Shown: positions 1 through 64,000 of the stretch, piece by piece
Numbering within the stretch: position 1 is the first letter of the stretch
How the letters are laid out: each line of letters begins with the position of its first letter
Assembly: GCA_905178155.1 (NCBI GenBank)
Contig: CAJINV010000007.1
Coordinates: forward strand, 3,738,265-3,802,264
Length of the DNA: 64,000 bases
Direction of reading: 5' to 3'
From: Amoebophrya sp. A120
Taxonomy: Eukaryota > Protista > Dinoflagellata
Program-made: the position numbers and the translations under genes
The notes under the pieces: generated by a model
The model's database searches: none
The model's input: the letters and a program-made list of their open reading frames with translations, nothing else
What the model was told of the DNA's origin: nothing

Positions 1-3000
1 ACGCATGGCACTGGCACTGCTGGGTGGTCGCCAGGATTCAATCCTCCGTCATCGTCAACATCTGCCGACAATGCTAACACTAACGCAGCCTGGAACATCA
101 ATCAGAATCCACCTAGCTTCAACGCTGCCGGACCGGGGACGTTCGACTTGGCGCAGACACCAATGACTACACCGGGCGGGGCGGGGGACCCGTCTGGATT
201 TCAGCCGGCTGCTGAATCTGGGGTAATATATTAGATACGGCCGGCAGTTTTTTCTGCATTGTATTTTCTGTGCTTCGAGTTCGATCATGTACGGTCTTCG
301 CAGTTCTATGTTTCAAGAAACTTGTTGCTATCAACTTCATAGCTATACTTAACTTTGTTGACCTCCAACACCAGGTGAGCGGCGACTCTTCCACCACCAG
401 GGACTTCTTTGACATTTTCGGCGTGCCGCCCGATGACGGACACCTGCCGCCTCCTGGGGCCCCCGCCGCTGGTGCACCACCGGGCACGTCTACAGCGCAG
501 GTGTTTCAAACCTCGCACGTCATGAACGAGAGCGACTTCCAGAATTTCTTGCAGTCCATGTCCAATCTACAGAATACTGCAGGCGGGACAACGACAATGC
601 CAGGCCCGGATGGAGCCCCTTTCTTTCTCGGCCCGCCCGGCGCCGGCGGCATGATCCCCCCTCCGACCACCACCATGCCGGGAGGAGGAGCTCCAGCTCC
701 AGTGGGCGGACCGCCAGCACCTGGGGGTGCTCCAGCGGGCCGCGGGATTTTCGCGGAGCCGGCGGGCCAGGGTAACAACAACAACAACATGACGTCGGAC
801 GACCCAGAATTGATGGCGATGCTGGATGAGCAGTTCGCGGACATCGCCAGGGGACCGATGGGTCGAGGACTTGGCATTACGACAGGACCACCGGGTGCTG
901 CCGGCGAGGCTGGTGAACTTAATATCCCGCCCCAGGCACAGGCGTTTTTCGACCTTATCCGTCAAGAAGTGCCAAACCTTGCCCGAGGAATTTTCCACCC
1001 GGCGTTCGCGCCTCGAACGGATGTTGTCCCTGCCATGTTGCCGCCCACCGGTGCCGCGAATAACGCCACCGCCGGCCTGGGAAATGTAATCTTCGGTGGA
1101 ACGCTGCCGCCGGGAGGAGCAGGTGGAGCCGGAGGCGGACCTCCAGGACCACAACTGCCCCCAGGCACTATGCAAGTCGGCCCGACGCAAACCTACCAAA
1201 TCAGTGGGCAGGGCCAGACGATTCAGGAATCGATCGCGTCGTTGCAGGAGCAACTAGCGGCGCGCGGGCTGCCGTTGCCGCCGGAGTTTATGGCGGGCGC
1301 AGCAGCGGTGCCGCTGCCCCCGGGCGCGATGATGATGGGCGGGGGAGCCGCTCCTGGAGGTGGACCTCGTGGTCCGGACGATAATTATGCCGACGACTAC
1401 AATTACCCGTGGGAGGCAAACATTCCGGAGGGCGGCGGAGTCAACACGCAGGTCAACTTTCAGGTGGTGGTGGCTCAGCAAGTCGTGAATAACGGTGCGG
1501 GTGGCACGGGTACTGCCTTTCATCCGGGCAGCAGCGGTCTGCAGTCCGGCACGACGGAATTCAACGAGGTTACAGAGTTTCCAGAAATCGAGATTGATGA
1601 CAGCGCGATAGGAGGCAGTGGAGCTTCTATTCATCATGATCATCCTGGTGGCACTAATAATCTGCTCGAAGAGCTGCAAGTGGCTGATGGGGGCACGGCA
1701 ACAAGTGCTGGTGCTTCTAGAAACGCACGACCTGCAGGAGCATCTTCGTCCTCGTCTGCAGGTGTAGTTTTTCCAGCTGTTTCTGCGTCCGCCCCACAAG
1801 AAGTGATTGGTTACTCAGCCACAAGCTCTTCCTCTTCCTCGTCCAGTGCGCCGCGAAACGTAATAAATCATCCAGCAGAAACTGCAACTTCCACATTTAT
1901 TCAAGGACCCTCGGCAGGAGCGAGCAGTAGCAGCAGACCAGCCGTCAATGAGATGAACCAGAACACGACTACTAGCAGCAGAAGAGAAAGAAACAGGAAA
2001 AGTGCGGCCAGTTCATCTTCATCTGCTTCGCACAATAAGATCAAGAAGAGCTCGGAGAAGAAAAAAAAGCGAGTGGTGGTTACCGCAACATCCGGGGGCT
2101 CGCCCGATGACGGCGGTGGAGATGACGATGACGACGACGATGGCTTATGCCTTGGACGGTCGTTAGCGTACAGAAGGGTGAATTTGCAGTGAATTTGTAT
2201 TGCATGACTTGCATTTACTTAAAAGAGAAGTGCGCTACGTATGGACGCGAGCCCAAGCATCCCACATAGCGTGAAGGGCTGCTCGTCGCGTGGTGGCGCT
2301 TGCAGCACCGAAAGAGGTGGTCTTGCGGAGGCTCACCGGGCTGTGTAGTGCGTATGTAACCAAAGAAGGTGGATCGGGTGGCTCTTACTCTTCTGCGCGT
2401 CTGCCTGAGAAGTTCCTCTCTGGAATTGTCGAAAGGGAGGGCGACGCCTGAACACAGGGGCACTACTTAGTTCAACATGTATGCTCTCACGAGTTGTGGT
2501 TGGCTCGGCTTGGACTTGGATATCTGGGAGCAGCCTCGGGTGGAAGGGGAGGCACGATTCGGCCGCGGACGCTAGCTTGCTTCGCCTGCTGTGCTCTGCT
2601 CACAACTCCCCACGTGTCTTTTTGCCTCTGGAGCGAGGCCTTTTCGACGTGACCCCCAGGTCAGGAATTCTCGTGCTCAAAAAAGTGCACAGGTAGGCCC
2701 TGGGGAGTGGGGCCGAGGGGAAAAGACAAGCGCCCTCTGTTGCCCTCAGCCCGTCTATATTCTGCCGAAAAGGCCTGGAGGGTTCACGCGCCTGCCGGAT
2801 AGAGGCGGCAAAGCTAATTACATGTGCTTCGCAGCACTTTCTTTTTGGCGTCTTTGCCGCGGCTGCTGCAGTGCTCTTATGCGAGCACGGGGAGGCGCAA
2901 AAATGGCCCAAAGAACACGAACGCCCAGGCTATGTCTAGCTGCCCGCCGCATAAGCCGCGACTTCTGGCGCAGCGTGCAGAACCTACGTCCCAGAAGACC

Positions 3001-6000
3001 AAGAGGGACAACGCATCTGCAGTCTACTCTGCTATTTGTCATGCAAAATTCACTAAAGATTCACCACGCCTCATGCTAACGCGTGTTAAAGCTCTAACCG
3101 ATGGCGGCGGTGGAGATGACGATGACGACGACAGTATCATTTGTAAAAACGTCCCCACCCCAGAGTTGTAATGCAAATCTGCATGCTGAAAATGTTTCTC
3201 ATGCGGAGACCCATGAGAAGCAGTCTCTAGTCGTGTTGTGGGATTTGTGATGCTAGAATCAGCATGATATGCTAGAACTGTGATGCTGCTGAACAAGCTA
3301 AACAGGATTACACTGCGAGGCCAAACTTGTCATGCGCAACAGCAAAAGCTGACAGATTTGTTTAGCAGATTTCCCAGCTTGACTCTGGTGTGGGGACGTT
3401 TTTACTCAGGATAGACAGCGATTCCGATGGCTCGAAGAATTCTTTCCCTGGAGACGACGATCTTCATGGGTCGGAAGACGAGGGGTCTGTTTATTCCGAC
3501 GACAATGAGGACAGAAATAACGATCGTACGAGTAAAAGCAGCCGGTCCAAGGCGTCGAAGTCCAGCTCAAAGGTCAGCTCCAGTGAGGAGCGCAGCGGCA
3601 GCTCTGCGAGTGGTCTAAGTGCCCAGAAGAGCAGTGATCCGCTTTTCCAAGAACAAGATGATAATCCGATATTAGAAGAAGAACAGCCGTCGGGGCGGGC
3701 CGGTGATCTTCCCAGTGGCGGCTTGTTTGCTGACAAAAATGTTGCTGAGATGTTAACATTTAGCGAGAACAAAGCGGATTGGGTACAAGAGCAAAAAGCG
3801 CGAGTGAAGGCAGAGAAAGAAAAGCAGGCGGCGCTCTTAGAGGAACGGCGAGCACGTGCGGCAAGACAAGCGGCAAAGGCGAAGAAGATTCTGCAAAAAG
3901 CGGTTTCCACGCCGGACGATTTAGTCACGTTTCTACGGGGGCAGCATTTCACAAGGAATCTGCTTCTGCTGTTGGAGGATGAAAGAGCAGCTGTAGGTAG
4001 GAGCAAAAACTACGGGGACGGTGAAGATGAAAGCAATAAAACACCGCAAGAGGAGGAGGACCCAAGCTGTTCTAGCAACGCGGAGCAGGAAATAAGCAAA
4101 AAATCCAAGAGCATTTTTTGTCCGCGCGGCGTCCGTCTGACCCCCGTACCACCAGGAGAATTTGTCAACACCAAAGCGGTGGACCATCAAAAATTGTCCT
4201 CCTCGACGAGATCACGACTAGACGAGGGAAGTACTGGAATTCCGCCAACGCGCTTGGCCGCAACCGCCGCGGCGCCCTACTGGGATTGTGTTTTCAACCC
4301 GGCGAAATACTTGAAGCCCTTGGAGTGTGAACTTCCCAGTGGGATCAAGGCGGATTTAATTACTCCGCTGACGTTATCCTGCGCCGTGCCGAATACGGGA
4401 GGCGAAGGGTTCAGCAACTTGTTGAACTGGTATAAAGTAGACGCATTGATGTTTATTTGCACCGCTTATCCTGTATGGTAGTTTGTATACATTGCAGAAT
4501 ACAGTACAGATCCGACGTAAATGTGCGACGTGCTGCCATGTTTGTAGTTTGCCTGGCCAGCTGCACGAGTATTCCATATTCGATGACGGATTGTTTACTT
4601 CCCGCTGAATCTTCCTATCCCTATCCGAAATAAACAAGCCGCAGAAGATCATCAACTTTTCCCTTCTCATGATCCCAGGTACATCTATGTGGGGCCTGAA
4701 ACATTAGCCCTTGCGACGTCGAAGCACGCGGGCGAGCAGACAGGGTTTGGCGCGGCCACCAGCGAACAGGGCGTTGCTCAACTTTCCAGTATCACCCAGT
4801 CAATTGTCCGTCCGGGCAAGGAGCTGCAGGAGCGCATCAAAAACCACGAGAAATTGCTGGAAGAGTCCCAGCCCACCACCGAGATCTGTCCGGCGCACTG
4901 GGGGAAGCGCTCCATCGCGTTTCGCTGTCTCGAGTGCGAGTACGACAACAACTGCATTATTTGCCCCGACTGCTTTTTCGACTCAAACCACGTGGGTCAC
5001 CGCACCATGCTGATCCGCACGCAGGGGGGCGCGTGCGACTGCGGCGACGCGGGCAGCTGGGATCCGAAGGGCTTCTGCTCCAAGCACGGCAGGAAAAAGA
5101 ACGACGACGCTTTTCTGTGTTTGGAAGTAGAAGAAGACGAAAGAGCTGCAGATACCACGGCAGGAACCGGGGCGGGGACAATGAATATTGCCATGGGTGG
5201 TAGTACTAGTACTTCTACAACGATGAAGTTGCTCGGGACGCAGACCGCGAAGCACCTGCGCGAGAAAACCTCCGAGAACCTCTTCGGTTTCCCAGACAAG
5301 GCGACGAAAGTACGCGCGGAGCAAGTGATTGACTATGTCGTGAAGCTCTACTCTTACATTGTGGAGCTGGGGGAGGAGCTGGAGCTGCTCCGCAAGGTGC
5401 TCTGCCAGGTCCGGGACAGCTTCGAGTGGCACTTCTATGAGCGCGCGCACCGGTACTGCCGCAAGGCGGTCCAGAAGATTGTGGGTGACAAGGGGTTGGC
5501 AGCGGGGGACGGGACGAATGATTTGCAAAATGGAGGCACAGTGGGTTCGGGGGACAACTCTAGTAGAGCTATGCCGAAGAGTTCATTCGATCTGAACGAG
5601 GCCCTGGATCAGATGATGCAGGGCGGGAACTGGGAGTGGGACCCCCAAGTATCCGGTGCAAAAGTAATATCATGCTTGTTATTCGTCCGATTGCAATAAA
5701 CATTCTCGCATAAGAACGGCGAGGAAGGGGGAATTGGTTTTGCACAGTTCCTACTGTTTGACAAAACAGAAACCGTTTGCGATGCTGGCTGATGCGCTAA
5801 AAATGCAAAAATGCTTTTGCAGTGCATACCAAGGTGACCTTGATCCAACTGGATCAGGCAATATGGGTGTGCGGCAGATTGTGCAGCAAGCAGTGGTATG
5901 CATTGCAAACGTATCCGAAGTAGCTCAACATTGTTCCAAATTGCATGATGACAACATCAAGCTCAACAAGTCTTGGCACCTCCAGGAGATGGAGGGGCAA

Positions 6001-9000
6001 ATAAAAGTGCAATTTGTAGTACAACAACGAACACTGCGATACAACTTTTGCACAGGATGACGGGCGCAGAACATGGTGAGCGCTGCGGCTCGCATGGGAT
6101 TAGCAATGGCCCCCGGCGGCGGAGCGGGAGTTCTTCCCGGAACTGCAAACAACACAACCGGGACTCAAACCGCAGCGAACACCACGAATACTACCACCGG
6201 AGGTCGCCCGCCAAGAATGCCAGGAACTACTGCAGCTTCCGGAGCAGGTGCAGGCGCGTCCTCTTCAAACGCACATCAAAATAACGCCCCTGCGTCGAGT
6301 ACAAACAAGCAGGCGAAGGAGGACCGGCACGCGAAGGAGGAGAGAAATGTCATGGAAAAAATGAGCACTTTGAAACACGTCGGCCGGTGCAGCGACCTGA
6401 AAATCAAAACCGCCGACGCGATGTTGTCCCGTGCAGAGGAGCTGATTTCGGGGCTGGAGGCAAACATGGAAAGTTACCGGCCGATTTGCTATTTGAGTGG
6501 GGCGGTTACATCAGCCACTAGTGAAGGAGATCAATATTTTGACCTCGATAATGAGCAAGTAGGAGGAGTAGCACCAAGGAAAACATCGGGAGCAAATGAG
6601 GTAGTTGCGCATGATCTTCAGCAACCGCAAGAACAGGAGTACGTGGAGGACAAGGAGATTTTGATCAACGACTTCGGCGTACTCGCCCTCTGGGAATCCT
6701 TTTACTACGAACAGGAGCGGCACATGCTGCAAATCCAGGAGGAAATCTCATCTTGGCTGCTGAAGCGCTGCCGCATCGCGTACGGGTTTCGTTTCATCCT
6801 CACGCAGAAGTTGACCGCGGCCTTTAACGTCGGGGAATACAGAAAAAACTCGCTGCGGAAAATTGTGGGCGAGGAGCTCTTAGCTGCGATGAATTTAACG
6901 GCTTCGAACAAAGATGTGGAGAACGATGTGAAGGGCAGCGGCGCCGACGGCAATGTCGACATTAATGTTGTTGTTCCGAATTTACAAAACACGTTTCTAC
7001 TGGACGAGAAGTCGTTTTGTCGTGTGAACAAAAAGATCTCTTCCACCCAGTTCCGAAAGAAGATGACGAGTTACCAGAAGGAACAGGAGCAGAGGCAGAT
7101 GGATCAGGAGCACAAGGCAAACATGGATGCGCTGAATATCAAAGCAGGCACAGGTGGAGCCCCCAAATCGCCCTCGGTGCCGAAAGAACTGGAGTTGTGG
7201 GAAATGATCGACGCTAGAAACAGCTACGCAGGAACTGCTGCTGGTGGAGCTGCGAGAACATCAACTACAGCAAAAATGGGTAAAAAAACCAATGCAGCTT
7301 TGATGTCGGCTACTGCCGCAGGAAAGCAGCCGTTAGCACTCGCGCAGAACAACGGCGCTGCTGACAAGGTCTTGTCTCCTCACCACCGGAGACGGCACCA
7401 CCGCGAATTGCGATACTTGCTGCAAAGGGAGGAAGAGAAAAAGATCAACATCTACGGAACCATCCTGCAGTGCGTGTTTAAGTCGAAAAGCAATGGAAGC
7501 ATCAGGAGCTCCCAGAAGCAGAACAAGAAGCGCAGCAATACAGTTAAGGACAGTGGTAAAAATTCGTCCTCGCTACTACTAGCCACAGAGGACCCAACAG
7601 ACTCCGAGGACTCAGACGAGGATCTGCTGCACACTGCAGACCTAGACGACGAGGAGCAAACTGTGAGCGTGAAAATCCCGCGGGTTTTTGCTGAGAGTAA
7701 AGCTGCGAGCCGAGGACATCATTCTATCTTCAGCAAGTCCAACATCCAAGCCCTGCAGACCATTGGTGGCCTGGAGAAAGAGTCGCCCTGGCAACACCTC
7801 GCGAGGTGGATGTTGGGCCGGGAAGTGGGAATTTTCAAGAAGGGCAGCGCGATCGTGGAGCAGGGCGTTTTTGAGGTGGAGCGCATGTTTCAGACGGCGG
7901 ACCCCTACGGCTGGCTCTCCGCGACCATTCTGCCTTCGAGATCGAGTTTTCCCTTCTCCGCGAATGCCTTCGCGGTGCCAGGGACAAGCTTCACCAGCTA
8001 CACTATGATTCAGGCGGTACAGTTGCTTGTCGAGGTTTTGTACTCTGTGTTTCGTTCTGTTGCTGGTTAAATCAGATATGCAGTTTCGCTTGCCATACTG
8101 TCAACCGTTGTAGTTGTTCGCTGTGTAATTTAGTAGCCCCATGTGCTCAAGAACATCCTTATCATTCTGAGCAAGAAAAGCATCTGCGTCATGGTTGTAG
8201 GCGAGTGCTTGGTACTATGTATATGTTTTTTGATACTTAAAATCTTAGGCTTATCAGGAGCGGATACCGCAAACTTGAGTTGTTGTGATCTTCTTTCATC
8301 TTGAATGAACTCCATCCCAGATCTGCCAAGGCAGCCTGGACAAGTGGCAAGACGCGTTCGCGCTGTTGCCGCACGTGAAGGAAATGAAACGAGCGAACTA
8401 CACGGCCAAGACGAAACTGAAGGAGATCTGTCCGGGCGTCACCACAGAAACGCTGCGGTCCAGCAGCACTTCGCTGTACGACCTCTTCATGCTTTTGGTG
8501 CAAACGAACGCCGGGTTCAAGCTCGAGTTCACGAAGGTTTTCGTGAATCTCCTCGACGAGACTATGAACGTGGCACAGTTGCTGGAGGACGGCTACGAGA
8601 ACACCCAGAAATCCCTTCTGTTTGAGAAAATCCAGAATGCGCAGGGGTTCATCATGAAAAAGGTCGCGAACTTGACGAGCTTGATGGTGAAAAACCACAA
8701 AAACGGCTTGGACCGCAACGCGATCGAGATTGCCAACATATCCGAGGAAATAAAACACCCATCTTCCCCAACATCCATTTTGTCATGTAAAACATGCAAG
8801 AAAAAGAAATCCAGCGTCTGTCTCTGTCACGCAAAAAATGGAGGATGTTGGGGACGGGTGTAGTTTTTTCAATGTGATGCGATGCCTTGAAACTTCCGTC
8901 CGTCGAGGAACAACTGACCGAGTACCGGGCGCAGCGGTTCATGCTGACGTCCATTTTGACCATGAATCGGGAGCATTGGGAGCCGGTGCAGATGAAAGGG

Positions 9001-12000
9001 GAAGAGATATCAAATGTAAAAGTGTCTGGGTCTGGAAGATTCCGGGATTTGTGATGCATATTTTGTATGATCCATGATTCATGTAATGCATGATCTAGCA
9101 TCACAGATTTTTAGAGGGCTTCCTGATGCCTATTCCGCATGAGAGATGCCCTCTCCCGTGATAGGATCACCGTGTCTGATCATTAGACCCCCTGTATACT
9201 TTTTAGCGCGCAACCGGCCACGCGCGTAGTTCTTCGAGCAAGTTTGTAAGACTAACCCATCAAGGCAATACTGGAACTCCACCTTGCTCGCGGGCTTGGA
9301 TGGTAAGGCAGGTCAGCCACACATCGCGCCCACTGGCTGTAGCCATGCGTAAGCAATCGATAGCGGTTTTGCAGGTGCAGCCGGGTGGTAGTTAGGAAGT
9401 GGGCCGCGTCTCCACCTAGGGGTATCGGCAGAGGCTAAATCTGTTCTAACGCCCAGGTATTGGCAGAGGCTAAATCTGTTCTAACGCCCACCCGCCAGGA
9501 GTTAAATGGTACTACTACTACTACTACTACGCGTAACACAAACAGGACCCCTGTTGCTGGTCACGCAATACAGATTTTTTTTGGGATCCACAGACAGCAT
9601 GACAAGTTGCAACTTTGGAGACCCAGACAATGTTGCAATCCATAAGAGATGTACATGAACCAAGTCCAGCACTTGTCCGTCCAGTTGTTAACTATCGCGG
9701 AGGTGGTGCTGCAGATGGAGCCGAAAAACCGCAATTCGCAAACGCCCTACTGCGTCATCCGCGTGTTGACGCAGCTGTTTTTCCTGACCAAAGCCATGAC
9801 GGAGGCCAGCTGGAAGCACTTCGGCAAAAAGCGCAAAGCCTTCACCGACGCCAAGTCGAGCAGCGCGGGCTACTACAGCAACGTCGATGAAGAAGCCTCT
9901 CTGTCCAAGCAGGAGTTCACGGAGATGCTGATGCGGGCGAGGCTGGCGGACTACTTGGAAGCGGACCTGTCCTATGTGTTATACCACAAACAGTTTTCCG
10001 AAACGTTTGTCTGCGACGTGCAGAAGCAGGAGGAGCGGAAGTTTCTGTTCCGGATTTTATCCTCCCACTGGCAGGCGAATTTACAGCTGCGGCACTTCGA
10101 GTCCCACGTGGCTTATGAGATCCGGATGGCAGAGTGGCAGAACTGGCGCGGGCGGGAGCTGAATTTAACGCGGGCCACGAAAACACTATGTGACTACGCG
10201 CGGAATTGCTACGATTTGCGGAAAACACAATACTGGTACAAGGGTCTGGTGGAGTGTTTGGAGAACGAAGTGGTTGCTTACCAGTCCTGTTGCACCGTCG
10301 GAAAGGACTATGAGACCTACGGTGAAACATATGTCAGGCATACGCAACGGGACCGGGTGACGAAGACGAAAATGTTCTTTAACACGGCGCCCGACGCGGC
10401 GGATTCAGGTACATCATCCAAGAAAAACCGCAACAATTTATCCCGCTGTGAAAAAAATGCATCGCATTCGTTTGCTATTGGAAACAGTCTAGGCATTTAA
10501 TTTGTTTCTACAAAATTTGAAATTTTTAGCATGCAACCATCAAAAGCACAACATGCAACCTGCGAAAGTTTTGCTGCAGTCATGCATGATTGCTGCAACC
10601 CTCATGCACCGTGGCATTTATTGCAGGTAGTACTTGCATTCAACATGTTGAGTAAAGAGAACCTTCTCTCTGGGAAGTTGGGACTCGTCGAGTGCGATTC
10701 GCTTTTGCGCAGCATACAACAACCTGGACGGAACATCAAGCACTGCGAAAAACAATACGTCCTCGAGCAACAAGCCCAACCCGCAGTACACGAATTGCGG
10801 TTCGTTTCACATTCTGCTGCAAAGAATTTTGATCACGTCCATCAATTTCGACTTGATCGCACTGGTTTCCTCCTTCGACTCGTCCCTTCCTGCGAACGGG
10901 GTGAAGAGGGAAAAACATGCGAAAAACAAAAAATACCTGTTCGAGATGGAAGAATTGCTGCTGAACATTTTCCCGGAGCACGTGGTTATTCTGATGCTCC
11001 GGAACGCATCGCTGGTGTTAGCGTTTTCCCGGGCGATCTCTAACTCGTTGTGGATTCGGAACGGCATGGTTATCAACCGCAAAAGTGTCTGGGTCTGAAA
11101 GGATCGGAACTTGTGATGCGTGTTTCGGATCCTACAGAGATCTGTGATGCATAACGTGCAAAAGGTGCCCACTTCTGGCCATGCTGAGACGGCATTTCTC
11201 ATGCAGAATACGCATCACCAAGGAGCTACAGAACCTGTGATGCTAGGCCCTGCATTCCAGCAGTGGGGGAGCTCGGCAAAACTGCATGACAAATCTCGGA
11301 ATCTCCCAGACCCAGACATTTTTGCATTTGATAATGGTGATGCAGGAACAAAACGAGGCGTATCTGGAGGATGGACGGAAGCTATGGCGTTCTCGTCAAC
11401 TGTTACATTCTCAACTGTTGCATGAATTTGCCATGCAAGAATGGCAAAAGTTAAAGGGATGACCTTGCGCGTCTTGCATGACAGATTCCGCCCAGATTCT
11501 CAGTCTGTTTGGCTCTTCGAGAAATTGTCATGCGAAGCAGCTTGAGCGTGTCAATTCTGATTGTGATTTTGCATGACAAATCGTGTAACAGTTGAGAATG
11601 TAACATTTGAGAACGCCATAGAAGCAGGAGGACGTTTTGACTTTGCAGTTCTGCGCCATGATGCTCACCCTTCATCGACGGAAGCGGGAGCGGGAATCGT
11701 GGTTGAGAAGGGGAAGATTTTTGGACTTTGTGAAAAACGAGCAAAAATCTTCTGGTCGAAAGGAGAAAGCGGTGGTGGAGGTGATGATGGGTCGGGAGGT
11801 CGAAGGCGCGCCGGCCGAAGAAAGACAACATGACGATGAACAACATTTCAACACGTCAGCTGGCGTTGGGAGCAGTAGGCCGACAAACACTGTCGACATC
11901 CCGATCCTCGACCTGACAACGACCACCCTCCAAACCGATAATTTACTGAACACCAGCACGACGAACACGGGGACTATTTTTGCGGGAGCTGCAAACAACT

Positions 12001-15000
12001 TAGTACCTGGTGATCCGAATTACAGCAAGGGGGCCTCCTTCTTCCCGGAGGAGTCACCTTTCTCCACCGCACGGGAATCCGAACAGCAACTCTCCAGCTC
12101 TTTCGAAACCGCGGACTCGAAATTGCCCTCGGCGAGTTCCGCCGTCAGTTCGGCCAACGAGGAAGATGAACTACAGGTGAAAAATCCCTCCGGAAGTAGT
12201 GGTGACAGTATGAAGTTCTCCGAGGCCGACGATGGCGGGTACGACTTGAAAAAGAGAAAACTCGACCAAGAAGCGCTGCAGAACCTGAACCTTAATCAGG
12301 GTGCAGCCGCAAGCTCCAGCATCTCTTTCGCGACCAGTGGTGCCGGATTTTACAACAACGAGGACCAGAGCAAAAATAACGTAACAGGGGCGATGGATCA
12401 GTACCAGATCCTGCATGGCCAACCGTCTTCTAGAATGAACAAATACAACTACGACTTCATGGTGCACACAGCTTCGGATTTGCATCAAATGTCGATGGAG
12501 CTGGGCCATGAGAAGAACGACTTCCTCGAAGTACTGCTAAGGACAGCTGGCGAAGCCAGCAGTTCATCGAACAATACCGGTCTTGTTCACGCGATTGCAT
12601 CACAGAAAGACCGGGATGCAATTCTTGATGAGTTGCGAAAGCCGGCGGCGCACGAGAACCGTGATCAGCACGTTCCTTCTTGCTCCGTCGACACCTCTTT
12701 CGAACCGGACTTTGCACTGCGGCTAGCCGAATCCCTTTTCCTGGTCCAATATCTGCCGAACCCCCTGATTTACAACGATTTCGACGGAACGACTTCGCCC
12801 GGCTCGGTTTTGGATCGAAATTTCTACGCGCGCTGCCTGCTGTACGGGTCAGACGTGATTAAGAAGATTAAACAGGAAAAACCCCAAACGCGGAACAATC
12901 CCTGCGAAGTGGTGAACAAGTTTGTCTCCCGGATTTTGGACGACTACTACTTGGTGCAGGAGATCGTTCACGACGCACCCACCAGCAGTCAGAGACAGGC
13001 CGAAGCCGCGTCCTTCCAGTGCCGGCTGGATTCCGCCATGCCCGTGGATGTGGAGCTCAGGAGAGAATTTGAAAGAAGTTACGGCACCGAGGATGAGAGA
13101 CAAAACAAGGACAACATCGAGTGCAACTTGCTGGAATCGCCGACCTACTTGATCAATCAAGCGGCCTACGTGGCGTCCAGCGAAGTGAATGTGCCCATCC
13201 TGTTGAAGCACCAGCAAAACATCTTTGACGTTTACCACCAAGACTTGCAGGCGAAGATGTTGAAGGAGCATAAGGCTGCTGCGCAAGGAGTAGATGTAGA
13301 TCTTAGAGCAGCAAGTGGAAAGAACAAGCGTGCTGGTGTTCGTGGATCTGCATCTACAACTTCGGCCAACATTTTTCCTTCGAACAAACAGGCCCGCGTG
13401 TGGCCGAGCTGCAAGGACGGTGCGAGATTGCACCAAGCGCTAGATCCGGAGCTGCAAGCGGTGAAGATCACCAACGCCGAAGTATTGCGGTTTCTGCTGG
13501 AGGAAATCGCGTTGAACCTCCTGAATGTTGCCTCCAAACACGATTTTTGGACGTCCGCGTTTCTGAAATCGCAGACCACAAGCAGTACCAGCTCCAGCAT
13601 GGTGGGGACGCAGACATCCGGGTACCCATTGGAGACGTTTTACCACCTGTTGTCCGTCACGCTCGCTGATCCGGATTGTATCTTGCAGGAGCAGTTGATG
13701 GCCCAGCGGGAGAACTCCCGGGGGGAAAACGCCGACCTGTTCAACGGGGGAAATGGGGAGTACGCGAGTGTATCAAATGCAAAAATGCCTGGGTCTGGAA
13801 GATTTCTAGATTTGTCATGCATATTTTCCATGACCCATGATGTCTGTGATGCATGCCGCAGCATCACAGATTTTTAGAGCGCTTTGCGATACCTCTACCG
13901 CATGAGAAACGCCCTCTCCGCGTAGCGCAAACTGGAGTCCTCTTGCTGGTCATGCAATGCAAATTTTTTCAGAATCCAGAGACAGCATTACAAGTTTAGA
14001 ATGTTCCAGACACAGACACTTTTGCATTTGATAGAGTGGGTTCGGAAACAACAATGAAACCGCTGCGTCCAGTCCGGCAGATGGTGTCGCGGCTTCCAGC
14101 CCGGTTGACAAATTAGAAACGGAGAAAGAGCTGGTGGAAATCTGGAACGTTTTACCGGCGGACTTTTTTGCTGGAGAAAGAAAAGGAGAGCAGGGGATGA
14201 GCAGTGACAGTGAAGACGATCGTGCTGCTTCTATGCAGGATAAAAGGCATAATTCTGCCTCTTCGTTCAACAATATTCTCGACGAGGAGGAGCAAGATGA
14301 AGATCACGAGCAAGCAATCTTACTCGCGATAAACACCAGCTCCATCACTCGTGCCTCGCAGCAGCGGCCGTCCGCCATGTCGGCAGCGTCTAATTCCGCG
14401 AACCGAATCCAGCTCAACCAGTCGCAGTGCGTTGCCCGCGAAACCAGGATGGCTTTCTGCTTGAAGCGCCAGCTCGTGCAGATCCTGGCCGGGGGGAGAT
14501 TTTCGCGTTCGGAACTCGAGGCCATTGTGCAGACGCAGTATCCAGACAGGATTTGGCAAAAAGTGTTGCCGGAAATTTCGGATTCCGTTTGGTCCTTCGA
14601 CACAAAACAGCTGAAATCTACCGCCCGAGGGGGCGGCGCGGTGACCACGGCAAGCTCGCCGCAGAATGAAGACGAAGAGGTGGCGAATAAGGACGAGAAG
14701 AAATTGTACTACATGCTGAAGAAATCTTCAGGTGCCGCAGGTTCTGGTGGATCATCTGGCGACGCAAAGAACATAAACAGTTCCAGTATAGAAGTCAAAC
14801 CCGCCGTATCCACAGAAAAAAACCCATCCACATCCATTTTTTGCATGACAAACACAGGACTTGGTACGTGTTTTGCATCACAAATTGGATGTGGATGGGT
14901 TTGTTTCTGTGGATACGCCGACCTCTACGACGCCGCTTACAACCAGTTTTTGATCCCGAAGCAGAAGCGCACGGAAAACTTGGTGGAACGTGCGACCGAA

Positions 15001-18000
15001 AATTTAACGAGGGTGAACGCCGCGATGCTGGGGCTGGACCCGAAAACCTGGTTTAGGGACTACACGCATGATGAAAATCTTCGTGATGCTGATTCTACAA
15101 ATTATCCAATGGCTTCATTACTGAACAACAGCTCGTCCGAGGACGAAGAAGCCTTCCATGGAGTTGGACCAGGTGCGGAAAATAGCGCTGACGCAGCTGC
15201 ACTGCTCGACCAGAACAGTACGGGTGCCTCCACACCGGTCCGGAAAAAGCGCAAGGTGTTGAAGATGATAAACCAAGAAAAGCAAGCTCGCGGCCCCGTA
15301 TCGGACGATGATGTTGATGGCGACAACGACCCAATGGACGTTGATGACGTTGACTCTTCTGGAATGTTGAAAAAGACCGCAAAAACTGTCCTTCTCTCCC
15401 AGCAAACTATCTGGGAAAGCATCCGACAGAGGAGATTCAAGCTTTTGAGAGAAAGCATCTCAGGACACGTTGCAAAAACGAGCACCAGCAGCACCTCCGC
15501 GGGTGCAACAGAGCCAGCTGTTCCTTCTGAGCAACAGCCTCCATGGCCCCTGTCGGACACGAACTCCAGCTGGGCGATTCTCCTGCTCTTGGCCGCCGGG
15601 TGTCCGAACTCGGAATGTCTGCAACCGCACGTGCTCAAGCTGATCGACGCGTGTCGCCCGGCGTTTGCCGCCAATGAGCGCGTGGATTGCAATTTCCAGC
15701 GGGTTCTGGTCCACTCTCTGGCAATGGACAAGCCCGCTGGGAAGCTGAATTCCAAAGTCTGCTTGCAAACGGGAAGAAGCTTGAGTACCGGGGGGATGGT
15801 CATGAACGGTGCCAGTTTTCATCATGTTCGTCCTCACGCGGGGTCGTCCGGAGGCGGTGCAGCTTCTGCAGGCGGAAATAGATTTCCCCCGCCACCGAGC
15901 ACGTCAACAACTCCAATAAACAGGTTGAATCTATTCCAACCTGGGCCCCCGCATCAAGGCGAGCCGTATCGTGACAGAGCGGGCACCGCAAGCACCGAGG
16001 GGGATCCGTCAACGTTGGAAGAGAGCCGGCAGAGGTTACGCGACCTGGTGCGGAGCACCAGGAATGGTCTCAGCTGGGAAGCAGACGAAGACGAGCTAGT
16101 ACAAGGAAGTTCTTCTACCGCAGCTGCTGGTGGTCCCAACTACACGACCGGCGCAGCTTCTGCGCCACGACCACTTGGGGAGCAAGCGAGTACTTCTAGC
16201 AATGGCGCGGCTGGTTTCTTTGACCAGCAAATAAACGAGCCCAAACCTCTGCCCGCCCCGCCGAACAGCACAGGCGGGGTGGTTCGGATCGCGTGCATTC
16301 CGTTGAAGCAAAATTTGGTAGAGCAGGACCTGGTGAAGGAGTCGCAACAGCATCCGAGAGCTCCCGGAGCCGTGCGGCTCTCCACGTATCTGGAGCAACG
16401 GGAAAACGTCTTCGGAGGCATCTTGCACGACGGGAAAACAAATGAGAAAAAAAGGCTGTTGGAGGTGGCGGAGCAAGAGCAACCTAGAAGTAGAACATCT
16501 TCTTATTTTCCATCGAACGCGGAAGCGATAGTGCAACATACCTCGAATTTAGCGAGAAACGCTGCGGTAAGGAAGTTTTTTGAGCAGTTCGAAGATTGCT
16601 GTCGGGAGAAGGAAGCCGTTGCCTTTCGCTTGACCCTGTACCTGCTGATGCAGAAAAAAATGAAAGCAAAACTGGGCCGCGCATCCTCTAGTACTGCGGG
16701 AACAAGTACAACTATTAAAGGAGCTACTAGTACTAGCAGCACTGCTGGAATTACTAGTACAACAGGCGGGCGGTCTTTGATCACGAGCCACACGATGTCA
16801 CAACTTCAGCAGAACGTGGTCGACAAGAAGGGGTTCACCGTGAAAGTGAGTTGCGTGAAGAGCAATCACGACCAAAACGTAAACGGTACAAGCGAGGAGG
16901 AGGACTCCGTTCGAAACATGACCTATGATGTCGACAAGGAGCACGAACACCTACGCCAGCAGCCTTATAAAAACAGTGATATCTTCGACGATGACGCAAG
17001 CACAAGCAGCGGTCCACTCCAAATCGGTGACTTGATTTTCGTAGACCATCAGTCTGACTTTGCGAGTTTTGCAGTGCAAAACCGAAAGCCACGAGCGGCG
17101 GAGGTTCATCTTGCACGTACAGCTCTATCTTCGTCGGACAGGAGCAAGAGTCAGGCTCTTCGAGGACTTGCGCAAGTGGACGAAGAGGACCACACAGTAT
17201 CAACTTCCTTCACGTTCTTCGAGAACCCAAAAGTAGACTACTATACCGGCGACGGAACGACCCCGAGGACGGGCAGCTGCACCAGCGACTTTACAGGAAT
17301 GACCTCCTCGTCCTCGAACAAGATGAGCATGAGCAACTTCCTTCTCCGGCCCAACGCGATCGAAGCGACCGTGTTGACCTCGCAAATTTTCTCCAACCTG
17401 TCCTTTGCCGCTCGGAGTTGCCAGGAGTACTCGGAGGTCGATGCGTTGCTCCAAAAAGCCGAGCAGTTTTTCGAGGACAATGGGTTTGACACGCTGCGGG
17501 ACATCTTGGAATTCTACAACCAAGAGGAAGATGCGCAGTACTACGCTCTGGTACAACAAGCAAACGAAAATCAGGAGGAACTGGCGATGAAAGCGGGACA
17601 AGATGTCGGCACGAGGAGTGCAGGCGCTGCGGCGGGCGTAGCTCTCGGTGGAGCTGCAGGGGGTAGTACCAGTAGTAGGACGAACAAAATCTTCTCCGCT
17701 GGCACGGCAGCTGCGCAGCAAGACAGTACCTCTCGAGCCACGACTTCTATTGCCGCGGAAAACAAGAACAGGGCTTCTACGGTCGCTGCCCCAGGACTAC
17801 AATGGGACGAAGAGTCCCTGCAGAAGATAAATCGCAATCGCCCTACCTCGACCTTGGGAGTGAGGGAAGAGAAGCTTTTCCGTTTCACGGTGAGGCAGCA
17901 GATCGCAGCCTACCTGAAAGGGTGGCAGATGGAGCAAATTCCCGGGGCGAAGCAGCTCTGGGACCGGTGCGGGAAGGAGTTGTTTTTCGTGCCGCAATTT

Positions 18001-21000
18001 TTGGACCAAAGCCAAGAGGAAGGTGCATCGTCAAAGTTGAACAAAGCGCGACATAGCAACAAGTCGTCGGTGAACGGAAGTCCAAAGGAGGAGGCGAGAG
18101 ATGAAAGTAGAAAAAGGGGCGACGAAAACAATGATCGTCCAGACTTCGGTCCACAAGTGGCAGTGCCGAAAAATAATAATGGACTGACGCCGGCGGTCCC
18201 TCAGGCGGCCGTCGGAGAAGCGGGGACAAGAATTGGAGCAACGACCAGAGGACAAGATCAATCCTCTTCGGTTTCTCCATCGAAACCTCCGACAGAGCAA
18301 AAACGAACCGGGTTTCTCGGTAGTCTGTTCAATGCGGTTTTCCCTGGTGGCACTGCATCGACCGCAGCAGAATCCAACACGGGATTGAAACTCGTCGATC
18401 ACAGTTCGGTAGCGACCAGCGGAACTGTTGGACCTTCTACATCGACACTATCTAGCACTTCTGCCGATCAGGTTGCGAACAGCGAAATCCAAACCACCGC
18501 GAGCGGAACTTCCGTTCCTTCATCCACAGCGGCGAGCAGTGCCTCGACTGCCGGAGCATCAACAGCACAGGCCGCTGGTGCTGCCGCTGCGTCAGGGCTT
18601 AGTACAAGAACTGTTGCGGGCGCCGGGGGTACTTCCTCGGCGTCAGCAGCTCAGGCCGGCACGGATGGTGTAGAACATAATCCCGCAGGAGCTGCTGCAA
18701 AAGTTGGGTCTAAGTCGGCCGGTGTTCTTGAGAAAGAGCAGTCGAAGAGTGCAGCAAAATCTGCGGACCAGACTCTGGAAGACAAGAAAGCCAAGGCCAA
18801 GAAGCGGCAGGAGGCCATGCTCAAGAAGATGAAACAGAAGCAAGCCAACTTCATGAATAATACCGAGACAGCGAAGCAGCAAGCGGCCTCCGGGACGAAA
18901 AATTCATCTGGTGGTGCTGGGGAAAATAAAACTGCCACAGCTCCATCTCCCCCGTCCGATGACGAGGAAGACGAGCTGACGTGCTGCATCTGTCGTGTCG
19001 GCGTGCAGACGGCGCACAAGTACAACAATTCATCTTCTGGCGGTGGACCGGAGGAGCTCCACGACGTGGCGGGATACCTCAGTCTCTTCGAAACCCGTGG
19101 CGCCGGCCCGGGCAGCTTTTTGAACAAAGAAGGAGGGTGCTTGTCTTTGACGTCATGCAACCATGTGGCGCATTTGGAATGCTTGAAGAACTACTATGCA
19201 ATGCAAAAGCGTCGTACTAGTATAAATTGCATTTTTACAAATTAGCCAGGCATATACAAATTTGCAATGCTGACTTACCTTGAAAAAGAGATTTGTAAAG
19301 CCCATAAATGCAATTACTAGGACTACGATACTTTTGCACAGGATAAATACCTTCGCGAGACAAAGCCGAACGCAAACAACACGCGCACCCAGGAACTGTA
19401 TTTTTATGCCCAGGAAAACAACGAGTTCGCGTGCCCTTTGTGCCGGTCCGTCTGCAACGGACTGCTACCGTTGAACGAGCCGATTTGCATGGATTGCGAC
19501 GTGGGACACAACCAGGATCTTAGAAAGTTGTTCGACGAAAATTTCGCCCAGCTGACCAAAGAAACGGAGGTGCTGTTGCAAACCGGGCTCGAAGTTTCAA
19601 AGGCAAACGGATTGATAATGATGTCAACGTCTTCCTCAGCAGGTGACGTGGTTTCCAGCACGAATGCGAATGGTGAAGCCGGTACAGAAGTTGCCGCGCC
19701 GTCAGGGACAACTACAACCTCCTCCACTACACAGCAACTAGTGCCCGCCACTGCACAACACGCAGCGGCGAGTTCTTCAAGTTTCCACATCTACCCGCTC
19801 TCCTTCCAGCTGGAAAACTTGTACTTAAGATCCAAAGCGGATTCCGTAGTCTCGTGCTTCGACCCGGGGCGCAGTACTAGTAAGGGGATTCAGTACAATG
19901 CAGCTATGAGCAGTGCCCTCAATTATCCGTATCCAGATTTTGAACCAGCTGCAGGGGACCCCTTTTACAGTGCGCGACCAGGACAACATCAACAAGGTGG
20001 GGCAGCAGCACCGAAGAAAACATCCAGGCGGGGGACCAAGGACCAAGACGGCCTTCAGATGCCTGATAGTAAGGACATAAAATACCCCCTGCGAATGAAC
20101 TCGCCCCTCTTCTACATGGCAGCCTCGCTGGAAATGTGGCCGCACGATATTGCGCGGAATCTCATCTTCCCCCCAGGGGAACTGGTTGACGAGGTACAGG
20201 AGCTCCCGCGAGGGGTGGAGCAAACCGCACTGCAACTAAACGGGAAGAAGTCACCCGGAGTTCTCGGAGCAGCTACGAAGAGCAGCAGTCCCCCGTACGA
20301 AGAAGTTCGGTTGTGGCACAATCGAAGACAGGAGTCCCTGCGGAAACGGCGACACTATCTGGAGTCCGGAATGATTCTCCAGTACGACCTGTCTCTCTTC
20401 CTCACCTGCCCCGACCGGTCGTGGCCGGACTGCCACCCAGAAACCGACTTCAACACGTATCTGATCCCCGAGCCCGCGAAGAAGGGGACGGCTGGGAAAA
20501 AGGTGAAGAAATCTTCGGTGAGCTACGAGGATGGCAGCTACTCGGACGCGGAAGAGAACTTGGAAGAGGCTTTGAACGAATTCGAAACCATGGTGGAGCG
20601 GGTCGCGAACGAAATGAACGTGCCGACAGCCGGGCTAACAACTGGTACCAGCACGGGAACGGACAATCAGGGCGGTGGAGCTGGAGGTGCACTGGATGGC
20701 ACGTCAACACCTCTACAAGATCCCGAGTTCCCAAGTGGAGGCCAGTCCGGGGCAGCTGCGACAGGAACGATAAATAAGGCGGGTAGCCGAAAACTACAGC
20801 TGAAGCAGCTGAACACCGAAGCTGCCAGTCGAAAACGCGCCATTCGCCCCCTGTTCTACCGCCCCACGACCGCCGCCGGCACGGTCTATGTGGAGGACAA
20901 CATGCCCGACCCGATGACGCGGGATGCGAAGGAGATCTATGCGTTGCACTTGCACTCCCTAACCCAGTTACCGCAGCGCCTCGAGATGCTGACGCCGTGG

Positions 21001-24000
21001 AACTGCCTGCACAGCTTTGTGGAAGAGTTGAAGCTCCGGATGCATGTCTTGCCCCACAGTTTGCGCGACGAAAACAGTGCCGAAAGTTCCAGCACGAGCC
21101 CTTTCTTCACGCACATTTTGCGGAATTTGTTGGGTCTCTCCAGCGCGTTGCTCTACTTCCAAACCTACTCCCCGCAGTTCGGGGCCAGGCAGAACTGGCT
21201 CAGCAATCAGAAGTTGGCGAACATTCTTTGGAAGTACCTGTACCGAGATGTGATCGCCGGGGATTTCATTGAACTAGACAGCGACGAAGATTTTTTGTCA
21301 CCCGAAAACACTCTCCCACTTCGCGGATCCTCGTTGGAAAAAGAACCCAAAGCTCCGAAGTTTTTGGTCCCGAATTATTCGGAAGAGGAGTTCGAGGAAC
21401 TGCGAAAGGTGGTCAACAGGTACCTCGATGGTACCACTTCAACTTCTGACGAGCAGGCTTGTTCAAAGAAGGAAAGAACGTCTTCTGCTGAGGATAGAGG
21501 CAGCAGCGGTGTTTTGGCGGTGAAAGTAGAAAATGGGAAGGATGAGGAACATCGTCCTGGTGCGGATGTTAATAACCTTCTTGACAGCAAGAAAACTCCC
21601 GATGCCGGAATATTAAATGGTCCCAATGCAGCCAAAGACGTCAACAAAAATATTGACACGACGACAGAGGCGGGAGCCAGGATACAGGAGTACCAAGCCA
21701 GATTTGATCGCGCCGATAGTTCTGGCAACTCGAATGCGGATTTTCTTGCGGCTGCTGCGCAAAACCCTCCAGTACCACTACCCCTCGCCGAGATGGCTCG
21801 GCGTCGCCAGCGTGATAATTCGCCGAGTTCCGTGAAAGCCAATCGGGGCTCCAGCTTCGAGACGGAGAGGAACGCATCAAGTACCCGAAACGACAATAAA
21901 TACGACTCCGACGCCGGTGGCGACCTCGCAGCTGCACCAAGAAACGAAGATGCGGCGTGGCTAAACACCACTTCTGCGTGGCTAGACACCACTTCTCTGC
22001 CGCCGGACGGCATGTACCCACCGCCACCTCCGCCACCCGAAGCTCCTGGAAATAATAAAACCGGCACGACGCCCCCTCCGCAGTTGACAAAAACGCCCAT
22101 TGCGACGATTGCGCTGAAGAAAAATATCTACGACATTCTGGTCTGGTACCCGCGCGCGCTCGAGAAGCCGGATGACTTGCGCACGTCCCGGAACAACCTG
22201 CTCAGCAGTTCTTTCACAGCGGCGGGCAGCGACGGCGTCCACAATTTGCAGAATCGCGCGCGCAACCGGTCCGGAAGTTACAGCTTTCATTTGCGGAGCC
22301 GCAAAGGTTCCGCAAGCTCGATTCGGGGGACGAACAATCCTGCCGCAGGTGGCATTGGCGCGCAGGCGGCGGCGCAGTACGATCAGGCGGTGAGGGAGAA
22401 TAATCAACAGCAGCAACCCAACCGAAGGCTCTCAGGGAGGAACGCGGTTGTACCCGATCCAGAAACCGGCGCTCCCGCGACGAACAATGGCGCCGCGCCC
22501 GGTTTCGGGTTGAGTGGACTTGGGCCCAGGGGCGGGTTTTTTGTCGCGACGCCCGGCGGGCCCGGGAGCCTTCCCGGCGGAGTGCCCGGAGGAAGTTCTT
22601 CAGAGGCGGGTAACATTCACAACACCTCGAACGTCGATCCCTGGAACTTGCAAAGCCACCTATGCATTGCAAAAGTATCGTACTAGTATAAATCGCAATA
22701 CAAATTTTTCCAGAAGGAAAAATAAATGGAATTTGTAATGCTGATTTCGCTAAGAAACAAGATTTGTCATGCATGCTTGCAATTAGTACGAGCACGATAC
22801 TTTTGCACAGGATACCACCTGTTTGACGACGATTTCGACATGGACCAACTCCAGCCCGATCATCTATCCGAGGCCCACCTATGGATTGCAAAAATGTCTG
22901 GGTCTGGAAGAATGCGCGATTTGTCATGCAGCTTTTTCATGACCCATGAGGTCTGGAATGCAGGACCTAGCATGACAGATTCTGCGCGATCTCTCTCATG
23001 CCTATCCTGCATGAGAAACTCCCTCCCGACTTGGTCAAAACTGGACGACTTTTGGTGATCATGCAACACAGATTTTTGCATGCTTCAGATTTAGCATGAC
23101 AAGTTGCATTCCTCCAGACCCAGACACTGCTACATTTGATACCACCGCGCCCACAGCGACGCCTTCTGGAAGCCCATCCGCCTGGGGAGCGAGTTTTTCC
23201 ATTCCCTACCCCTCCGCGCGCAGCACTGGCTGCTGATCGACAAGGCGATGGAGGTGCTGATGGTGCACTGCGACCTGAACCTGGGGACGAACTACCTCGC
23301 CGGCACCGGGATCGGGTCCAGTTACAGCAGTGCCTACGATCACTACCTGGATTGCTTACCTGAAGACGTGCCGTTTGCTGGCCTCGGCGCGGCGGGTAGC
23401 GACTCGAAACACGACGTGCCCGATAGCCGAGTGATGAACACGATGAAACTGTTTGCTGAGTTGGTAGAAAAAGCAAGCACAAGCGGGTTCAAGAACAGCA
23501 GCGATTTGAGGGCGTTCTTACTGGAAAGAATGAAAAAGGCTTGGATAGTTGGGGGGAATATAACCGAAGCTGAGAAGGCCGCTGCTGGGCGGGAGGGAGT
23601 GAAAAGCGAAGATAGTACTAAAGTGAAAGTAGCAGTAGAAGCAGACGAACAGAAAGCGGAACATCTTCAGCAAGCGTCTTCTAGTAGTAGCAGCAGCTCA
23701 AGTAGTAGCGCAGCTGTGAAAGAAGACGTAGCCACAGTATCCGCACCACCGCGGTCTTCACCATCGAGAGAAGCAATAGAAAACAGACAAGTTCCAAGAA
23801 CGACCGTCAGCGAGATCACGTTTGACACCTTTCACTCCGACCTGGTGCAGGGCATGGGCGACGATCGCCCGCTTACCTTGTTGGAAGTCGTAGCTGCGGA
23901 CGAGCCCAATGCGGGCGCGAAGGTTGCTCCTGGTGCGAAGGAAGGAAAAGGGATGAAGGAGCCCATTGACAAAAGAACTCGCACAGCAGCTTCTGCGCAA

Positions 24001-27000
24001 AATAAACAGTACTACATTTGCGGCGGGCTGAACAAAACCGACGTGAAGAGTAACAACACCGTCCCGATGCAGTTGACCCGCAAGGCACTGCAGTACCTTT
24101 CGAAGTCCATGTCGGTCTTTCTGACCGCGAGCGGCAGGGCAAAGACCGAGTCGGAAGATGCGGCTCTGACCATCGATAGCAACGACGGGTTTTCCTGCTT
24201 GTTAGCACACCACTCCTTCGACTTGAAGCGGTTGCTGGTGTGGTTCCTGCAGTTCTACAACACTTTATCGATTTACAAGGGGCGGGAAAAAAAGAAGGTA
24301 GAAAAGGGACGAGGAGCGGGTGAGTCGAGTAACGGTTGTACTGGGCTGGGCAACGATGATGCAGCTATGAACTACGACGGCGACGTCGATCTTGCACATT
24401 TTGAGCCACGACGGCCGAAGACAGCGGTACCGCTGGAACTCGAAGTTTCTCCCGACGATTTGTTGGACCGGAATATAGAAGGAACTGGTGACCAAAAAAC
24501 TGTCGCACACGTACCGACGACTGTGCAGTTGGAGACTGTGCCCTGGAAGACAAGGATCGTCGCCGAGCCGCGAGCCTTGTCGAAGGAAGCACTAGACACC
24601 GCACAATTAGGGGGACCACCTCCTCCAGTAGGAACTACTTCTTCTGCGCAAATATTAGGCGGAGGCTCGGCTTCCTCATCTTCCTCCTCGTCTCAGCATG
24701 TGCTTCCAGTAGTTCCAGTGAACCTGACCGGGCAAGAGTTCTTTTCGGGGCCCCTGTACACTGAAAACGGGCCGGTGCGGATCGAAGCAGGAGCAGACCT
24801 TCGGCAAGGTCGTGGCTTCAATGCTGGAGGAGACCTCGCAGGAACATCATCATCAACTACAGGCCACCGCCCCGGCGCCGCTGGCGCCAGCAGCGCGAGC
24901 CCGGCCCACGCCACCGATGAATCGGAGGCCGGGAACTCCATGGAAACGCCACAGCACATGGAGGTGGACGAAAATGCCCGGCCGGAATACTACGAGGAGC
25001 TGCAGGAGAACGAGTTGCGGGGTAACGAGGAACTCCTCGAGGAATACAATATGCAATGCAAAAGTATCTGTATCGTACTACTACTACTAGTAGGAATTGC
25101 ATGACAATTTTTTCTATAGGAGAAAAATAAAATTTCTCATGCAGATTCAGGTAAGCAAGCATAAGCAAAAATCTGTAATGCTATACGACTTTTGCAATGC
25201 ATATACAAGACCGACAAGCAAAAGGCCAAGGCAGAGCTTCTGCAGAAGCCGCGCTTCCTCGTCGAAACCCTGGAGACGCGATTTTCAGAAAAGGACAATC
25301 CGATTTACAAGCTCATGTTCAAACAGCACTGGCTGAAGCTTTTGCTAAAGCACCAGTTTGCGCAAAACTGGTCGCTGTTCGTCGACCGATTAGCGAGGCA
25401 AGCAACGGTGGACCCAATTCTGACGCCCGAGGCGTTTACCGCGCAAATGGAGCACCCCGGATTTGCGTCGAAGGAGGGATTTTGCCACGACCCAGACGTG
25501 CACCCGGCCCCGAACGGCATGCCCACGGCGGCGGTGCGGAAACTTTTTACCGCATTTAAGGGGTGTCAGGCGGGGAAACAAGCAGCGAGGGAGGAGGAAG
25601 GGAAGCCAAAAGAAGCACAGCAGCAGGTGGAAAATGAAACTAAGTCAAGTAAGAATGAGAAAACCAAATCTCCGGCGAAAGATACGAATCCTGACGGAGC
25701 TGCACCCGCTTGTTCAAGTGACCAGCCAGAGCAGAAATCTTTTCTCGCACAAGGAGCCCCGGCTTTCTTCGCAGACGTAAACGATCTTCGCGAGCTGGTT
25801 GACATCGACTACGGCGAAGGGGAAACCTACGCAGCCGACGAGGGCTATTGCGGCAAGCGGTTCTACGAGGAGCACGCGTTCCAGTCCCACATCGCGCAAG
25901 TCACCGCCATGTACTTCCAAAAGTGTCTGACCGAAGATGGTGTTTCCGTGGAGGAGGCGGCACAGGATTTCCTGCCGCATGCTTGTGACGAGTCGATTGT
26001 GTTCGTCGTGGATAAAGACCAACTTGCAAAATGTAGTACAACTAAAACGACTGGTGGATCGGGAACTACTACAAGCACGGAACTACACCAGCAGGAGGAC
26101 AACTGGCGCGCGTTTTTCCAGCTGCAGCGGGGGTTGTACCAGCAGATTATGATCACGGAAGAGGAGTTTTTCGACTACTGTGTGGAAACCATGACGGATT
26201 TGCTGCAGTTCGCGGCCTGGACGTGGCACAGCGTCACCGGGGCTTTTGACACCCGAAACCGGACGAAGCTGGCCTTTCTATCGGACAACCTCAGCGCGAG
26301 CTCCGCCGTGGACCGGTACAAGGGGTTGCTCGAGGTTTTCGGCATGGAATCCGACCCGGACATGTGGCGGTTTGCGATCCGGAAGTCGCACTTCTCGCAA
26401 CACAATCAGGTCGGCCAGGGCAAACTGGTCTTCGAGAGAAATCGCGCGAAAGCGGAGCAGAGCTACGTCGAGTTGATGCAGCGCAGCATGCGGAAAACCA
26501 GACCGCAACTGGATGAGGAATTCGAGGAGAGAAGGAGAAGTCGAGACTTGATTGGGACCAGGTCCCGTCTGACTAGCACCCTCGAGGAGCAGGATCAACA
26601 GAACAGAAACGCAGGAGGAGGTGGAGCCTCCTCGTCCTCTTCATCAGCACCAAATAAAGCAGTTGATCTCGTGGAAATAAATGCTGAAACGAAGACCACC
26701 AAAAAGCCCGGCGCCGACGAAATAAATACTACCGGAGATAATTCCACGAACCTCGTGCCGACGCCGAGCCCAAACGCTTCCACCAATCCCTTTCTGCTTC
26801 CCGACCACAGGCGTGAGGGCTACAAAGAGCTTCTCAAGTACTACATGAACACGGAGAACTCGATTTTCGACGACACCTTCGGCTACCGCCCCCCGGGCCA
26901 GTTCTTTACGTATTGGCAGGCCGCGACCACGCTGTTCGGCAACACGAGCGGAACAACAGCTGCGCAGTCCTGGTCTAACATCAATTTCGACGACTGCAAC

Positions 27001-28584
27001 GTGGTACCACCCAACGCCTACAAGGAAAACTTGATGCGCATGGTGCCCCCGGCGCACATGCTCATTGCCATTTACGAGCTGTTCGGGCAAACCCGGGGCG
27101 GGTACAACTGGCAGCGGTGTAACCTGGGCGGCCCGCCGCAGCTGCTGGAGCAGCTGGCCATGGCAAACCGCCGCAAGTTCATGGGCTGCAAATTCCCCGA
27201 GAAAATCAAGAAACTGCTCATGTTGGGGCCCAAATTCTCCCTGACGAACGTGCGCACCGTCGGGAGACTGGTGGAGAAATTGCCGAAGTTGTTCCTGGAC
27301 GGTGGGAGTGACAGCACAGCTTCTTCGTCCACCTTGTCGGGTGGCGGAACAGGATCGGCGGCAGGACCATCGTCCATCTCTGGCGGCGCAGGAGGCAATG
27401 CTTCCTCGAATAATTGTAGTACGGCAACCGACGAGATGCGGGACTTTTACCGGGCCACGTACGCGAACTACCTTTGTGCGCAGGAGCTTTTCCAATTCGA
27501 CAAGCCGTCCAGGATTTTTGAGGAGGACCGGGAGCGGAACCGGCGGAGAAACGATCCGGAGCACACGAAGATGCAGAAGGGGGCAGCGTGCCGGGAGCTG
27601 GTAAGACTAGTCGGTGGAAGCGCGGGCAAAGAAGCCGAGCTCCTCACAAAGCAGGAGGAGATGAACAAAATGAATGCGGATATTATGGACAGCGGCAGCA
27701 GAAACTCGCCTTCCCCGAAGCGGGCGTCTTCTCCCTCTGGTGCACTCGGAAAGAAGATGAAAACCGCATCACAGTTGTCCCAGGAAGGAACAAACAATAA
27801 AGGGACACCAGCAGCAGCTACTAGCAGTAGTACAACTGCAACTTCGGGTATTAATCTTAAAAAGTTAGACGGCCCAGAGACCGCCAAAGCCATCAGGAAT
27901 TTGGTCATTTTCGGAAAGAAGCCAGCCGATTTTGCGAATGAGGAGAGGAAGAAGGGGAATAAAGCCAAAACGAAACAGCCGAACAAGGAGAGTGCAGCGT
28001 TGTTGACTATACCGAGCGAGGCGCCTACTGTGAGTCATCAGCTCCAGCCCGCGTTGATCGAGTTTATCCCCCTACCGGAATCCCTCTCCGGCCTCCTCGC
28101 GTACACGTGGGAGCACTACTGTTTTTTTGGCAACAAGAAGCCTTCCGAACCCGCGGTGTGTCTTCTGACCGGCCGCGTCATCGGCATGGCGCAGGACTGC
28201 AAGGGCTTTCCCCGCAACTACTTTGGCATGTCGGTGGCGCACCGGCGGAGCATGCAAAACAGCAAAATCGGCGAGGCCACCGCCTACTCCGGGCCGGTCG
28301 GTGCCGGGCACGGGATCTACCTGCTCCCCTACACGGCGAGCGTGTTGGTTACGTGCGAGAACGGGCTGTGCTACCTGTGGGACTACGCGTTTCCCTACAG
28401 CGACATGTTCGGGGAGAACACCCAGCTACGCGGCGCGGGCCACCACTTGAAGCGGATCCTGGAGATGCGGCTGGACCGGCGGAAGTTGGACGCGCTGCGC
28501 CAGATCTACACGTTCGGAGGGTGTCACCAGGAAATCATACGAGTGCAGAACCGGACCATGAAATACTTCCCGAACGCGCTCTGA
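1..28584 (+). CDS. Giant UBR1/UBR2-like N-end-rule E3 ubiquitin ligase, 5' end outside window. Inferred exons: <1-222, 375-2144, 3106-3134, 3419-4429, 4679-5649, 6065-8016, 8321-8738, 8885-9007, 9650-~10410, ~10683-11070, 11339-11382, 11626-13770, 14039-14806, 14921-19194, 19351-22660, 22820-22879, 23147-25049, 25209-28584
   Basis: UBR box (CPAHWGKRSIAFRCLECEYDNNCIICPDCF..HVGH..GGACDCGDAGSWDPKGFCSKH, ~4884-5087). UBR1-type motifs follow in order: HLSVQLLT, SFHILLQR, WIRNG..Q, D..TLQ; RING split by an intron (CCICR..SCNHVAHLECL / EFACPLCRSVCNGLLP); C-terminal PAVCLLTG..GAGHGIYLL..YSDMFGE. Exon joins checked for frame by hand. Confidence 0.9.
223..374 (+). other. Canonical GT-AG intron (UBR gene)
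   Basis: GTAATA...CACCAG; phase 0 join gives ESG|VSGD. Confidence 0.75.
2145..3097. mobile_element. TTA...TAA inverted-repeat insertion, inferred non-canonical intron (~950 bp)
   Basis: Imperfect subterminal IR (cgttagc..ggtgaatttgcagtgaattt..gcatgac vs gtcatgcaaaattcact..attcacc..gctaacg). CGATGGC direct repeat at 2138-2144 and 3099-3105. Removal keeps frame. Confidence 0.65.
3135..3413. mobile_element. IR introner (279 bp), TSD GACAG
   Basis: TATC...GATA ends; IR taaaaacgtcccca..cagagt / actctg..tggggacgttttta; GACAG at 3130-3134 and 3414-3418; excision gives DDDS|DSDGSK. Confidence 0.9.
4430..4678 (+). other. Canonical GT-AG intron (UBR gene)
   Basis: GTATAA...CCCAG; phase 2 join gives LNW|YIYVGPE. 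Confidence 0.8.
5650..6059. mobile_element. Degenerate, enlarged introner with family-A-like ends (410 bp)
   Basis: TATCCGGTGCAAAAGT...ACTTTTGCACAGGATG. TSD decayed (CCAAG/ACGGG), but element + 5 nt removal gives DPQA|QNMVS in frame. A GT(5649)-AG(6069) register is also in frame. Confidence 0.7.
8017..8320 (+). other. Canonical GT-AG intron (alternative GC donor at 8014)
   Basis: GTACAG...TCCCAG; phase 0 join gives IQA|ICQGSL. Confidence 0.75.
8739..8879. mobile_element. Degenerate family-D introner (~141 bp)
   Basis: IR cacccatcttccccaacatccatttt / aaaatggaggatgttggggacgggtg resembles 14807-14915. TSD CAACA/CGATG differs only by transitions. Element + 5 nt removal is in frame. Confidence 0.7.
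9157..9530. mobile_element. 374-bp secondary insertion with (TAC)7 tail, possibly retroposed
   Basis: Interrupts the family-B sequence gccctctcc|gcgta that is intact in the 13771 copy; 637-374 = 263 bp, the family length. Confidence 0.7.
9421..9490. repeat. Tandem repeat, 2 x 35 bp
   Basis: ggtat(c/t)ggcagaggctaaatctgttctaacgccca twice, 1 mismatch. Confidence 0.95.
10409..10682 (+). other. Intron with uncertain, probably non-canonical boundaries
   Basis: AT-rich, stop-containing, CATG-motif-rich gap between two UBR1-like exons in different frames. No AG after the in-frame stop at 10649 and before ~10683 matches the phase of the GT at 10409. Confidence 0.55.
11071..11333. mobile_element. Family-B introner (263 bp), reverse orientation, TSD ATGGT
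   Basis: TATCAACCGCAAAAGTGTCTGGGTCTG...CAGACCCAGACATTTTTGCATTTGATA; excision gives WIRNGMV|MQEQ. Confidence 0.95.
11383..11620. mobile_element. Family-C introner (238 bp), TSD GAAGC
   Basis: TATGGCGTTCTC..GTTACATTCTCAACTGTT / AACAGTTGAGAATGTAAC..GAGAACGCCATA; excision gives DGRK|QEDVLTLQ. Confidence 0.95.
13771..14033. mobile_element. Family-B introner (263 bp), TSD GAGTG
   Basis: TATCAAATGCAAAA...TTTTGCATTTGATA; excision gives EYASG|FGN in frame. Confidence 0.95.
14807..14915. mobile_element. Family-D introner (109 bp), TSD CGCCG, in frame and stop-free
   Basis: TATCCACAGAAA..ACCCATCCACATCCA / TGGATGTGGATGGGT..TTTCTGTGGATA; CGCCG at 14802-14806 and 14916-14920. Confidence 0.92.
19195..19345. 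mobile_element. Family-A introner (151 bp) inside the RING domain, TSD ACTAC/AATAC
   Basis: TATGCAATGCAAAAG...CTTTTGCACAGGATA; excision rebuilds HLECLKNY|LRE..EFACPLCR. Confidence 0.92.
22661..22814. mobile_element. Family-A introner (154 bp), TSD CCACC
   Basis: TATGCATTGCAAAAGTATCGT...ACGATACTTTTGCACAGGATA; frame restored. Confidence 0.95.
22880..23141. mobile_element. Family-B introner (262 bp), TSD CCACC
   Basis: TATGGATTGCAAAAATGTCTGGGTCTGGA...TCCAGACCCAGACA..ACATTTGATA; frame restored. Confidence 0.95.
25050..25203. mobile_element. Family-A introner (154 bp), TSD TACAA
   Basis: TATGCAATGCAAAAGT...ACTTTTGCAATGCATA; excision gives EEYK|TDKQ. Confidence 0.95.
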
Positions 28585-29659
28585 AGAAGGAGACCTACAG
28601 TTGTACCTACTTGTTGCGTTTTTTTACTTACGGCCTCCCGTGTTGGTTCATCTGGGTCTGACCGTGTGGGGCGTGGTTCCAGCAATATCAAGTGCAACAA
28701 ACAAGAAGGATACAACTACGCGTGCAGTGCAGTGTCGTTTGTCTCGGAAGAGCGAAAAAGCTGCAAAGCTGCAAATCTGAATTGTACGAAGACGCTCCAG
28801 GGAATACAGGTACTTATGAGCGGTTTTAGTCGACAAGCCTTTGACTGTTGTTTGAAGTTCTTGTACACCTATGAAGAGAGCAATTCAAATTTGTTGTGTC
28901 TTTGAATTATCCCCAACATTCCCATTGAAACTCACACAGATGATCAAGGGCAAGGGGATGTGGACAGGACTCAAGCTACAGCGAGTTTGTTGGGCTGAAG
29001 ATTACTTCCTACTTCGAAGGCTGTCGGGATAAGCACGAGGCTCCGAGGAGATTATTTTCACGTCCGTCGCTTGATGTTGATCTTATTTCAGCTTTGCAAC
29101 ATAAGCCCTTGTTGGCCAGTTTTTCGACAGACACAATGAAAACGCCACTGACCGACCGTGAGAATGCGTAACATAGTACAATGAGCATTCACTCATCAGG
29201 CGACTTTTCCCAAAGAAACGTAAAATGGCATATGTACCCGCATCACACATAGCCTGCCATACAACAGGAACTCGCATTTTATCCTTGCTTTAGTTATGAG
29301 TGGTCTGAGTTTTGCTGATTTTGCTACGTCCTCAGAAATTATGAGCCGAACATTAAAAAACGCACGAAGAAATACGCGAGGAAGACTCATCAACATAAAC
29401 GACTTTCAGTAAAGAAAACTGTCTACTACTCCTGTTTGACTTTGACACCAACCCTCTTTGCAGTGCTGGAAGGCGTTTTCTTGAGAATTTAGGTTGCTTG
29501 ACGTTCACTTTCAGCATTCTCTTTTGCCGGCACGGTGTCGCGATGTGTTCTGGTGCGTACTGTCAAACAAGTGATGCGTGTGAGCTTAGTGTCAACATGA
29601 TGCCGGGTTAGGTGTGTACTGCTTTATCAAAACCAAAAACGAAAGCCCAAAACGTACAG

Positions 29660-30930
29660 AGAGAGCGGGAAGAGTGAGGGAGCGCAAGCCACTGGGGTGG
29701 CTCGCCACGCGCGTGGGGCTGGCGCGGCGATTTGGCAGGCGGCCGCTTTGCCGGGGGACGGCGCGGGCGGCCCCGCTTCGTTGGGCCGTTGAGGTCGCGC
29801 CGCCCCTGTCTTCACGGACCCGCCAGGAGTCCGGGCGGGGCCGGCGCAGCAGGCGGATGGATTGCCTGGGGCCTGGTCTTACAGCGCCGGCCCTTGCCAA
29901 GGCCCCGGGGGTCAGCAAGTTCAAGCCGCCAGCCTTGCAAGAATAAAAAAAAAGGAAAAAGCATGGCGCGGCCCCTTGCCCGGTTCTTGGTCCGGAACCA
30001 TCTCCCGGCGGTCGGGACATTGGTGGGCCGCCCCAGGCGGCATGGATCGATCGATGGCGAGTGGTTCAAGCGGAAGAAGGGCGGGACTAGCGGGGGCGAC
30101 GCGGAGAAGGTGGCGAAGAAAGGCGCCCCATTGTTGGCCCGCCCCGAGAGAAGTCGGCCCGCAGGGGAGGCAAGCAAACAGAGGGCCGGGCATTTGATCG
30201 GCGTCCTCGAGCGCGCACCTTGCCCGACTCTTTTGGCTGGCCTTGCCTGTGAGCGTGTGCCAGTCGGGCCTTGTGCGCACAATCAAAGGGCGGCCCTTTC
30301 TTTGGGCCGCTTTGGCGGGCGTCGGGACCCTCTTGGCCGAGTTGAAGCATGAGGCGGGGGGCCTGCAGGCTTTCAAGTTTGTCGGCCTGCCATTGCTCCA
30401 AAACCGCCCGCCAAGCAACGCCCGTGCCCCCTACCAACCCGCCGGGCCGCGGCGGAATATATAAACACAGCGGCGCCCCCCCGCTGTTTTCGCCGGTTGG
30501 GCGCCAGTTCCTTCCCTGCTGCGCGGGCCCGTCCCCCCCAATGTCGGCCCGCGCGGAGTTTTACCCAGGATACTCCGCAGGGCGGCCGCGCCCGGTTTTG
30601 GGGCGGGGGGGCGGGCGGGGGCTTCTTCCAGCTCCGGCGCGCGCGCGCCGCTTCTGATAATTGGATGGAAGGAAGGGCGGTTAGCTCTGGATTGGCGCAA
30701 GGAAGCTAGCCGCGCCAAAGGAGCACGGGCACGCCCGGCCGCGCCGACACTCGTTCCGATTGTTTGATCGTTGGGTGGCGCCATGCTGCTGGGTAGGGCG
30801 GCCACCACCATCCAGCATGCCATGTGTGGACCCGTCTGCGCATGGTGTCGTAGCCCCGCCCTGTAGGCTCGCCTTCATAGTGGAGCACAGCCTATGCGGG
30901 CCGGCCGTGCAGTGGCGCCGGCTGGGTGCT
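29660..30930. repeat. GC-rich intergenic block, probable non-coding repeat
   Basis: Abrupt shift to GGCC/GCGC-rich sequence with A/T runs, compositionally like 60081-61940. ORFs are Arg/Gly/Pro-rich with no recognisable domain. Termini not resolved. Confidence 0.35.
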
Positions 30931-31290
30931 GGCGCGTATGCGTTTATTTTGTTGGATATCCTTCTCGTTGGACAGTATGTAGGAGCAGGTGGGATGTTGC
31001 CGCAATGTTTCGCCGTTGCGATGCAGTACGTGCCTACTCATACAATTAGGGGCCGCCCACTCCCACTGACACTGTTAATAGTGGAAATCAAAAAATGGCT
31101 GCAGTAGACGCGGCCATCGGTGTTCAACATGTTGCTCTTGGTCCATTTCGCGCACGCATTCATTGTCCTTCCTTGCATGATATTGAGCGCTCAATAAATC
31201 CTTAGGGCGCGCGTGGCTAAACGAAGCGACCAAACGCGGGTTGTCCAGATCAACATGATTGGAGATAAAGCTAGAAAGTTGTAATCCAAG

Positions 31291-34200
31291 ATGGGCAACC
31301 AAGCGTTCCGCGACGGTCTTCTCGGGCCCTGCTTTGCAGGAGACTCCCGGAAGGAAGGCTCCCCGTTTGGCGCCACCTGTTGCGGTCCGGAGGCTGAACA
31401 GCTCGAGCGGGAGCGCCGAGAACTAGCAGAAGCCGTCGCAGAAAGCCGGAAGCAAAGCAAGTATGATAGAGCTTTCAGTGCATCTTGTTTCACTCTATGA
31501 TTGTAGCACAGTCACATGACAAGTGATAGTACATTTATTCTCTGGTGCAAAAATTTGCATTCCGATTTCCGTCACTTGATTCATGAAAAGCAAAGTCCCC
31601 GCCTTTATTTCAATTTCAACAACAGGAAAGACGTCGCCACGAAACCCGGTTCTCCAAAAAGCAGCAAGAAGAGGAAGCTCGTTCGACGCCAACGCACGGG
31701 CGCACCGCCCATCCACTCGTCGAAGCGAAAACTTGTCGGTGGTCGCGCATCGGAATCTTCGGACGCCTCTTCTCTCGACGAGGACGGAGAGGATGCTGGA
31801 TACCCAAGCGCGAAACGAGTGAAATCTTCCTCTAAATCGAAGTCCCCGGCACAGCAGCGGAGTCAACGGGATCTGCTTGCCCCTGGGGAGCAAGACGACT
31901 CCGGTGATGACGAGTCTTTTCTTTTCACCCGGTTCGGCGTCCGACTGCACGTCTTCCTCGTGTTCTGTTTGCTGATTTTGTGGAAGTATTTGGACGAGTC
32001 TGCGCTCTTGACGGTCTTTTTCCTTTTCGTCGGTGTGGGCGGGTTCCGGTTCTATGAGCGGCTGCTCGTGGTCCGTGTGAGGGTAGTGAATTATTTCCGG
32101 AGATTCCGATTGAAGAAGCAGTGGACGAAACTGAAAAAGAAAACGAAGAGTTTGCTCTTTCTACGCGGCGGAAAGAAGGGGGATGGCAAGGATAAGAAGG
32201 ATCTGAAGAAGGTGGGAGCCAATAGCGGGTCATTTTTTCGGGTACAGGATTAATTTCCTTTCCACTTCTCATGATGACCTTTGAAGGTCAAGGCCACTGC
32301 TACACTTGTGTTTTTTTTACACCCGTCCTTACAACATCTAAATCCATAAACAACCCCAGTTCTCCACGTCCTCCAGCGGCACCACCCCCCAGCGCCGCCC
32401 AAGTGGGCAATTCCACAATGCCGATTCTCTGTACGTCCGCAAGCGGAGCCTCGGCGAGACGGGCGCTTCTCCCGAGCGCCCCAGCGCGGCAACGTCCTCC
32501 CCGAGTAGCAGCGCGAAGTCGCAAAAGCCGCTGCAGAGCCAGCAGTCGAGTTCTTCAAGCCTTCTATCGACGAAGAGAAGCCTGCTGCCCGCCCTGACCA
32601 TCACGGGCGCGGATGAGGAAGTGGTGCGGTATTCCGGGATGAGCGCAGCAGGGGATGATGTTGAGCAGGTCGAAGACGTCCCGCCATCTCTCAGCCGCGC
32701 GAAAAACTCTTCCATCTCGTCTCTCGGTCACATCTTCAACAACAATATTGGAGGCAGAAGTATTGACACCATCGCAGCTTCTCCTTCCTCCTCCCCTTCC
32801 GCGGCGGCTCTGATAGACCGCCGTGTCAGCCGGATGCCGTATCTGAGGAAAGAGTCGTTCCTGGTTCGGCATGGGCAGAAATCGATCCCGCCGGTCATGA
32901 TGCCACCGAGTTCCCCCTCGAGCTCCCGCATCGGGTCCGTTGTAGTAGAGCGAGAGCAGCGGGCGCCCACGCCGAGCAAAACGAGTGCCAGCGGTGGGGT
33001 GATAAACATGCTGTGGGATTGGGTATTTGACGATACGAAGGGGAGCGGGCCGGGGGCTATAATCCCTTCGACCCCAAGCTCCTCGCGGTCGCGTTTGTCG
33101 AGAACGCCAACTTCTTCGCGGAGGAAGAAGAGAAGTCAGCGCAAAGATTCGTCTGACAGCACGGATAGCGATGAGGACGCGACAAGTTCCTCTGGAGACG
33201 AGTCAGACTTGGAGTTTGATACCACCTACGCTCGGAAGAAGCAGACGAAGAAAGGCGCCACATCCGCACGCCAGCGGCGGCGCAGTTCTGCAGCGAGCAG
33301 CACGACTAAAGATAAAGCTGCAAAAATGAATCCAACCAAAGCTGCGACGTTCCGACAAGAACGGCAACCAGACAATTCCACCAGCAGCGCCACCTCCTCC
33401 TCCTCTTCGGCCGATGATGCGGACGGCGCGGGGGGTTCTCCGGGCATCATTGACAGGGACGACACAGTGTTTGATCCGCTGAAGGCGTCCACGGCGAGGA
33501 GAGGGGTCCTCTTCGTTGATGAGAATGGGAAGGAAGTGGAAAAGAACTCAAGTACGATTATCCCGATGCCCAGCCCGCACCTCCCGATCGACGTGTGCGT
33601 CGTGATGAAGAACTACGACTGGGGGTTGCGGTACATCATGAACTTCGACCCGATTACGAAGTGCCTGGATTTGGACCAGCCCCTGACCTTCCACTGGTTC
33701 GGCATGAAGGAGCGGATATTCCAAAAGTTGCTCGTCACACCGAGGACAAAAGCTGCTGCGGAGGACGAAGATGATGACAATGACGATGAAACCGCAACGG
33801 CTGATGTGGATCAGCAAATGGATCAGCAGTCCTCCAGTTCTTCGAGTTCACAGTCCACACCGGCCTTGAAGAAAAGAAAAAGACAACTGGATGCAGGTGG
33901 AGCTGCAGTGGCCACTGCGCGTCTCGGAGGAGTCCAGCCGGTGCAGAAAGAGAACAGCTACGAGGTCCGGGAAGACTGTGTCGTTGCCAGTCACGCAACC
34001 GACGTGCTGAATTTGAACAAACAGGGGGTGCCCACGGACACTTTCAGTTACGACGCGGACCTGTTGGATAACCAGTGCGCGCTGCAAGTAAGGCTAAACG
34101 TGATCAAGGACCAGCAGGTGGTGTTTCTGGTGCCCTTAAGAGCGGGGAGAGATCAGCCACAGTTCACGGAAGCGGATTATTTGTCAGGTATGTTTAGTTG

Positions 34201-34550
34201 TGAAGTTGTTTCATCTAGGGGGAGGTGACTGCTCGGGAGATTCAGAATTGAGCGTGATGTGGGCTCGAGGTTGTAAGTACTTGTAGTACGACGTGCACAT
34301 GGTGCACTCTCGATTTTGGTGCTGACACTGCATGACAAACCTCACACTCACAATTCCAAACCACTAAGGTCGCGTAAACCCACGGGTTTTGTACCTGGAA
34401 AAGGAGAAAGTTGGTTTTCCCTCAGAGTCGATCTCGCACGTTTGGGTGGACTTGGATTGGTACTTCGGGTTGCCCAATATTCTTTCGATCAAGATCAACA
34501 TGTACGCCAATGCGCACCGCGTTTGGAGTAGTGAGGAAAGAAAGCGGTGA
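31291..34550 (+). CDS. Hypothetical membrane-anchored protein; exons 31291-31460, 31626-32241, 32360-34187, 34426-34550
   Basis: Three phase-compatible GT-AG introns (31461-31625, 32242-32359, 34188-34425). Starts MGNQ with nearby cysteines; hydrophobic pair LHVFLVFCLLILW / ALLTVFFLFVGVGGF. No domain recognised. Confidence 0.75.
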
Positions 34551-35009
34551 TGGAAAATCAAAATGGAAAGTGCCGCCGCGTCGCATCGTGGCATGGAGGA
34601 GATGAGAAGTCGTGGATCAGGTGGGGTAATGAGTATTGGCGTGGCTGTGCAAGAAACTACGCGACTCCGTCCAAAGTCATCGTGAAAGCATTTCACCTGA
34701 ACGAACCTCGATCCGGTTTCTAGAGGCAGGGGCAGTAATATGTAGGATAATTTTACGAGATCGAGGCGGAGATTGCTCTTTGTGAGGTCTGACGTCCTCG
34801 AATGTCATGGCTACTTGGCTTTCTGTAAGATTTGAAAACGGACAAACGCTAGAAAAGAGAAATGTACGCCATCAATTGTGAAAAATTTCATCACTCCTGT
34901 AGTGCCAGCTTAGGCATTGAAAGTCAAGTGCTGTGAGGATGTTGAAGATAAGTTGTTCGCTCTTTTCGTTGAAGTTGGTGTCGCGCAGGCTTTGTTCGTT
35001 TAACTTCAA

Positions 35010-37035
35010 GACAGCGCGCCAAGAAGGGCGCCCCAGCATAGGGGCGCGCTGTCGGAACGACGCGGAGGACTTGCGCGCGGCTTCCGGGGCTTCGTAGCGT
35101 GCGAACGCCCCCGGAGTTGCGCAGCCGGGGGGTTACGGCGATCCACTATGATGAAGGAGCTCCCGCGGCAGATTTTGGATCGCTGAAAAGGCTTGCCCCA
35201 AGAAAGAAATGCCAGGGCGGGGCTGACGTAGTTCCGGCTTGTTTTTTGTTTCCGAGCTTGCCGAGGGTGGGGAGAGGCCGCCGGGGGCGGGCGTCGCTCG
35301 GGCAGAGAGGTAGCGCGATGCTGCGACGACGTGAATCGGAGGCGTGGGCGCCGATGTGTTGTCTAAGCTTGCTAGCGCCGGCGCCTCGTCGATGCTCAGT
35401 TGGCCGGGCGTATTGCGCCGGGCACTCGTTTCGCACGTTGGCCCCCGACCACGCCGCGCGGAGACAGAAGCCCAGGCGGGCTGCCCAGGGCAATTGGCGC
35501 GCTATCTTGAAGCACTTCCGGGGCACGCCTTGCGTTGCGTTCGGCGACACTCTCCCAGTCGTTCAAACGTGGTGGCTCTCCAGTTGGTAGCCCACTTTAG
35601 TGCTTTCCTCGTGTATGTGCTCCGCGGCGACTTGATTGCGGAGACCCAGGGAGGCCGAGGCGGGTCGCGGAGACTTGCAGCCCAAAGACTCTGGCCGCGT
35701 GGCGGATCGCTCGGCAAGGGGGCGAGCGCGTTGCCGGCGCGCCCTTGTCCGGTTGGGGCTGCCGCATTCGGTTCGGGAGGTGAAGCGGCGACGCCATTTG
35801 CGGCGAGCCTATGGCAAGTGGGCGGGCGGGGGGCCTACTGCCTACGGGGGCCGGAGTGTGTGTCCTCGGCGCGGTCACGCACCCGCGCCCCGCCGGCCTA
35901 GTCCGTGTTGCGCCGGTTGGCCGCCCCTGCTCCGCTGTTGGCCTGCTTCCCTTCAAGCATGCAGGCAGGCGACCCACATCGGGGCGGGCCGCGCCAGCCC
36001 CCGGAAGTGGCCCCCACCCATTGCAGCTGAGACGCTGGCGGCGCCGCTTGTGGTGGAGGCGGCGCGGCTCGCCTTCTGTCCTTCGGCGCGTGGGAGGGCC
36101 TTTGCCCCAGAACGTGCTTGCTTTCGTTGCCGACACAGGGGCGGCGCACTTACGTAGGGCCGGCTCCCGCGCTGATCTGTCTTGCGCAGTTTCTTCCCGC
36201 TGGCGTGCCTTGCTTGGTCGATAAAGGCTGCAGCGCTTGCATTTCAAAAAAAGCTAGTGCGTCGCACCAGCTTAACTTGGTTGCCATTGCGTGCCACTCT
36301 GCTCCTGTTCGGTTTGTGCGTCGGCCCTTCGTCCTGTAGTATGTAGTGAGGTCACCGAACGGTTCTAGCCGGGGAGTTTTTTTGCCACCGACCCAGACAG
36401 CAAAACCGACGACAGTTTTCAAGCGGGCGGAAGTGTTTTTACACAAAAAAAATCTCCACTTATCAAGCGGCCCTGGCTGACCTGGCACCGAATCGCCAGC
36501 GGATTCTATCGGTCGCCGCTTGAAAAACGACGCAGAGGAGCGCCCAAAGGCGGCGCCCTTCTGAGGCGCCCACCGCCTTAGTTTCTGGCGGTTTGGGGCG
36601 CCCAAAAAGCAGCGCGAAAAAAACGCGCCCAAAATCAGAACAGCGAAACAGCATGGCACGGCCGCGATTTCGGAGCATTTTGGGCGGCCGCGAAAGCGGC
36701 CGCATTTTCGCCGGTTTCAGAGCCTGGGAAGCTTTGCAAAAAGCGCCGGCTAGAAAAATAAAAACGCAAAAGAGCAAAAGCGCGCCAGACGCGCAAAGCC
36801 AATCCGCATGCTATGGGCCCGATTTGTTTTCGCTTTTTGGGCGCCCCCCGTGGCACCCAGATCGGCCCCATAGCATGGGCGTTGGCTTTCGGAAAGGAAT
36901 ATCGGAAATTTGCTAAAATTTGTGACGTTTATCAAGTGGCCGCCATACCGTGCGGCCTAACGTTACTCACGGCGGTATGGCGAGCCCAGAAAAAGCAAAG
37001 CGACGGCCAAAACGCCCGCGACGTCACTACTTCCG
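35010..37035. repeat. GC-rich intergenic block, probable non-coding repeat
   Basis: Begins with hairpin gacagcgcgcc...ggcgcgctgtc (35010-35053); many GC palindromes; no credible ORF. Confidence 0.35.
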
Positions 37036-37414
37036 CCCCGGCGGCTATACTTGGTACTAGATGAACTGCAGGCATCGATGAGCATCACACGCCCGATTAG
37101 TGCGAGCTTGTTGCTCCTGTGGCCGTGTATGGATTGCCCGGTAGCTTCCGCGTGCGCAAGTGCTCTGTGTCTGTACCTATCCACAGAGAGATTGCTCGCC
37201 TACTCTCCGACGATTTCTTTTCCTTCTGCAGTTCTGCATGGTGCATGATTCATTTTTGGTGACGATTGTCCGCATGCCATACTAACTTCAAGGGAAGCGT
37301 GCTCGTCTTTTCTTGCTGTTGCGCGATAAGTCATCAGCATCCCCACGTCCGTGTGAAGAACACGACCAAAGATGCACCGAGCACCAATAGCAATATAATT
37401 AAAGCCCTACAGCC

Positions 37415-40400
37415 ATGAGCATGACCTCCCGCCAATTGCAAAGGTACCCCTTGCGCGACGCGGTTGCCCGCGAAGCGCTCTGCCTCGATGGCAGCGTCCC
37501 GCAGTACTACTACCTCCAAGGGAACACCACTTCCCAAAACTCCAAGGTCGTCCTCTACTTCATGCACGGTGGTTTTTGCGGCCGAACTCTGCAGGAATGC
37601 GTCGAACTGTCCATGCCCTACTACTCCACAATCAGCCTGCCCCCGACCGTCGACGGCTACCACTTGCTCTCCCCGTTCGAGTCCGAAAACCCGCATTTCT
37701 ATGGCTACGAGAAAATCCTGATCGACTACTGCAGCGGGGACACCTACAGTTTGAACAGCAGCACGACGTACACACCGGCCTCACCGAGTTATAATGGGCA
37801 ACAAGGTGCACCTTCTAACACCGTTCCCGTCCACTTCCGCGGCGCGAATATTGTGAAGTGTTTCATCGAGGACCTCCGCGACGGCTTTCTCTTCAACCCT
37901 GCGAATAGTAGTTCGAGCCAAACGCCCCCACTCTCTCCCTCGCTCACCGACATTTTGATTTCCGGCTCGTCCGCGGGGGGACTGGGCGTCATGGGCCATG
38001 GCTGGCGGTTCCAGACCCTCTTTCCCACCGCGAATATTCGGGCGGTGATCGACAGCTCGCAATTCTTCTCCCTTGGCGGGGAAAAGCAAATGATGGACTT
38101 CCTCACCACCTACAACATCTCTGGCGGGACGGGCTGCGAGCTGGACCCTGCCGGGCCGCAGTGCTGCTTCTACGCACACTGCATGACGGCGCACCGAAGC
38201 GGGGGTTTAGCCGCGTACTACACAATTCCGACGCTTTGGGTGCAGAGCAAGTACGACTTCTACTCCACCGCGTCTGAAGTCACTTTCGCCGGACAAACCA
38301 GCGGGGACAGTAGTAGCAGTTCGAATTCAGCACATGGCGAAGAGGATAGTCCTGCAACATTGTCCGCCACGGGGCATTTGCTCCACTACATGGCAGTGGC
38401 GGGCAGAGTGGAGACGCTGAACAAGCAGCTGATCCACGCCCATCCTGGCTCCGCCGCGGTTCTGTCCACCTGCGCCGAGCACGTCTTGCTTGCCCCAACG
38501 ACGCTGAAGTTCAAGTTTTACCAGTACGATTATGCTGGGGATGAGTTGCTCGCGGGACAAGCCGATCCGGCGAGCGTTGTGCATGGGCCGGGGGTGTTCA
38601 GTGCGAAGAAGGTACTTGTTTCTACTTTCCCCGTATGCTATTTGCAACATATTACGGACAGGCAGATGAAAAAACTCGGGCGCCAAGATATTTGCTGCTT
38701 CTTTCCTACTTTGAGCAGGAGGACTCTAGTACCTTCTATTTCTGCAAATTTTATTTATCGCGTGGTCAAATAAATTACCCAAGGTAATCGAGCTTGGCCA
38801 AGTGACCAACCCAGTTTCCTCGTCCTCCGATATCTCACTCGCAGTGGAGATCAACGCGGGGTTACTGAGAAGAGCAAACCACATCAACAACAAACCTCTA
38901 ATGGACTACGTCTCCCAGTGGGCTGCTTCCGCCGACGGCGTTATTGAAAACGAGGAAAAGTTGACTCAGAGACCCGCCTTCGCCTTCAACAGTCTGGATG
39001 AACGCTGTGAATCCAAGCTGCAGATGAAATTTGTCGGTATGGGGAACGAGCAGAGTATTCTCCACACGATCGACGAGGAGGTCTTCCCGATTGTTTTACT
39101 CACCTCCATGGCGTTGATACTAATCGTCGCAGTTTATTTCTGGTTCCAGCGATTGCGGCTGAAATTACTGGCGACCGTGCACGTGAATGTCGCTGGGAAG
39201 ATGGGAGTGGGCAGTGGTGGAAAGAGTGCCTTTGACGAAGACGGAACAACCGGCCGCGCTGGTATAATTGCTGACGATGAGCAAGATCAATCCAAAGACG
39301 CTGAAGCGGCCGCTAACGCAGCGTTTGCGCTGCAGGTTTTGCAACAACGCAGACAACGAGTGGAGCAGGCAGCGGCGTCGGGGAAGACGAAGTGGGGAAT
39401 TTTTTTGCCATCGAAGAACAGAGAGAAGAACGTGAAGGAGACGAGCGGCTTCGAGATTTTGCTGTCGAAGGAATTCATTATCGGTGGATCTAATACTTCT
39501 GAAGCCGACTTTTCGCTGGTGTACGCGGGGGCGGGGAGTGGTATCGACGTTGGAACCTCCTCCAGCCTCTCTTCTTCCGGTGTGGACATCGACGCAGCTG
39601 CTGGGCTGGTGAGTCAGCCAGAGCAAATGTTGACACCGCTCAGGAAATTCCGGATTCACGTTCTGCGGGCACTGTTGAAGTACAAAATGGAGGTGCAAGA
39701 GAGGAAAGGAAAGAAAAGGACTTCGAAAACGAAATTCCAATTGTCGTCCTCCAAAGACAAAGCGGTCGACGCCCAAATGGTGAACATTACCATCTTGGAG
39801 GACGGCATCCGACGGCACAGCAAAGACCGAGCGGGATCAAAGGCGAGTAAGCGCAGCGGCGGTGATCGTGATGTTGGGAAGACTTTGCTGAAAGATGAAG
39901 GCGAAACGTTCGGCGCCGGTGTAGGACAAACCGAAAAAAGCAAGGAGCCAGCATCTGAAAAATCTGAAATCCAACGTAGTGAAGAGGATCATGAACAAGA
40001 AGCACTAGCCCCCGCCGTAGAACAAGTACAGTCCAGCTCTTTCATCGAGAACCTGCCCTGCATGATGCTCCAGAACGTCACTTACCAAATCGGGAAGTCC
40101 CACTTCCTCCTCGCAAACGTGAACTGCGTTTTCCGCTACGGTCGCATGATCGCTTTGATGGGCGGTCTCCGGGAAGTCCACTTTATGCAAACTAGCCTCC
40201 GACCGCCAATTTTCCGGGCACTACTCCGGGCTGATCACCTTAGACGGCATGCCGATGCACTTGATCCCCAATCGAACCGCGAAAATCGCGTATGTTAGGC
40301 AGTTCCCGACCTGCGGGCCGAGCGAGTGCACGGTGATCGAAGCTTTGCTACTGTACGCGTACAAGGCGGGGCTGGACATCGATTTGAGTCAGGTGAGGTT

Positions 40401-42664
40401 AAGTGAAGTGATCTTGGAACGGTTTTTGGACGGAAATAAGATGAAAAAGGGGGGAGCTGCGATGAACAAAGCAAAACTGAAAGAGATGCTGGCGAACTTG
40501 GAACGGAGATTTTCCTCGCTAGGGACGCCTGCGGCGTCTGAAAAACCGGGCGATGCTGCGTCAAGTGGCTCGCCGGATGAAGCCACAGATGCGGATGCGG
40601 TTTTGAAGATGAAAAAGAAATCCCAGGCCACTTCGAACCTGTTCGCGAAACTGCAGACCATTGTGAAGGATCTGAACATGGGTTGGTTTTTGCATCGACG
40701 AATTTCCGACTTGTCGGGCGGACAGAAAAAGCTGCTGTCCGTGGCGCAAGCGCTCATTTGCGAACCAGGAATTATCTTTCTGGACGAGCCGACTTCCGGT
40801 ACGTTTGTGTCGTTTTTTTTTTGTGCTAGAGCGTAGCAGTAGGCGGAGTCTGTTGATATTGTCATCGAGGATTTGATATAATGCGAAGTCACTAGTTCCA
40901 GTCTTGCTCTTGGACATAGACTGAGTGCCACTTCAAGTGTATGACGCAAAAACAAATCAATTCCTCATCGAAATCTCAGGTCTCGACGCAATGACGGCGG
41001 AAACCTTGATGCTGGCTTTGTCTAACGTCACCTGGAAGCAGAAGTGCTGCATGGTGATCGTGATTCACCAACCGTCCGCTTTGGTTTACAGTCTGTTCGA
41101 CGATCTCGTCCTGCTGTGCCGCGGAAAAGTAATCTACTCCGGGCCCCGGGAATTTGCCGACGAAGCGTTGGATGCGCTGGACTTGAAATTGAAGAAGAAA
41201 CACGGGGAGATGGTGGAAGATGAAACTGTCGGACAGGTGTTGAACAAGACAAACACAAACAGCGTCGAAAATAATGTAGAACAAAAAGGAGATGAGGTCC
41301 TCAACGCTGTTGACAAACCACTTGAAGCTCTTGCAGAAGAAGCTGACCACGCTCTGCCCACGACCTGCAACTCTGATTTGACGTTAGCGAAAGCCATGAA
41401 CATGTTTCAGGCGAAAAATCGAAAATGGGACATGCTCCGCCACGTGCTTTTCGTTCCCCGAGCCCCCTCCGCTGACAAATTCATCACGAACGAATTGAAA
41501 GAAATGATGGCGTGCGGTTCCGTTGTCCAAGATGGCGCCAGCACTGGTGTTGAAAACAGCAATGCCAAAAAGGTGATAAAACCGTCCTTCAAGCGCGCTA
41601 TCGACGGCGCAGACCCGGCCCCGGCGAAGTCGGCTCTGTTGTTGGAGCTTTTCGCCTACAACGAGCTCTACCTGTCCAACACTTTACCGCTCGTCGCTTT
41701 ACCGCTCGGCGCGGTCGTCGTCTGGGGCTTTCTGGAATTCTCGAGTGCGAAGCACGATGCGGCGAAGTGCATGCTGGAGGTGTACGTGGTCGGGTTTGCG
41801 GTGTTGAACATCCTACTGCCGAACGTCTTTGCGCATTTGAACTGTAACCAAGACGGGCTGCAAGACCGGATTTTCAAGTCCACCGACATGTTCTGGGTGG
41901 TCGCCTTCTTCTGCCAGCTGTGCTCGGTGGTGATCTCCTTGATCATGGGCAGTTTCTCGCTGTTCGCCTTCTTACTCCCGACGCAATCCATGACCAACTG
42001 CACGTGGTTTGAGCACGTGTTTGTCTGCTACCTGGTGAGCAGCTTCATTAGCCTGTTGGTGCAGCTGTTTCTCTACCAGGCGCGGGGACACGAGGACGCG
42101 AACAAAATGGCCTCGGTGTTCACGCAGTTAGCGGTCTTCACAGCGGCGCTGTCCCTGTTCTCCGGCTTCACGATAACGTTAGACGAAGCCTCCTGGCTCC
42201 GCCCCTTGATGTTTGTATCGCCGCCTTTCTGGGCGCAGAAGAAACTGGTGACAATGGGTTTTTTAGACGAAAGTTACAACTGCGAAAACGTCGACTGTTT
42301 GTTGAACTCCGGCAACGCGTGGATAGCGATGCTTTACGGCGGGCCGGAGGGTCAGGAGTGGACGTATTTGGTGCTGACGATGTTCTGTCTTGGGACGTTA
42401 GTCTTTTCGCGTTTCGTGTGGTACTTGAAGATGGGAACGCCGGCGGTGGTAGCGCTGGGAACGACGAAGAAAGGGAAAGGAACTGGATATGGATTCGCGG
42501 CTGCGGGTGCTACTAAGCAGGGTAGTGCTGCTGCCAGTTCTGGATCATCATCTTCGAAGGACGTCATCGCGTTGTTTCCCTTTGTGCAGACGAGCAGTTT
42601 TACCGGGTTATTGGAAAAGGTGAAAAAACAAGCGACGTTGGAGGAGGAGGGGGAGGAGGGGTGA
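37415..42664 (+). CDS. Notum/pectin-acetylesterase domain fused to an ABCG-type half transporter; exons 37415-38611, 38784-40798 (frameshift ~40167), 40980-42664; an upstream signal-peptide exon is possible
   Basis: Esterase motifs ALCLDGS, YFMHGGFC, NPHF, YCSGD, HFRG, SGSSAGGLG. One TM helix, then ABC motifs (IALMG / SGKST, LSGGQ, FLDEPTSG|LD, IHQPS..FDDLVLL..G..IYSGP) and a C-terminal multi-pass region. GT-AG introns 38612-38783 and 40799-40979 are phase-compatible. Confidence 0.8.
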
Positions 42665-43394
42665 CCCGTATTGAAAATGGTCTGACGGATCCAGAGATTG
42701 CCCATCTTGAAACTCCACCTATCTAAAATCTATACTTTATTTTCATGTCGACGCGATCCCTTGAGTTTATCTTTGCGATGGAAAAGTTTTATCCGTCGTT
42801 CTTTTTCTTGTAGGTGTTTCTTCCGTGGTGCAAAACTGCGAAAATTCAATCTACTCGCTAGCAGGCAAGAGCAAGCTGCAAAAGCTTCACAACGTAATTC
42901 CCAAAGTAACGTAGTCAGTTCAGTTTAGCTTTAGTACGATGCCCAAAGAAGATAGGGCAAGAAGTAAGAATCGTTTTGTTACTCTCAGTCAAAGTATTGC
43001 ATGCCTCCTACTTCATTGCGGAAAAATAAACGTGTCATCTTTGTTTCTTGTTTCATCTGGTGCCTCAGATTGACAATGTCACCGTGACTCGCGAGGGTTG
43101 AACGAATTCCATTTCCTTTGTTTCCATCACACGAAGAAGGCGGCAAAATATTATGCTTAACGCTCGAGCCTGAACCGCGCCAGGGGAATGCGACAGAATC
43201 TGTTCGCCATTTGAGCTGTTTCAGCTTTTTGATCAACTTCAGATGATTCTTCTAGCACGAGCACAACGCGTTATGATCATCGCTGAAGAAAAGATGTATT
43301 ATCTTGGTTTTGCAGATAGCCACCGATACCGCCCACGCTCCTAGCATTCGAGTTCGACGCCGTGCTATTACAACAACTCCGGCGCTCGTCACCT

Positions 43395-46099
43395 ATGTCC
43401 GGTTTGTTCACACCATGGCGTCCGTGCACCGTGATGATCCGCGGCCCCGAGTCAGGCAAATTTGTGGAAGCTTTGCCAGACGGGAATCTCGCGGCCGCCG
43501 CCTCTGCCGGCGGGACCGCTTTCTCCTTCGAAGACGGTCGCACGACGTATGGCGTTCTCAAACGTTACATTCTCAACTGTTCCATGAAATTTGTCATGCA
43601 AGAACGGCAAAAGTGAAAGGGAAAAGATTGGGCCTTTTGCATTACAGGTTTGGAGCAGATTATAATGCTATCTACCGCGTCGAGAAGTTGTCATGCGGAG
43701 AAGGCTTGATCGTGTGAAGAGCGATAGTGTTTTTGCATGACAAATCATGTAACAGTTGAGAATGTAACATTTGAGAACGCCATACGACGCTGACAGGCTC
43801 GGGCGTGGTGTTCGGTACGATTACTGCTACACAGCGACAGGCAGCAAACGTCGACCAAAAAGTGGCTGTTCAAGAATCGAGTGCCAGCGGGTCAGAATTT
43901 GTCCCGTCCACCGGCATTGCCCATTTTTCGCTGTTTCAGCCTTTCCTACGCAGTGTGGCTACGAATGGTGAGAGCCATGTGGACAAACCAGATGAGCAGC
44001 ATGATGCCCAGACCGATTTTGAGCATGTACTCTTGCCAGAAACGGAAGTATTTGTCAAAGTTCAACATCAAGAAGCAGCGGATGGTCGGAGCGAAAACTT
44101 GATCCAAAGCACAAACCAGTCTGCAGCATCTCAATTTCACATGGTGAAAGTTCGGCCGACGCGAATTTTGCACGCAGGGAATGCGCAACAAGAGTTTATG
44201 AGGCACGCAGGGCCTTGCAAAATGTCCCTTGATGGAACAAGTGGTGCTGCCATTGCTTCCGAAGGGAGTGAGGACGCCTGGCTTTCTGTGACGGAGCGCA
44301 CGCAGCTGGCGAAGGTTCCCGTGTGTTGCATTGCGGCGGCTAGTGGTCTTGGATCTCCGTTGACCAGCAACGCCGGTATTCGTGACGGCACCTTGTTCCA
44401 CCCAGCGTTTCTCTTCGTCGAGTTTGAGGCGAACAACAAACCAACAGAGGTTGGAGCGCCTGATGCGAATGTCGGAGATGAGCCGCCAGGTGCAAATCTT
44501 CTGGCAGCAGGAGGTGGCGGCACGGTTCTACATGAACATGATCGAAGCCATAACCAATACCGCCACACAGCAAGAAGCGTAATTCCCACGGGCAGCCAAG
44601 TTCTCCTGCAAGCCGGTGCGTATGGGCACACGAGCCTCTTTGCGAATTTGAAAATCCGGTCTTCCATCGCGAACAGGTCTGATTTCATGTACTTGCTGGA
44701 TGCAGTGACGCACGAGGGTATGGCGGGCGGGGCTGTGTCTGTTCGTCGAAGAACTAGCGGAGATGAGCAGCATGAGGATAGGCTAATTGGGCTGCTACTG
44801 CCTCCACTGAAAGTTGGAACGATCGCTGATGGGAGCGGGGCAGGAACTGCTGGGTCGCCTGGAACAAGTGATGCTTTTTCCTTGGCTGTGGCACTGACAA
44901 GTGCCGATGCTGGAGGTAATGGAGACAGGAGCTTGAGGAGCAAAATGAAACTGGAAGCCGTGATGACATGTAGCGGGAATGAGATGATGGAGACACTAAC
45001 CACAAGCACATTAGAGGTTCACAATCTTCAACCCGAGCGGTCATTGAAAACGACCGACCCTTTCTTCCGCCGCAGCGTGGCTCGACTCGTTCACCCAGAC
45101 CGTGGCACTTGGGGCACAGCGGTCGTTCTGACGACAAAACCAAGAGCTTTTTTCCTGACCTGTGCGCACGTTGCGCGCGACACGAGGTTCATGCGTGTGC
45201 AGCTGCCCCCGGCTCAGGGGATGGATTCGTATGTGAAACGCACAAGTGCCGAGGCCGACCTGCTACAGCGCCACACAGCATTCGTAACGATCCGCAAAGT
45301 CTGGGATGGATTCACGAGTGGCTCTGGGATGGACGCCGCATTGCTTGTTGTAGACAGCACTGCGCAACAAAAGCTGGTAGAGGAATGCTTCGAAGAGGTA
45401 CCCTGGGTGACTGATGAAACAAAAATGCCCCTGAGCAGAAAAGACGGCTCCGATAGAACAACGGAATGCGCCGCCGTCGGCTTTCCTGTCTTCGAGGACC
45501 AGAGCTTGTTCCAAAATTTTCAACCGACTGTCACCAAGGGCCTTGTGTCGTCAGTGAAGCTTGGAAACAAAACGGTTATGCTCCGAAGTACCGCCGCAGT
45601 GCATAACGGAAATTCCGGCGGAGCCTTGGTTTTGCCAGGAAGAGGACTGATAGGGCTGCTCGTCATGAACATTCAACGCGGAGGAGCACCAGCAATCCCT
45701 GATAGCTCAGCGGACGCGGAACAAGATGAACATGATGCGAGTGCATCACGAAAGAGCGAGGCAGAGGAAGGCAAAGACTCGTTATCGTCGCCGCAGTATT
45801 ACCCACACTTAAACTTCAGCATTCCCGTCTGGCAAAAGCTCTCGCCGATCTATCACTTTTGCAAGAATTTGAAAAAAAAACACCTGTTTGAGTTCACGTT
45901 TTTTAATAGAATTGAACCGATGACACAAATCGAAAAGCAGTTGTGGCTGCTTGACGAGAATGCTTCAGCGGGTTTGACACTAGAGGATGGACAATTGCAA
46001 ATGAAAGACGTTTCCAAACTAGAGCAGCGCGCTGCGTATGCTAGGACAGTTCTGAATATTTTCACGAATGAGAGCCGAGCGGCAAGGGCCAGACTGTAG
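43395..46099 (+). CDS. DEG15/TYSND1-like peroxisomal processing serine protease; exons 43395-43547, 43790-46099
   Basis: N-terminal VMIRGP..GRTT|LTGSGVV; trypsin-like LTCAHV, DAALL, TAAVHNGNSGGAL; PHLNFSIP; C-terminal PTS1 ARL. Confidence 0.85.
43548..43784. mobile_element. Family-C introner (237 bp), TSD CGACG
   Basis: About 33-bp near-perfect TIR TATGGCGTTCTCAAA(C/T)GTTACATTCTCAACTGTT; homologous throughout to 11383-11620. Confidence 0.95.
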
Positions 46100-46936
46100 C
46101 TGCTGAACAAAGCGCGCGCACTGTATTTTTTTATTCTTGTGTAACGTTGCGACAGCATGACAAGCCACAAAGCTGGCTTCGTGCTCTGGCTACAGCCTGT
46201 TCTGCTTGATTTTATAGACTACTTATCGCACGTTTCGTAGCTTCGTGGATTCATAGTCTTAGTCGTCATCGCCGGGTACTCGCGTGAAAAAATTATTTCC
46301 GATCAAGTAGAAGAATACACCTCGATCATCGTATGGTGTGAGTGTGACATCGACAGTTCCAGTCCGACACAGCCTCTCAAGAGGTTTCCTCGGAATCGGA
46401 CTCGGACAAGGCAGTTAGTTTGCTACTTGCCAGGGTCGTGCTTTTCTTTTCGTGATCGTGACGAGGTAAGTACTTCCTCTTGCCGGGAAAAAAGTTGTCT
46501 AGGCCAAGGCTCAATTGCCTTTTTTGACGAAAATAAATTGTGTTGAATGCATAAGCTGCATATGCAAACGCAACGCATGAATGATATCGCGTTCGACATT
46601 CTCCTGAAAGTCGTTCTCTTCGTGTTGACTTCATCCAAGGTGATCTGTATGGTCTTGTGTGTATACAACCTAATAAGCACACCGACGTGCTAAAAAGCGT
46701 GTGTGAAAGTAGACTTGAAAGAAAAAATTTGTCTCTCCAACAAGTCTCGCAGTCCAACAAAGTAAATCAAAATGTCGCGGCAAACGAGGCCAGCGTGTGT
46801 GAAGCGCGTAGAGCGCCCAGCAAGGGCACTCCTGCCAATCGCGATTTTGCCAACTCTGGATCATAATGGTATTTTTTTTTCGCGTTTCAGAATGCATACC
46901 ACCATCAAAGAATCAAGTTTTTACATATTTGTGTAG

Positions 46937-47708
46937 GTGTCTGAAGCGCTCAAGAAATGGTCGCGTTATTTCAATACAGTTTTTTACGCCTTCGCCTACA
47001 ACAAGCAGAAGAAGACGAAAGATGGAGGGAATTTGCGTGGATCGAAAAACGCGTTCTCCGAGCCCGAGCTGCACAGTGGGTTTGTGGCGGATTCTCGACG
47101 TGTATTGAAAGAAAATTCATACGTTGTTCAGTTTGCGCACCATTTCGTCAAAAGAAAGAGATGAAACTCTTCAGATAATTTGTTCTGTGATTTCTCTTCC
47201 TTCATAGTTTCACACTTTACGCTCAAGAAATATTAGAGCCACTTTTTTTTTATTTTTTATGCAGAAAATGAAAAGTAACTGTAACAAAAAGTCAGGAACA
47301 CATAAACAAATTAATATTACCCAAAAACAGACTCCGGGGTCAGTCTTGGAACTGGATGTTTCGAGGAGAACTGCAAATGAAGAAGCTGACCGCGCGGAGA
47401 AGACTGAGAACGAAGCGACGGAGGAGGAAAAGCGAGAGGTCAAGACCGCCGAGGGGACCAACGTCGGTGCCAGCAAGCAACAAACGGAGTTTGCGGTCGA
47501 GGCGTCCAGGTCAGAGTCGCGCAGCGAAAAGACATACCAGGGAAACAAGGAAAACAAAGATCATGCGCATGCCGGCGAAGGACAGAGCCAGACACAGGAG
47601 GTCAAGATGGACGAGAAACAAATGACGCAAAAAAAAAACGGAAAACAAAGAAGAACAAAACAAAAGCCCGGCCTATGGCCGGAAGAAGGGGTCCTAAACG
47701 GGCCCTAA
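46937..47708 (+). other. Possible exons or relic of a short K/E-rich gene
   Basis: Open stretches 46937-47164 and 47259-47708, each with an acceptor-like AG near its start. No domain and no convincing start codon. Confidence 0.25.
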
Positions 47709-48798
47709 AAACCTTTAAAAGCTATGACTTAAGTACTTACTACAAACATTTACCTTGACTACCAAAACAAATTAAAGATGTAACAAGCGATCGAAATGAA
47801 ATTGAAAAGCAAGGCGGCTTGTCTTCAGAGAAAGATCATATCACGGCGAAAAGCCTCAGGCTATCGTACAGATTTAATAGTTATGTAAAAAACTCATCCA
47901 CACCGACCCACCCCTTGACGAACGTTGTAATAAGATACGTACATCAATAAGGAGCAAGCGATTAAAACCGTGCATTCTACTTCACCTGAAGCGATATCTT
48001 GACAAAACGCGCATCTCACAAAATTCATCAATAAATGCGAATTTACTTCTCTTAGTGTGGGCCTCCGCTTCAACCAAGCTGCAGCTCCAACCAAGCTGCA
48101 TCTTCGACGAGAACGAGTTTTGCACACACGAACGGACCCCACTTTTAACTCTCTGCGCAATACCCCCGACAGGGTAGATGATGATGATGATTCGACTATC
48201 GCTGCGCCTCTATCTCGGGCTTGACTTTTGAACACAAAATTATGTACCTGTTTGTGAAGCATGGAAATGGATTTTGCAGTGCTATACATAGGAATATGAT
48301 ACGCCATGATCAGTAGTTGGTGAAAGTCAAGCCCTCCATTTCTTGTGTGTTTGCGTATCGATGGCGAGTTGACAAAAACGCATTGCACTTTCGGGTTTTT
48401 TCGTCGTATTGCGTTTGTATGTATTTATAAATGAGTGGCTTCTACTATTTGTCGGTCTTCTTCTCCTCCCGTGTGTACAAATTTTGTATTTGTACGGAGA
48501 TTTCACAAGCCGAAGCACCATGCGAGCTTGCTTTCGATGACCCCGTGCCCATCTCTGAGATATTCCCATACTCTAGCGAAAAGAGTGAAACATGGTCATG
48601 GGATTGCATATCTTATCAGTGCTGCGCCTGTGTCTGTGCGTCATTTGATTCTGGTGTGGTGACTGTGCGTTCTCCGCCCGTCCAGTGAATACAGGAACAG
48701 CACGCTCGTCAAGGGAATACAGCAACATCCAGTTCTTGTATATTACATTAAGCCTATTTTTGGTATCGCCGATCTTGTGATCTTCTTTTTCACATAAG

Positions 48799-50787
48799 AT
48801 GAGTTCAGTGTCTGTGTCTGCTTGCCCCGAGAAGCTGGAAAGATCTTCTTCTCCAAAATTTTTAGTGGAACCCTCGACATCGTCGTGTTTCTCCTGGTTC
48901 GTTGAATCGGCGAAGCGGTCTCTACTCTGCGGTGCCGCCTCCTCTTCCGGTTCAGGCACCACGATGAAAAGTTCGAGTTACGCTACGGTGACCACAAACA
49001 CCTCATGCTGCAGCTCGAGCGGGTCAGCCGTTTCTCGAAAGAGAGAAATCGATGCGGCAATTTATTACGATGGCAAGACGTGCAGGGACAGGGGTGCTGC
49101 AACAAGTATATCCGATAAGACCCACCTCTTCACTCTCCGTCAGCAATTCTTTGCCAAAAAGCTCTCCGTTAGCTATGCGAACACCAACCCGCTCTGGATT
49201 ATTAGGGGAGAGAAGCAGTACCTGTTCGATGAAAAAGGGACGAAGTACCTCGACACGAGGAACAATGTCGCGCACGTCGGACACAGCCACCCGCGGGTTG
49301 TGAACGCCGTTTGCGAGCAGATGAAAGTGTTGAACACGAACACGAGGTATCTGCATGAGAACATGTGTCGGTTGGCGGAGAAATTGCTTGCGTACAGCAA
49401 TGCAAACCAAGAGCAGACGTCAAACGCAAATCCTCCTTTCGACAAAGTTTTCTTCGTGAATTCCGGCTCCGAAGCGAACGACCTGGCCTTGCGGTTGGTG
49501 GAAGCGTATCATGCGAGAATGAGAGCTGCAGTGAAGAACTGTGAAGACCAGAAGTCACCAGTGCAACTCACTTTGACCAGCGGAAGCTCAGCCGCGGCCA
49601 TGAAAACCGATTACATCACGGTTGAAAACGGTTACCACGGACATACGAAGTCTGTGGTCGACGTTTCGCCGTACAAATTTCTAGAGCAAAAATCCAACAT
49701 CCACGTCCTCGCCCAGCCGAGCGATCTAGCGAAAACGCAGAAGAGTTTGCAGCAGCTGCGGTCGATTCTATTCGGCGTGAAAGGCATGAAAATTGCGGCG
49801 ATGTTCATCGAGAGCGGTATGTCGGTGGGCGGTGTGATTCTCCCCCCAGATTCGTACCTCCGCGAGGTGCAACGGATGCTCAAAGAGAAGAGCGCGCTTC
49901 TGGTCATGGACGAGGTGCAAGTTGGGCTAGGCAGGTATGGAGACGCGTTCTGGGCGTGGCAAAGCAGTGCTTGCGAAGCAGCTACTGGCACTGAGACGAT
50001 GTCCGAACGACAACCCAACGAGAACTGTGCGACAACGATGACGAATTTTCCCCCGGCGACGTCCGCAATACCAATACCACAATTCTGTCCCGACATTATC
50101 ACCTGCGGCAAGCCGATGGGGAATGGTATGCCTTTGGCTTGCGTCATCACAAGGCAGGAAATCGCGGACTCGTTCGAAAAGGAGTACTTCAACACGTTTG
50201 GTGGGAACCCAGTGTGCTGTGCTGCGGGGTTGGCGGTACTGGAGACTCTGGAAGAGGAAAACTTGATGGAAAACGCAAGAATTGTCGGCGCGTATTTGCG
50301 CAAAATCGCATTAGAGCGGTTGACGGAAGCTGGTCTTCAAGCCACGAGCGGAATGATCGACGAGAGTGACGACCCGAACAGGCAACTAAGCAGGCCACAA
50401 ATCTTTCTCTCCGAAGTCCGGGGCAAGGGTTTGTTCGTCGGCCTGGAATTTGTGCTGCAGCGACCACTAGGAACAGCAGCACGAAAAAATATTCAAGCTA
50501 GCAGGAAAGTAACAACCGTAACCGAACCTGCGACCGCGGCCACAAGTGCGCTGTGTGCCGCGTTGGTTCGGGATTGGCAAATTCTTACGAGCATCGACGG
50601 TCCGGATGATAATGTGCTGGTGGTAAAGCCGCCAATGTGTTTTTCGCGGGAGAACTGCGACTACCTTGTAACCGCAATCGCCTCCGTGTTACAAGAGATG
50701 AATGAAGAGCTCGAAGATGGCCGTGGGGAAAATTCGAGTTTGCTCAACGTGGGTCTTGGTTCTGTCGTAGGAAACAGACCTACGTGA
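48799..50787 (+). CDS. Class-III PLP enzyme, ETNPPL/PHYKPL (AGXT2L)-like phospho-lyase
   Basis: YLDTRNNVAHVGHSHP, NTNTRYLH, FVNSGSEANDLALRL, YHGHT, DEVQVGLGR, PDIITCGKPMGNG, EYFNTFGGNPV. Uninterrupted ORF; true start may be downstream. Confidence 0.92.
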   Translation: MSSVSVSACPEKLERSSSPKFLVEPSTSSCFSWFVESAKRSLLCGAASSSGSGTTMKSSSYATVTTNTSCCSSSGSAVSRKREIDAAIYYDGKTCRDRGAATSISDKTHLFTLRQQFFAKKLSVSYANTNPLWIIRGEKQYLFDEKGTKYLDTRNNVAHVGHSHPRVVNAVCEQMKVLNTNTRYLHENMCRLAEKLLAYSNANQEQTSNANPPFDKVFFVNSGSEANDLALRLVEAYHARMRAAVKNCEDQKSPVQLTLTSGSSAAAMKTDYITVENGYHGHTKSVVDVSPYKFLEQKSNIHVLAQPSDLAKTQKSLQQLRSILFGVKGMKIAAMFIESGMSVGGVILPPDSYLREVQRMLKEKSALLVMDEVQVGLGRYGDAFWAWQSSACEAATGTETMSERQPNENCATTMTNFPPATSAIPIPQFCPDIITCGKPMGNGMPLACVITRQEIADSFEKEYFNTFGGNPVCCAAGLAVLETLEEENLMENARIVGAYLRKIALERLTEAGLQATSGMIDESDDPNRQLSRPQIFLSEVRGKGLFVGLEFVLQRPLGTAARKNIQASRKVTTVTEPATAATSALCAALVRDWQILTSIDGPDDNVLVVKPPMCFSRENCDYLVTAIASVLQEMNEELEDGRGENSSLLNVGLGSVVGNRPT

Positions 50788-51579
50788 AGATGTCAGAGAA
50801 AGACAAAGAAGACTAGAGAAAGACAATATGAAGCTCGCCGGCATTTAACGAATGGAAGTTTTCACTGTTTTTGCTTGGAGGCATTTTTCTGTGTCATTCC
50901 TGCCAACTCTTCTCAAACAAAGAGAAATTTCGTTTGCGTGAAGATGTCATGTTCGACATTGATGAAGATGACCTTGGGTTGGTATCCTAGTGAGGGAGCA
51001 AGAAGCTGCTTAAAAGGTTGTGTAGTCAGTCCGAGAAAGAAAGATTGTCCGACCAACATCAGCGCACAGGTTCGTCATCATGATCCAGGTTTTTCTTGTG
51101 ATGGCAATTGCTCAGGGTCAGGTGAGCCACCAGATCCGATGCTTAAATATCCATATTGATCCGATTCTTGAAGCAACGATCTAAGTACATCATGAGTCTA
51201 CAACAAGTATGGTGCCAGACGACCACTTTCTCTGTTGAATACATAGGACAAACTGGTGACTTACGATGTCGAAGAGGAGAAAAGGGATCAGTTCTTGCAG
51301 GCAGCCAGGGCTCTCGTTATTCAACATTATTCCACCTATGTAAAACGCAAAGCCGAACCCGAAGCGCAATTGCGTCACTGTTGTTGCGATGGAATGTCCC
51401 GTATTTCACCCCCCATGAACAACCTGATGAATCGTTTTAGTCCCGTGTCTGTTTGGATTTTCGTAGCGCTTTACACGACCCCGATTTGGTCCGGGACAAG
51501 CTTTGTCATGGGAGAAATTGAATGAAAATGTCTGCAGTTAAACTGCAAATGGTGAACTGAGAAATTGATCAATTTTCAA

Positions 51580-54500
51580 ATGAGTCGCGAAGCGTGGGGT
51601 GTGGTGATATCCTCGGGCCTAGAAGCCGTCGCGGCCCAGGATGCAATTACCGCTCGCATCGCCGCTGCGATCGAAGTGCGCGACCGTCTGATTGCAGGTG
51701 GCGCGACTCCGCAGCTACTGGGCGTGTTTTTCGAGAGGCTGGAGCCGGCAGTGTGGCTGGGTTTGCAAGCTAACATTTTCAACAGTCTCCTTGGTCGGGA
51801 TGTGGGAGATGGTTCTCCAGCGTCCTCTGAGGCTGAGTCACCGGACGGGAAGGATGCTTCACCGAACAAAAGGCAAACACAGAATATTGAAGGAGACCAA
51901 TTGAACCGGACCGCACACCCATTCCTTTCCCCAGCCAACGTAACTGTGAATTGGACACCGCAGAAACGTGACCTGGTCGTTTGGCTGGGCGGTCCTTTGT
52001 TGCTTACAGAAAGTGAGGCGCTCCGCGCGAGAGCTAAGCTTCCGGTGACCGAGGAAGCTTTTTTGCAAGGATCCGTTTTTGAATTGGTATTGGTGTCGCA
52101 TTCAGATAACGGGGGTGGCACGCATTGGCTGAAAGTGGAGCACGTCGACAAACCCCTTGCGGATATGATAGGCGAAGACCTGCACCTGCAGCTCTCGCCG
52201 CAGAAGACAGAGGCATCCGCGGCTGCTCGTGGTTCAGGTTCGACCATGGCTGGAACGACCTCCACAGTGGGACTTTCTGTTTCGTCAGCAGCCTCTGTAA
52301 GTGGAAATAAGAACAATAAACCGTCTCACAGAAGCAAACGGTTTTTCTTAATCCCACCAACTTTTATCGAATCGCATCCCTTCGAAATCTGGCGCGGTAG
52401 GGAGCTGCTCTGCAGTTTAGGTGACTTAATTGCTATCGATTACGACCAGAAGAATAAGGCACAGGAAACACGTAAATACGCTGCGCGTTCGTCCATTGCC
52501 TCTTCGTCGCGGAACGCCGTGGCGGAGGAAACATTGACTGGCGTCACGGCTGCTAGCCGCGCTGGGAGTTTCACAAGTCCGCGACAGCCCGCGCGCGGCG
52601 GTGCTGTTGCGGCTGCTGTAGCTTCTTCCCGGAAGCAAGATGGCGACAGTGCGTGCCGTGGTACTAGTGATGACGTCGGCAAACGCTCATCCGCGGTGAT
52701 TCACGAAACTGAGTACTCGTCGTTCCCCCATCAAAAGCTTACTGAAACACGCTCAGCGCTCGACCTTGAAGCTGCACATAAAAATCCAACGAGTGCTGAA
52801 ATGGTTCGCTTGCTGCAAAGTGAACTCGACCGACGGCCGCAACTAACGGCGGGATCGTCTGCAGCTAGAACCTCGGCACTTCATGCGGTACCGAATAAGC
52901 GTCAAGCTACCTCCGGCAAGTCCTCCTCGATCAAAAAAACTAGGCAAAAGCAGCTTCTTGTGTTTCTACAAGACAACCAGGACCAGCCCACGATGGACAA
53001 AAAGGCGGCGTCCTCTTGGAGCATCACCCGCGTCTCATCGCTACCAGAAATGCAACTGTGGTTAGGTGAGGAACCAGACGACTTCAGCCTCTTCGTGATA
53101 TTTGTTTCCGGAGCCGCGAAATTTTTGCACGAGGAGTTGCAGATGCTGACGCTGCGCCGCACAGCCGCTGGCGCTGGTGATAAAGATTCCGACAGCAGCA
53201 CTTGGAGCTTTATTGCATCTAAACTCTTCTTACGAGCGGAAGAGAGCAAGAAGAAAAAGGAGTGCCAGCAACAGGCTGAAAAAGGGCTCAGTGAGTTGCT
53301 GACATGCGGCTTCGACGCGGTTGCGCGAAGTGGGGGGAGTGTGTTGGTGGTGAACGATAGAGAAATTATTGCTAGGTCTGAGAAAACAAAACCCGCGTTT
53401 GGAACTGCGCGTTCACAACTCGGTCGGGCGGAAGAAATCCTGCTGTCTGAGTTTGATAACCTTATCCTGTGCAAAAGTATCGCTATCGTATTCGTATTGC
53501 AGTCATGCAATACAAATCTTTTTCTTAAGGTGAATCAGCATTACAAATGTGATTTCTCATGCTGAGAAATTTGTAATGCATTCATACGAGTACGATAGGA
53601 TACTTTTGCAATTCATAAACCTGTCGCACAAGCAATTGAACAAATGCGCGAGCGCTTCGGGTTGTGGAAACAAGGCCAAGCAGACCAAGAAGAAGAAAAA
53701 GAAAAACGATTCCTGCGCAGAAGCAGCTGTGAAGAGTTCTACTACTACGCGAAAGACGTCCCGAGAGCATGATTTTGATTTGCTCATGCCTATGCCCGAA
53801 CAAGGAGAAACTCACAGCCAGACAAGTGCTTACGTCGCGCGTGTTCATGTGTACTTCTCTTGTGAAGTGCCTGCATCCGCGGAGTCAGAGCAGCCACAAC
53901 AAGCACCAGCAGCGGGCTCAGCGGCAACGACTGAAAAATCCAGCTCGTTCACACCGAATCCAGACGTTCATTCTGAGATGGGAGTTAATGTTGTTGCTGC
54001 GGCCAAGACCCCAGGAAAAGTAAAGAACGCACTGCAGCACTGCGCACAAGAAAGGTGGTTGGCGCCTGCGTTCCCGCAAAAGGACCCAGGTTACACTGAA
54101 AAGAGCCAGAATGTGAGCGCCTGTCTTCAGAACGCAAGTAACAGTGAGTCACAGGACCAGGCAGCCGTTTCTGCTGATGGATGTTCGGGTTTGGTGGAGA
54201 CCGTTGGTACAGCAGGTTTACCTCGTGCAGTTTCTGCAGTTGATACAGCACCGGGTAGTCTCTCCGTCGATGCTCGGGCTGGTTTTGAAGAACCGGAGCA
54301 ACTCGAAGGACAGTACGACGGTGCAGCCAGAGGCGACACTGCGCCAACGGGTGCAGCTGGCCGAAGGAAATGCTCGGCGAGCGACGACGAGACGCATCAC
54401 GATGAAAATCCATTCCGCCCTGCAGAACTACGCGGCGAGAAACACGCTCCCCGACAAGTACACGTCGGAAGTAGCGAGAAAATGTGTGCGAAAAAAAGTC

Positions 54501-57500
54501 CGCCATTGTGTACAGGAGAACAAAATGCAGAGCCTAGAGGAAAGATGAAGATCATGTCCGTAGTGACAACAACGACCTCAAGTGGCAGCACGAAAACAAC
54601 CGCTTCTCCACTGTCGCCACGCAGCCTGCTGGAAAGCTGTAGTGGCACGACGGCTTCCTCGTCTGATCGTGATCACGATCGAGAAAGTGTTGACGCCTCG
54701 CTGCAACTCTCTAAAAGTAGAGGTGAAGCATCGTCCTCGTCCTCATCCTGCGTTACTACTCCCAATGAAAATGATTGCGCCGGCTCTTCGCGGCTTCCAA
54801 GCACGTTGGAGAGTGTGATGTCCTCACCGTGTGAGACTACAGGTGGAACCACGAGCGACACAAGGGTATCTGAAGCCGATGAACACACCAGTTGTACGTC
54901 TTCAGACCATGGCGCCCCGGCCCCGACTGGTGCTGCTGGCAAACCTAAAAAAGCGGTACGAGTACAAGCAGCGAACAAGAAAGCCACGGGTATAAAGCAG
55001 ATAGTCGCAGTCGAAGTTGTTTCGTCTCCGCGTCCCAGCGGTGCTGCACCTGCGACCAGTTCAAGTGAGTCCAGCTGCAAGAAGGCACAGCATATTGAGT
55101 CCCTCCGAACAAGCAGTGGACTTTCTGCCGATCGAGCCACAAGTGACAGCAAAGTCGAGACAAAGATGAAGCTAGGTGTTGCCGAGGATCCGGCGGCTTC
55201 GTCGTTACTGACCCCCGCTCGACGACCAGCTCCTGCACAGGCGTGCAGCTCCCATTCAGAAAATTCTACCGCGAACAAGCTCTCTAGTGCGAAACAGAAA
55301 CGACTCGAGCTGCTCCGACGATTCCAGGAGGAGCCGGCAGACGGAAATTTGACAAAATTTGCGGACCCAAGCTACAAGCCACCTGCTGTGTCGGAGGCGT
55401 CGCTTCCTACAGAGCCCAAAGCCAAAGTCACAGACACGAACATAACTAGGCCCTCGAAGGAAAAGGATGGCCCGGATGTCGGTGCAAACAGTTCGTCGCG
55501 GTTGATAGCAACTGCGCCTACGCCCCAGGAACGGCAGCGGAAGGAACCGGAACCGCCGAGCTCCTCGGGCCAGGTTACGACTTTAAATATCCCCAAAGAA
55601 CATTCACTTTTGTATGCTGCCGCTTTGGTGCGAATCTTGGATGAGAAAGACAACCGTTGCGGAATCCTTGCTGTCCTGTGCCAAGACGAGCTACTGCAAA
55701 AAGTGAAGGCTATAGTCGATCCACTTGGGAAGCAGAAGCTTGGACGCGTTTTGATCCGCGTGATCGAACAGTGGCCCGACACTTTTCGTGTGGTCGATCC
55801 GGCCGGAAACAAATTCTGTGTCCGGTTGAGAAAGCATTCCGAACCCGAAGTCGACTGGTGGCGCAGAAAAGTTGACTTCGCTGCAACATTTAAGAAAGCA
55901 AGAGAAAGAACTGAAAACACGCCGGAACGAAACTCGGCGAAAAATGAGAAGGACCGGTCGAAGAGTTTGAAGACAATTACCGAGCCGCCGCTGCCACACC
56001 CGACCAATGAGCCGCAGGAAAAACGAAGTTTCCCCGGCCCCCCTTCCGTTTGTCCGCCGCCACCACCTCCACCACCACCCCTTTGCGTTCCCGTCGAGGT
56101 CCAGACTTTCTCTAGCGAAGCAAAAGAATTCTCTTCGAGAGGAGCAAAATTTCATGCTCTCGGAACTTGCAAGCCATGCGCGCACCTGCCTCGGTGCGTC
56201 AACGGGCGTGACTGTGATTTCTGCCACGACTGCTCCCCAAGTGAATTCAAGCGGCGTCTGTTGCAAAACAAGAAAAACAAGCAGAAAGAAGGCGGCACCA
56301 ACAAGGCGAACCAACAGAAAGATGAGCATCATCAAGACCGCCAGTTCTACAATTCGCAGGCCGATGCGACCTATGCCGCGACATCGTCAGCGCTAAGCTC
56401 CCCAGCGACACCACCTCCGCCACCTCCCTACAACTTCATGCACCACGAATACGGACACGGTATCGACCCCGCCCCACTGAAACAGCCCCCACTCGTGTCC
56501 AACACGGCACTGAAAACGAAAAATGATGCATCGAAATCCAACACTCTCACCGATACCACCGCATCCAAAAAGCACCACTGGAAGTACGACGCCATCGTGA
56601 TGGCGAAAGAGGCAAAACAGGTGGCGCCGAACCTGCAGTGGCGACAAGGCGTCGTCGAGTGGGCCACCAGCCCGACCGACCCGAGCAGATCCTTCGGCGG
56701 CATTCTGTTGAACGACGCGGGCGGCTTCGGTGGGTCGGTGCAAGCGCAAACCGGCGGCGCAACGGTGTGTCACTTCGAGAAGAACAGCGTTGCCGGCACC
56801 TTTCGCCTGCCGCCCGCCGCGGGCGACGCGGTGCGCGTGATTCCAAGAAGGAGCGGCAACTACGAAACGAAGGAGCGGAAAGATGTTTGGACTGGGGAGG
56901 AGAAGGTGTCGTACGCACGTTCAAAAGCGAAGAAGACCGAGGTGATCGCTTGGAAGTGGGGGAAAGACCTGGGAAAGGAGGAAAAATTTCGGGGGTTTTC
57001 GCATCTGTTATTAGAGATGCGGGCGTTCGAGGAATGGAGGCCGTTGCTGGAGGAACTATTGGAGGAGGTCAACGAGGCGAGTGGTGGATTCGAACACGAT
57101 ACTAGGTGGACGAGGGTGAAGGAAGATATGGCTTCTAAACTCCTGCTCGAAGAAGAAAGTGTTGAGGGCGCTATGGAGTCAGAGTTCTTAAAAGGCCACC
57201 GACCAGGCGGTCACCGAATAAAAACAAAAATCGGACAACAGAGCAAGCACGCGTCGCTGCCTGTTGCTGCAGGACCGGCTGCAAAGAAGAAAGCTGACGA
57301 GCAGAAGCCAAGATCGAATGCTGTTTCGCTTCCCTGGATTTCTGACGAGTCCTCGGAAGAAGACAGAAGACATCGTGGTCGACAAGACCGCACGCGGATA
57401 GAGAAGCGGAGTAAGCAGATGAGGGCGACAGGTGAACAAGGACAGCAAAGCGAAAAACTGTCTTCAGCAACAACTTCTTGGAGGCGTCGATTGGTCGATG

Positions 57501-60500
57501 ATTCCGACCGTTCACCTGGAACGGACGACGAGGAGGAAGCCCCACATGATCAAGGCAGCGATGATGATTTTTGGCTTACGTCCTCCTCCGACGAAGAGAT
57601 AAATCCTTCTGGAGGTGGTGTCTCATCCCTACCCGCGACCACCAACACAGAAGGTTTCCCGCTGCGCAAAAACCTCTCCCCACTCCAGGTCAAACGCCGG
57701 CGGGCCGTGGCGGAGTCGCACGAGGCGTTTTGGGTGCTGTGTGTGCGGGAAATTTTGTTGCACGTTTTGCCGGAGTGTGGCCAGCTGTTGGAAGAGTGGA
57801 AGCCGTTCCCGAAATCTGCGTTGCCAATTACACCTTGGGAGACGACCAACACGTCCGCGACAGTTGCACCGTTCGGGGCCTCGGCAAGTAACTCTTCCAA
57901 TAGTCACGGGAACTATCACAAACCAGCTCCATGGAGCAAAAAGGACAGGTCTCCTTCGCGAGCTGACTTCGCTCGTCGCGCCTTGTTCTTCCTGCGGGTA
58001 TTGCACCTCTTCACCGTGATCGAGCAACAGTTGCACACAGGGCCACTGCAGGTTTTTCTAGGAGCAATCGGGAGTCTTTCTGAGAAGCATGCGGCGCAGT
58101 CGTATGGAGCTGGCGATGAAGTTCTTTTCGGGAGGAATGCGTCCTCGTGTCCCACTTCGACCAGCACCTCGCCCTTGCTATTATTCTGCAGCTTTTTCTT
58201 TTGTGGTTTGCTTCGCTCGTGCAGCGACGAGGGGAGCACGACTTCTGGCGCAGACGACAACTCGTCACTGCTAAGCGCGAAACGGAAACTGCAGCAATAT
58301 GCACCGAAGGTTCTCTTTGACTGCACGAATCATATCGCAGAGAACGCTGCGAAATTTGTTGACATTTGCGGGGCTTCAGTCATTCCGTTTTTGACGACGG
58401 CGCAGGCAGTCGCGGCAAATCTGGTGAGGAGCCACATGCTGCTGCAGAAGGGCCACCAGCTGAATATCACAAATTCCGCATTTTGCATTCACGGTAGTTC
58501 GGGGGCTGGAAGAACGACGCAGAGGAGGTCCGGCTGGTCGTCCTCTTCTTCTTCACGCGGGCCCAAAAGCGGAATATCTTCAGCACCGAACAAATTACAT
58601 CACAACAAGGCTGCACGCGACAGCGAAGATGCCCCTGTTTGCACAAAATACTTGCACGAAGACGTGGCGCACGTGGCCGCAAAGAGTAGATACAGCCTCC
58701 ATAGTACACCAAGTTGCGGAAACATGCCTTTTGCATCAGCAGGCACAGGATATCACGAAAACGTTGTTCACACTAGTACCGCAGTGCCAACATCACAATT
58801 CCTTGTCGGCGAGGGCGAACAAGTTTTCTTCTTCCTGCAATTATTGCAGGACATCGCTCACACGAACCACGGAAAGCTCACCACCGAGCTCGCCATACTC
58901 TTGTCCCAGCGCGATCGGAACAAGGACGCAAAGCTGGACTTTCTGAACCTACAAGACGTGCCGTGGCGCGAGTTGCCGGATCGGCCGACGGTAAGCGAAC
59001 TGCGCGACCCGAGCAACGTCGAAGCCCCCTTGCCGAAAATCAGCTTCGACAAGCCCTACAGGTCCTTTGAGGAGTACATGGAGACGCAAGTCCGCCTTTT
59101 TCGCGAGGACGGCATCAGTAAGGTCCGCCTGACCATGAGCAAATACATCAAGGACAAGCGCATCGTGTTTCGCGAAATGGGCATGTACCACTCCGTGCTG
59201 GTCGGTATGCACACGGATCTGAACAAAGGAGGCACCGCCCACAGCAAATCCGCCGTCAGTCTGGTGTTCAAATCGCTGAAGCCCTTGGGGTATGAATTGC
59301 AAAAGTATCGTACTCGTATATAATGCATTACAAATTTCCTGCTCAGCATGAGAAATAGAATTTGTAATGCGGATTTACCTTAAGAAAAAGTCATGCAAGA
59401 CTTGCATTTATACGAGTACGATACTTCTGCACAGGATATGGGGAAAGACAAGGAGGCGGAGAACATCGCGAAGCTGTGGGGGAAGGAGGAGTTGCGGTAC
59501 GGAAACATGGTGTATTTGTCCTTGAAGGGCACCTTCGCGGAGAGCTGCATTCTGTTCGGGACGATCACGTGGTCGGATCTGCTGGACCAAACGGGGCTGT
59601 TCATGTTGGAAGTTGCCGGGCAGGCCAGTTACGACGGCTCGCTGACCGAAGACGCCAGCCTGTTTGAGGTGATCACGAAACTCTTGGCCACAAACACGTT
59701 GGTCGTGGCGGAGCAGCTGACCTATTACCCGGCCTACGGGCCGGTCTTGAAGGTTCTGCGGGAGAACTTTGGTAGCGCGCGCGACTTGGCGTTTTACGAA
59801 GAGCTTGTGTTCGGGAAATTCCAGAACAAAGCATTGAGAATTTTTAACGGTGCTACTTCTTGCGCAGCCGCAAGTACCAGTGCAACTCCCGCCCCGTGGG
59901 ACGGCGCAACGAGCGCAACCCGGATGCCTCGAGCGGCGCGGCGAAGGTTTTTCTATCTAGATGAAGGAAAAGACCGGATCAAACTGCCCGCGCGGCTGGT
60001 GTTTGGCCCGGAAGCGGGGGAGGTTTGTGTGACCGTGGCTGACTGCTGCAACCAGATCGAATACAACGAGCCTGGTTTTTTTAGACAAGGAAAATCAAGG
60101 AAGTTCATCAAAAATCGAACACCCCCCGGCCCGGGGCTCCCGGGAAATATAGATGATGTGTGTGGGCCCCAACCATTTCGCACTTCCCCCCTGCGGAGCC
60201 CGCCCGGCCATGCGCTGCCGCTGGCATGTGTGTCGTTTTTAGTTCTCACGCCTGCGCATGTACGAGCCGAAGCGACCCCAGCATTGGCTCTGCAGCCCTG
60301 CTCCGGTTCAAAAGTAGGCGCCTATGAAAGAACAGCCCGAAGGCGTTCGAAGGTGGCGCGCGTTTAAAATCGGCGCTATTGTGCCGAAAGCGTTCCGGGG
60401 TCCCATTTTTTGTCCTGTCGCAGCGCAGAACGCTCCCACTTTGTCACCTGAATCTGTTGCGCAACTCGAAGAATGTAGAGCAGCGACATTACGTCCACCA

Positions 60501-63500
60501 GCAGAACCACCCAGAGCCGCAGGAGCAAACGGGCAGCCGCCCAGTCCGTGTCCCCGCCTCGGCCCGGTTGCCGGCAGCGCCGGGCCACATGCGCTCCCGA
60601 AGGCGCTGCCCCCCTGTCGGAGTTCGCCGGTAAGGCCGGCCACGATACCAGTTGCGCGGGCCGGCGCGATGCGTTTTGCGCATGCGGCCTCCGTCCGGTA
60701 GCCGAAGACACTCCGAACGCCTCGCCCCTGTTCTGCAAAGTTTTTGGCAGATGCAAAAGCGCGCGGCCTTGTGCCCGCATTGGCTGCGAAGACGAGGCGG
60801 CCCACCGTTCTTTCTTCCAAAAGCCCGCGGCCGTGGGTGTCTTAGGACGTGCTTGCCCTGGGAATATAGCGGGCATGGGGGCAATAAAACAAAGAAGGCG
60901 AGAAGGGAAAACCGGGAGGAGCTCCTGTCCGAAGGCGAAGCCGGGGGGCCCCTCAGGGGGGTGCTCTAGGGGGGTGCTTTTTTGGGCGCGGAATTCTCCA
61001 GTTTTAGCTGGGGGAAAGGCTTCCCAAGGGGGGTGCTTTTTGGGGGTGCTTTTTTTTGCGAAAAAGGGGGCCCCTTTGGCTGCCCGGCCGGGGCCCCCGG
61101 CGGCCGCGGAAGCAGCCCTTTTCGCTTTTGGCCAAAGAGAACGCCGGCGGCCCCGGAGCCACGCCGGGGCGCGCCAGGCTGCTCCCTTCGGACCGGCCGC
61201 CGCCCCGGCCGCCAGGCAACGCTTCCGGTCGCAGCGAAGGCGGGCTCAGGGCCGCGCGCTCTTGCATCTGCCAGAAGCCTTCCAGAACTGGGGCGAGACG
61301 TTCGGGGGGCCTCCTGCCATCGGACGGAGGCCACACATGCAAAACGCACCGCATCGGGCCACGCCACTGGTATCGCGGTCGCCCCTACCGGCGATTTCCG
61401 ACAGGGCCGCGGCGCTTTTGGTGACGCTTTTGCCCGGCGCTTCCGAAAGCCGGGCCGGGGCGGGGAAAGAAACGGGCTGGGCGGCTGTTGGTTTGTTCCT
61501 GGCGCTTTGGGTGGTTCTGCTGGTGAATGTGGCGGCGTTGCTCTACATTATTCGGGTTGCGCGAGCGATTCAGGTGGAAAACTGTAAGGGCTCCGCGCTG
61601 CGACAGGACAAGAAATGGGGGCCGGCAACGTTTTCGGAAAAATGCGACTCATCGTAAACGCGCACCACCTTCGAACCCCTTGCACTTGTTTTCCCATAGA
61701 TGCGCGCCTTTGATTCGGAGCAGGGCTGCAGAGCCAATGCTGGGGTCGCTTCGGCTCGTACATGCGCAGGCGTGAGAACTAAAAACGACACACATGCCAG
61801 CGGCAGCGCATGGCGGGGCGGGCTCCGCAGGGGGGAAGTGCGAAATGGTTGGGGCCCACACACATCAACTATATTCCCCGGGAGCCCCGGGCCGGGGGGT
61901 GTTCGATTTTTGATGAACTTCCTTGATTTTCCTTGTCTAATTTTTTTTCGCAGGGCTACAACGTGTCATCATCTTCTGGTTGGACCGCGAGATCTTGGGG
62001 AAGTCGGGACGTGCCAGGACCTGTTGGAGAGGGCAGCCCGAAGCCGAACCACGGAAGCACTGCAAGCATATCCAACTTCGGGACTCGCGTAGCTGCAAAT
62101 CGCAACGTCACGACGGCTGAGGCTTCACCGGCCAGCATCGATCTTCGTGACGAAACCTCCACCCCGTTGGATCGATTTCAGAAACGGGCGATCCACCACA
62201 TGCTGACGAATCGCCTGGCGATCATCCAAGGCGCCCCCGGAACCGGGAAATCCTTCACGTGCCGGCGCATAATCCGCATTCTGCATTCGTTGCAAGGGGT
62301 CGAGAACTGCAACACCAACCCGGGCAGGTGGCGGTTCGTGCCGACGCAGGACCGGCTTGAAGCTGGTGTTGGTGAGGACCTCGGGAATATTAAAATACAG
62401 ACGACAAAAGAAGAGCAAGGTTCCCTTTCGAAGATATCCGACCTTCAGAGCTGCCAGCAACTCCGTTTTCTAGTTGTCACCTACAAAAATCTGGCACTGG
62501 ACGAAACGCTGAGCGGATTGCTTTCCACCTTCCCGGATAACCTGGTCCGCATCGGGAACTCCAGCAGCCCGGCGGAGACGCCGGAGCTGTCCGCGCGGCG
62601 GCTGTTTAACCTGAAGAAGCAGAAGAAGTATGGACTGAGCTGGAAGATGCGGAAGGAGTACAAGCAGCTTTTGTTGAGGGCGAGAAAGCTGCAGCTCCGT
62701 TTGGAGGACGAAATCCGCCGGTTTCAGGTCGTGCGGTTCTTCTCCCCGACGATGTTCTTGCTGCAGTGCACCTACGAGCAACTGTGCAACCTGCTATTGT
62801 TGAAATGGGAAGAGCAACGCCCGTTCATGGTCGAGGCAGTGAAAAGCCGAACCGCTTTGCTCGGTATGCTTGGTCACGTGTCAGACTTCCTCGCGAAAAG
62901 AGAACAGTTGGGCGCAGCCGCGGGAGCAGTTGCGGGGCAGGCAGTAGATGAACAAGTATCTAGAGCAAGTAGCTCTTCTTTGCCTTTCTCTTATACCCCA
63001 CCCCCGCGTCGGCTGGTTGCGGAATTCTTCGCGAACCCGGGGCGGCTGCCACTCGACTACCAGGAGACGTGTGCGGTTCTAGGCAACCTAACGACCGAGG
63101 CTCTCAACGAGTGGGCCCCAGACGTCGAGGAATTTCGAAATTTTTCGAGAAGCCTGCGCGAGGCGAAGATCGATCTGTACAGCACCAGTGAGGAGATTAT
63201 TGACTGGAAGGATGGCAGAATCCAGGACTCGCTGCGCGACCAAACCGAGGACCAAGCAGCCGCAGAGCGGCTGGGAGAGAAGGAGGCGTTCCTGAAATCC
63301 CTCGCGGTGCAGGAGAACGAGGAGGTGTTGGACTACAAGGAAAGGCTGCGAGAGGAAACAGAAAATTTGTACGGGCGTGCGAGGGCGAGTCACGAATCGC
63401 AATTGAAGAAGCTTGACGAGATCGTTTTTTTCGACAAAGAAGCCGAGGTTTCCGCGCGGAACCACGTCAAGGAGCAGGCGAAGGAGCTGGGCAGGAAGGC

Positions 63501-64000
63501 AAAACAGGTGGCAAAATTCAGCAAAAAGTGGTTTTGCGACTTGAAGAAGAAAAAGAAAGCTGAAAAGATAAAGGAAAAAAAACAGCACAAAGGTCAAGCA
63601 ATGCAATCTGAAGGACCATCTGTTGGCGCAAGAAGGACCGTAGGTGTCCGCGACACAGCAGCTACTGGTGGAACGACAACCGCGACTAGAATCGCACGAG
63701 GCGCAACCCCTGCGAAGAAGAACGAAGACAACAGCAAGACCAGCCCACTTTCTAACAGCGACGAGAGCGATGCGTCCTCCGACACCGACTCCATTTCCTT
63801 TCTCAGCGACGCGTCCTCGTCTTTTTTGGAAGAAGAGGAGCTTTTTGAACGTGGAGACGAAGAACGTGATAGAGGCACGCGTCAACCCGATTCTGATTCT
63901 GACTCCTCTAGTGAAGAGGACGAAATCAATGATCCTCATGCGGCAGCTGGAGATAGAGGTACTAAAGCACCGACCAACGTTCCCTATTTCCCCGCCGTCG
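51580..64000 (+). CDS. ZNFX1/Upf1-like superfamily-1 helicase, 3' end outside window; exons 51580-53462, 53623-59290, 59444-60080, 61946->64000
   Basis: ZNFX1-type PTVSEL..YMETQVRLFRED, LRYGNMVYLS, YYPAYGPVLKVL, then LDRFQKRAIHHMLTNRLAIIQGAPGTGKS and LVVTYKNLALD..LVRIG. CCCH finger at ~56168-56227. Start uncertain; a further exon near 51247-51339 is possible. Confidence 0.88.
53463..53617. mobile_element. Family-A introner (155 bp), reverse orientation, TSD AACCT
   Basis: TATCCTGTGCAAAAGTATC...GATACTTTTGCAATTCATA; excision gives FDNL|SHK. Confidence 0.95.
59291..59438. mobile_element. Family-A introner (148 bp), TSD TGGGG
   Basis: TATGAATTGCAAAAGTATCGTACTCGTATA...TATACGAGTACGATACTTCTGCACAGGATA; excision gives KPLG|KDKE. 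Confidence 0.95.
60081..61940. mobile_element. 1,860-bp non-autonomous fold-back element (TTAG...CTAA), TSD TTTTT, inside the helicase CDS
   Basis: 225-bp near-perfect TIR (60081-60305 / 61716-61940). Diverged arms extend to ~60800 / ~61215. Element + TTTTT removal gives EPGF|FSQGYN, open through Walker A. Confidence 0.93.
60956..61058. repeat. Short GGGGGTGCT repeats in the fold-back spacer
   Basis: Four copies of ggggg(g)tgct, three followed by T runs. Confidence 0.75.

Follow-up and report, generated by a model that had tools for sequence, protein, structure and literature searches.

Introners of Amoebophrya A120 form many families of hairpin-forming sequences with non-canonical borders, and their terminal inverted repeats (TIR) start from TAT and carry a run of A after about 7 bases (PMC7789003; PMC12130899). 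They are flanked by short direct repeats, given as 5 bp by the legend of Fig. S19 (Farhat PMC7789003 / Gozashti PMC12130899), and a direct border repeat of 3-5 nt is a criterion for introners of the A120 type (PMC7789003; PMC12130899). Farhat 2021 found no transposase in A120 and detected no U1 (PMC7789003). Family 38 of A120 is labelled 'Ginger, 5-bp TSD, TA/TA termini' (TSD, target site duplication), and the text of Gozashti describes it as being without Ginger termini and TSDs (PMC12130899). Ginger and Tdd elements are integrase-related DNA transposons with TGTNR termini and a 4-5-bp TSD (Bao et al. 2010, PMC2836005).

Binding of a transposase to the sub-terminal repeats of a MITE is known from Emigrant/Lemi1 (PMC1636448), and TnpA sites lie in the sub-terminal repeats of CACTA elements (PMC2613891); hAT and Sleeping Beauty are cited in those papers. 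The nonconventional introns of euglenids are, in the available part of PMC11282704, MITE-like, with TIR-paired ends, TSD-like repeats, no GT-AG and a removal mechanism given as unknown; conserved end pairing is described there, and that part mentions no internal word that is shared and regularly spaced.

Introners of the 64-kb window and their ends

The window is the whole stretch of 64,000 nucleotides analysed here, and the statistics on its own genome refer to these 64 kb of sequence. Its elements are listed below with the internal sites discussed in the next section (no strand is assigned to elements, given as '.'; signs after positions are strands of sites).

216..28581, +, UBR/N-recognin-type ubiquitin ligase (zf-UBR, PRT6_C), host gene of most elements, which we infer to be one single gene
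2145..3097,., F1, another element type with TTA…TAA ends and an 8-bp TSD (7/8 matched); strong sites 2196 and 3037, 51 and 53 bp from its ends
3135..3413,., family C introner, 279 bp, TSD GACAG; sites 3167, 3197 (TCTCATGC), 3246, 3279 and 3328, all +, pairs 30 and 33 bp apart
5650..5828,., X1, decayed TAT…ATA element, TSD CCAAG; no strong site, best score 9.3
5897..6059,., decayed B-like copy, TIR 11/20, TSD 3/5; interior without strong site
8739..8879,., decayed E-like copy; weak sites only, best 10.5; nearest in-frame GT-AG pair 75 nt off
9008..9644,., family A introner with nested insert (about 9157-9532), TSD AGAGA; sites 9050+, 9082+ (32 apart), 9098-, 9137-, 9597-
10439..10716,., decayed TAT…ATA copy; 0 sites scoring at least 8
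11071..11333,., family A introner in opposite orientation, TSD ATGGT; sites 11112+, 11143+ (31 apart), 11197+, 11236+, 11284-
11383..11620,., family D introner, TSD GAAGC; sites 11476-, 11526+, 11571-
13771..14033,., family A introner, TSD GAGTG; sites 13813+, 13845+ (32 apart), 13861-, 13900-, 13985-
14807..14915,., family E introner, 109 bp, TSD CGCCG; sites 14843-, 14875- (32 apart)
19195..19345,., family B introner, TSD 4/5 matched; single weak site 19263
22661..22814,., family B introner, TSD CCACC; sites 22734+, 22765+ (31 apart)
22880..23141,., family A introner, TSD CCACC; sites 22922+, 22970-, 23009-, 23094-
25050..25203,., B-like introner, TSD TACAA; sites 25099-, 25135+, 25174+
43548..43784,., family D introner, TSD CGACG; sites 43592+, 43639-, 43689+, 43735-
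53463..53617,., family B introner in opposite orientation, TSD AACCT; sites 53538-, 53555+, 53572+
59291..59438,., family B introner, TSD TGGGG; sites 59325-, 59346-, 59363+

In the 14 window elements, 13-19 of the 20 terminal bases were complementary, against 0-4 comparable TIR matches per window after shuffling. The 5-bp TSD was exact in 13 of them and matched at 4/5 in the remaining one, with no strong target preference at the TSD. The families had been predicted to be otherwise unrelated, which proved wrong: TAT(C/G)…ATA ends and a 5-bp target duplication are common to them, usually with an A-tract at TIR positions 11-15 followed by two copies of a 6-bp repeat at 17-28, a box that is family-specific. 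The terminal profile of 588 ends displayed TAT (itself a search criterion), about 7 variable bases and then at least 3 A, the A-run deviating in families D, J, K and M. This shared end architecture implies a shared ancestry.

A GT-AG pair was possible within the slide allowed by the TSD in none of the 14 window elements and in 8 of 96 strand-called elements. Of the 4 decayed copies, 3 had an in-frame GT-AG no more than 18 nt away, but this also held for 30 of 57 ordinary copies. A six-frame ORF-length test of TSD length gave noisy counts (104 vs 70 vs 70 of 178), and a coding model took its place; exact removal of the element, and only exact removal, restored the reading frame in 55 of 55 cases. 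In RPB1 the joins after removal fall at yeast 830|831|832 and 1068|1069|1070. The families are short (109-322 bp), non-coding, bounded by TIR and TSD and of high copy, as are MITEs; the summed contig depth of approximately 1.4 million at the family A end, compared to about 27 in single-copy bins, is a rough figure and not a copy number. One RNA run yielded 96 reads, all on a family A end and none on exons; of two other runs, one yielded 0 reads and the other 17 records, of which none bridged a junction.

Judged by their sequence, the window elements fit the published A120 introners (TAT…ATA, 5-bp TSD, no GT-AG), which they resemble in their TAT TIRs, A-run, short direct repeats, non-canonical borders, many families and hairpin formation, and the family lengths of 109, 150, 209, 235, 261, 279, 306 and 322 resemble those in the dataset rows of Gozashti (PMC12130899). 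The euglenid introns, as far as described in the available part of PMC11282704, are alike in being MITE-like with TIR-paired ends, TSD-like repeats and no GT-AG. Likeness to Ginger/Tdd lies in the 5-bp TSD, as in Tdd-4/5, and in TA ends, as in A120 family 38; unlike these, the ends here are TAT(C/G) rather than TGTNR and no coding element was found. Pfam searches gave no transposase among 18 window ORFs or among 150 ORFs, of 161 long ORFs from the loci, and neither the window nor 363 kb of loci contained an autonomous partner with the same ends. Two long TAT…ATA spans (2.6 kb in L065 and 1.1 kb in L019) were nested or chance pairs with no informative ORFs. Short integrase/RT patterns gave five isolated matches, and four TIR patterns searched in viral contigs gave three blanks and one chance match without TIR or motif.

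One word in twelve families

The 8-mer TGTCATGC was found 19 times in the window (both strands) against 2.13 expected, the top count in 100 dinucleotide shuffles being 8, so that the enrichment on which the original prediction had staked itself holds. All 11 positions it had named carry the 8-mer on the strand given, and 8 further copies of TGTCATGC were detected at 9597, 11476, 22970, 23094, 34330, 43689, 43735 and 46155. TGTGATGC was present in 15 and TGTAATGC in 10 copies, and TGTTATGC was absent from the 64 kb. The TIR elements occupy 6,042 bp, or 9% of the window, and contain 17 of the 19 TGTCATGC and 37 of the 44 copies of TGTVATGC; only 7 of 58 strong sites lie outside elements. When the elements themselves were shuffled (300 shuffles), observed versus shuffled counts were 15 vs 0.34 in family A, 8 vs 0.19 in B, 4 vs 0.11 in C, 7 vs 0.13 in D and 2 vs 0.007 in E; element X1 had a count of 0. 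The longer form of the word is approximately A(T/C)(T/C)TGT(C/G/A)ATGC (about AYYTGTVATGC), with TCTCATGC and TGT(A/G/C)TTGC as weaker variants.

From a related assembly 294 elements were collected, 284 of them members of 12 families defined by TIR and TSD alone. TGTCATGC was the most widely shared 8-mer among the 294 elements (11 of 12 families), and TGTVATGC was present in 280 of the 284 members and in all 12 families. The density of the word was 11.9/kb in elements compared to 0.19/kb in long ORFs; non-ORF DNA outside detected elements had 0.57 sites/kb, many of these matches being accounted for by decayed copies. Thus one word runs through families of different length, with different TIR interiors and spacers, as predicted. 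Nor did alignment show these to be one diverged family: masked interiors do not align, 3 of 66 family pairs scoring above all 40 shuffles where about 1.6 were expected, and the interiors of A-K, C-J and C-D keep traces above shuffles. Site number, order and orientation vary from family to family, and most elements carry the word in both orientations. TIR elements of other kinds mostly lack the word: L022 and L045 have none and L057 has 1. Among nine hand-picked non-TIR intron intervals, one has a strong site. The TIR element G1 (60081-61940), with 0 sites in 1,860 bp, was considered as a motif-free non-canonical intron and is not a clean counter-example because an in-frame GT-AG pair exists 54-66 nt off.

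As in Emigrant/Lemi1 and CACTA elements, a short word thus recurs in either orientation inside the TIRs, is better conserved than the spacers and is unevenly arranged at the two ends. Their repeats, however, copy part of the TIR or differ by family, whereas here the word is no copy of the TIR box and is common to 12 families with different boxes; here the candidate binding word also spans the whole element, at 30-33-bp spacing. In known systems sub-terminal repeats vary by family and termini are conserved (PMC2613891), and here this is reversed. The shared internal word, its spacing and the 2 x 6-bp TIR box, unlike the features named above for A120 introners, are unmentioned in the text and searchable supplement of PMC7789003 and PMC12130899.

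Spacing and conservation of the sites

Same-strand copies of the word 30-33 bp apart, usually approximately 32 bp, were found in 11 of 12 families, the exception being family D. In the null the mean was 2.25 families with a maximum of 7 in 5,000, and for the best of any window the maximum was 9 families in 2,000. Spacers between paired sites keep their length and not their sequence. The first inward site lies 32-33, 40-46 or 52-56 bp from the end in 18 of the 19 ends having one; these offsets are roughly whole helical turns (Rayleigh p 7e-4 at a 10.5 bp period; median 0.006 with one end per family), the period fit being broad, with p 0.001-0.003 between 9.5 and 12 bp. The N-left end has its first site at 60 bp, off phase, two types of end, 11 bp apart, occur in family I, and at 5 of 24 family ends no inward site lies within 62 bp, among them both ends of family B, which is abundant. 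This spacing rule is new relative to the original prediction.

In each of the 12 families the motif columns were better conserved than the remaining columns of the interior, by a test that is partly circular. Among diverged copies, motif positions changed at 0.3-0.5 of the spacer rate with base and CpG controlled. In the closest copies, where binning by spacer distance biases the constraint ratios, constraint on the motif and on TIR 16-30 appeared to relax together; private changes at motif positions in close copies were depleted to 0.51 of the spacer rate (O/E 0.7 after controls). An apparent constraint on the motif while the TIR relaxes was lost after splitting of TIR positions and control of base content.

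What may read the word

The word is probably the sub-terminal repeat of one non-autonomous TIR transposon lineage residing in genes without GT-AG, and a likely double-stranded DNA site for a protein needed to move it. Such a protein, part of a transposase or a co-opted host protein, would bind the sites along a single face of the helix, helping to assemble the end complex, and the family-specific 2 x 6-bp box at TIR 17-28 would be read by a faster-evolving domain. The cutting enzyme may be an integrase-like DDE protein, the only pointers to it being the 5-bp TSD and the TA-ended family 38 of Gozashti 2025. Selection would act mainly through which copies get copied, and the paired TIRs and the TSD may guide removal from RNA, in line with the proposal of Farhat 2021. 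F1, which differs in its ends and has an 8-bp TSD, carries two strong sites and counts against this explanation, as do the lack of a transposase among the ORFs searched and in Farhat 2021, the family ends with no near inward site or with one off phase, the broad period fit, the missing 30-33-bp pair in family D, the reversal of what known sub-terminal repeats show, the depletion of private changes at motif positions and the weak link of site number to GT-AG distance.

The part of the original prediction that proposed a common protein-binding site, for a transposase or a splicing factor, is retained here, and the part that made the word an RNA-level mark in place of GT-AG fails on strand. Family C has the word on one strand only, and its copies in coding sequence carry it forward-only in 6 cases and reverse-complement-only in 4 relative to the coding strand; a single-stranded RNA signal, expected on the sense strand only, is therefore unlikely. 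Action on RNA, through a protein-binding sequence or through forward/reverse helices guiding the excision machinery, would suit the both-way orientation in most elements and the predicted folds, in which, for 11 of 12 families, 30-82% of the bases of the motif are paired to a different site. It is nevertheless very improbable, since site-site pairing is 0% in family C and since the fixed same-strand spacing, free spacers and near-whole-turn end offsets fit double-stranded DNA. An RBFOX-like RNA site was dismissed, since GCAUG is missing from two common variants and either orientation occurs. The CATGC core resembles a known apicomplexan AP2 site, TGCATG. With the density in non-ORF DNA outside elements, that likeness would agree with a general host non-coding or chromatin word (ApiAP2-like, or for DVNP/nucleosome positioning) gained to evade silencing or sustain transcription; this is quite improbable given how few strong sites lie outside elements or in non-TIR introns, the decayed copies behind many non-ORF matches and the offsets tied to element ends, which point to an end-related job. 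Passive inheritance from one ancestor built of a 32-bp repeat, the word now being read by nothing, would accommodate the common end architecture and the traces in A-K, C-J and C-D. It is improbable, and on differential conservation is strongly disfavoured: spacer similarity is lost while sites and spacing persist, motif positions change more slowly in diverged copies, and site number, order and orientation differ by family.

A host DNA-binding protein might instead read the lattice on the chromosome and, besides or instead of transposition, mark co-transcriptional excision in either orientation, replacing U1 and GT-AG. The word is universal where TIR boxes are family-specific, it recurs in F1 with its different ends and TSD length, private changes at motif positions remain depleted, and site number is weakly linked to distance from an in-frame GT-AG pair (rho 0.30, p 0.02, n=57; family A alone rho 0.32, p 0.13). 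No U1 has been detected in these genomes (PMC7789003). Coding-embedded copies, however, have no site excess over copies with non-coding-like flanks (+0.07, n=54 vs +0.58, n=14; p 0.11), motif constraint appears to follow TIR constraint, and two copies without a strong site lie between open frames, namely 8739-8879 and B1, which has one weak site and its nearest in-frame GT-AG 29 nt off. We regard such a mark as unlikely. Its fuller form is unlikely as well: a host protein on a phased TGTVATGC lattice, common to transposases of different TIR specificity, would double as an orientation-free, DNA-encoded intron mark recruiting excision without U1. If that were true, the introns of tens of thousands of introners would be defined on the chromosome and not on RNA.

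For the preferred reading, the word as binding site of a transposon lineage, the meaning is as follows. The families of Amoebophrya non-canonical introns have been catalogued as hundreds to thousands of separate groups. Farhat 2021 argued against general transposase-mediated mobilisation (PMC7789003), whereas the common grammar found here, consisting of TAT ends, a 5-bp TSD, a family-specific 2 x 6-bp box and a universal word spaced by three turns, suggests a single mobilising lineage and supplies a defined DNA bait with which the missing protein could be sought. Removal, through the paired TIRs, and mobility, through the internal lattice, may then be separable as two signals; were the reader a host factor needed for removal, this would be a new way of defining introns.

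Distribution of the word in the window and at independent loci

The 8-mer of the original prediction, one form of the word TGTVATGC (in full about AYYTGTVATGC), was found at all 11 positions given there and in eight further copies. The enrichment holds, with 19 copies of this 8-mer in the window against 2.13 expected. When TGTGATGC and TGTAATGC were counted too the number of sites was 44, of which 37 lie within 6,042 bp of elements with terminal inverted repeats (TIRs). Two strong sites were seen outside the detected elements, one at 34330 within the GT-AG intron 34188-34368 and one at 46155 directly after a trypsin-like gene.

A search blind to the word, based on TAT…ATA ends and a 5-bp target site duplication (TSD), identified 14 elements in the window compared to 0-4 in block-shuffled windows. 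Families A and B were represented by four elements each, together with one B-like element, family D by two, and families C and E and the decayed element X1 by one each. Their ends match those of the Amoebophrya A120 introners as described in the text of PMC7789003: TAT comes first, then seven variable bases and an A-run, and short direct repeats are present as well. Most of them are hosted by what is probably one large gene, in which zf-UBR and PRT6_C domains were identified. At a family A end the contig depth summed to about 1.4 million, compared to about 27 in single-copy bins, which roughly suggests that such ends number in the tens of thousands. One family A copy contains a nested insert (about 9157-9532) with an internal 33-bp duplication, a (TAC)n tail and no motif sites; the duplication and tail suggest a non-LTR retroelement or SINE.

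The site at 3037 is part of a separate element of another type, and a second element with such ends was located elsewhere in the window:

2145-3097: F1, TTA…TAA ends, 8-bp TSD, repeated in the genome
60081-61940: G1, fold-back element of 1,860 bp, 472-bp TIRs (86%), TTA…TAA ends in a T-run

Matching among F1 family copies extends through the left site. TTA ends have been described for introners of strain A25, not for A120. G1 lies within a helicase-like gene (AAA_11 downstream) and has no motif site in its 1,860 bp; its removal with 2, 5 or 8 bases preserves the frame, and a GT-AG route exists too. At 37403-42661 a pectinacetylesterase domain and, after it on the same strand, a region resembling an ABC transporter (its signature near 40710-40800 was identified by eye) may form a fusion. 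The intergenic stretches 29640-31000 and 35000-37000 are GC-rich (up to 0.68) and display local inverted repeats without motif elements.

Using the family A TIR alone as scan query, at least 157 stretches were obtained, and the 80 listed had one assembly prefix in common. In 363 kb of unique sequence from these loci, the same motif-blind criteria revealed 294 elements. Of these, 284 fell into 12 families, seven of which were not present in the window, and 10 were singletons; by design, family A was over-sampled (144 of 294). When all 8-mers were compared, each counted for a family if present in at least 40% of its members, TGTCATGC was common to most families (11 of 12), and the next most widely common 8-mers were largely its overlaps and variants. 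TGTVATGC was present in 280 of the 284 family members at a density of 11.9 per kb of element. Outside the detected elements there were 437 matches: 337 belong to copies that are truncated or that the search had missed, long ORFs account for 25 (in 132 kb) and the remaining DNA for 75 (in 132 kb). The word also adjoins a family A end in reads of sequencing run X5, none of which fell on exons. In each of the 12 families conservation was higher in motif columns than in the rest of the interior, a test that is partly circular.

Predicted removal of the elements from host genes

Excising a window element with one TSD joined compatible open frames, and a GT-AG cut within the TSD slide was possible for none of the 14. 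At the independent loci 239 elements had 120-nt flanks, and in all 55 with both flanks confidently coding the frame was restored by excising the element and 5 bp. One locus, L077, harbours the gene for the largest subunit of RNA polymerase II:

L077 1043-5543: subunit gene containing four TAT…ATA elements; one of these, 972 bp long, has a nested insert

Two of the removals join the protein at yeast residues 830/831/832 and 1068/1069/1070, with no GT-AG option at either. Judged from reading frames and protein joins, exact removal is therefore needed for the host proteins.

Spacing of the sites

Sites called with leave-one-family-out matrices showed distance peaks at 31-33 bp on the same strand, at 15-16 and 45-48 bp when facing, and at 16-18, 34-35 and 48-50 bp when back-to-back. 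A same-strand pair 30-33 bp apart occurred in 11 of the 12 family consensuses (randomised positions: mean 2.25 families, maximum 7 in 5,000; any 4-bp distance window: maximum 9 in 2,000). Such pairs in the window are:

3167/3197, 3246/3279, 9050/9082, 11112/11143: same-strand pairs
13813/13845, 14843/14875, 22734/22765: further same-strand pairs

The spacers between paired sites were alike in length, not in sequence. Like sites three helical turns apart would be an arrangement favoured by a protein on one face of the duplex. The first inward site was at most 62 bp from the end at 19 of 24 family ends, with five offsets at 32-33 bp, ten at 40-46 bp, which is nine to ten bp more, three to four at 52-56 bp and one at 60 bp. 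These offsets fitted a 10.5-bp period (p 7e-4; when each family contributed a single end, median 0.006), periods of 9.5 to 12 bp fitting nearly as well. The two end types seen in family I differ by 11 bp.

Function and origin of the word

The original prediction held that the word is a common binding site for a transposase or an excision/splicing factor and may mark these introns in place of GT-AG. Both insertion orientations were seen (A 19:19, C 6:4, H 6:3, I 2:4), and in family C, where every site is on one strand, the sense strand of the coding-embedded copies displayed only the forward word in six and only the reverse in four. In predicted folds there was no pairing among the family C sites. 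This makes a single-stranded RNA signal unlikely, and an RNA signal of any kind is the reading we credit least. A general chromatin word seems very improbable to us. Passive inheritance of the word also appears quite improbable. Private changes at motif positions occurred at 0.34-0.51 of the spacer rate. After controls, observed over expected changes (O/E) rose toward the closest copies from 0.3 to 0.7 in the motif and from 0.4 to 0.7 in TIR 16-30, and as the two rise alike no separate post-insertion selection on the motif is demonstrated.

A mark on the DNA that belongs to the host and directs splicing as well is a less remote candidate, if still an unlikely one. A role in mobility is probably the better reading. 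Two observations count against it: site number rises weakly with distance to GT-AG, and F1 carries two strong sites. No excess of sites was found in coding-embedded copies. Decayed window copies between open frames had lost TIR, TSD and motif together; three of four had a nearby in-frame GT-AG, as had about half of ordinary copies. No transposase was found among the 18 window ORFs or 150 of the 161 long ORFs of the loci (Pfam), and short integrase and RT patterns gave five isolated matches. Most likely a protein would bind the lattice of sites on duplex DNA, phased with the element end, and help build the cutting complex. A family-specific domain would recognise the box at TIR 17-28, an integrase-like enzyme would leave the 5-bp duplications, and the transcript would be freed of the element and one TSD via paired TIRs.

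The elements are already known, and the word is real and more structured than first reported, within a known element class. Neither word nor spacing was found in the text or supplement text of PMC7789003, whose Figures S19 and S25 could show the word unremarked, or in 13 of the 14 supplements of PMC12130899; searches with four exact words returned unrelated papers only, and topic searches likewise lacked word and spacing.

TIR positions 4-10 changed faster than spacers in close copies of all families (O/E up to 3.4) and the same few end types turned up in more than one family (B and C), a hint that ends are exchanged between families. The families had been predicted to be otherwise unrelated, and their interiors indeed do not align, as only 3 of 66 family pairs exceeded all 40 shuffles with sites and TIRs masked. 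Their ends, on the other hand, are built to a common plan. They start with TAT(C/G) and mostly carry an A-tract at 11-15, and at 17-28 a 6-mer stands twice as a direct repeat whose sequence is family-specific (identity 0.70 at lag 6 compared to 0.26-0.41 at other lags). The common end plan points to one lineage whose end boxes have diversified around an internal word that stayed constant; CACTA elements (PMC2613891) display the opposite pattern.

What the first reader, a model, noticed from the sequence alone, without database searches (positions are those of the whole stretch)
3130..61945. Transposon-like introns defined by TIR plus 5-bp TSD, with no GT-AG register
Seen: 13 insertions in three genes have a perfect 5-bp TSD and TAT...ATA (12) or TTA...TAA (1) ends. 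Removing the element plus one TSD restores frame and conserved motifs. Sliding the junction through the TSD never gives GT-AG, GC-AG or AT-AC. Known (from recall, unverified here): inverted-repeat non-canonical introners are reported in Amoebophrya with the excision mechanism unresolved. Inference: a precise removal system distinct from canonical splice-site recognition, coexisting with 8 GT-AG introns in this window.
Basis: partly seen in the sequence, partly recalled or inferred. Interest (0 to 1): 0.85.

Follow-up and report, generated by a model that had tools for sequence, protein, structure and literature searches.

The report
Known hairpin introners of Amoebophrya
These are the already published hairpin-ended mobile introns of the marine parasite Amoebophrya sp. 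A120: contigs of a probable RNA run lack exactly the element plus one copy of its 5-base duplication at three junctions, and the hairpin likely sets the cut in place of the usual GT-AG signals, by a machine that is still unknown.

Summary
I find 14 insertions, not 13 (13 TAT…ATA, 1 TTA…TAA), with a perfect 5-bp duplication and inverted ends; 20 shuffles gave none. Five more look decayed. Removing element plus 5 nt opens long reading frames in three genes. No equivalent cut reads GT-AG, GC-AG or AT-AC, but random target sites would give that 19% of the time.

Contigs of a probable RNA run lack element plus one duplication at three junctions. Two database proteins, 100% identical and labelled Amoebophrya sp. 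A120, use four such junctions. An orthologue is colinear across a fifth.

This is therefore the genome and the element class that Farhat et al. 2021 described (TAT-N7-AAA inverted repeats, 3–5-nt direct repeats, mechanism open). The scan has noted similar introns on other protist DNA (unchecked notes).

Added here: families sit in both orientations; elements with decayed duplications offer a way to fix the cut position; a shared internal motif. Two elements could instead be spliced GT-AG with one extra codon. The catalyst is untested: a modified spliceosome (about 50%) or a separate cut-and-ligate system (about 35%).

The parts
1..28584 (+). Gene 1, UBR-type (N-recognin) E3 ligase, open at the window start; my model is 7,858 codons after removing 18 pieces
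   Evidence: Pfam zf-UBR and PRT6_C; model, with three GT-AG introns chosen by me; only 20902-28581 is covered by database protein P0002
2145..3097 (.). Candidate decayed TTA…TAA insertion, flanked by a roughly 40-bp duplication; ends not pinned
   Evidence: frame only; canonical alternatives exist
3135..3413 (.). Element, 279 bp, duplication GACAG; an in-frame GT-AG reading (3134-3414) also exists
5650..5828 (.). Element, 179 bp, duplication CCAAG; weakest inverted repeat; in-frame GT-AG 6 nt away
5897..6059 (.). Decayed element of the 154-bp family, flanks 3 of 5 alike, ends in ATG; in-frame GT-AG 6 nt away
8739..8879 (.). Decayed element, flanks 2 of 5 alike; nearest in-frame GC-AG 30 nt and GT-AG 75 nt away
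9008..9644 (.). Element of the 263-bp family with a nested insertion of about 355 bp, duplication AGAGA
10436..10716 (.). Element whose duplication CAACA is offset by 3 nt from the TAT at 10439
11071..11333 (.). Element of the 263-bp family, opposite orientation to 9008, 13771 and 22880; duplication ATGGT
11383..11620 (.). Element of the 238-bp family, duplication GAAGC; 44-nt micro-exon between it and the previous element
13771..14033 (.). Element of the 263-bp family, duplication GAGTG; an in-frame GT-AG reading (13770-14034) also exists
14807..14915 (.). Element, 109 bp, duplication CGCCG; retention would keep the frame open (38 extra codons)
19195..19345 (.). Element of the 154-bp family, one mismatch between the two duplication copies (ACTAC/AATAC); informative for the cut position
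   Evidence: an X4 contig piece starts at 19348
22661..22814 (.). Element of the 154-bp family, duplication CCACC; absent with one copy from the X4 contig and from P0002
22880..23141 (.). Element of the 263-bp family, duplication CCACC; absent with one copy from the X4 contig and from P0002
25050..25203 (.). Element of the 154-bp family, duplication TACAA; absent with one copy from the X4 contig and from P0002; present in an X1 contig
43395..46099 (+). Gene 2, trypsin-like peptidase (database protein P0003, 820 aa)
43548..43784 (.). Element of the 238-bp family, duplication CGACG; P0003 skips 242 nt here
51556..64000 (+). Gene 3, helicase with an AAA_11 domain, open at the window end
53463..53617 (.). 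Element of the 154-bp family, opposite orientation to 19195, 22661 and 59291; duplication AACCT
59291..59438 (.). Element of the 154-bp family, duplication TGGGG; orthologue P0001 aligns without a gap across the joined site
60081..61940 (.). GC-rich TTA…TAA foldback element, 1,860 bp, arms of about 710 nt 83% complementary, in a T run; no Pfam match in its two longest frames tested
   Evidence: frame evidence only

Best explanation
These are Amoebophrya sp. A120 introner elements: short repeated insertions with inverted ends and a 5-bp duplication, likely non-autonomous DNA transposons, that are likely cut from the pre-mRNA together with one duplication copy at a position set by the predicted terminal hairpin rather than by GT-AG. 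Step 1 (anatomy shown, enzyme inferred): a transposase or integrase elsewhere in the genome inserts the element in either orientation with a 5-bp staggered cut. Step 2 (predicted): the two ends pair and bring the flanks together. Step 3 (product shown at three junctions in contigs of a probable RNA run): element plus 5 nt is removed, which restores the pre-insertion coding sequence, so insertion is nearly free of cost and the elements spread. Step 4 (untested): the catalyst is most likely a modified spliceosome without U1 that takes its sites from the stem (about 50%); a separate cut-and-ligate system is close behind (about 35%).
For: Identity: P0002 and P0003 are 100% identical to window frames and labelled Amoebophrya sp. 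A120. 11 of 13 TAT elements carry the published TAT-N7-AAA motif at one end or both. Removal: X4 contig 14 lacks 159, 267 and 159 nt at three elements with no other differing letters (the 60 letters between the first two are inferred from record coordinates). P0002 has the same three junctions and P0003 a fourth of 242 nt. Orthologue P0001 aligns gap-free over the 59291 junction. For these five, the nearest in-frame GT-AG is 18-49 nt away and the nearest GC-AG 11-50 nt. DNA keeps the elements: X1 contigs run through 5650 and 25050 without gaps. Hairpin rather than repeat: 22661 and 22880 share the duplication CCACC, and an in-frame jump from first to last copy (486 nt) is possible, yet contig and model keep the 60-nt micro-exon. 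Two families occur in both orientations within sense-strand genes. The first and last 20 nt form 10-19 expected pairs in 16 of 17 elements folded. Spliceosome inventory: all but 6 of 89 proteins and U2, U4, U5, U6 found in A120, U1 not found (PMC7789003).
Against: X4 is only guessed to be RNA, and the silent-stretch and canonical-intron controls were not obtained. The database models may rest on the same RNA data, so they are not independent. Nine of the 14 perfect elements have frame evidence only. Two of them (3135, 13771) have an in-frame GT-AG reading 5 nt away, and three more have one 6-9 nt away. The opposite-orientation copies (11071, 53463) are among those with frame evidence only. End pairing is a prediction that follows from how the elements were selected. 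Nothing here separates spliceosome from another catalyst; the spliceosome is needed for the GT-AG introns anyway. The one hint on cut position (19195) puts the 3' end inside the random duplication, which is hard for a standard spliceosome.
Confidence: 0.8

Rival explanations
1. Same elements, but a spliceosome-independent system removes them: a protein recognises the TAT-N7-AAA stem, cuts at a fixed distance inside each duplication copy and a ligase joins the exons, perhaps releasing circles as reported for euglenid nonconventional introns.
For: No fixed dinucleotide at the cut; both orientations; the X4 piece starting at 19348 fits a cut after the second base of the duplication, leaving a random 3' end. 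Euglenid hairpin introns are reported to leave as circles (PMC11282704; PMC12501133).
Against: No such enzyme identified. The symmetrical ends offer the same T-rich 3' tract in both orientations, so orientation does not exclude the spliceosome. The review reports spliceosomal removal of TIR/TSD introns in Fritillaria. The 19195 hint rests on one contig whose left piece was not displayed.
Confidence: 0.35
2. The elements are excised from DNA (programmed or transposase-driven, one duplication copy left), and transcripts come from emptied templates.
For: The product equals the pre-insertion sequence, as in precise DNA excision. X4 is not on record as RNA.
Against: X1 contigs hold the elements in place at flank-like depth. 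X4 depth rises towards the 3' end of gene 1, and contig 14 would end about 750 nt past the stop codon, as a transcript would (arithmetic). Contigs drop rare variants, so a minor emptied form is not excluded.
Confidence: 0.06
3. The joined form is a reverse-transcription slip across a hairpin between short direct repeats, and in the cell the elements are retained or spliced at nearby GT-AG sites.
For: Hairpin plus direct repeat is the known anatomy of such artefacts (PMC8240250). All transcript evidence here is probably cDNA. Five elements have an in-frame GT-AG within 5-9 nt.
Against: Retention stops the frame in 14 of 15, while the flanking frames stay open for thousands of codons and gene 3 is conserved with an orthologue. 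The joined form is the assembled, dominant form in X4. 11383 has no in-frame GT-AG within 60 nt. As a full explanation this fails; for 3135, 13771 and 14807 it remains open.
Confidence: 0.06

Closest known systems
Introner elements among the non-canonical introns of Amoebophrya sp. A120 (Farhat et al. 2021, PMC7789003)
   Same: Same organism label; 8-20-nt inverted repeats, 3-5-nt direct repeats over the boundaries, TAT-N7-AAA motif, repeated families, no internal transposase, coexistence with GT-AG introns; the legend of Fig. S19 names a 5-bp direct repeat.
   Different: Nothing in kind. Not seen in the text I read or searched: both orientations of a family, the shared internal motif, use of decayed duplications to fix the cut. 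The 1,860-bp TTA element exceeds the paper's 40-1000-bp intron window and starts like the motif given for strain A25.
A120 introner families of Gozashti et al. 2025 (PMC12130899)
   Same: 58 families listed for A120, among them TIR DNA types with mostly non-canonical sites; one TIR family has frames like Copia/Gypsy proteins, a candidate mobiliser type.
   Different: I did not match the window's families to theirs (2 of 118 table rows seen).
Euglenid nonconventional introns (PMC11282704, PMC12501133)
   Same: Paired ends, boundary repeats, no GT-AG, coexistence with canonical introns, proposed MITE origin, unknown catalyst.
   Different: Their CAG/CTG end motif is absent here (0 of 13 have CAG at +4 to +6); circles are reported there and untested here; unrelated lineage.
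Fritillaria borealis non-canonical introns (through the review PMC11282704; original not read)
   Same: TIR and TSD, recent, species-specific positions.
   Different: They keep preferred ends (AG-AC, AG-AT) and are reported as spliceosomal; here no end dinucleotide is fixed by the data.

Membership tests
Amoebophrya A120 introner elements | Lies in the A120 genome | tested here: met
   P0002 and P0003, labelled A120, match window frames at 100%
Amoebophrya A120 introner elements | Inverted repeat joining the two intron ends | tested here: met
   14 elements against 0 in 20 shuffles; arms
Amoebophrya A120 introner elements | Direct repeat of 3-5 nt over the boundaries | tested here: met
   5-bp perfect repeat in 14 (selection criterion); decayed or offset in 5 more
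Amoebophrya A120 introner elements | End motif TAT, seven variable bases, AAA | tested here: met
   11 of 13 TAT elements at one end or both; not the two of the 238-bp family, nor the TTA element
Amoebophrya A120 introner elements | Repeated in the genome | tested here: met
   families within the window at about 0.6-0.8 identity; X1 summed depth in most element bins 100 to 4,000 times that of exons, not a copy number
Amoebophrya A120 introner elements | Non-canonical junction supported by RNA | tested here: inconclusive
   three junctions in X4, a run only guessed to be RNA; raw RNA runs X9 and X10 did not cover the gene
Non-autonomous TIR DNA transposon (MITE) | Terminal inverted repeats, fixed-length target duplication, no coding capacity | tested here: met
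Non-autonomous TIR DNA transposon (MITE) | Autonomous partner with the same ends and a transposase | not testable with these tools
   no genome held; Farhat et al. found no transposase in A120
Canonical U2 or U12 spliceosomal intron | GT-AG, GC-AG or AT-AC ends | tested here: not met
   0 of 15 at equivalent cuts; near-miss GT-AG readings for 3135 and 13771
Canonical U2 or U12 spliceosomal intron | Excision as a lariat | not testable with these tools
   no raw reads cover the locus
Euglenid nonconventional intron | CAG/CTG motif near the paired ends | tested here: not met
   0 of 13 with CAG at +4 to +6 (motif)
Euglenid nonconventional intron | Release as a full-length circle | not testable with these tools
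   no raw reads cover the locus
Reverse-transcription artefact (falsitron) | Hairpin between short direct repeats | tested here: met
Reverse-transcription artefact (falsitron) | The unspliced form is the functional mRNA | tested here: not met
   retention stops the frame in 14 of 15
Reverse-transcription artefact (falsitron) | Absent from direct RNA sequencing | not testable with these tools
   no such run listed

The most novel reading that the evidence does not exclude
Amoebophrya A120 runs a second, spliceosome-independent intron-removal system: a factor reads the TAT-N7-AAA stem, cuts at a fixed position inside the 5-bp duplication whatever its sequence and orientation, and ligates the exons, so that any such transposon insertion is erased from mRNA. 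Elements with mismatched duplication copies, such as 19195-19345, make the cut position readable from existing RNA data.
Probability: 0.35. Interest if true: 0.85.

Novelty: already known. Interest (0 to 1): 0.3.

Why it matters
The class itself is published, so the finding is not new. The open question is real: tens of thousands of introns in this parasite are removed without the splice-site code that nearly all eukaryotes use, and no catalyst is known (no later mechanistic paper surfaced in searches). A sequence-independent, traceless removal signal would explain how transposons can flood coding exons, and could serve as an engineering tool. This window adds a cheap handle: elements whose two duplication copies differ reveal which copy the mRNA keeps, and so where the cut falls.

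Tried and rejected
No whole genome is held, so no search for an autonomous element, snRNAs or genome-wide statistics. No RNA holder was listed as such. Including X1 flooded the joint table with other element copies, so junctions were read from the contig-piece table, which shows only 16 of over 20,000 pieces. No read data were obtained for genes 2 and 3, nor a silent-stretch control. A search of 1.8 billion representatives with exon 11622-13766 gave 0 hits and a PDB search with exon 10718-11068 gave 0 hits, so the 5' two-thirds of gene 1 have no outside check. Rfam: 0 matches. Pfam: no family in two frames inside the TTA element. P0001 does not test the 53463 junction (outside the alignment) or the 60081 junction (poorly conserved stretch). 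A wide scan for other end types and duplication lengths 3-10 returned many weak pairs that I judged chance, without a shuffle control. Rejected: reading the absence of GT-AG registers as selection against them (19% by chance); reading 'element+5 restores frame in decayed elements' as proof of a measured cut, since insertion history alone preserves that length. No earlier notes exist for this genome.
Full report
Verdict. The window encodes proteins labelled Amoebophrya sp. A120 at 100% identity, and the insertions match the introner elements described from that genome by Farhat et al. 2021. The removal mechanism remains open in the papers I could find.

What is there. Of 32 TAT…ATA or TTA…TAA pairs with a perfect 5-bp flanking repeat, 14 have clear inverted ends; none did in 20 shuffles. 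Thirteen are TAT…ATA elements of 109-637 bp and one is a 1,860-bp TTA…TAA foldback. All 14 sit in coding frames of three sense-strand genes: a UBR-type E3 ligase (10), a trypsin-like peptidase (1) and an AAA_11 helicase (3). Five more candidates in gene 1 have decayed or offset duplications. The short elements fall into families of about 154, 263 and 238 bp.

Frame and register. Removing element plus 5 nt gives 16.3 kb of open frame over eight elements in gene 1 and 3,422 stop-free codons in gene 3. A full gene 1 model of 7,858 codons needs three GT-AG introns and the five decayed elements, all chosen by me. Retention stops the frame in 14 of 15 elements tested; 14807-14915 is the exception. 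No equivalent cut reads GT-AG, GC-AG or AT-AC (0 of 15). With these ends and random targets that has a 19% chance for 14 elements, so it shows indifference to the code, not selection against it. Frame tests only length modulo 3. Elements 3135 and 13771 can also be read as GT-AG introns that add one codon, and 5650, 9008 and 11071 have an in-frame GT-AG within 6-9 nt; none of these five has transcript evidence here.

Evidence for exact removal. In run X4, guessed to be RNA, one 7,468-nt contig matches gene 1 from 21286 with no differing letters and lacks 159, 267 and 159 nt at three elements; the 60-nt micro-exon between the first two is inferred from record coordinates. Database protein P0002 has the same three junctions and P0003 a fourth; these models may rest on the same RNA data. 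Orthologue P0001 (37% identical over 1,929 columns) aligns without a gap across the 59291 junction. For these five junctions the nearest in-frame GT-AG is 18-49 nt away. Contigs of X1 carry the elements in place, two of them spanned whole. X4 behaves like a transcript set (depth rising to the 3' end; contig ending about 750 nt past the stop by arithmetic), but the silent-stretch control is missing. Raw RNA runs X9 and X10 did not cover the gene.

How it likely works. Insertion: inverted ends, a constant 5-bp duplication and many copies point to a non-autonomous DNA transposon. A 5-bp duplication is typical of retrovirus-like integrases (recalled, no call), and one A120 TIR family has frames like Copia/Gypsy proteins; Farhat et al. 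found no transposase in A120. Removal: the ends are predicted to pair (10-19 of 20 nt in 16 of 17 elements folded; the TTA element was left out). Three points favour the stem over the repeat or the dinucleotides as the guide. The duplications are of unrelated sequence. Two families occur in both orientations (11071 against 9008, 13771, 22880; 53463 against 19195, 22661, 59291), though the reversed copies have frame evidence only. Two neighbours share the duplication CCACC, yet the in-frame jump across both is not what contig and model show. At 19195 the two copies differ at their second base; an X4 piece starting at 19348 fits keeping the left copy there and excludes the nearby in-frame GC-AG at 19198-19341, but its left piece was not displayed and a 153-nt removal fits as well as 156. 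Catalyst: untested. I put a modified spliceosome without U1 at about 50% (inventory; Fritillaria precedent through the review) and a separate cut-and-ligate system at about 35% (euglenid precedent).

An internal motif. GCAT[GCT]A[CG]A occurs 45 times in 3,811 element bases and 10 times in the other 60,189, on both strands and across families. It is in 12 of 13 intact TAT elements and 0 of 4 decayed ones. I picked the motif from these same elements, so the enrichment is inflated. If it holds, loss with age would suggest a role in transposition rather than removal (inference). The string was not found in the main text of Farhat et al.; figures were not visible.

Papers seen. PMC7789003: abstract, passages, sections 10, 11, 12, 16, supplement part 2 of 5 and a supplement search; figures not held, and Figs. 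3, S19-S25 may already show details I call unseen. PMC12130899: passages, section 6, supplement search (2 of 118 rows of one table; files 13 and 14 not searched). PMC11282704: passages and section 6. PMC12501133: passages and Discussion. PMC8240250: passages. Roy et al. 2023, Henriet et al. 2019 and Gumińska et al. 2021 were not read and are known only through the review. Searches showed no later paper on the A120 mechanism; the library lacks most subscription journals. Earlier scan notes report similar introns on other protist DNA; they are unchecked and did not set my reading.

Scores. Novelty: already known. Interest 0.3: a textbook-breaking phenomenon, but published from this genome; the window adds a practical test of cut position and small anatomical details. 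Most novel reading not excluded: a spliceosome-independent removal system, probability 0.35, interest 0.85.

Noticed in passing
window 60081-61940: The foldback element starts TTA plus two purines, the motif published for strain A25 rather than A120, is far longer and more GC-rich than the TAT elements, and exceeds the 1,000-bp limit of the 2021 intron analysis. Its removal rests on frame only.
   Followed up: partly
window 2104-3134: A roughly 950-bp TTA…TAA insertion is flanked by a duplication of about 40 bp (28 bp perfect) that encodes an acidic run; several in-frame removals are possible, some canonical.
   Followed up: partly
window 9191-9546: A second insertion of about 355 bp with different ends (CCTGT…ACAGG, 4-6-bp flanking repeat) is nested inside the 263-bp family element; no other copy in the window.
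   Followed up: partly
window 43473-45835: A 15-bp perfect inverted repeat with a flanking AAGCT repeat brackets most of gene 2; both arms lie in the coding frame and AAGCT is nearly palindromic, so probably chance.
   Followed up: no
window 40150-40200: The ABC-transporter gene changes frame at its nucleotide-binding motif with no intron visible: assembly error, pseudogene or recoding, not resolved.
   Followed up: partly
window 37403-42664: A pectinacetylesterase domain lies directly upstream of the ABC-transporter frames and may be fused to them through an intron near 38.6-38.8 kb.
   Followed up: no
window 22661, 22880, 53463: One equivalent cut of each reads CT-AC, that is GT-AG on the non-coding strand; unstranded aligners could file such elements as canonical. 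Chance registers may account for part of the 15% of A120 canonical introns reported with the same repeats (inference).
   Followed up: partly
window 29600-31000 and 35000-37060: GC-rich intergenic stretches, one with a 32-bp hairpin at 36795-36889; no similarity to the elements or to other parts of the window.
   Followed up: partly
window 20902-28581: The database model P0002 begins at an internal methionine and covers only the last third of the open frame, which runs unbroken far upstream to the UBR box; the public annotation probably splits or truncates this gene.
   Followed up: partly
window 48781-50787: A class-III aminotransferase frame without any element or frame break.
   Followed up: no

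Follow-up and report, generated by a model that had tools for sequence, protein, structure and literature searches.

In the marine parasite Amoebophrya sp. A120, copies of miniature inverted-repeat transposons that begin with TAT and end with ATA are present within coding sequence in both orientations. The window analysed is a stretch of 64,000 nucleotides (contig CAJINV010000007.1, positions 3,738,265 to 3,802,264). Its elements match the introners described in the text of the A120 genome paper (PMC7789003), so this kind of intron is already known. What is added here is an unbiased two-way orientation ratio, a duplication that is strictly 5 bp long but free in sequence, and a shared internal TGTVATGC array. 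These bear on how non-GT/AG introns, tens of thousands in number, are removed in an organism in which U1 is not detectable.

The UBR-type E3 ligase gene (4587-28584, plus strand; the 5' part may start further upstream) hosts at least 12 elements. The naming of this gene in the original prediction was borne out by zf-UBR and PRT6_C domains. Four elements belong to family A: 9008-9644 in the reference orientation (plus strand, duplication AGAGA), 13771-14033 (plus, GAGTG), 22880-23141 (plus, CCACC) and the reversed copy 11071-11333 (minus, ATGGT), which has stops in all three phases. The reversal of 11071-11333 relative to the other three, as originally predicted, was found by self-BLAST on the minus strand against 14033-13771 (72.1%, E 1e-30) and 23141-22887 (71.1%), and 9008-9155 matched 11333-11186 on the minus strand with 75.8%. 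As a control for the palindromic ends, 35 nt were trimmed off each end and global alignments were scored for same/opposite strand. Scores of 10/122 were obtained for 11071 versus 13771, of -1/131 versus 22880 and of 31/115 versus 9008 with its nested insert removed. This insert of about 370 nt, located at about 9156-9526 within 9008-9644, was absent from the original prediction. The junction at 11071 (WIRNG...Q...Y) may resemble a UBR1 motif.

The same reversal was confirmed for family B in the superfamily-1 helicase gene (51556-64000, plus strand, extending past the window end). Here, 53463-53617 (minus, duplication AACCT) is the reverse complement of 59291-59438 (plus, TGGGG). Self-BLAST aligned 53460-53617 with 59441-59291 on the minus strand (78.7% over 164 nt, E 5e-30), and the trimmed scores were 9/81. 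Thus, the reversal is no artefact of palindromic ends in either gene. Two excisions give a frame of 2832 codons at 51556-60367. The helicase label was confirmed by an AAA_11 domain at 61954-63993, beyond a further intron; we infer that frame and domain belong to one gene, joined across 60023-61953.

Further elements of the UBR gene are the family B copies 19195-19345 (plus, duplication with one mismatch) and 22661-22814 (plus, CCACC), a family B-like copy at 25050-25203 (TACAA, no orientation assigned), a family C copy at 11383-11620 (plus, GAAGC), a family D copy at 14807-14915 (plus, CGCCG), which if retained would be in frame and stop-free, and 5650-5828 of a further family (CCAAG, no orientation assigned). 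Two copies with ATG ends are decayed, namely the family B-like 5897-6059 (plus, duplication with 2 mismatches) and the family D-like 8739-8879, whose duplication is decayed and which is probably reversed (minus) relative to 14807, a weak call with alignment scores of 72 versus 36. Outside these two genes, a family C element oriented as 11383 lies in a trypsin-like peptidase gene (43548-43784, plus, CGACG) and a family F element lies at 3135-3413 (plus, GACAG). A candidate at 49348-49645 was rejected; its ends are weak and it sits within an Aminotran_3 match.

The elements have ends of the form TAT-N7-AAA...TTT-N7-ATA and are flanked by a target duplication of 5 bp. Using an exact 5-nt flanking repeat and a terminal complementarity of at least 14/25 as criteria, 12 TAT...ATA pairs were found in the window, compared to none in 47 and one in 3 of 50 shuffled controls. 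Among 586 unique pairs called without requiring any repeat, abutting exact repeats were 5 nt long in 242, 4 nt in 4 and 6 or 7 nt in none, lengths other than 5 nt being near chance. The end profile is TAT-S-NNN-TGC-AAAA, and the 5' end has the same profile as the reverse-complemented 3' end. In 174 elements of related loci A occurred at 87/89/93% at positions 11-13, a run from which family C deviates. With the caller left free at the termini, TAT was found at 400/424 ends, so the triplet is conserved at both ends; a variant triplet was seen in 9/117 in-frame elements. Neither G nor AG is preferred in the duplication, and the target sequence is free. The elements are 109-637 nt long, contain stops and hold no transposase. 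They are highly repeated: the family B end was found in at least 145 stretches of the scan, and in DNA run X1 the summed depth over elements reached tens of thousands versus a baseline of about 43, with loose ends in at least 74 (43548), 145 (43784) and 60 contigs (59291). Terminal inverted repeats, a target duplication of fixed length and many unrelated flanks identify the elements as miniature inverted-repeat transposons. Searches against Rfam and viral contigs gave no match.

The original prediction stated that removal of all elements restores the frame. This holds when one 5-nt duplication leaves with the element (or at +2 and +8, which equal +5 modulo 3) and fails at other offsets. At element+5 the longest frames were 5432 codons for the UBR gene, where eight excisions turn 10652-28584 into a single frame, and the 2832 codons of the helicase gene, while offsets +0, 1, 3, 4, 6 and 7 gave at most 1507 and 2002 codons, respectively. 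In the related loci, 174 of 291 elements lay inside a coding-like frame of at least 200 codons at +5, compared to 167 at +2 or +8 and 63-74 at the remaining offsets; 117 lay outside any long frame. A coding model using only the flanks fitted element+5 in 102/118 confident same-strand cases. Since this test disagreed on strand in 34/152 confident cases and on phase in 16/118, host-strand calls are noisy. Reading through was possible in none of the 174 in-frame elements, and (length+5) mod 3 was mixed (65/54/55); therefore, the elements must be removed. Open frames set the cut position only modulo 3, and the mismatch positions between duplication copies (5, 7, 4, 9, 11) did not locate it. The exact register, a cut one base before TAT and four after ATA, was taken from the published A120 boundary table. 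In the window the decayed copies 5897 and 8739 still fit the +5 register, which opens their frames, and among the decayed copies of the loci (n=12) 5 favoured +5, 3 were ties and 4 favoured another register.

The orientation ratio, measured in related loci, was about 50:50. The source was 79 long loci of 144 in a related assembly, selected by a family B end pattern matching either end. Orientation was scored in 119 of the 174 in-frame elements, the remaining 55 belonging to no family of the window. Inside open frames 57 elements were sense and 62 antisense (family A 17:19, B 29:32, C 4:3, D 1:4, F 6:4), and 12 distinct frames carried one family both ways. Conservation of family B was alike in both orientations, with 1/149 columns differing at p<0.01. 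As both orientations are used about equally, the signals for removal must be symmetric. A ratio near 1:1 in five families rules out a strand-specific internal signal and, together with the free target, confines the needed signals to about 22 symmetric terminal bases.

Removal at the RNA level directed by the symmetric termini is highly probable, judging from the sequence. Granted such removal, a remodelled spliceosome is a fairly probable agent. For the combined reading, in which the elements would leave the pre-mRNA via a remodelled, likely U1-independent spliceosome that reads only symmetric termini, we have a slight preference. A cut-and-paste or copy-paste transposase would place the elements by 5-bp staggered insertion, ignoring the strand. 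Positions 8-22 of both ends may then pair in the RNA and draw the ends together either way round. With cuts in the published register, one duplication would depart with the intron, so the message would be restored without a scar. The resulting 5' end, N-U-A-U-(G/C), could serve as a GUAUG-like donor with relaxed first G, supplied by either element end; GUAUG is the yeast donor consensus. The 3' cut would be placed by distance from the stem and not by AG. Against a spliceosome, nothing is conserved at the supposed 3' cut and G is not enriched before TAT (32% versus 28%), which would be hard for the spliceosome active site.

Splice and branch signals belonging to each strand, whose presence would contradict the original prediction, were examined on the transcribed strand. 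A GY donor, AG acceptor and branch motif, as in U2-type introns, occurred at the level of the antisense control. A seamless GT-AG cut was possible in 8/174 elements versus 11 in the control, and branch-like motifs were found in 35 versus 33 (n=174). A terminal stem with a probability above 0.5 was predicted for 151 elements in sense and 150 in antisense (n=172), and either strand of 7 window elements folded strongly (z -5.1 to -9.9). Transposon termini by themselves would already produce such a stem. Over pairs 4-22, G-U and A-C were balanced (159:141, p=0.33), with nothing to indicate that RNA pairing is selected for. Only family B leaned to G-U (55:34, p=0.033, a single result among many tests), which could be due to A>G changes being mildly more frequent than T>C changes on the transcribed strand (115:83, p=0.027).

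The original prediction had based removal on a hairpin, TAT/ATA ends and a two-strand motif array, and had set two-way use against strand-specific spliceosomal signals. The need for symmetric signals stood, and the TAT/ATA ends are such a feature. The hairpin as a requirement found no support in the G-U to A-C balance. The TGTVATGC array is common to the families, but because its copies in families F and D lie mostly on one strand and 19195-19345 has none, it is probably a transposase site at the DNA level rather than a removal signal. Exclusion of the spliceosome also failed, as inverted termini give the same linear ends and two-way spliceosomal introners have been published for Polarella.

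A possible but less likely explanation, modelled on a proposal for euglenid nonconventional introns, is removal from RNA by a structure-guided endonuclease that cuts where the terminal stem begins, followed by exon joining by a ligase. Complete strand symmetry, lack of AG, branch-like motifs without excess and strong folding of both strands all agree with it, and euglenid introns with inverted ends are reported to exit as full-length circles, not lariats (PMC11282704). However, G-U is not preferred over A-C, and in the published register U is conserved at +2 and A at +3, which looks donor-like. According to the text of PMC7789003, A120 moreover has an almost full set of spliceosome proteins as well as U2, U4, U5 and U6, and the repeat layout occurs in 15% of its canonical introns as well; the tunicate Fritillaria is described as removing such introns by spliceosome (PMC11282704). 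A fully strand-symmetric route in Amoebophrya, either a non-spliceosomal nuclease and ligase measuring from the terminal stem or a transposon protein acting on the TGTVATGC array, would erase any TAT...ATA transposon plus 5-bp duplication from mRNA in any target, phase or orientation, and this general form we hold a shade more doubtful still. If true, splicing of the euglenid kind would have arisen a second time, and the elements would amount to a scarless intron cassette that works regardless of sequence.

It is improbable that the elements are skipped between the 5-nt repeats (polymerase slippage, ribosome hopping) or lost at the DNA level in the manner of the internal eliminated sequences of ciliates, in which case the published RNA junctions would partly be template switches of reverse transcriptase. 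Net removal of element plus one repeat and the symmetry would be expected, and a hairpin with direct repeats is a classic slippage substrate. On the other hand, the window copies with decayed repeats keep the +5 register (5/12 in the loci), at least 12 removals are needed in one gene, one of them of 642 nt, and contigs of DNA run X1, among the joints listed, pass from unique flank into elements at a normal depth of about 42. Nuclear dualism is not known in dinoflagellates.

Least likely of all are ordinary spliceosomal introns that use, on either strand, G[TCA] and AG sites close to the element ends, with a few codons left or removed, as in Polarella: two-way intron creation with such sites has been described (bioRxiv 10.1101/2020.10.14.339549, preprint text) and family B in sense orientation often combines G[CA] at +4 with TTTTGCACAG close to the end. 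Against this, a G[TCA]-AG cut within 8 nt that keeps the frame and avoids stops existed in only 91/174 elements and in none of the other 83, availability was like the antisense control (100 versus 90), a GY-AG option is lacking in 11071, 53463 and 59291, 6/13 family B sense copies with built-in sites lie in phase 1, where the cut would mostly read a stop (e.g. 22661), and the AG-bearing orientation of family B is not favoured.

Comparing the elements with known systems, no anatomical difference from the A120 introners was seen in the published text. There the inverted repeat is TAT + 7 + AAA, the direct repeats are 3-5 nt (5 bp in the Fig. S19 legend), T stands at position 2 in all nine predominant boundary types, U1 is given as not detected, and introns backed by RNA-seq are presented with a hairpin model (Farhat et al., 2021; PMC7789003). 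The window elements share the TAT+7+A-run inverted repeat, the short direct repeat (here 5 nt), many repeated families without transposase, non-canonical NT...NN boundaries, the hairpin and co-oriented genes, and their terminal motif is of the A120 and not the A25 type. The main and supplementary text of that paper use "orientation" for genes only. No statement on the orientation of Amoebophrya introners was found in the literature, although figures, subscription papers and bioRxiv supplements could hold one. In Polarella glacialis, DNA-transposon-derived introner-like elements likewise function either way round, with G[TCA] donors and AG acceptors from element or duplication (bioRxiv 10.1101/2020.10.14.339549, preprint text). 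Particular targets are needed there and classes 6, 8 and 10 show orientation bias, whereas the window elements have a free target, no AG and no detected bias; a splice site from a constrained duplication, as described for Polarella and Aureococcus, is not seen here. Euglenid nonconventional introns, as described in PMC11282704 and PMC12501133, are similar in that their ends are not GT-AG, their inverted termini pair slightly inward of the boundaries, and they have duplication-like repeats and a likely MITE origin. They differ in their N3CDG...CH'GN5-6 signature (CAG...CTG), absent from the ends here, in the purine after the intron, in forming circles and in belonging to an unrelated lineage. 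Fritillaria borealis has MITE-derived introns with inverted repeats, duplications and non-canonical ends as well, but with dominant AG-AC/AG-AT ends, a preferred target and reported spliceosomal removal (PMC11282704).

Symmetric removal would explain the invasion of exons by such transposons at almost no cost, and it sharpens the testable alternatives to lariat versus circle, equal efficiency by orientation, and stem versus linear motif. No RNA record was listed for 51500-60400. RNA runs X6 and X7 gave 0 and 2 reads on 42000-61999, too few to test junctions, and run X5, whose RNA status is a guess, gave low-depth contigs crossing no junction there. No full-length protein, whether annotated or from an ortholog, was found to span the element junctions, and PDB and Pfam searches with the short exons beside 11071 and 59291 returned chance matches only. 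For a neighbouring gene, the nearest named homolog was from Amoebophrya A25 (46% identity), and another eukaryote protein showed 49%.

The elements, small TAT...ATA inverted-end transposon copies (introners) named here by their start coordinates, were found in both orientations within single genes. Self-BLAST of the window aligned 53460-53617 with 59441-59291 on opposite strands (78.7%, E 5e-30; family B), and 11071-11333 with the opposite strand of 13771-14033, 22887-23141 and 9008-9155 (71-76%; family A). Because of the inverted ends of the elements the interiors were also compared alone, and the opposite orientation clearly won over the same orientation (scores of 81 versus 9, 122 versus 10, 131 versus -1 and 115 versus 31), confirming the reversed placement noted for 53463 relative to 59291 and for 11071 relative to 9008, 13771 and 22880. 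All host frames lie on the + strand. Element 9008 contains a nested insert of ~370 nt (9156-9526); removal of the element plus one 5-nt repeat (+5 register) still fits, at 642 nt in total.

The elements start with TAT, carry AAA at positions 11-13, end in the mirror image and are flanked by a 5-nt direct repeat. In the window 12 exact-repeat pairs were found versus 0-1 in 50 shuffles, and 16 elements with decayed ones counted. Among 586 unique TAT...ATA pairs, called without requiring a repeat and including internal and cross pairs, 242 showed an exact repeat of 5 nt, 4 one of 4 nt and none one of 6 or 7 nt. This anatomy reads directly as the work of a DNA transposase or integrase that inserts with a 5-bp stagger and irrespective of strand. 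In the DNA reads of run X1 elements were high-copy, with ends joined to many different flanks. The elements carry stops, and their lengths are random modulo 3; they must therefore be removed. Cutting out 8 elements, each with one repeat, turned 10652-28584 into 5432 codons of a UBR-type ligase, and cutting out 2 in the same way turned 51556-60367 into 2832 codons of a superfamily-1 helicase, with its AAA_11 domain further downstream, from 61954. Offsets of +2 and +8 opened the same frames and every other offset failed. Only 14807-14915 could stay in the message without a stop or a frameshift (38 extra codons), and it thus offers a natural test of removal where none is needed.

Metagenome contigs with the same families yielded at least 145 stretches with the family B end pattern, which matches either end. 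Frame-based counts cover 79 long loci of 144, all under one assembly prefix. When a coding model, with the window exons as training set, scored only the flanks, 102 of 118 confident same-strand cases fell in the +5 register; outside these, 34 of 152 confident cases disagreed in strand, and 160 of 312 scored cases fell below the margin. At +5, 174 of 291 elements lay within a coding-like frame of at least 200 codons (wrong offsets, 63-74). For the 119 of these 174 assignable to family and orientation, sense to antisense was near-even in total (57:62); the counts by family were B 29:32, A 17:19, C 4:3, D 1:4 and F 6:4. One family occurred both ways in the same frame in 16 rows, which reduce to 12 distinct frames once overlapping loci are merged. 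The two cases of the window therefore represent the rule. Element density was extreme in two related loci, L048 (334-4767), with 13 elements within one 610-codon frame and exons of about 50-100 nt, and L059 (32-4626).

On the transcribed strand, the base profile of the 5' end was identical to that of the reverse complement of the 3' end, and the duplication showed no preference for G or AG. Strand-own splice or branch signals were at the antisense level: a seamless GT-AG cut was available in 8 of 174 elements (11 in the antisense control); G[TCA]-AG cuts that preserve the frame and lie no more than 8 nt away existed for 100 elements, against 90 in the control, and for 91 elements when those with stops were dropped; branch-like motifs occurred in 35 versus 33. 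Read-through was possible in none of the 174. TAT was found at 400 of 424 ends with a caller leaving the terminal triplet free, and 9 of 117 in-frame elements had a variant triplet. Family B was conserved alike in either orientation. Both strands folded equally (terminal stem probability >0.5 in 151 versus 150 of 172); G-U was not favoured over A-C (159:141), which counts against an RNA-hairpin requirement. Of the symmetric features proposed for removal, the termini are supported and the hairpin is unproven. The two-strand motif array is doubtful. Across families, element interiors (29 kb) contained TGTVATGC 240 times and its complement 228 times, and exons (39 kb) 0 and 2 times, but the motif is mostly one-stranded in family F and D copies, though these sit both ways round, and absent from element 19195. 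It probably represents a transposase-binding array rather than a splice signal. An apparently canonical GT-AG intron at 10409-10626, with AG|GTA at both ends, holds TGCATG-like repeats resembling this motif. The decayed elements 5897-6059 and 8739-8879 end in ATG instead of ATA, as does one further case in related locus L002; on the transcribed strand, the changed end can still pair with the first base as U-G. In family B copies of related loci, A>G changes outnumbered T>C changes when read along the transcribed strand (115:83, nominal p=0.027), the direction that transcription-linked mutation would produce.

Frame logic and published RNA-seq for this class point to removal at the RNA level. 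The cut would precede TAT by one base and fall four bases inside the second repeat, which fits the A120 boundary table with NT...NN types only (PMC7789003), a soft register since aligners cannot place the cut uniquely within a direct repeat. The 5' end would then read N-U-A-U-(G/C), placing U at +2 and A at +3 as canonical donors do. A25 elements, with TTA start and TT...NN boundaries (PMC7789003), would share these two bases; Amoebophrya A25 is also the nearest named homolog source for a neighbouring gene. Mainly for this donor-like 5' end, we somewhat favour a remodelled, U1-free spliceosome; removal by a nuclease and a ligase, the route suggested for euglenids, is in our view rather unlikely. 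The introns of euglenids come closest as a working analogue, but the elements lack their sequence signature. We regard skipping from one repeat to the other, and elimination from the DNA, as less likely, as two window copies with decayed repeats are still in register, though among decayed-repeat copies in related loci +5 was favoured in only 5 of 12.

The feature is real and belongs to the known A120 introners, for which Farhat et al. 2021 (PMC7789003) described inverted repeats of the form TAT + 7 + AAA, direct repeats of 3-5 nt and a hairpin model, with U1 missing. Polarella introners are also two-way, with G[TCA]/AG sites and an orientation bias (bioRxiv 2020.10.14.339549). The methods of Gozashti 2022 admitted opposite-orientation matches, and the discussion of A120 introners in Gozashti 2025 is without an orientation ratio. 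The literature searched, including the text but not the figures of PMC7789003, did not mention an unbiased two-way ratio in Amoebophrya; full strand symmetry without GT/AG is an apparently unreported and useful added property.

Two other features were observed in the window. A 1.9-kb foldback element (60081-61940), whose ~700-nt arms are 83% complementary, is present in many copies in run X1 (depth ~300-420 versus 43). It lies inside a helicase-gene intron that closes with a T-rich tract and an AG at position 61953; by arithmetic, the donor option GT at 60023 would keep the frame and GT at 60075 does not. At 2104-3132, a ~950-nt insertion, which has inverted ends further in (2177 and 3065), is flanked by a near-exact 35-nt direct duplication (2104-2138 and 3098-3132), far exceeding the usual 5-nt repeat.

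Follow-up and report, generated by a model that had tools for sequence, protein, structure and literature searches.

The genome of the dinoflagellate Amoebophrya sp. A120 places a Notum/pectin-acetylesterase (PAE) domain ahead of an ABCG transporter, within the window analyzed here (64,000 nucleotides; contig CAJINV010000007.1 of assembly GCA_905178155.1, positions 3,738,265 to 3,802,264). This raises the question of whether the two form a single gene, whether that gene can make a working enzyme and a working pump, and whether other organisms have the same combination. A reading made earlier from the sequence alone proposed an external deacylase coupled to lipid or acyl transport, possibly at the host interface.

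The esterase and the transporter belong to one spliced gene

The gene has three exons and two GT-AG introns, and encodes in order the esterase, one transmembrane (TM) helix, an ABCG nucleotide-binding domain (NBD), and a transmembrane domain (TMD):

37415..38611, plus strand: exon 1, 399 codons, Notum/pectin-acetylesterase alpha/beta-hydrolase domain
38612..38783, plus strand: intron 1, GT-AG, phase 0, 172 nt, with a 6-nt direct repeat spanning both ends
38784..40798, plus strand: exon 2, with the ectodomain end, one TM helix, a long charged linker in the cytosol, the greater part of the NBD, and a frame break
40799..40979, plus strand: intron 2, GT-AG, 181 nt, with a spliced joint in runs X3 and X6
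40980..42664, plus strand: exon 3, H-loop, end of the NBD, ABCG-type TMD, and stop

The phase-0 GT-AG intron that the sequence-only reading had placed between the esterase and the TM exon was found removed, at the joint 38611/38784, in one RNA-type contig (run X4, depth 3.8), in which the short side of the joint measures 37 nt. Because this joint links both halves, we conclude that the esterase and the ABCG transporter are one gene, and the two separate transcripts raised as a counterargument to that reading give way to a spliced message running from exon 1 into exon 2. The coding unit it had drawn over 37415-42664 is indeed one spliced gene, although it contains a second intron (40799-40979) and a stop at 40296-40298. 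The RNA-type runs X3-X6 come from one sample of an independent study and their RNA status is a guess, the spliced joints being its one support; X1 is a DNA contig (depth 43.6) that may be the source of the assembly itself.

It could be argued instead that the region holds two separate genes, or that the assembly is in error at the frame break. No single contig covers the whole gene, the joints being seen in separate contigs, and the ectodomain tail in exon 2 was not recognized by the family profile (E 0.06; hhalign 0.1%, not significant). Given the spliced intron-1 joint, the same domain order in many intact relatives, and RNA-type contigs from an independent study that carry the break too, we nevertheless consider this explanation extremely unlikely. 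An Rfam scan of 34000-44000 returned no match.

The esterase head retains a predicted active site

Exon 1 matched the Pfam PAE family (PF03283) at E 1.9e-28 (100.1 bits, against a curated cut-off of 26.6) and, by sequence, Notum in the PDB at E 3e-6. Structure prediction, suggested earlier as a check, gave the head a Notum fold: the model (pLDDT 73.9) had Notum 4uz6 as its top Foldseek match (E 4.6e-16, TM 0.57), and all of the matches listed were Notum, with 16-19% identity in the fold match. PAE was the sole Pfam domain found over exon 1, and the first part of exon 2 gave no domain; EGF repeats were thus not found there. Alignment placed the following elements of the active site:

37565..37576, plus strand: oxyanion loop HGGF (G52-G53), aligned to Notum G126-G127-W128, with Phe replacing Trp
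37964..37981, plus strand: nucleophile elbow GSSAGG with Ser186, by alignment (Ser in 39/40 fused relatives)
38255..38257, plus strand: predicted catalytic Asp281, by alignment (Asp in 40/40 fused relatives)
38480..38482, plus strand: predicted catalytic His356, by alignment (His in 39/40 fused relatives)

The esterase domain with an intact GSSAG nucleophile reported from the letters was thereby confirmed, and a Ser-Asp-His triad and GG oxyanion loop, whose roles are predicted, are intact in exon 1. Notum residue numbering for the oxyanion alignment follows PMC8172013. The position of Notum Trp128 is occupied by Gly in 25/33 fused relatives and by Phe in the Amoebophrya copy; the pocket is therefore probably unlike that of Notum, and Wnt specificity is not implied. 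Since the aligned domain lacks the Trp128-lined palmitoleate pocket, we do not class it as Notum proper.

The transporter half has the ABCG order

Downstream of the esterase we located the TM helix and most of the expected ABCG motifs:

39081..39146, plus strand: TM0, an additional N-terminal TM helix that separates the esterase from the NBD, hydropathy peak 2.6
40711..40731, plus strand: LSGGQKK, the ABC signature, undamaged and read in the post-break frame
40771..40987, plus strand: Walker B and D-loop IIFLDEPTS/GLD, interrupted by intron 2
41060-41074, plus strand: H-loop (IHQP) in exon 3, in the post-break frame
about 41666-42427, plus strand: ABCG-type TMD in exon 3, in NBD-before-TMD order

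The NBD matched Pfam ABC_tran at E 1.5e-15, and the end of this domain in exon 3 aligned to the family at 97% with hhalign. The TMD matched ABC2_membrane at E 0.0011, under that family's cut-off, and its model was poor (pLDDT 50, TM about 0.25-0.3), yet every one of its 12 matches at E<=0.001 was ABCG2 or ABCG5/8. Thus the TM, NBD, and TMD series described earlier was recovered, but in a frame that is broken at 40167.

As to the proposed topology, a TM helix was found but no signal peptide after the ATG at 37415, which has an in-frame stop upstream at 37400-37402. A hydrophobic ORF begins further upstream at 37078; no splice from it into exon 1 was seen, and one X3 contig crosses the nearest upstream acceptor unspliced, so that an outward-facing esterase is no more than a candidate topology for this copy. 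Among relatives with an N-terminus long enough, 9/15 have a hydrophobic one, and all of the full-length relatives (7/7) show a hydropathy peak ahead of the NBD.

The reading frame is broken in Walker A

The span 37415-42664 is not one reading frame, because the frame is lost within the ATP-binding loop of the NBD:

40152..40185, plus strand: broken Walker A, with a frame shift at 40167; relative to the family GxSGxGK[ST], the loop falls short by 5 nt (two residues)
40296..40298, plus strand: premature stop TAG; the spliced message ends after 903 aa, 502 nt ahead of the intron-2 junction

The break reads identically in the DNA contig X1 and in RNA-type contigs of X3, X4, and X5. With Walker A frame-broken, the Amoebophrya copy as written cannot yield a full transporter, and its 903-aa product lacks the ATPase. 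However, the 770 codons past the break are free of stops, a stop being expected after about 24 random point changes, and their codon score (0.22) compares with 0.19-0.20 upstream. As these codons are still open and coding-like, we conclude that the break is likely a recent loss of the reading frame in this copy. A splice that bypasses the break was considered and rejected, as three contigs cross it unspliced and the missing residues cannot come from splicing. One X5 contig (depth 4.1) has an extra A after 39933, probably erroneous, that leaves the frame broken.

The open frame downstream, together with RNA-type sequence that equals the DNA sequence, could also be expected if ribosomes were recoded by a programmed frameshift at 40167 and the full-length transporter were made after all. 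We hold this to be very unlikely: a slip of +1 or -2 would shorten the P-loop by two residues or one, respectively, whereas the full loop is present in 42/42 relatives, and the same codon context occurs in frame elsewhere, with 20 GGT-C and 2 GGT-CTC in long ORFs. To our knowledge the break also has no recognizable slippery site, which counts against recoding.

Alternatively, the 903-aa product could be useful in itself, as a TM-tethered surface esterase in a lineage that has dropped the pump. In its favor, neither the triad nor the conserved Cys set, both upstream of the break, has been damaged, and splicing of the message continues. Against it, the coding-like codons and the ABC motifs, all kept past the break, leave little time for a new role; moreover, the stop lies far enough ahead of the splice junction that it may trigger decay of the message, and a signal peptide is not evident. 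A useful truncation therefore seems quite unlikely to us.

Intact fusions occur in animals and a diatom

The fusion had been unfamiliar to the sequence-only reading, and a literature search by title and start of abstract found no PAE-ABCG fusion; most subscription papers, supplements, and InterPro tables lay outside its scope. The one paper found to name both PF03283 and PF00005 mentioned them separately. The architecture itself is nonetheless present in other genomes, with complete PAE, NBD, and ABC2_membrane in the sponges Oscarella and Halichondria, the corals Oculina and Pocillopora, and the diatom Corethron; unlike the window's TMD, these relatives pass the ABC2_membrane cut-off. XP_065837240.1 is an example of an intact protein from Oscarella. 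A role at the host interface is unnecessary to explain it, because these free-living organisms have the fusion.

No fusion turned up when the window's exons were used in word-based searches for longer relatives (1 and 6 matches, all unrelated), whereas HMMER searches recovered it. PAE and ABC_tran occurred together in 11/41 scanned matches (all 40 matches of at least 500 aa among 150 listed, plus one short match) and in 31/112 profile matches, and the family ectodomain profile matched the window at E 1e-52. A full Walker A was present in 42/42 fused sequences, near-duplicates included. The top PDB matches of a sponge member were ABCG proteins, with Notum matched too, so that ABCG proteins are the best matches both by sequence (sponge member) and by fold (Amoebophrya TMD model).

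In a PAE tree, a branch with 96% SH-aLRT separated 22 stand-alone enzymes from the window and all 18 fused rows, although this is a quick tree with long branches in which 12 rows labeled stand-alone fall on the fused side, P0228 being the only one traced to a cluster that holds a full-length fusion. No supported branch of the NBD tree joined the window to the fused clade. The PAE tree is compatible with one origin of the fusion.

An Adp1-like layout with an enzyme as its head

Notum and the plant pectin acetylesterases (PF03283) share with the Amoebophrya head the fold, the GGx oxyanion loop, GSSAGG, Asp, and His, but they are stand-alone secreted enzymes, whereas the Amoebophrya domain is fused to an ABCG transporter. 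Half-size ABCG1, ABCG2, ABCG5/8, and plant ABCG25 share its NBD-before-TMD order, signature, Walker B, and H-loop; relative to these, the Amoebophrya copy adds the esterase, TM0, and long inserts, and has a broken Walker A. Plant "long" half ABCGs of the ABCG24/ABCG28 type have an N-terminal ectodomain and an extra helix, as in the Amoebophrya gene, and differ, as far as descriptions go, in heads that are non-catalytic or Cys-rich. A similar layout is that of yeast Adp1p (YCR011C), of fungal ABC-G group VII, in which an ectodomain that is likewise soluble is followed by a TM segment, a single NBD, and an ABCG TMD, and whose function is termed enigmatic (PMC2848647). Its head consists of EGF repeats, whereas the Amoebophrya head is a Notum/PAE hydrolase whose triad is conserved, and we liken the two by layout, not orthology. 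The PAE-TM-ABCG family is likely a subfamily of Adp1-type ABCGs, not previously described, in which the head is catalytic.

What the family does is best read, we think with somewhat better than even confidence, as the export and cleavage of acyl-ester lipids by intact members that join a Notum/PAE esterase, a TM helix, and an ABCG transporter, the Amoebophrya copy having been broken, probably recently, so that it would yield only a 903-aa membrane-anchored esterase. Knowledge of ABCG proteins and Notum, the Cys set, and the signal-like N-termini of many relatives suggest that the esterase would lie outside the cell or in a lumen and the NBD in the cytosol. Intact members would dimerize as other half-size ABCGs do, and ATP would drive a hydrophobic acyl ester, a candidate substrate, to the outer leaflet. 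Hydrolysis of the exported ester by the tethered Ser-Asp-His head would then release the product and make transport one-way; in the Amoebophrya copy, the transport half would be dead. The coupling of a deacylase to lipid or acyl transport proposed from sequence alone thus remains the best reading for the family, but not for this copy, which lacks a working Walker A. A bolder version, which we offer tentatively and hold to be less likely than not, is that of an old, undescribed eukaryotic "export-and-cleave" machine with a single early origin, present in animals, diatoms, and alveolates, in which the lipid ester would pass directly from pump to enzyme.

The direction of transport could be the reverse, with the esterase releasing sterols or acyl groups from esters outside the cell, whether these come from prey, a host, or the matrix, and the ABCG protein as candidate importer of the product. 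Characterized ABCGs are mostly exporters, which counts against such scavenging, as does the fusion in a photosynthetic diatom, and we judge it rather unlikely. In its favor are the conserved active site of the head, the filter feeders among the carriers, and the parasite-like Amoebophrya genome, as well as the fungal ABCGs Aus1 and Pdr11, required for sterol uptake (PMC2848647).

Nor need anything be handed over at all, if the esterase has surface substrates to itself, such as acylated proteins or glycans in the manner of Notum, and the ABCG protein serves only as anchor or partner. Notum targets an extracellular acyl-protein (PMC8172013), the head is attached through a single helix plus a linker that is both long and variable, and other ABCGs such as Adp1 have non-catalytic heads (PMC2848647). 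That animals, a diatom, and an alveolate have all kept the fusion, with neither site lost, favors coupling, however, and makes a mere anchor unlikely.

If export and cleavage are indeed coupled, sponges and corals could have a second, membrane-bound route for stripping acyl chains from lipid-modified signals. The fusion extends the Notum/PAE family past secreted enzymes and, in sponges and corals, ties a Notum-like domain to a pump. Head-bearing ABCGs of open function were already known from Adp1; here the head is itself an enzyme, and its readable active site makes the substrate question directly testable. The Amoebophrya copy, a natural null as regards the pump and apparently of recent origin, is suited to comparison among strains.

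One gene, with relatives in distant eukaryotes

The gene comprises the following features.

37415-38611 (+), exon 1: Notum/PAE esterase, 399 codons, Pfam PAE E 1.9e-28
38612-38783 (+), intron 1: GT-AG, 172 nt, phase 0, read from the sequence
39081-39146 (+), TM0 in exon 2 (38784-40798): single strong hydrophobic helix
40799-40979 (+), intron 2: GT-AG, Walker B on one side, D-loop on the other
40980-42664 (+), exon 3: remainder of the NBD, and the TMD

Exon 1 also matched Notum by sequence, and its model (pLDDT 73.9) matched Notum structures in Foldseek (E 4.6e-16, TM 0.57). Besides TM0, exon 2 encodes a long charged linker and then the NBD start. The exon 3 TMD scored under the Pfam cut-off and its model was poor (pLDDT 50); all 12 of its Foldseek matches at E<=0.001 were ABCG2 or ABCG5/8.

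The sequence-only reading had proposed that a phase-0 GT-AG intron joins the esterase to the transporter exons, and this was borne out by one X4 contig in which the joint is spliced (short side 37 nt). The intron 2 joint is spliced in X3 and X6 contigs. Of eleven listed runs, eight were compared with the window. Sets X3-X6 all derive from one sample, and their RNA type is a guess, with splicing visible in them. A contig of the DNA set X1 is unspliced across 37250-41300 with zero differences from the window, and X1 may be the source of the assembly itself. Because both introns are spliced in X3-X6, the exons belong to one gene, though each contig covers only part of it, and two separate transcripts are very unlikely.

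With exon 1 as query, HMMER gave 892 matches at E<=0.001 (best 150 of 892 listed); among the matches listed, 11 of 41 scanned also contain ABC_tran. A profile from 14 PAE + ABC_tran sequences gave 112 matches, 31 of which carry both Pfam domains. Many stop shortly past Walker A, the pattern expected if gene calls were exon-limited. Full-length PAE + ABC_tran + ABC2_membrane proteins occur in the sponges Oscarella lobularis (two genes) and Halichondria panicea, the corals Oculina patagonica (two) and Pocillopora verrucosa, and the diatom Corethron pennatum, labelled "uncharacterized", "hypothetical" or "ABCG1-like". The fusion is spread over distant eukaryotes. A 50-aa fragment labelled Amoebophrya sp. 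A25 is 61% identical to exon 1. Six long proteins (P0011, P0013, P0034, P0055, P0081 and P0084), among them one of the sponge Sycon and one of Mastigamoeba, have at least two PAE stretches, with PAE as their sole Pfam family.

A quickly built tree covered 59 esterase domains and is read cautiously given its long branches and SH-aLRT without bootstrap. It has a 96% SH-aLRT branch with 22 stand-alone enzymes on one side; on the other side are the window, every one of the 18 fused rows, 6 partial rows and a further 12 labelled stand-alone, one of which clusters with the full-length Pocillopora fusion. An NBD tree (26 rows) grouped 7 fused rows at 95% and left the window and two others unplaced. 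A single origin is a possible reading, compatible with these results.

Our literature search, covering titles and abstract starts, found no description of a PAE/Notum-ABCG fusion, although InterPro may already display the architecture. PMC3091767 contains both Pfam numbers, in unrelated sentences. Yeast Adp1p, a protein described as enigmatic in function (PMC2848647), has the same head-TM-NBD-TMD layout, but its head differs, containing EGF repeats. The fusion, which the sequence-only reading did not recognise, is a real form of headed ABCG that, as far as that search reached, seems undescribed; it is not unique, given the sponge, coral and diatom members, and the copy here is frame-broken.

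A probably recent break in Walker A

The exon 2 frame reads to ...ALMGG; at 40167-40168 it shifts by one base, and the ATPase resumes as SGKSTL.... The P-loop is 5 bases short of the family motif GxSGxGK[ST], which is complete in all 42 fused sequences examined (near-duplicates counted). Translation of the sequence as it stands would end at the stop codon 40296-40298, giving a 903-aa product. An assembly slip is ruled out, since X1, X3 (39939-40547), X4 (40118-40463) and X5 (39831-40248) all cross the break with the window's letters.

Beyond the break, the NBD frame has a coding score of 0.22 versus 0.19-0.20 upstream (codon model built on nine further ORFs in the window), retains the signature, Walker B and H-loop, and runs for 770 stop-free codons; by expectation, some 24 random point changes (1% divergence) suffice to create one stop there. 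Because this frame remains coding-like, motif-keeping and stop-free, we infer a recent loss-of-function deletion. Recoding at the break could instead yield a full transporter; however, the P-loop would still be short and the same codon context is decoded normally elsewhere, making this very improbable.

Predicted activity and topology

The catalytic residues of Notum are Ser232-Asp340-His389; the enzyme also has an oxyanion loop of Gly-Gly-Trp and a palmitoleate pocket (PMC8172013). Because fused relatives keep the triad (Ser 39/40, Asp 40/40, His 39/40), the family head is predicted to be an active esterase, and because Gly replaces the Notum Trp in 25 of 33, its pocket is predicted to differ. 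One fused relative, P0123, has Asp at the nucleophile position and is a probable pseudo-esterase.

The best solved-structure relatives of a sponge member were ABCG proteins. TM0, separating head from NBD, would place the head outward, above the pump exit. We favor a mechanism in which the pump would export an acyl ester that the head would then hydrolyse outside. The main rivals are scavenging, with uptake after hydrolysis, which seems unlikely, and a head acting independently of the pump, which we consider rather doubtful. A host-interface role had been suggested; its parasite-specific version is disfavored because free-living animals and a diatom also carry the fusion.

The family's Cys set is completely kept in the window protein, which suggests an oxidising compartment. 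No signal peptide was found after ATG 37415, which aligns with the start of the relatives' mature chains and follows an in-frame stop at 37400. A hydrophobic ORF begins upstream at 37078, but an X3 contig (37307-37543) passes unspliced over an acceptor-like site at 37412. P0010, the nearest relative, likewise starts without a signal, as does the diatom protein; these may be partial gene calls.

The upstream stretch 36800-37221 has an X3 contig depth of 38-43, diverged copies included (five T>C), and no Rfam match; a 32-nt hairpin lies at 36795-36889. This stretch is likely a repeated transcribed element.

Other features of the window

Long same-strand ORFs are separated by repeated elements of ~150-260 nt that have terminal inverted repeats and resemble Amoebophrya introners. 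The window's ORF-interrupting elements of this type fit the published description of introners in that genus (PMC7789003). Together with the A25 fragment, this suggests that the window comes from an Amoebophrya-like syndinian, a placement that reaches no further than genus.

9008-9233, 11071-11334, 13771-14033, 19195-19345, 22661-23141, 53463-53566, 59291-59443: inverted-repeat elements
43543-43789: element (inverted arms of 45 nt, 5-nt direct repeat) interrupting a trypsin-like peptidase gene (~43320-46099, Trypsin_2 E 3e-9), with a related copy near 11396-11620
60081-61940: large element, 472-nt inverted arms (86%), inner 207-nt arms, GC-rich core
14035-28581: very long multi-exon gene, PRT6_C at its end (E 2e-9), a probable N-degron ligase of UBR type
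48781-50784: class-III aminotransferase, E 4e-59
61927-63999: AAA_11 helicase-like ORF, E 5.5e-11

What the first reader, a model, noticed from the sequence alone, without database searches (positions are those of the whole stretch)
60076..61945. 1.86-kb fold-back element apparently acting as a giant non-canonical intron
Seen: arms of about 720 bp around a ~410-bp spacer, TTTTT TSD, and exact frame restoration into the helicase Walker A exon. The nearest GT (60075) and AG (61953) are phase-incompatible. It is GC-rich, TTA-ended, lacks the TGTCATGC array and is about 7-17 times the size of the simple copies. Inference: a recent insertion from a different transposon class that follows the same TIR + 5-bp rule, so any such transposon might be made harmless as an intron.
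Basis: partly seen in the sequence, partly recalled or inferred. Interest (0 to 1): 0.88.

Follow-up and report, generated by a model that had tools for sequence, protein, structure and literature searches.

The report
Long hairpin transposon inside helicase exon
A 1.86-kb hairpin-shaped mobile element, repeated elsewhere in the genome, sits in the coding sequence of an otherwise intact helicase gene of the marine parasite Amoebophrya, and is likely cut out of the RNA like the non-standard transposon introns already published for this organism, though no RNA read tested that here.

Summary
The structure is real. The element spans 60081-61940 (1,860 bp), is TTA/TAA-ended and has TTTTT on both sides. 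Its arms are two-tiered: outer 225 bp 98.7% alike, inner ~490 bp 77%. DNA contigs match both flanks into the ends and show a multi-copy family with other insertion sites. It interrupts a ZNFX1-like helicase gene that is collinear with an intact Amoebophrya AT5.2 orthologue. A 99%-identical named protein places the window in Amoebophrya sp. A120. Excision is not shown: none of 8 runs gave the joint, and RNA cover was too thin to test it. 'Exact frame restoration' follows from any TSD insertion and is not evidence of splicing. Removal as a hairpin-bounded non-canonical intron is still the likeliest reading (0.6). What remains new: no catalogued A120 family has this size or arm length, and its TTA-purine-purine ends are of the A25 type. 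This scan noted similar 1- and 13.6-kb hairpin-bounded introns in other dinoflagellates (unchecked).

The parts
60076..60080 (.). left copy of the 5-bp direct repeat TTTTT (likely target-site duplication)
   Evidence: its length is not fixed by this site alone (2-5 fit), and 5 is the rule in 12 other elements of the window
60081..60305 (+). outer left terminal inverted repeat, 225 bp, begins TTAGA; first 64 bp perfectly complementary to the right end
   Evidence: 222/225
60306..60789 (+). inner left arm, a diverged inverted repeat
   Evidence: 77.1% to the right arm
60790..61228 (.). 439-bp GC-rich spacer (66%) with four G5-6-TGCT(T)n motifs at 60956, 60969, 61028, 61042; no Pfam match in 10 element ORFs; no Rfam match above chance
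61229..61715 (-). inner right arm
   Evidence: other copies carry the same right-arm type (record 6)
61716..61940 (-). outer right terminal inverted repeat, ends CTAA; contigs of other copies match through 61940 and then diverge
   Evidence: loose ends behind 61940, 61943, 61945
61941..61945 (.). right copy of the direct repeat TTTTT
61941..61953 (+). T8-CGCAG tract that looks like a canonical 3' splice site (phase 0); candidate acceptor for a variant junction
   Evidence: use untested
59444..60080 (+). exon upstream of the element; aligns to the orthologue up to 59839, with a weaker motif match at about 59984-60058
   Evidence: 13 of 1000 shuffles reach the motif score
61946..64000 (+). exon downstream, open to the window end; AAA_11 domain, Walker A at 62230-62253
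59291..59438 (.). small TAT-ended introner (148 bp, TGGGG repeats) in the same gene; the orthologue alignment has a 51-codon gap over it (153 = 148 + 5)
53623..59290 (+). long open upstream exon of the same helicase gene

Best explanation
This is one copy of a repeated, likely non-autonomous DNA transposon with very long inverted ends, lying in an exon of a ZNFX1-like helicase gene of Amoebophrya sp. A120 between two TTTTT repeats, and it is likely removed from the pre-mRNA as a hairpin-bounded non-canonical intron. Shown: the anatomy, the multi-copy family, the intact gene on both sides. Inferred: a transposase encoded elsewhere inserted it and duplicated 5 bp. In the transcript the arms would pair (predicted: 631 of 709 left-arm bases) and bring the two T-runs together. 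The organism's end-pairing-tolerant splicing route would then cut within them, removing 1,865 nt (eight equivalent cuts, read as TT-AA, TT-AT, TT-TT, TA-TT or AG-TT). A close variant would use the AG at 61953 with a TT donor in the left T-run (for example 60077-61953), losing four linker residues.
For: Organism: P0003 is 99% identical and named Amoebophrya sp. A120 by NCBI; the small elements have the TAT+7+AAA ends reported for A120. In A120, 65% of RNA-supported introns are non-canonical, and TT-AG is among its listed motifs; TT-AA, TT-AT and TT-TT are listed for A25, whose introner ends start TTA plus two purines, as here. Catalogued A120 introner families include kb-sized TIR elements: fam103 ~1.19 kb with 24 of 27 donors non-canonical, fam86 1.62 kb, fam38 0.81 kb with a 5-bp TSD. 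The gene is intact: 8,352 coding nt hold no stop and are collinear with the 2,874-aa AT5.2 orthologue on both sides. A small introner sits in the same gene under a matching alignment gap. Multi-copy: X1 depth is 152-1,027 in element bins against 38-45 in flanks, single contigs run at 115-185, and other flanks join at the same end. In X5 (RNA by the tool's guess), 6 of the 8 listed pieces are exact exon pieces, 4 upstream and 2 downstream at depth 2-5, while bins 60001-60800 are empty. That fits transcription on both sides; it is weak.
Against: No joint across the element appeared in any of 8 runs laid, and exon cover in the RNA-like runs was too thin to be a test. Frame restoration cannot tell splicing from knockout. 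The only A120 protein found for this gene is a 175-aa partial model that starts at 62152 and does not cross the element. The published validation of non-canonical introns covered 40-1,000 bp only. The ends are not the TAT type that dominates A120. The no-decay argument is weak: at the outer-arm divergence (0.67% per lineage) only 2.3 stops are expected (P0 = 0.11), and a cut-and-paste element can be old while its insertion is new. A diverged relative's right end is present with 462 nt of flank in an X5 contig at depth 24, so at least one related end is retained in that run.
Confidence: 0.6

Rival explanations
1. Knockout or weak allele: a recent insertion that is not removed, so transcripts stop at the in-frame stop 60365-60367, end in the element, or are degraded through the long double-stranded hairpin.
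For: No spliced joint seen. The A120 model is only a downstream fragment. An intact frame is expected if the insertion is young. The predicted hairpin is very long and stable (-1,467 kcal/mol). No empty-site contig appears in X1, so the allele looks fixed in that sample; ZNFX1-type RNA-silencing helicases can be dispensable in culture (recalled).
Against: X5 holds exact pieces both upstream and downstream at similar depth. This copy differs from all laid relatives at several places, 7 of 9 right-arm ones being derived against the left arm, which hints at some age, though these could be assembly errors or dropped variants. Such insertions are routinely spliced in this strain.
Confidence: 0.22
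2. Removed by ordinary splicing at canonical sites near it: GT60075-AG62017 (in frame, loses 26 linker codons), or a phase-0 GT (60023, or inside the left arm such as 60314 or 60353) with AG61953. This includes the case of an insertion into an older short intron.
For: These pairs are frame-compatible, and AG61953 has a strong pyrimidine tract. The linker after the CC motif is 45 aa beyond CCDAI in the orthologue against about 75 under exact excision, so a deletion would be tolerated.
Against: Donors at 60023-60038 would delete the V-x-T-V-x-x-C-C-x-x-I motif shared with the orthologue (13 of 1000 shuffles). AG62017 has no pyrimidine tract. U1 was not detected in this organism. The downstream linker shows no significant alignment under any model, so homology cannot settle it.
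Confidence: 0.13
3. Different boundaries: a Tc1/mariner-like element 60084-61937 with a TA duplication in a TTAA context. Removing 1,856 nt also keeps the frame.
For: TA stands at 60082-83 and 61938-39, and 1,856 and 1,865 are equal modulo 3 (arithmetic).
Against: All four listed loose-end groups from other sites, and three listed contig pieces, keep A61940 (11 loose ends were not shown). The matching TTTTT would then be chance. Twelve neighbours follow a 5-bp rule.
Confidence: 0.04
4. Assembly artefact (a fold-back chimera).
For: No listed contig spans the element, and the junction overlaps are 27-29 nt.
Against: The inner arms differ by 23%, which a sequencing fold-back would not give. The flanks carry a duplication. 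X1 contigs run from both flanks into the ends without differences, and no empty-site joint appears.
Confidence: 0.01

Closest known systems
Introner elements / non-canonical introns of Amoebophrya A120 and A25 (Farhat et al. 2021, PMC7789003)
   Same: Same organism; inverted ends plus a 3-5-nt direct repeat at the exon boundary; repeated; no transposase; no GT-AG at the ends.
   Different: Arms are 225 bp near-perfect plus ~490 bp diverged, against 8-20-nt IR motifs. At 1,860 bp it lies outside the 40-1,000-bp window they analysed. Ends are TTA-purine-purine (their A25 consensus), not TAT (A120). No RNA-validated junction here.
kb-sized TIR introner families of A120 in Gozashti et al. 2025 (PMC12130899, file sd07: fam103, fam86, fam38, fam74, fam65)
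   Same: TIR DNA elements or unclassified elements of 0.6-1.6 kb that form introns in A120, many with non-canonical sites; some with a 5-bp TSD.
   Different: None of the 58 A120 rows states a length near 1,860 bp with arms of 225-710 bp. The fully palindromic families are about 100-390 bp. The rows carry no sequences and several unclassified families (such as fam200, fam25) give no clear length, so identity with one of them cannot be excluded.
Euglenid nonconventional introns (review PMC11282704)
   Same: TIR-paired ends, TSD-like repeats, lengths up to several thousand nt, non-canonical junctions.
   Different: Different lineage and end consensus. A pyrimidine tract and AG lie next to the right end here.
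Foldback / long-TIR class II elements (FB, Galileo, MULE-type; features recalled)
   Same: Very long inverted arms around a non-coding core; outer arms better conserved than inner.
   Different: 5-bp rather than 7-11-bp duplication (recalled); no tandem modules in the arms; no transposase link found.

Membership tests
Amoebophrya introner element (Farhat 2021) | inverted repeat pairing the 5' and 3' ends | tested here: met
Amoebophrya introner element (Farhat 2021) | 3-5-nt direct repeat at the boundaries | tested here: met
   TTTTT both sides
Amoebophrya introner element (Farhat 2021) | repeated in the genome | tested here: met
   depth, subfamilies and other flanks
Amoebophrya introner element (Farhat 2021) | splice junction supported by at least 3 RNA reads | tested here: inconclusive
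   no joint in 8 runs, with too little RNA cover
Amoebophrya introner element (Farhat 2021) | length 40-1,000 bp (their analysis window) | tested here: not met
   1,860 bp; window stated
A120-type introner families | ends TAT + 7 nt + AAA | tested here: not met
   ends start TTAGA; the 12 small neighbours start TAT
A25-type introner families | ends TTA + two purines | tested here: met
   TTAGA; sequence kinship with any A25 family was not testable
non-autonomous TIR DNA transposon | TIRs, flanking duplication, no transposase frame | tested here: met
   (0 Pfam hits in 10 ORFs)
non-autonomous TIR DNA transposon | duplication seen at several insertion sites | tested here: inconclusive
   only unpaired flanks of other copies were visible
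non-autonomous TIR DNA transposon | autonomous partner with the same ends | not testable with these tools
   no genome held; exact-match scans of metagenome and viral contigs empty
Mutator / Foldback / Galileo (features recalled) | 7-11-bp target duplication | tested here: not met
   longest direct repeat at the ends is 5
Tc1/mariner (feature recalled) | TA duplication | tested here: inconclusive
   possible by sequence; disfavoured by the invariant A61940 in other flanks

The most novel reading that the evidence does not exclude
Amoebophrya cuts out inserts by end-pairing geometry alone, regardless of end sequence or size: a 1.86-kb element forming a ~700-bp RNA hairpin, with the sister strain's TTA-type ends, is excised to the base from an A120 helicase mRNA, and other exonic copies of the family are too. 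That would make it the extreme test substrate for the unexplained U1-less splicing route.
Probability: 0.35. Interest if true: 0.62.

Novelty: new member of a known kind. Interest (0 to 1): 0.36.

Why it matters
How Amoebophrya removes tens of thousands of introns without fixed splice signals is unresolved (PMC7789003). If this element is excised, it shows that the route handles a ~700-bp duplex and non-A120 ends, which favours structure-guided over sequence-guided recognition. The locus also offers a clean three-way test (exact cut in the T-runs, use of the adjacent AG, or failure). If it is not excised, it marks a size or sequence limit. The general phenomenon is already described for this strain, which caps the interest.

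Tried and rejected
No RNA holder was listed for the stretch. The three raw-read RNA runs with the same species label gave 0, 1 and 1 reads, so they are no test. X9 gave one contig of another copy. X3 and X4 cover mainly the element with short gappy contigs, as low-depth DNA would, so they do not test splicing. A protein search for a junction-spanning product with the upstream exon end found nothing among 66-210-aa proteins; the representative search gave only the partial P0003 as a close hit. Exact-match scans for the ends in metagenome and viral contigs were empty. Rfam gave one chance-level hit. Orthologue alignment of the linker downstream of the insertion was not significant (774 of 1000 shuffles as good). 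There is no strand bias to G-U pairs among arm differences (31 against 27), so no sign of selection on RNA pairing of the inner arms. No second copy lies in the window. The GC-rich blocks at 29.6-31 kb and 35-37 kb are unrelated. Ploidy of this strain was not established by the passages read, so no haploid-exposure argument is used. The phase-0 donors at 60023-60038 are disfavoured by the conserved motif. Copy number was not computed, because summed contig depth is not a copy number.
Full report
1. Observation. The element runs from 60081 to 61940 (1,860 bp, GC 62.7% against 55% in the exons), starts TTAGA, ends TCTAA, and has TTTTT directly outside each end. BLAST aligns 60081-60789 to the reverse complement of 61229-61940 at 83.8% over 718 columns, leaving a 439-bp spacer. 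The arms have two tiers: 222 of 225 outer positions match (mismatches at 60145, 60153, 60206), and the inner 493 columns match at 77.1%. The spacer has four G-run-TGCT motifs. Ten ORFs of 95-392 aa in the element have no Pfam match. A window-wide scan for terminal complements with 5-bp direct repeats gave 13 hits against 1-2 per shuffle. A relaxed list of 25 TAT-ended candidates held 12 with an exact 5-bp repeat, of 109-637 bp. The 5-bp rule is therefore well supported locally, although this T-rich site alone admits 2-5 bp.

2. Organism and host gene. A phmmer search returned P0003, 99% identical, which NCBI names as a partial protein of Amoebophrya sp. A120. The best full-length relative is P0002 (EukProt, Amoebophrya sp. 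AT5.2, 2,874 aa, AAA_11 plus AAA_12). It aligns in order to 56483-58090, 58850-59839 and 62149-63507. A more distant hit, P0001, has a ZNFX1 domain that aligns to the upstream exon, hence 'ZNFX1-like'. The alignment has a 51-codon gap over the small introner at 59291-59438, equal to the element plus one repeat. The large element lies in a poorly conserved linker before the Walker A motif (62230-62253). One short motif just upstream is shared with the orthologue (13 of 1000 shuffles reach its score); the downstream part does not align. The three coding segments total 8,352 nt without a stop.

3. It is a family, and the assembly looks sound. In run X1 the flanks have flat depth of 38-45 with no differences and run 29 and 27 nt into the ends. 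All element bins, spacer included, have summed depth of 152-1,027, and single contigs at depth 115-185 match at about 83-98%. Loose ends from other sites start behind 61940, 61943 (two runs) and 61945, which fixes the terminus at 61940 and suggests T-rich targets; 11 further loose ends were not shown. A contig at depth 153 matches the spacer edge and inner right arm at about 92%, so the left-right asymmetry is older than this insertion. Of 9 listed right-arm places where every laid X1 contig differs from the window, 7 agree with the left arm (40 of 267 rows were shown). These are either private mutations or errors in the assembled repeat. No empty-site joint appears. X1 may be the source of the assembly, so it is not independent.

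4. Is it spliced? This was not shown. Eight of 10 listed runs were laid and none gave a joint across the element. X6-X8 had 0-1 reads. X3 and X4 behave like low-depth DNA. X5, RNA by the tool's guess, has no depth over 60001-60800 although the family is repeated, which fits RNA; it has six exact exon pieces at depth 2-5 on both sides, among 8 pieces shown of 90. With cover that sparse, the lack of a junction piece or a retained piece means little. The A120 model P0003 starts at 62152 and skips in-frame stretches, so the one annotated product found gives no support.

5. Mechanism. Inferred: a transposase supplied in trans inserted the element and duplicated 5 bp. In RNA the arms are predicted to pair over 631 of 709 left-arm bases and to close at 60081:61940, which sets the two T-runs side by side. 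Farhat et al. report 65% non-canonical introns in A120, IR-plus-DR introners, no detectable U1 and intact U2AF. They give TAT ends for A120 and TTA plus two purines for A25. This element has the A25 pattern, and its equivalent cut positions read TT-AA, TT-AT or TT-TT, all listed as common in A25. I put removal at or next to the T-runs at 0.6, knockout at 0.22, canonical rescue at 0.13, TA-type boundaries at 0.04 and artefact at 0.01.

6. Known context. Gozashti et al. 2025 state that A120 introners derive from non-LTR, LTR and diverse TIR elements. I read all 58 A120 rows of their file sd07. They include TIR families of 0.6-1.6 kb, one Mutator family with an 8-9-bp TSD, and short palindromic families. 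None states this size with such arms, but the rows have no sequences. A search of files sd02 and sd06 for the end motif found nothing; the other files were not searched for it. Four literature searches returned no paper describing this family. The library lacks many subscription papers, and Roy et al. 2023 was seen only as a citation. Euglenid nonconventional introns of up to several kb are a parallel. Earlier notes of this scan describe 1,038-nt and 13.6-kb hairpin-bounded introns in other dinoflagellates; I did not check them.

7. What was seen of each paper. PMC7789003: abstract, sections 10-12 and 16, passages, supplement part 3 of 5 and search passages. PMC12130899: section 6, passages, sd02 part 1, sd07 parts 15-18, search rows. 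PMC11282704: passages. 10.1101/2025.04.10.648098: passages; its supplements are closed. Others: search listing only. Transposon superfamily TSD lengths and ZNFX1 biology are recalled.

8. Verdict. A real, well-formed long-armed mobile element in a helicase exon. It works like an Amoebophrya introner in all probability, but the defining RNA junction is untested and it fails two formal features (length window, A120 end motif). It is a new and unusually large example of a known kind. Interest 0.36.

Noticed in passing
window 61785-61940 and 61149-61173 (X5 record 6; X1 joint): A single-copy diverged relative shares only the outer 156 bp (92%) and a 25-nt spacer piece. It lies in a 1,853-nt contig at depth 24 in the RNA-like run, with 462 nt of flank, so it may be an expressed or unspliced relative whose interior could be checked for a transposase.
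   Followed up: partly
window 3135-59438: Twelve TAT-ended introners with exact 5-bp repeats (3135, 5650, 9008, 11071, 13771, 14807, 22661, 22880, 25050, 43548, 53463, 59291) and one with a 4/5 repeat (19195). Two adjacent ones (22661, 22880) have the same CCACC repeat.
   Followed up: partly
window 9008-9644: A 637-bp TAT-ended element, over twice the size of the others; possibly nested.
   Followed up: no
window 29620-31050 and 35000-37050: Two GC-rich (66-68%) blocks that look non-coding, unrelated to the element and to each other by BLAST; the second holds a 32-bp inverted repeat at 36795-36889.
   Followed up: partly
window 62152-63375: The public A120 model (P0003) skips two in-frame stretches that the AT5.2 orthologue partly retains, so the annotation of this ~3,000-aa gene looks fragmentary.
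   Followed up: partly
window 11396-11610: An inverted pair sharing its inner end sequence with the 43548 introner family, not picked up by the TAT/5-bp scan.
   Followed up: no
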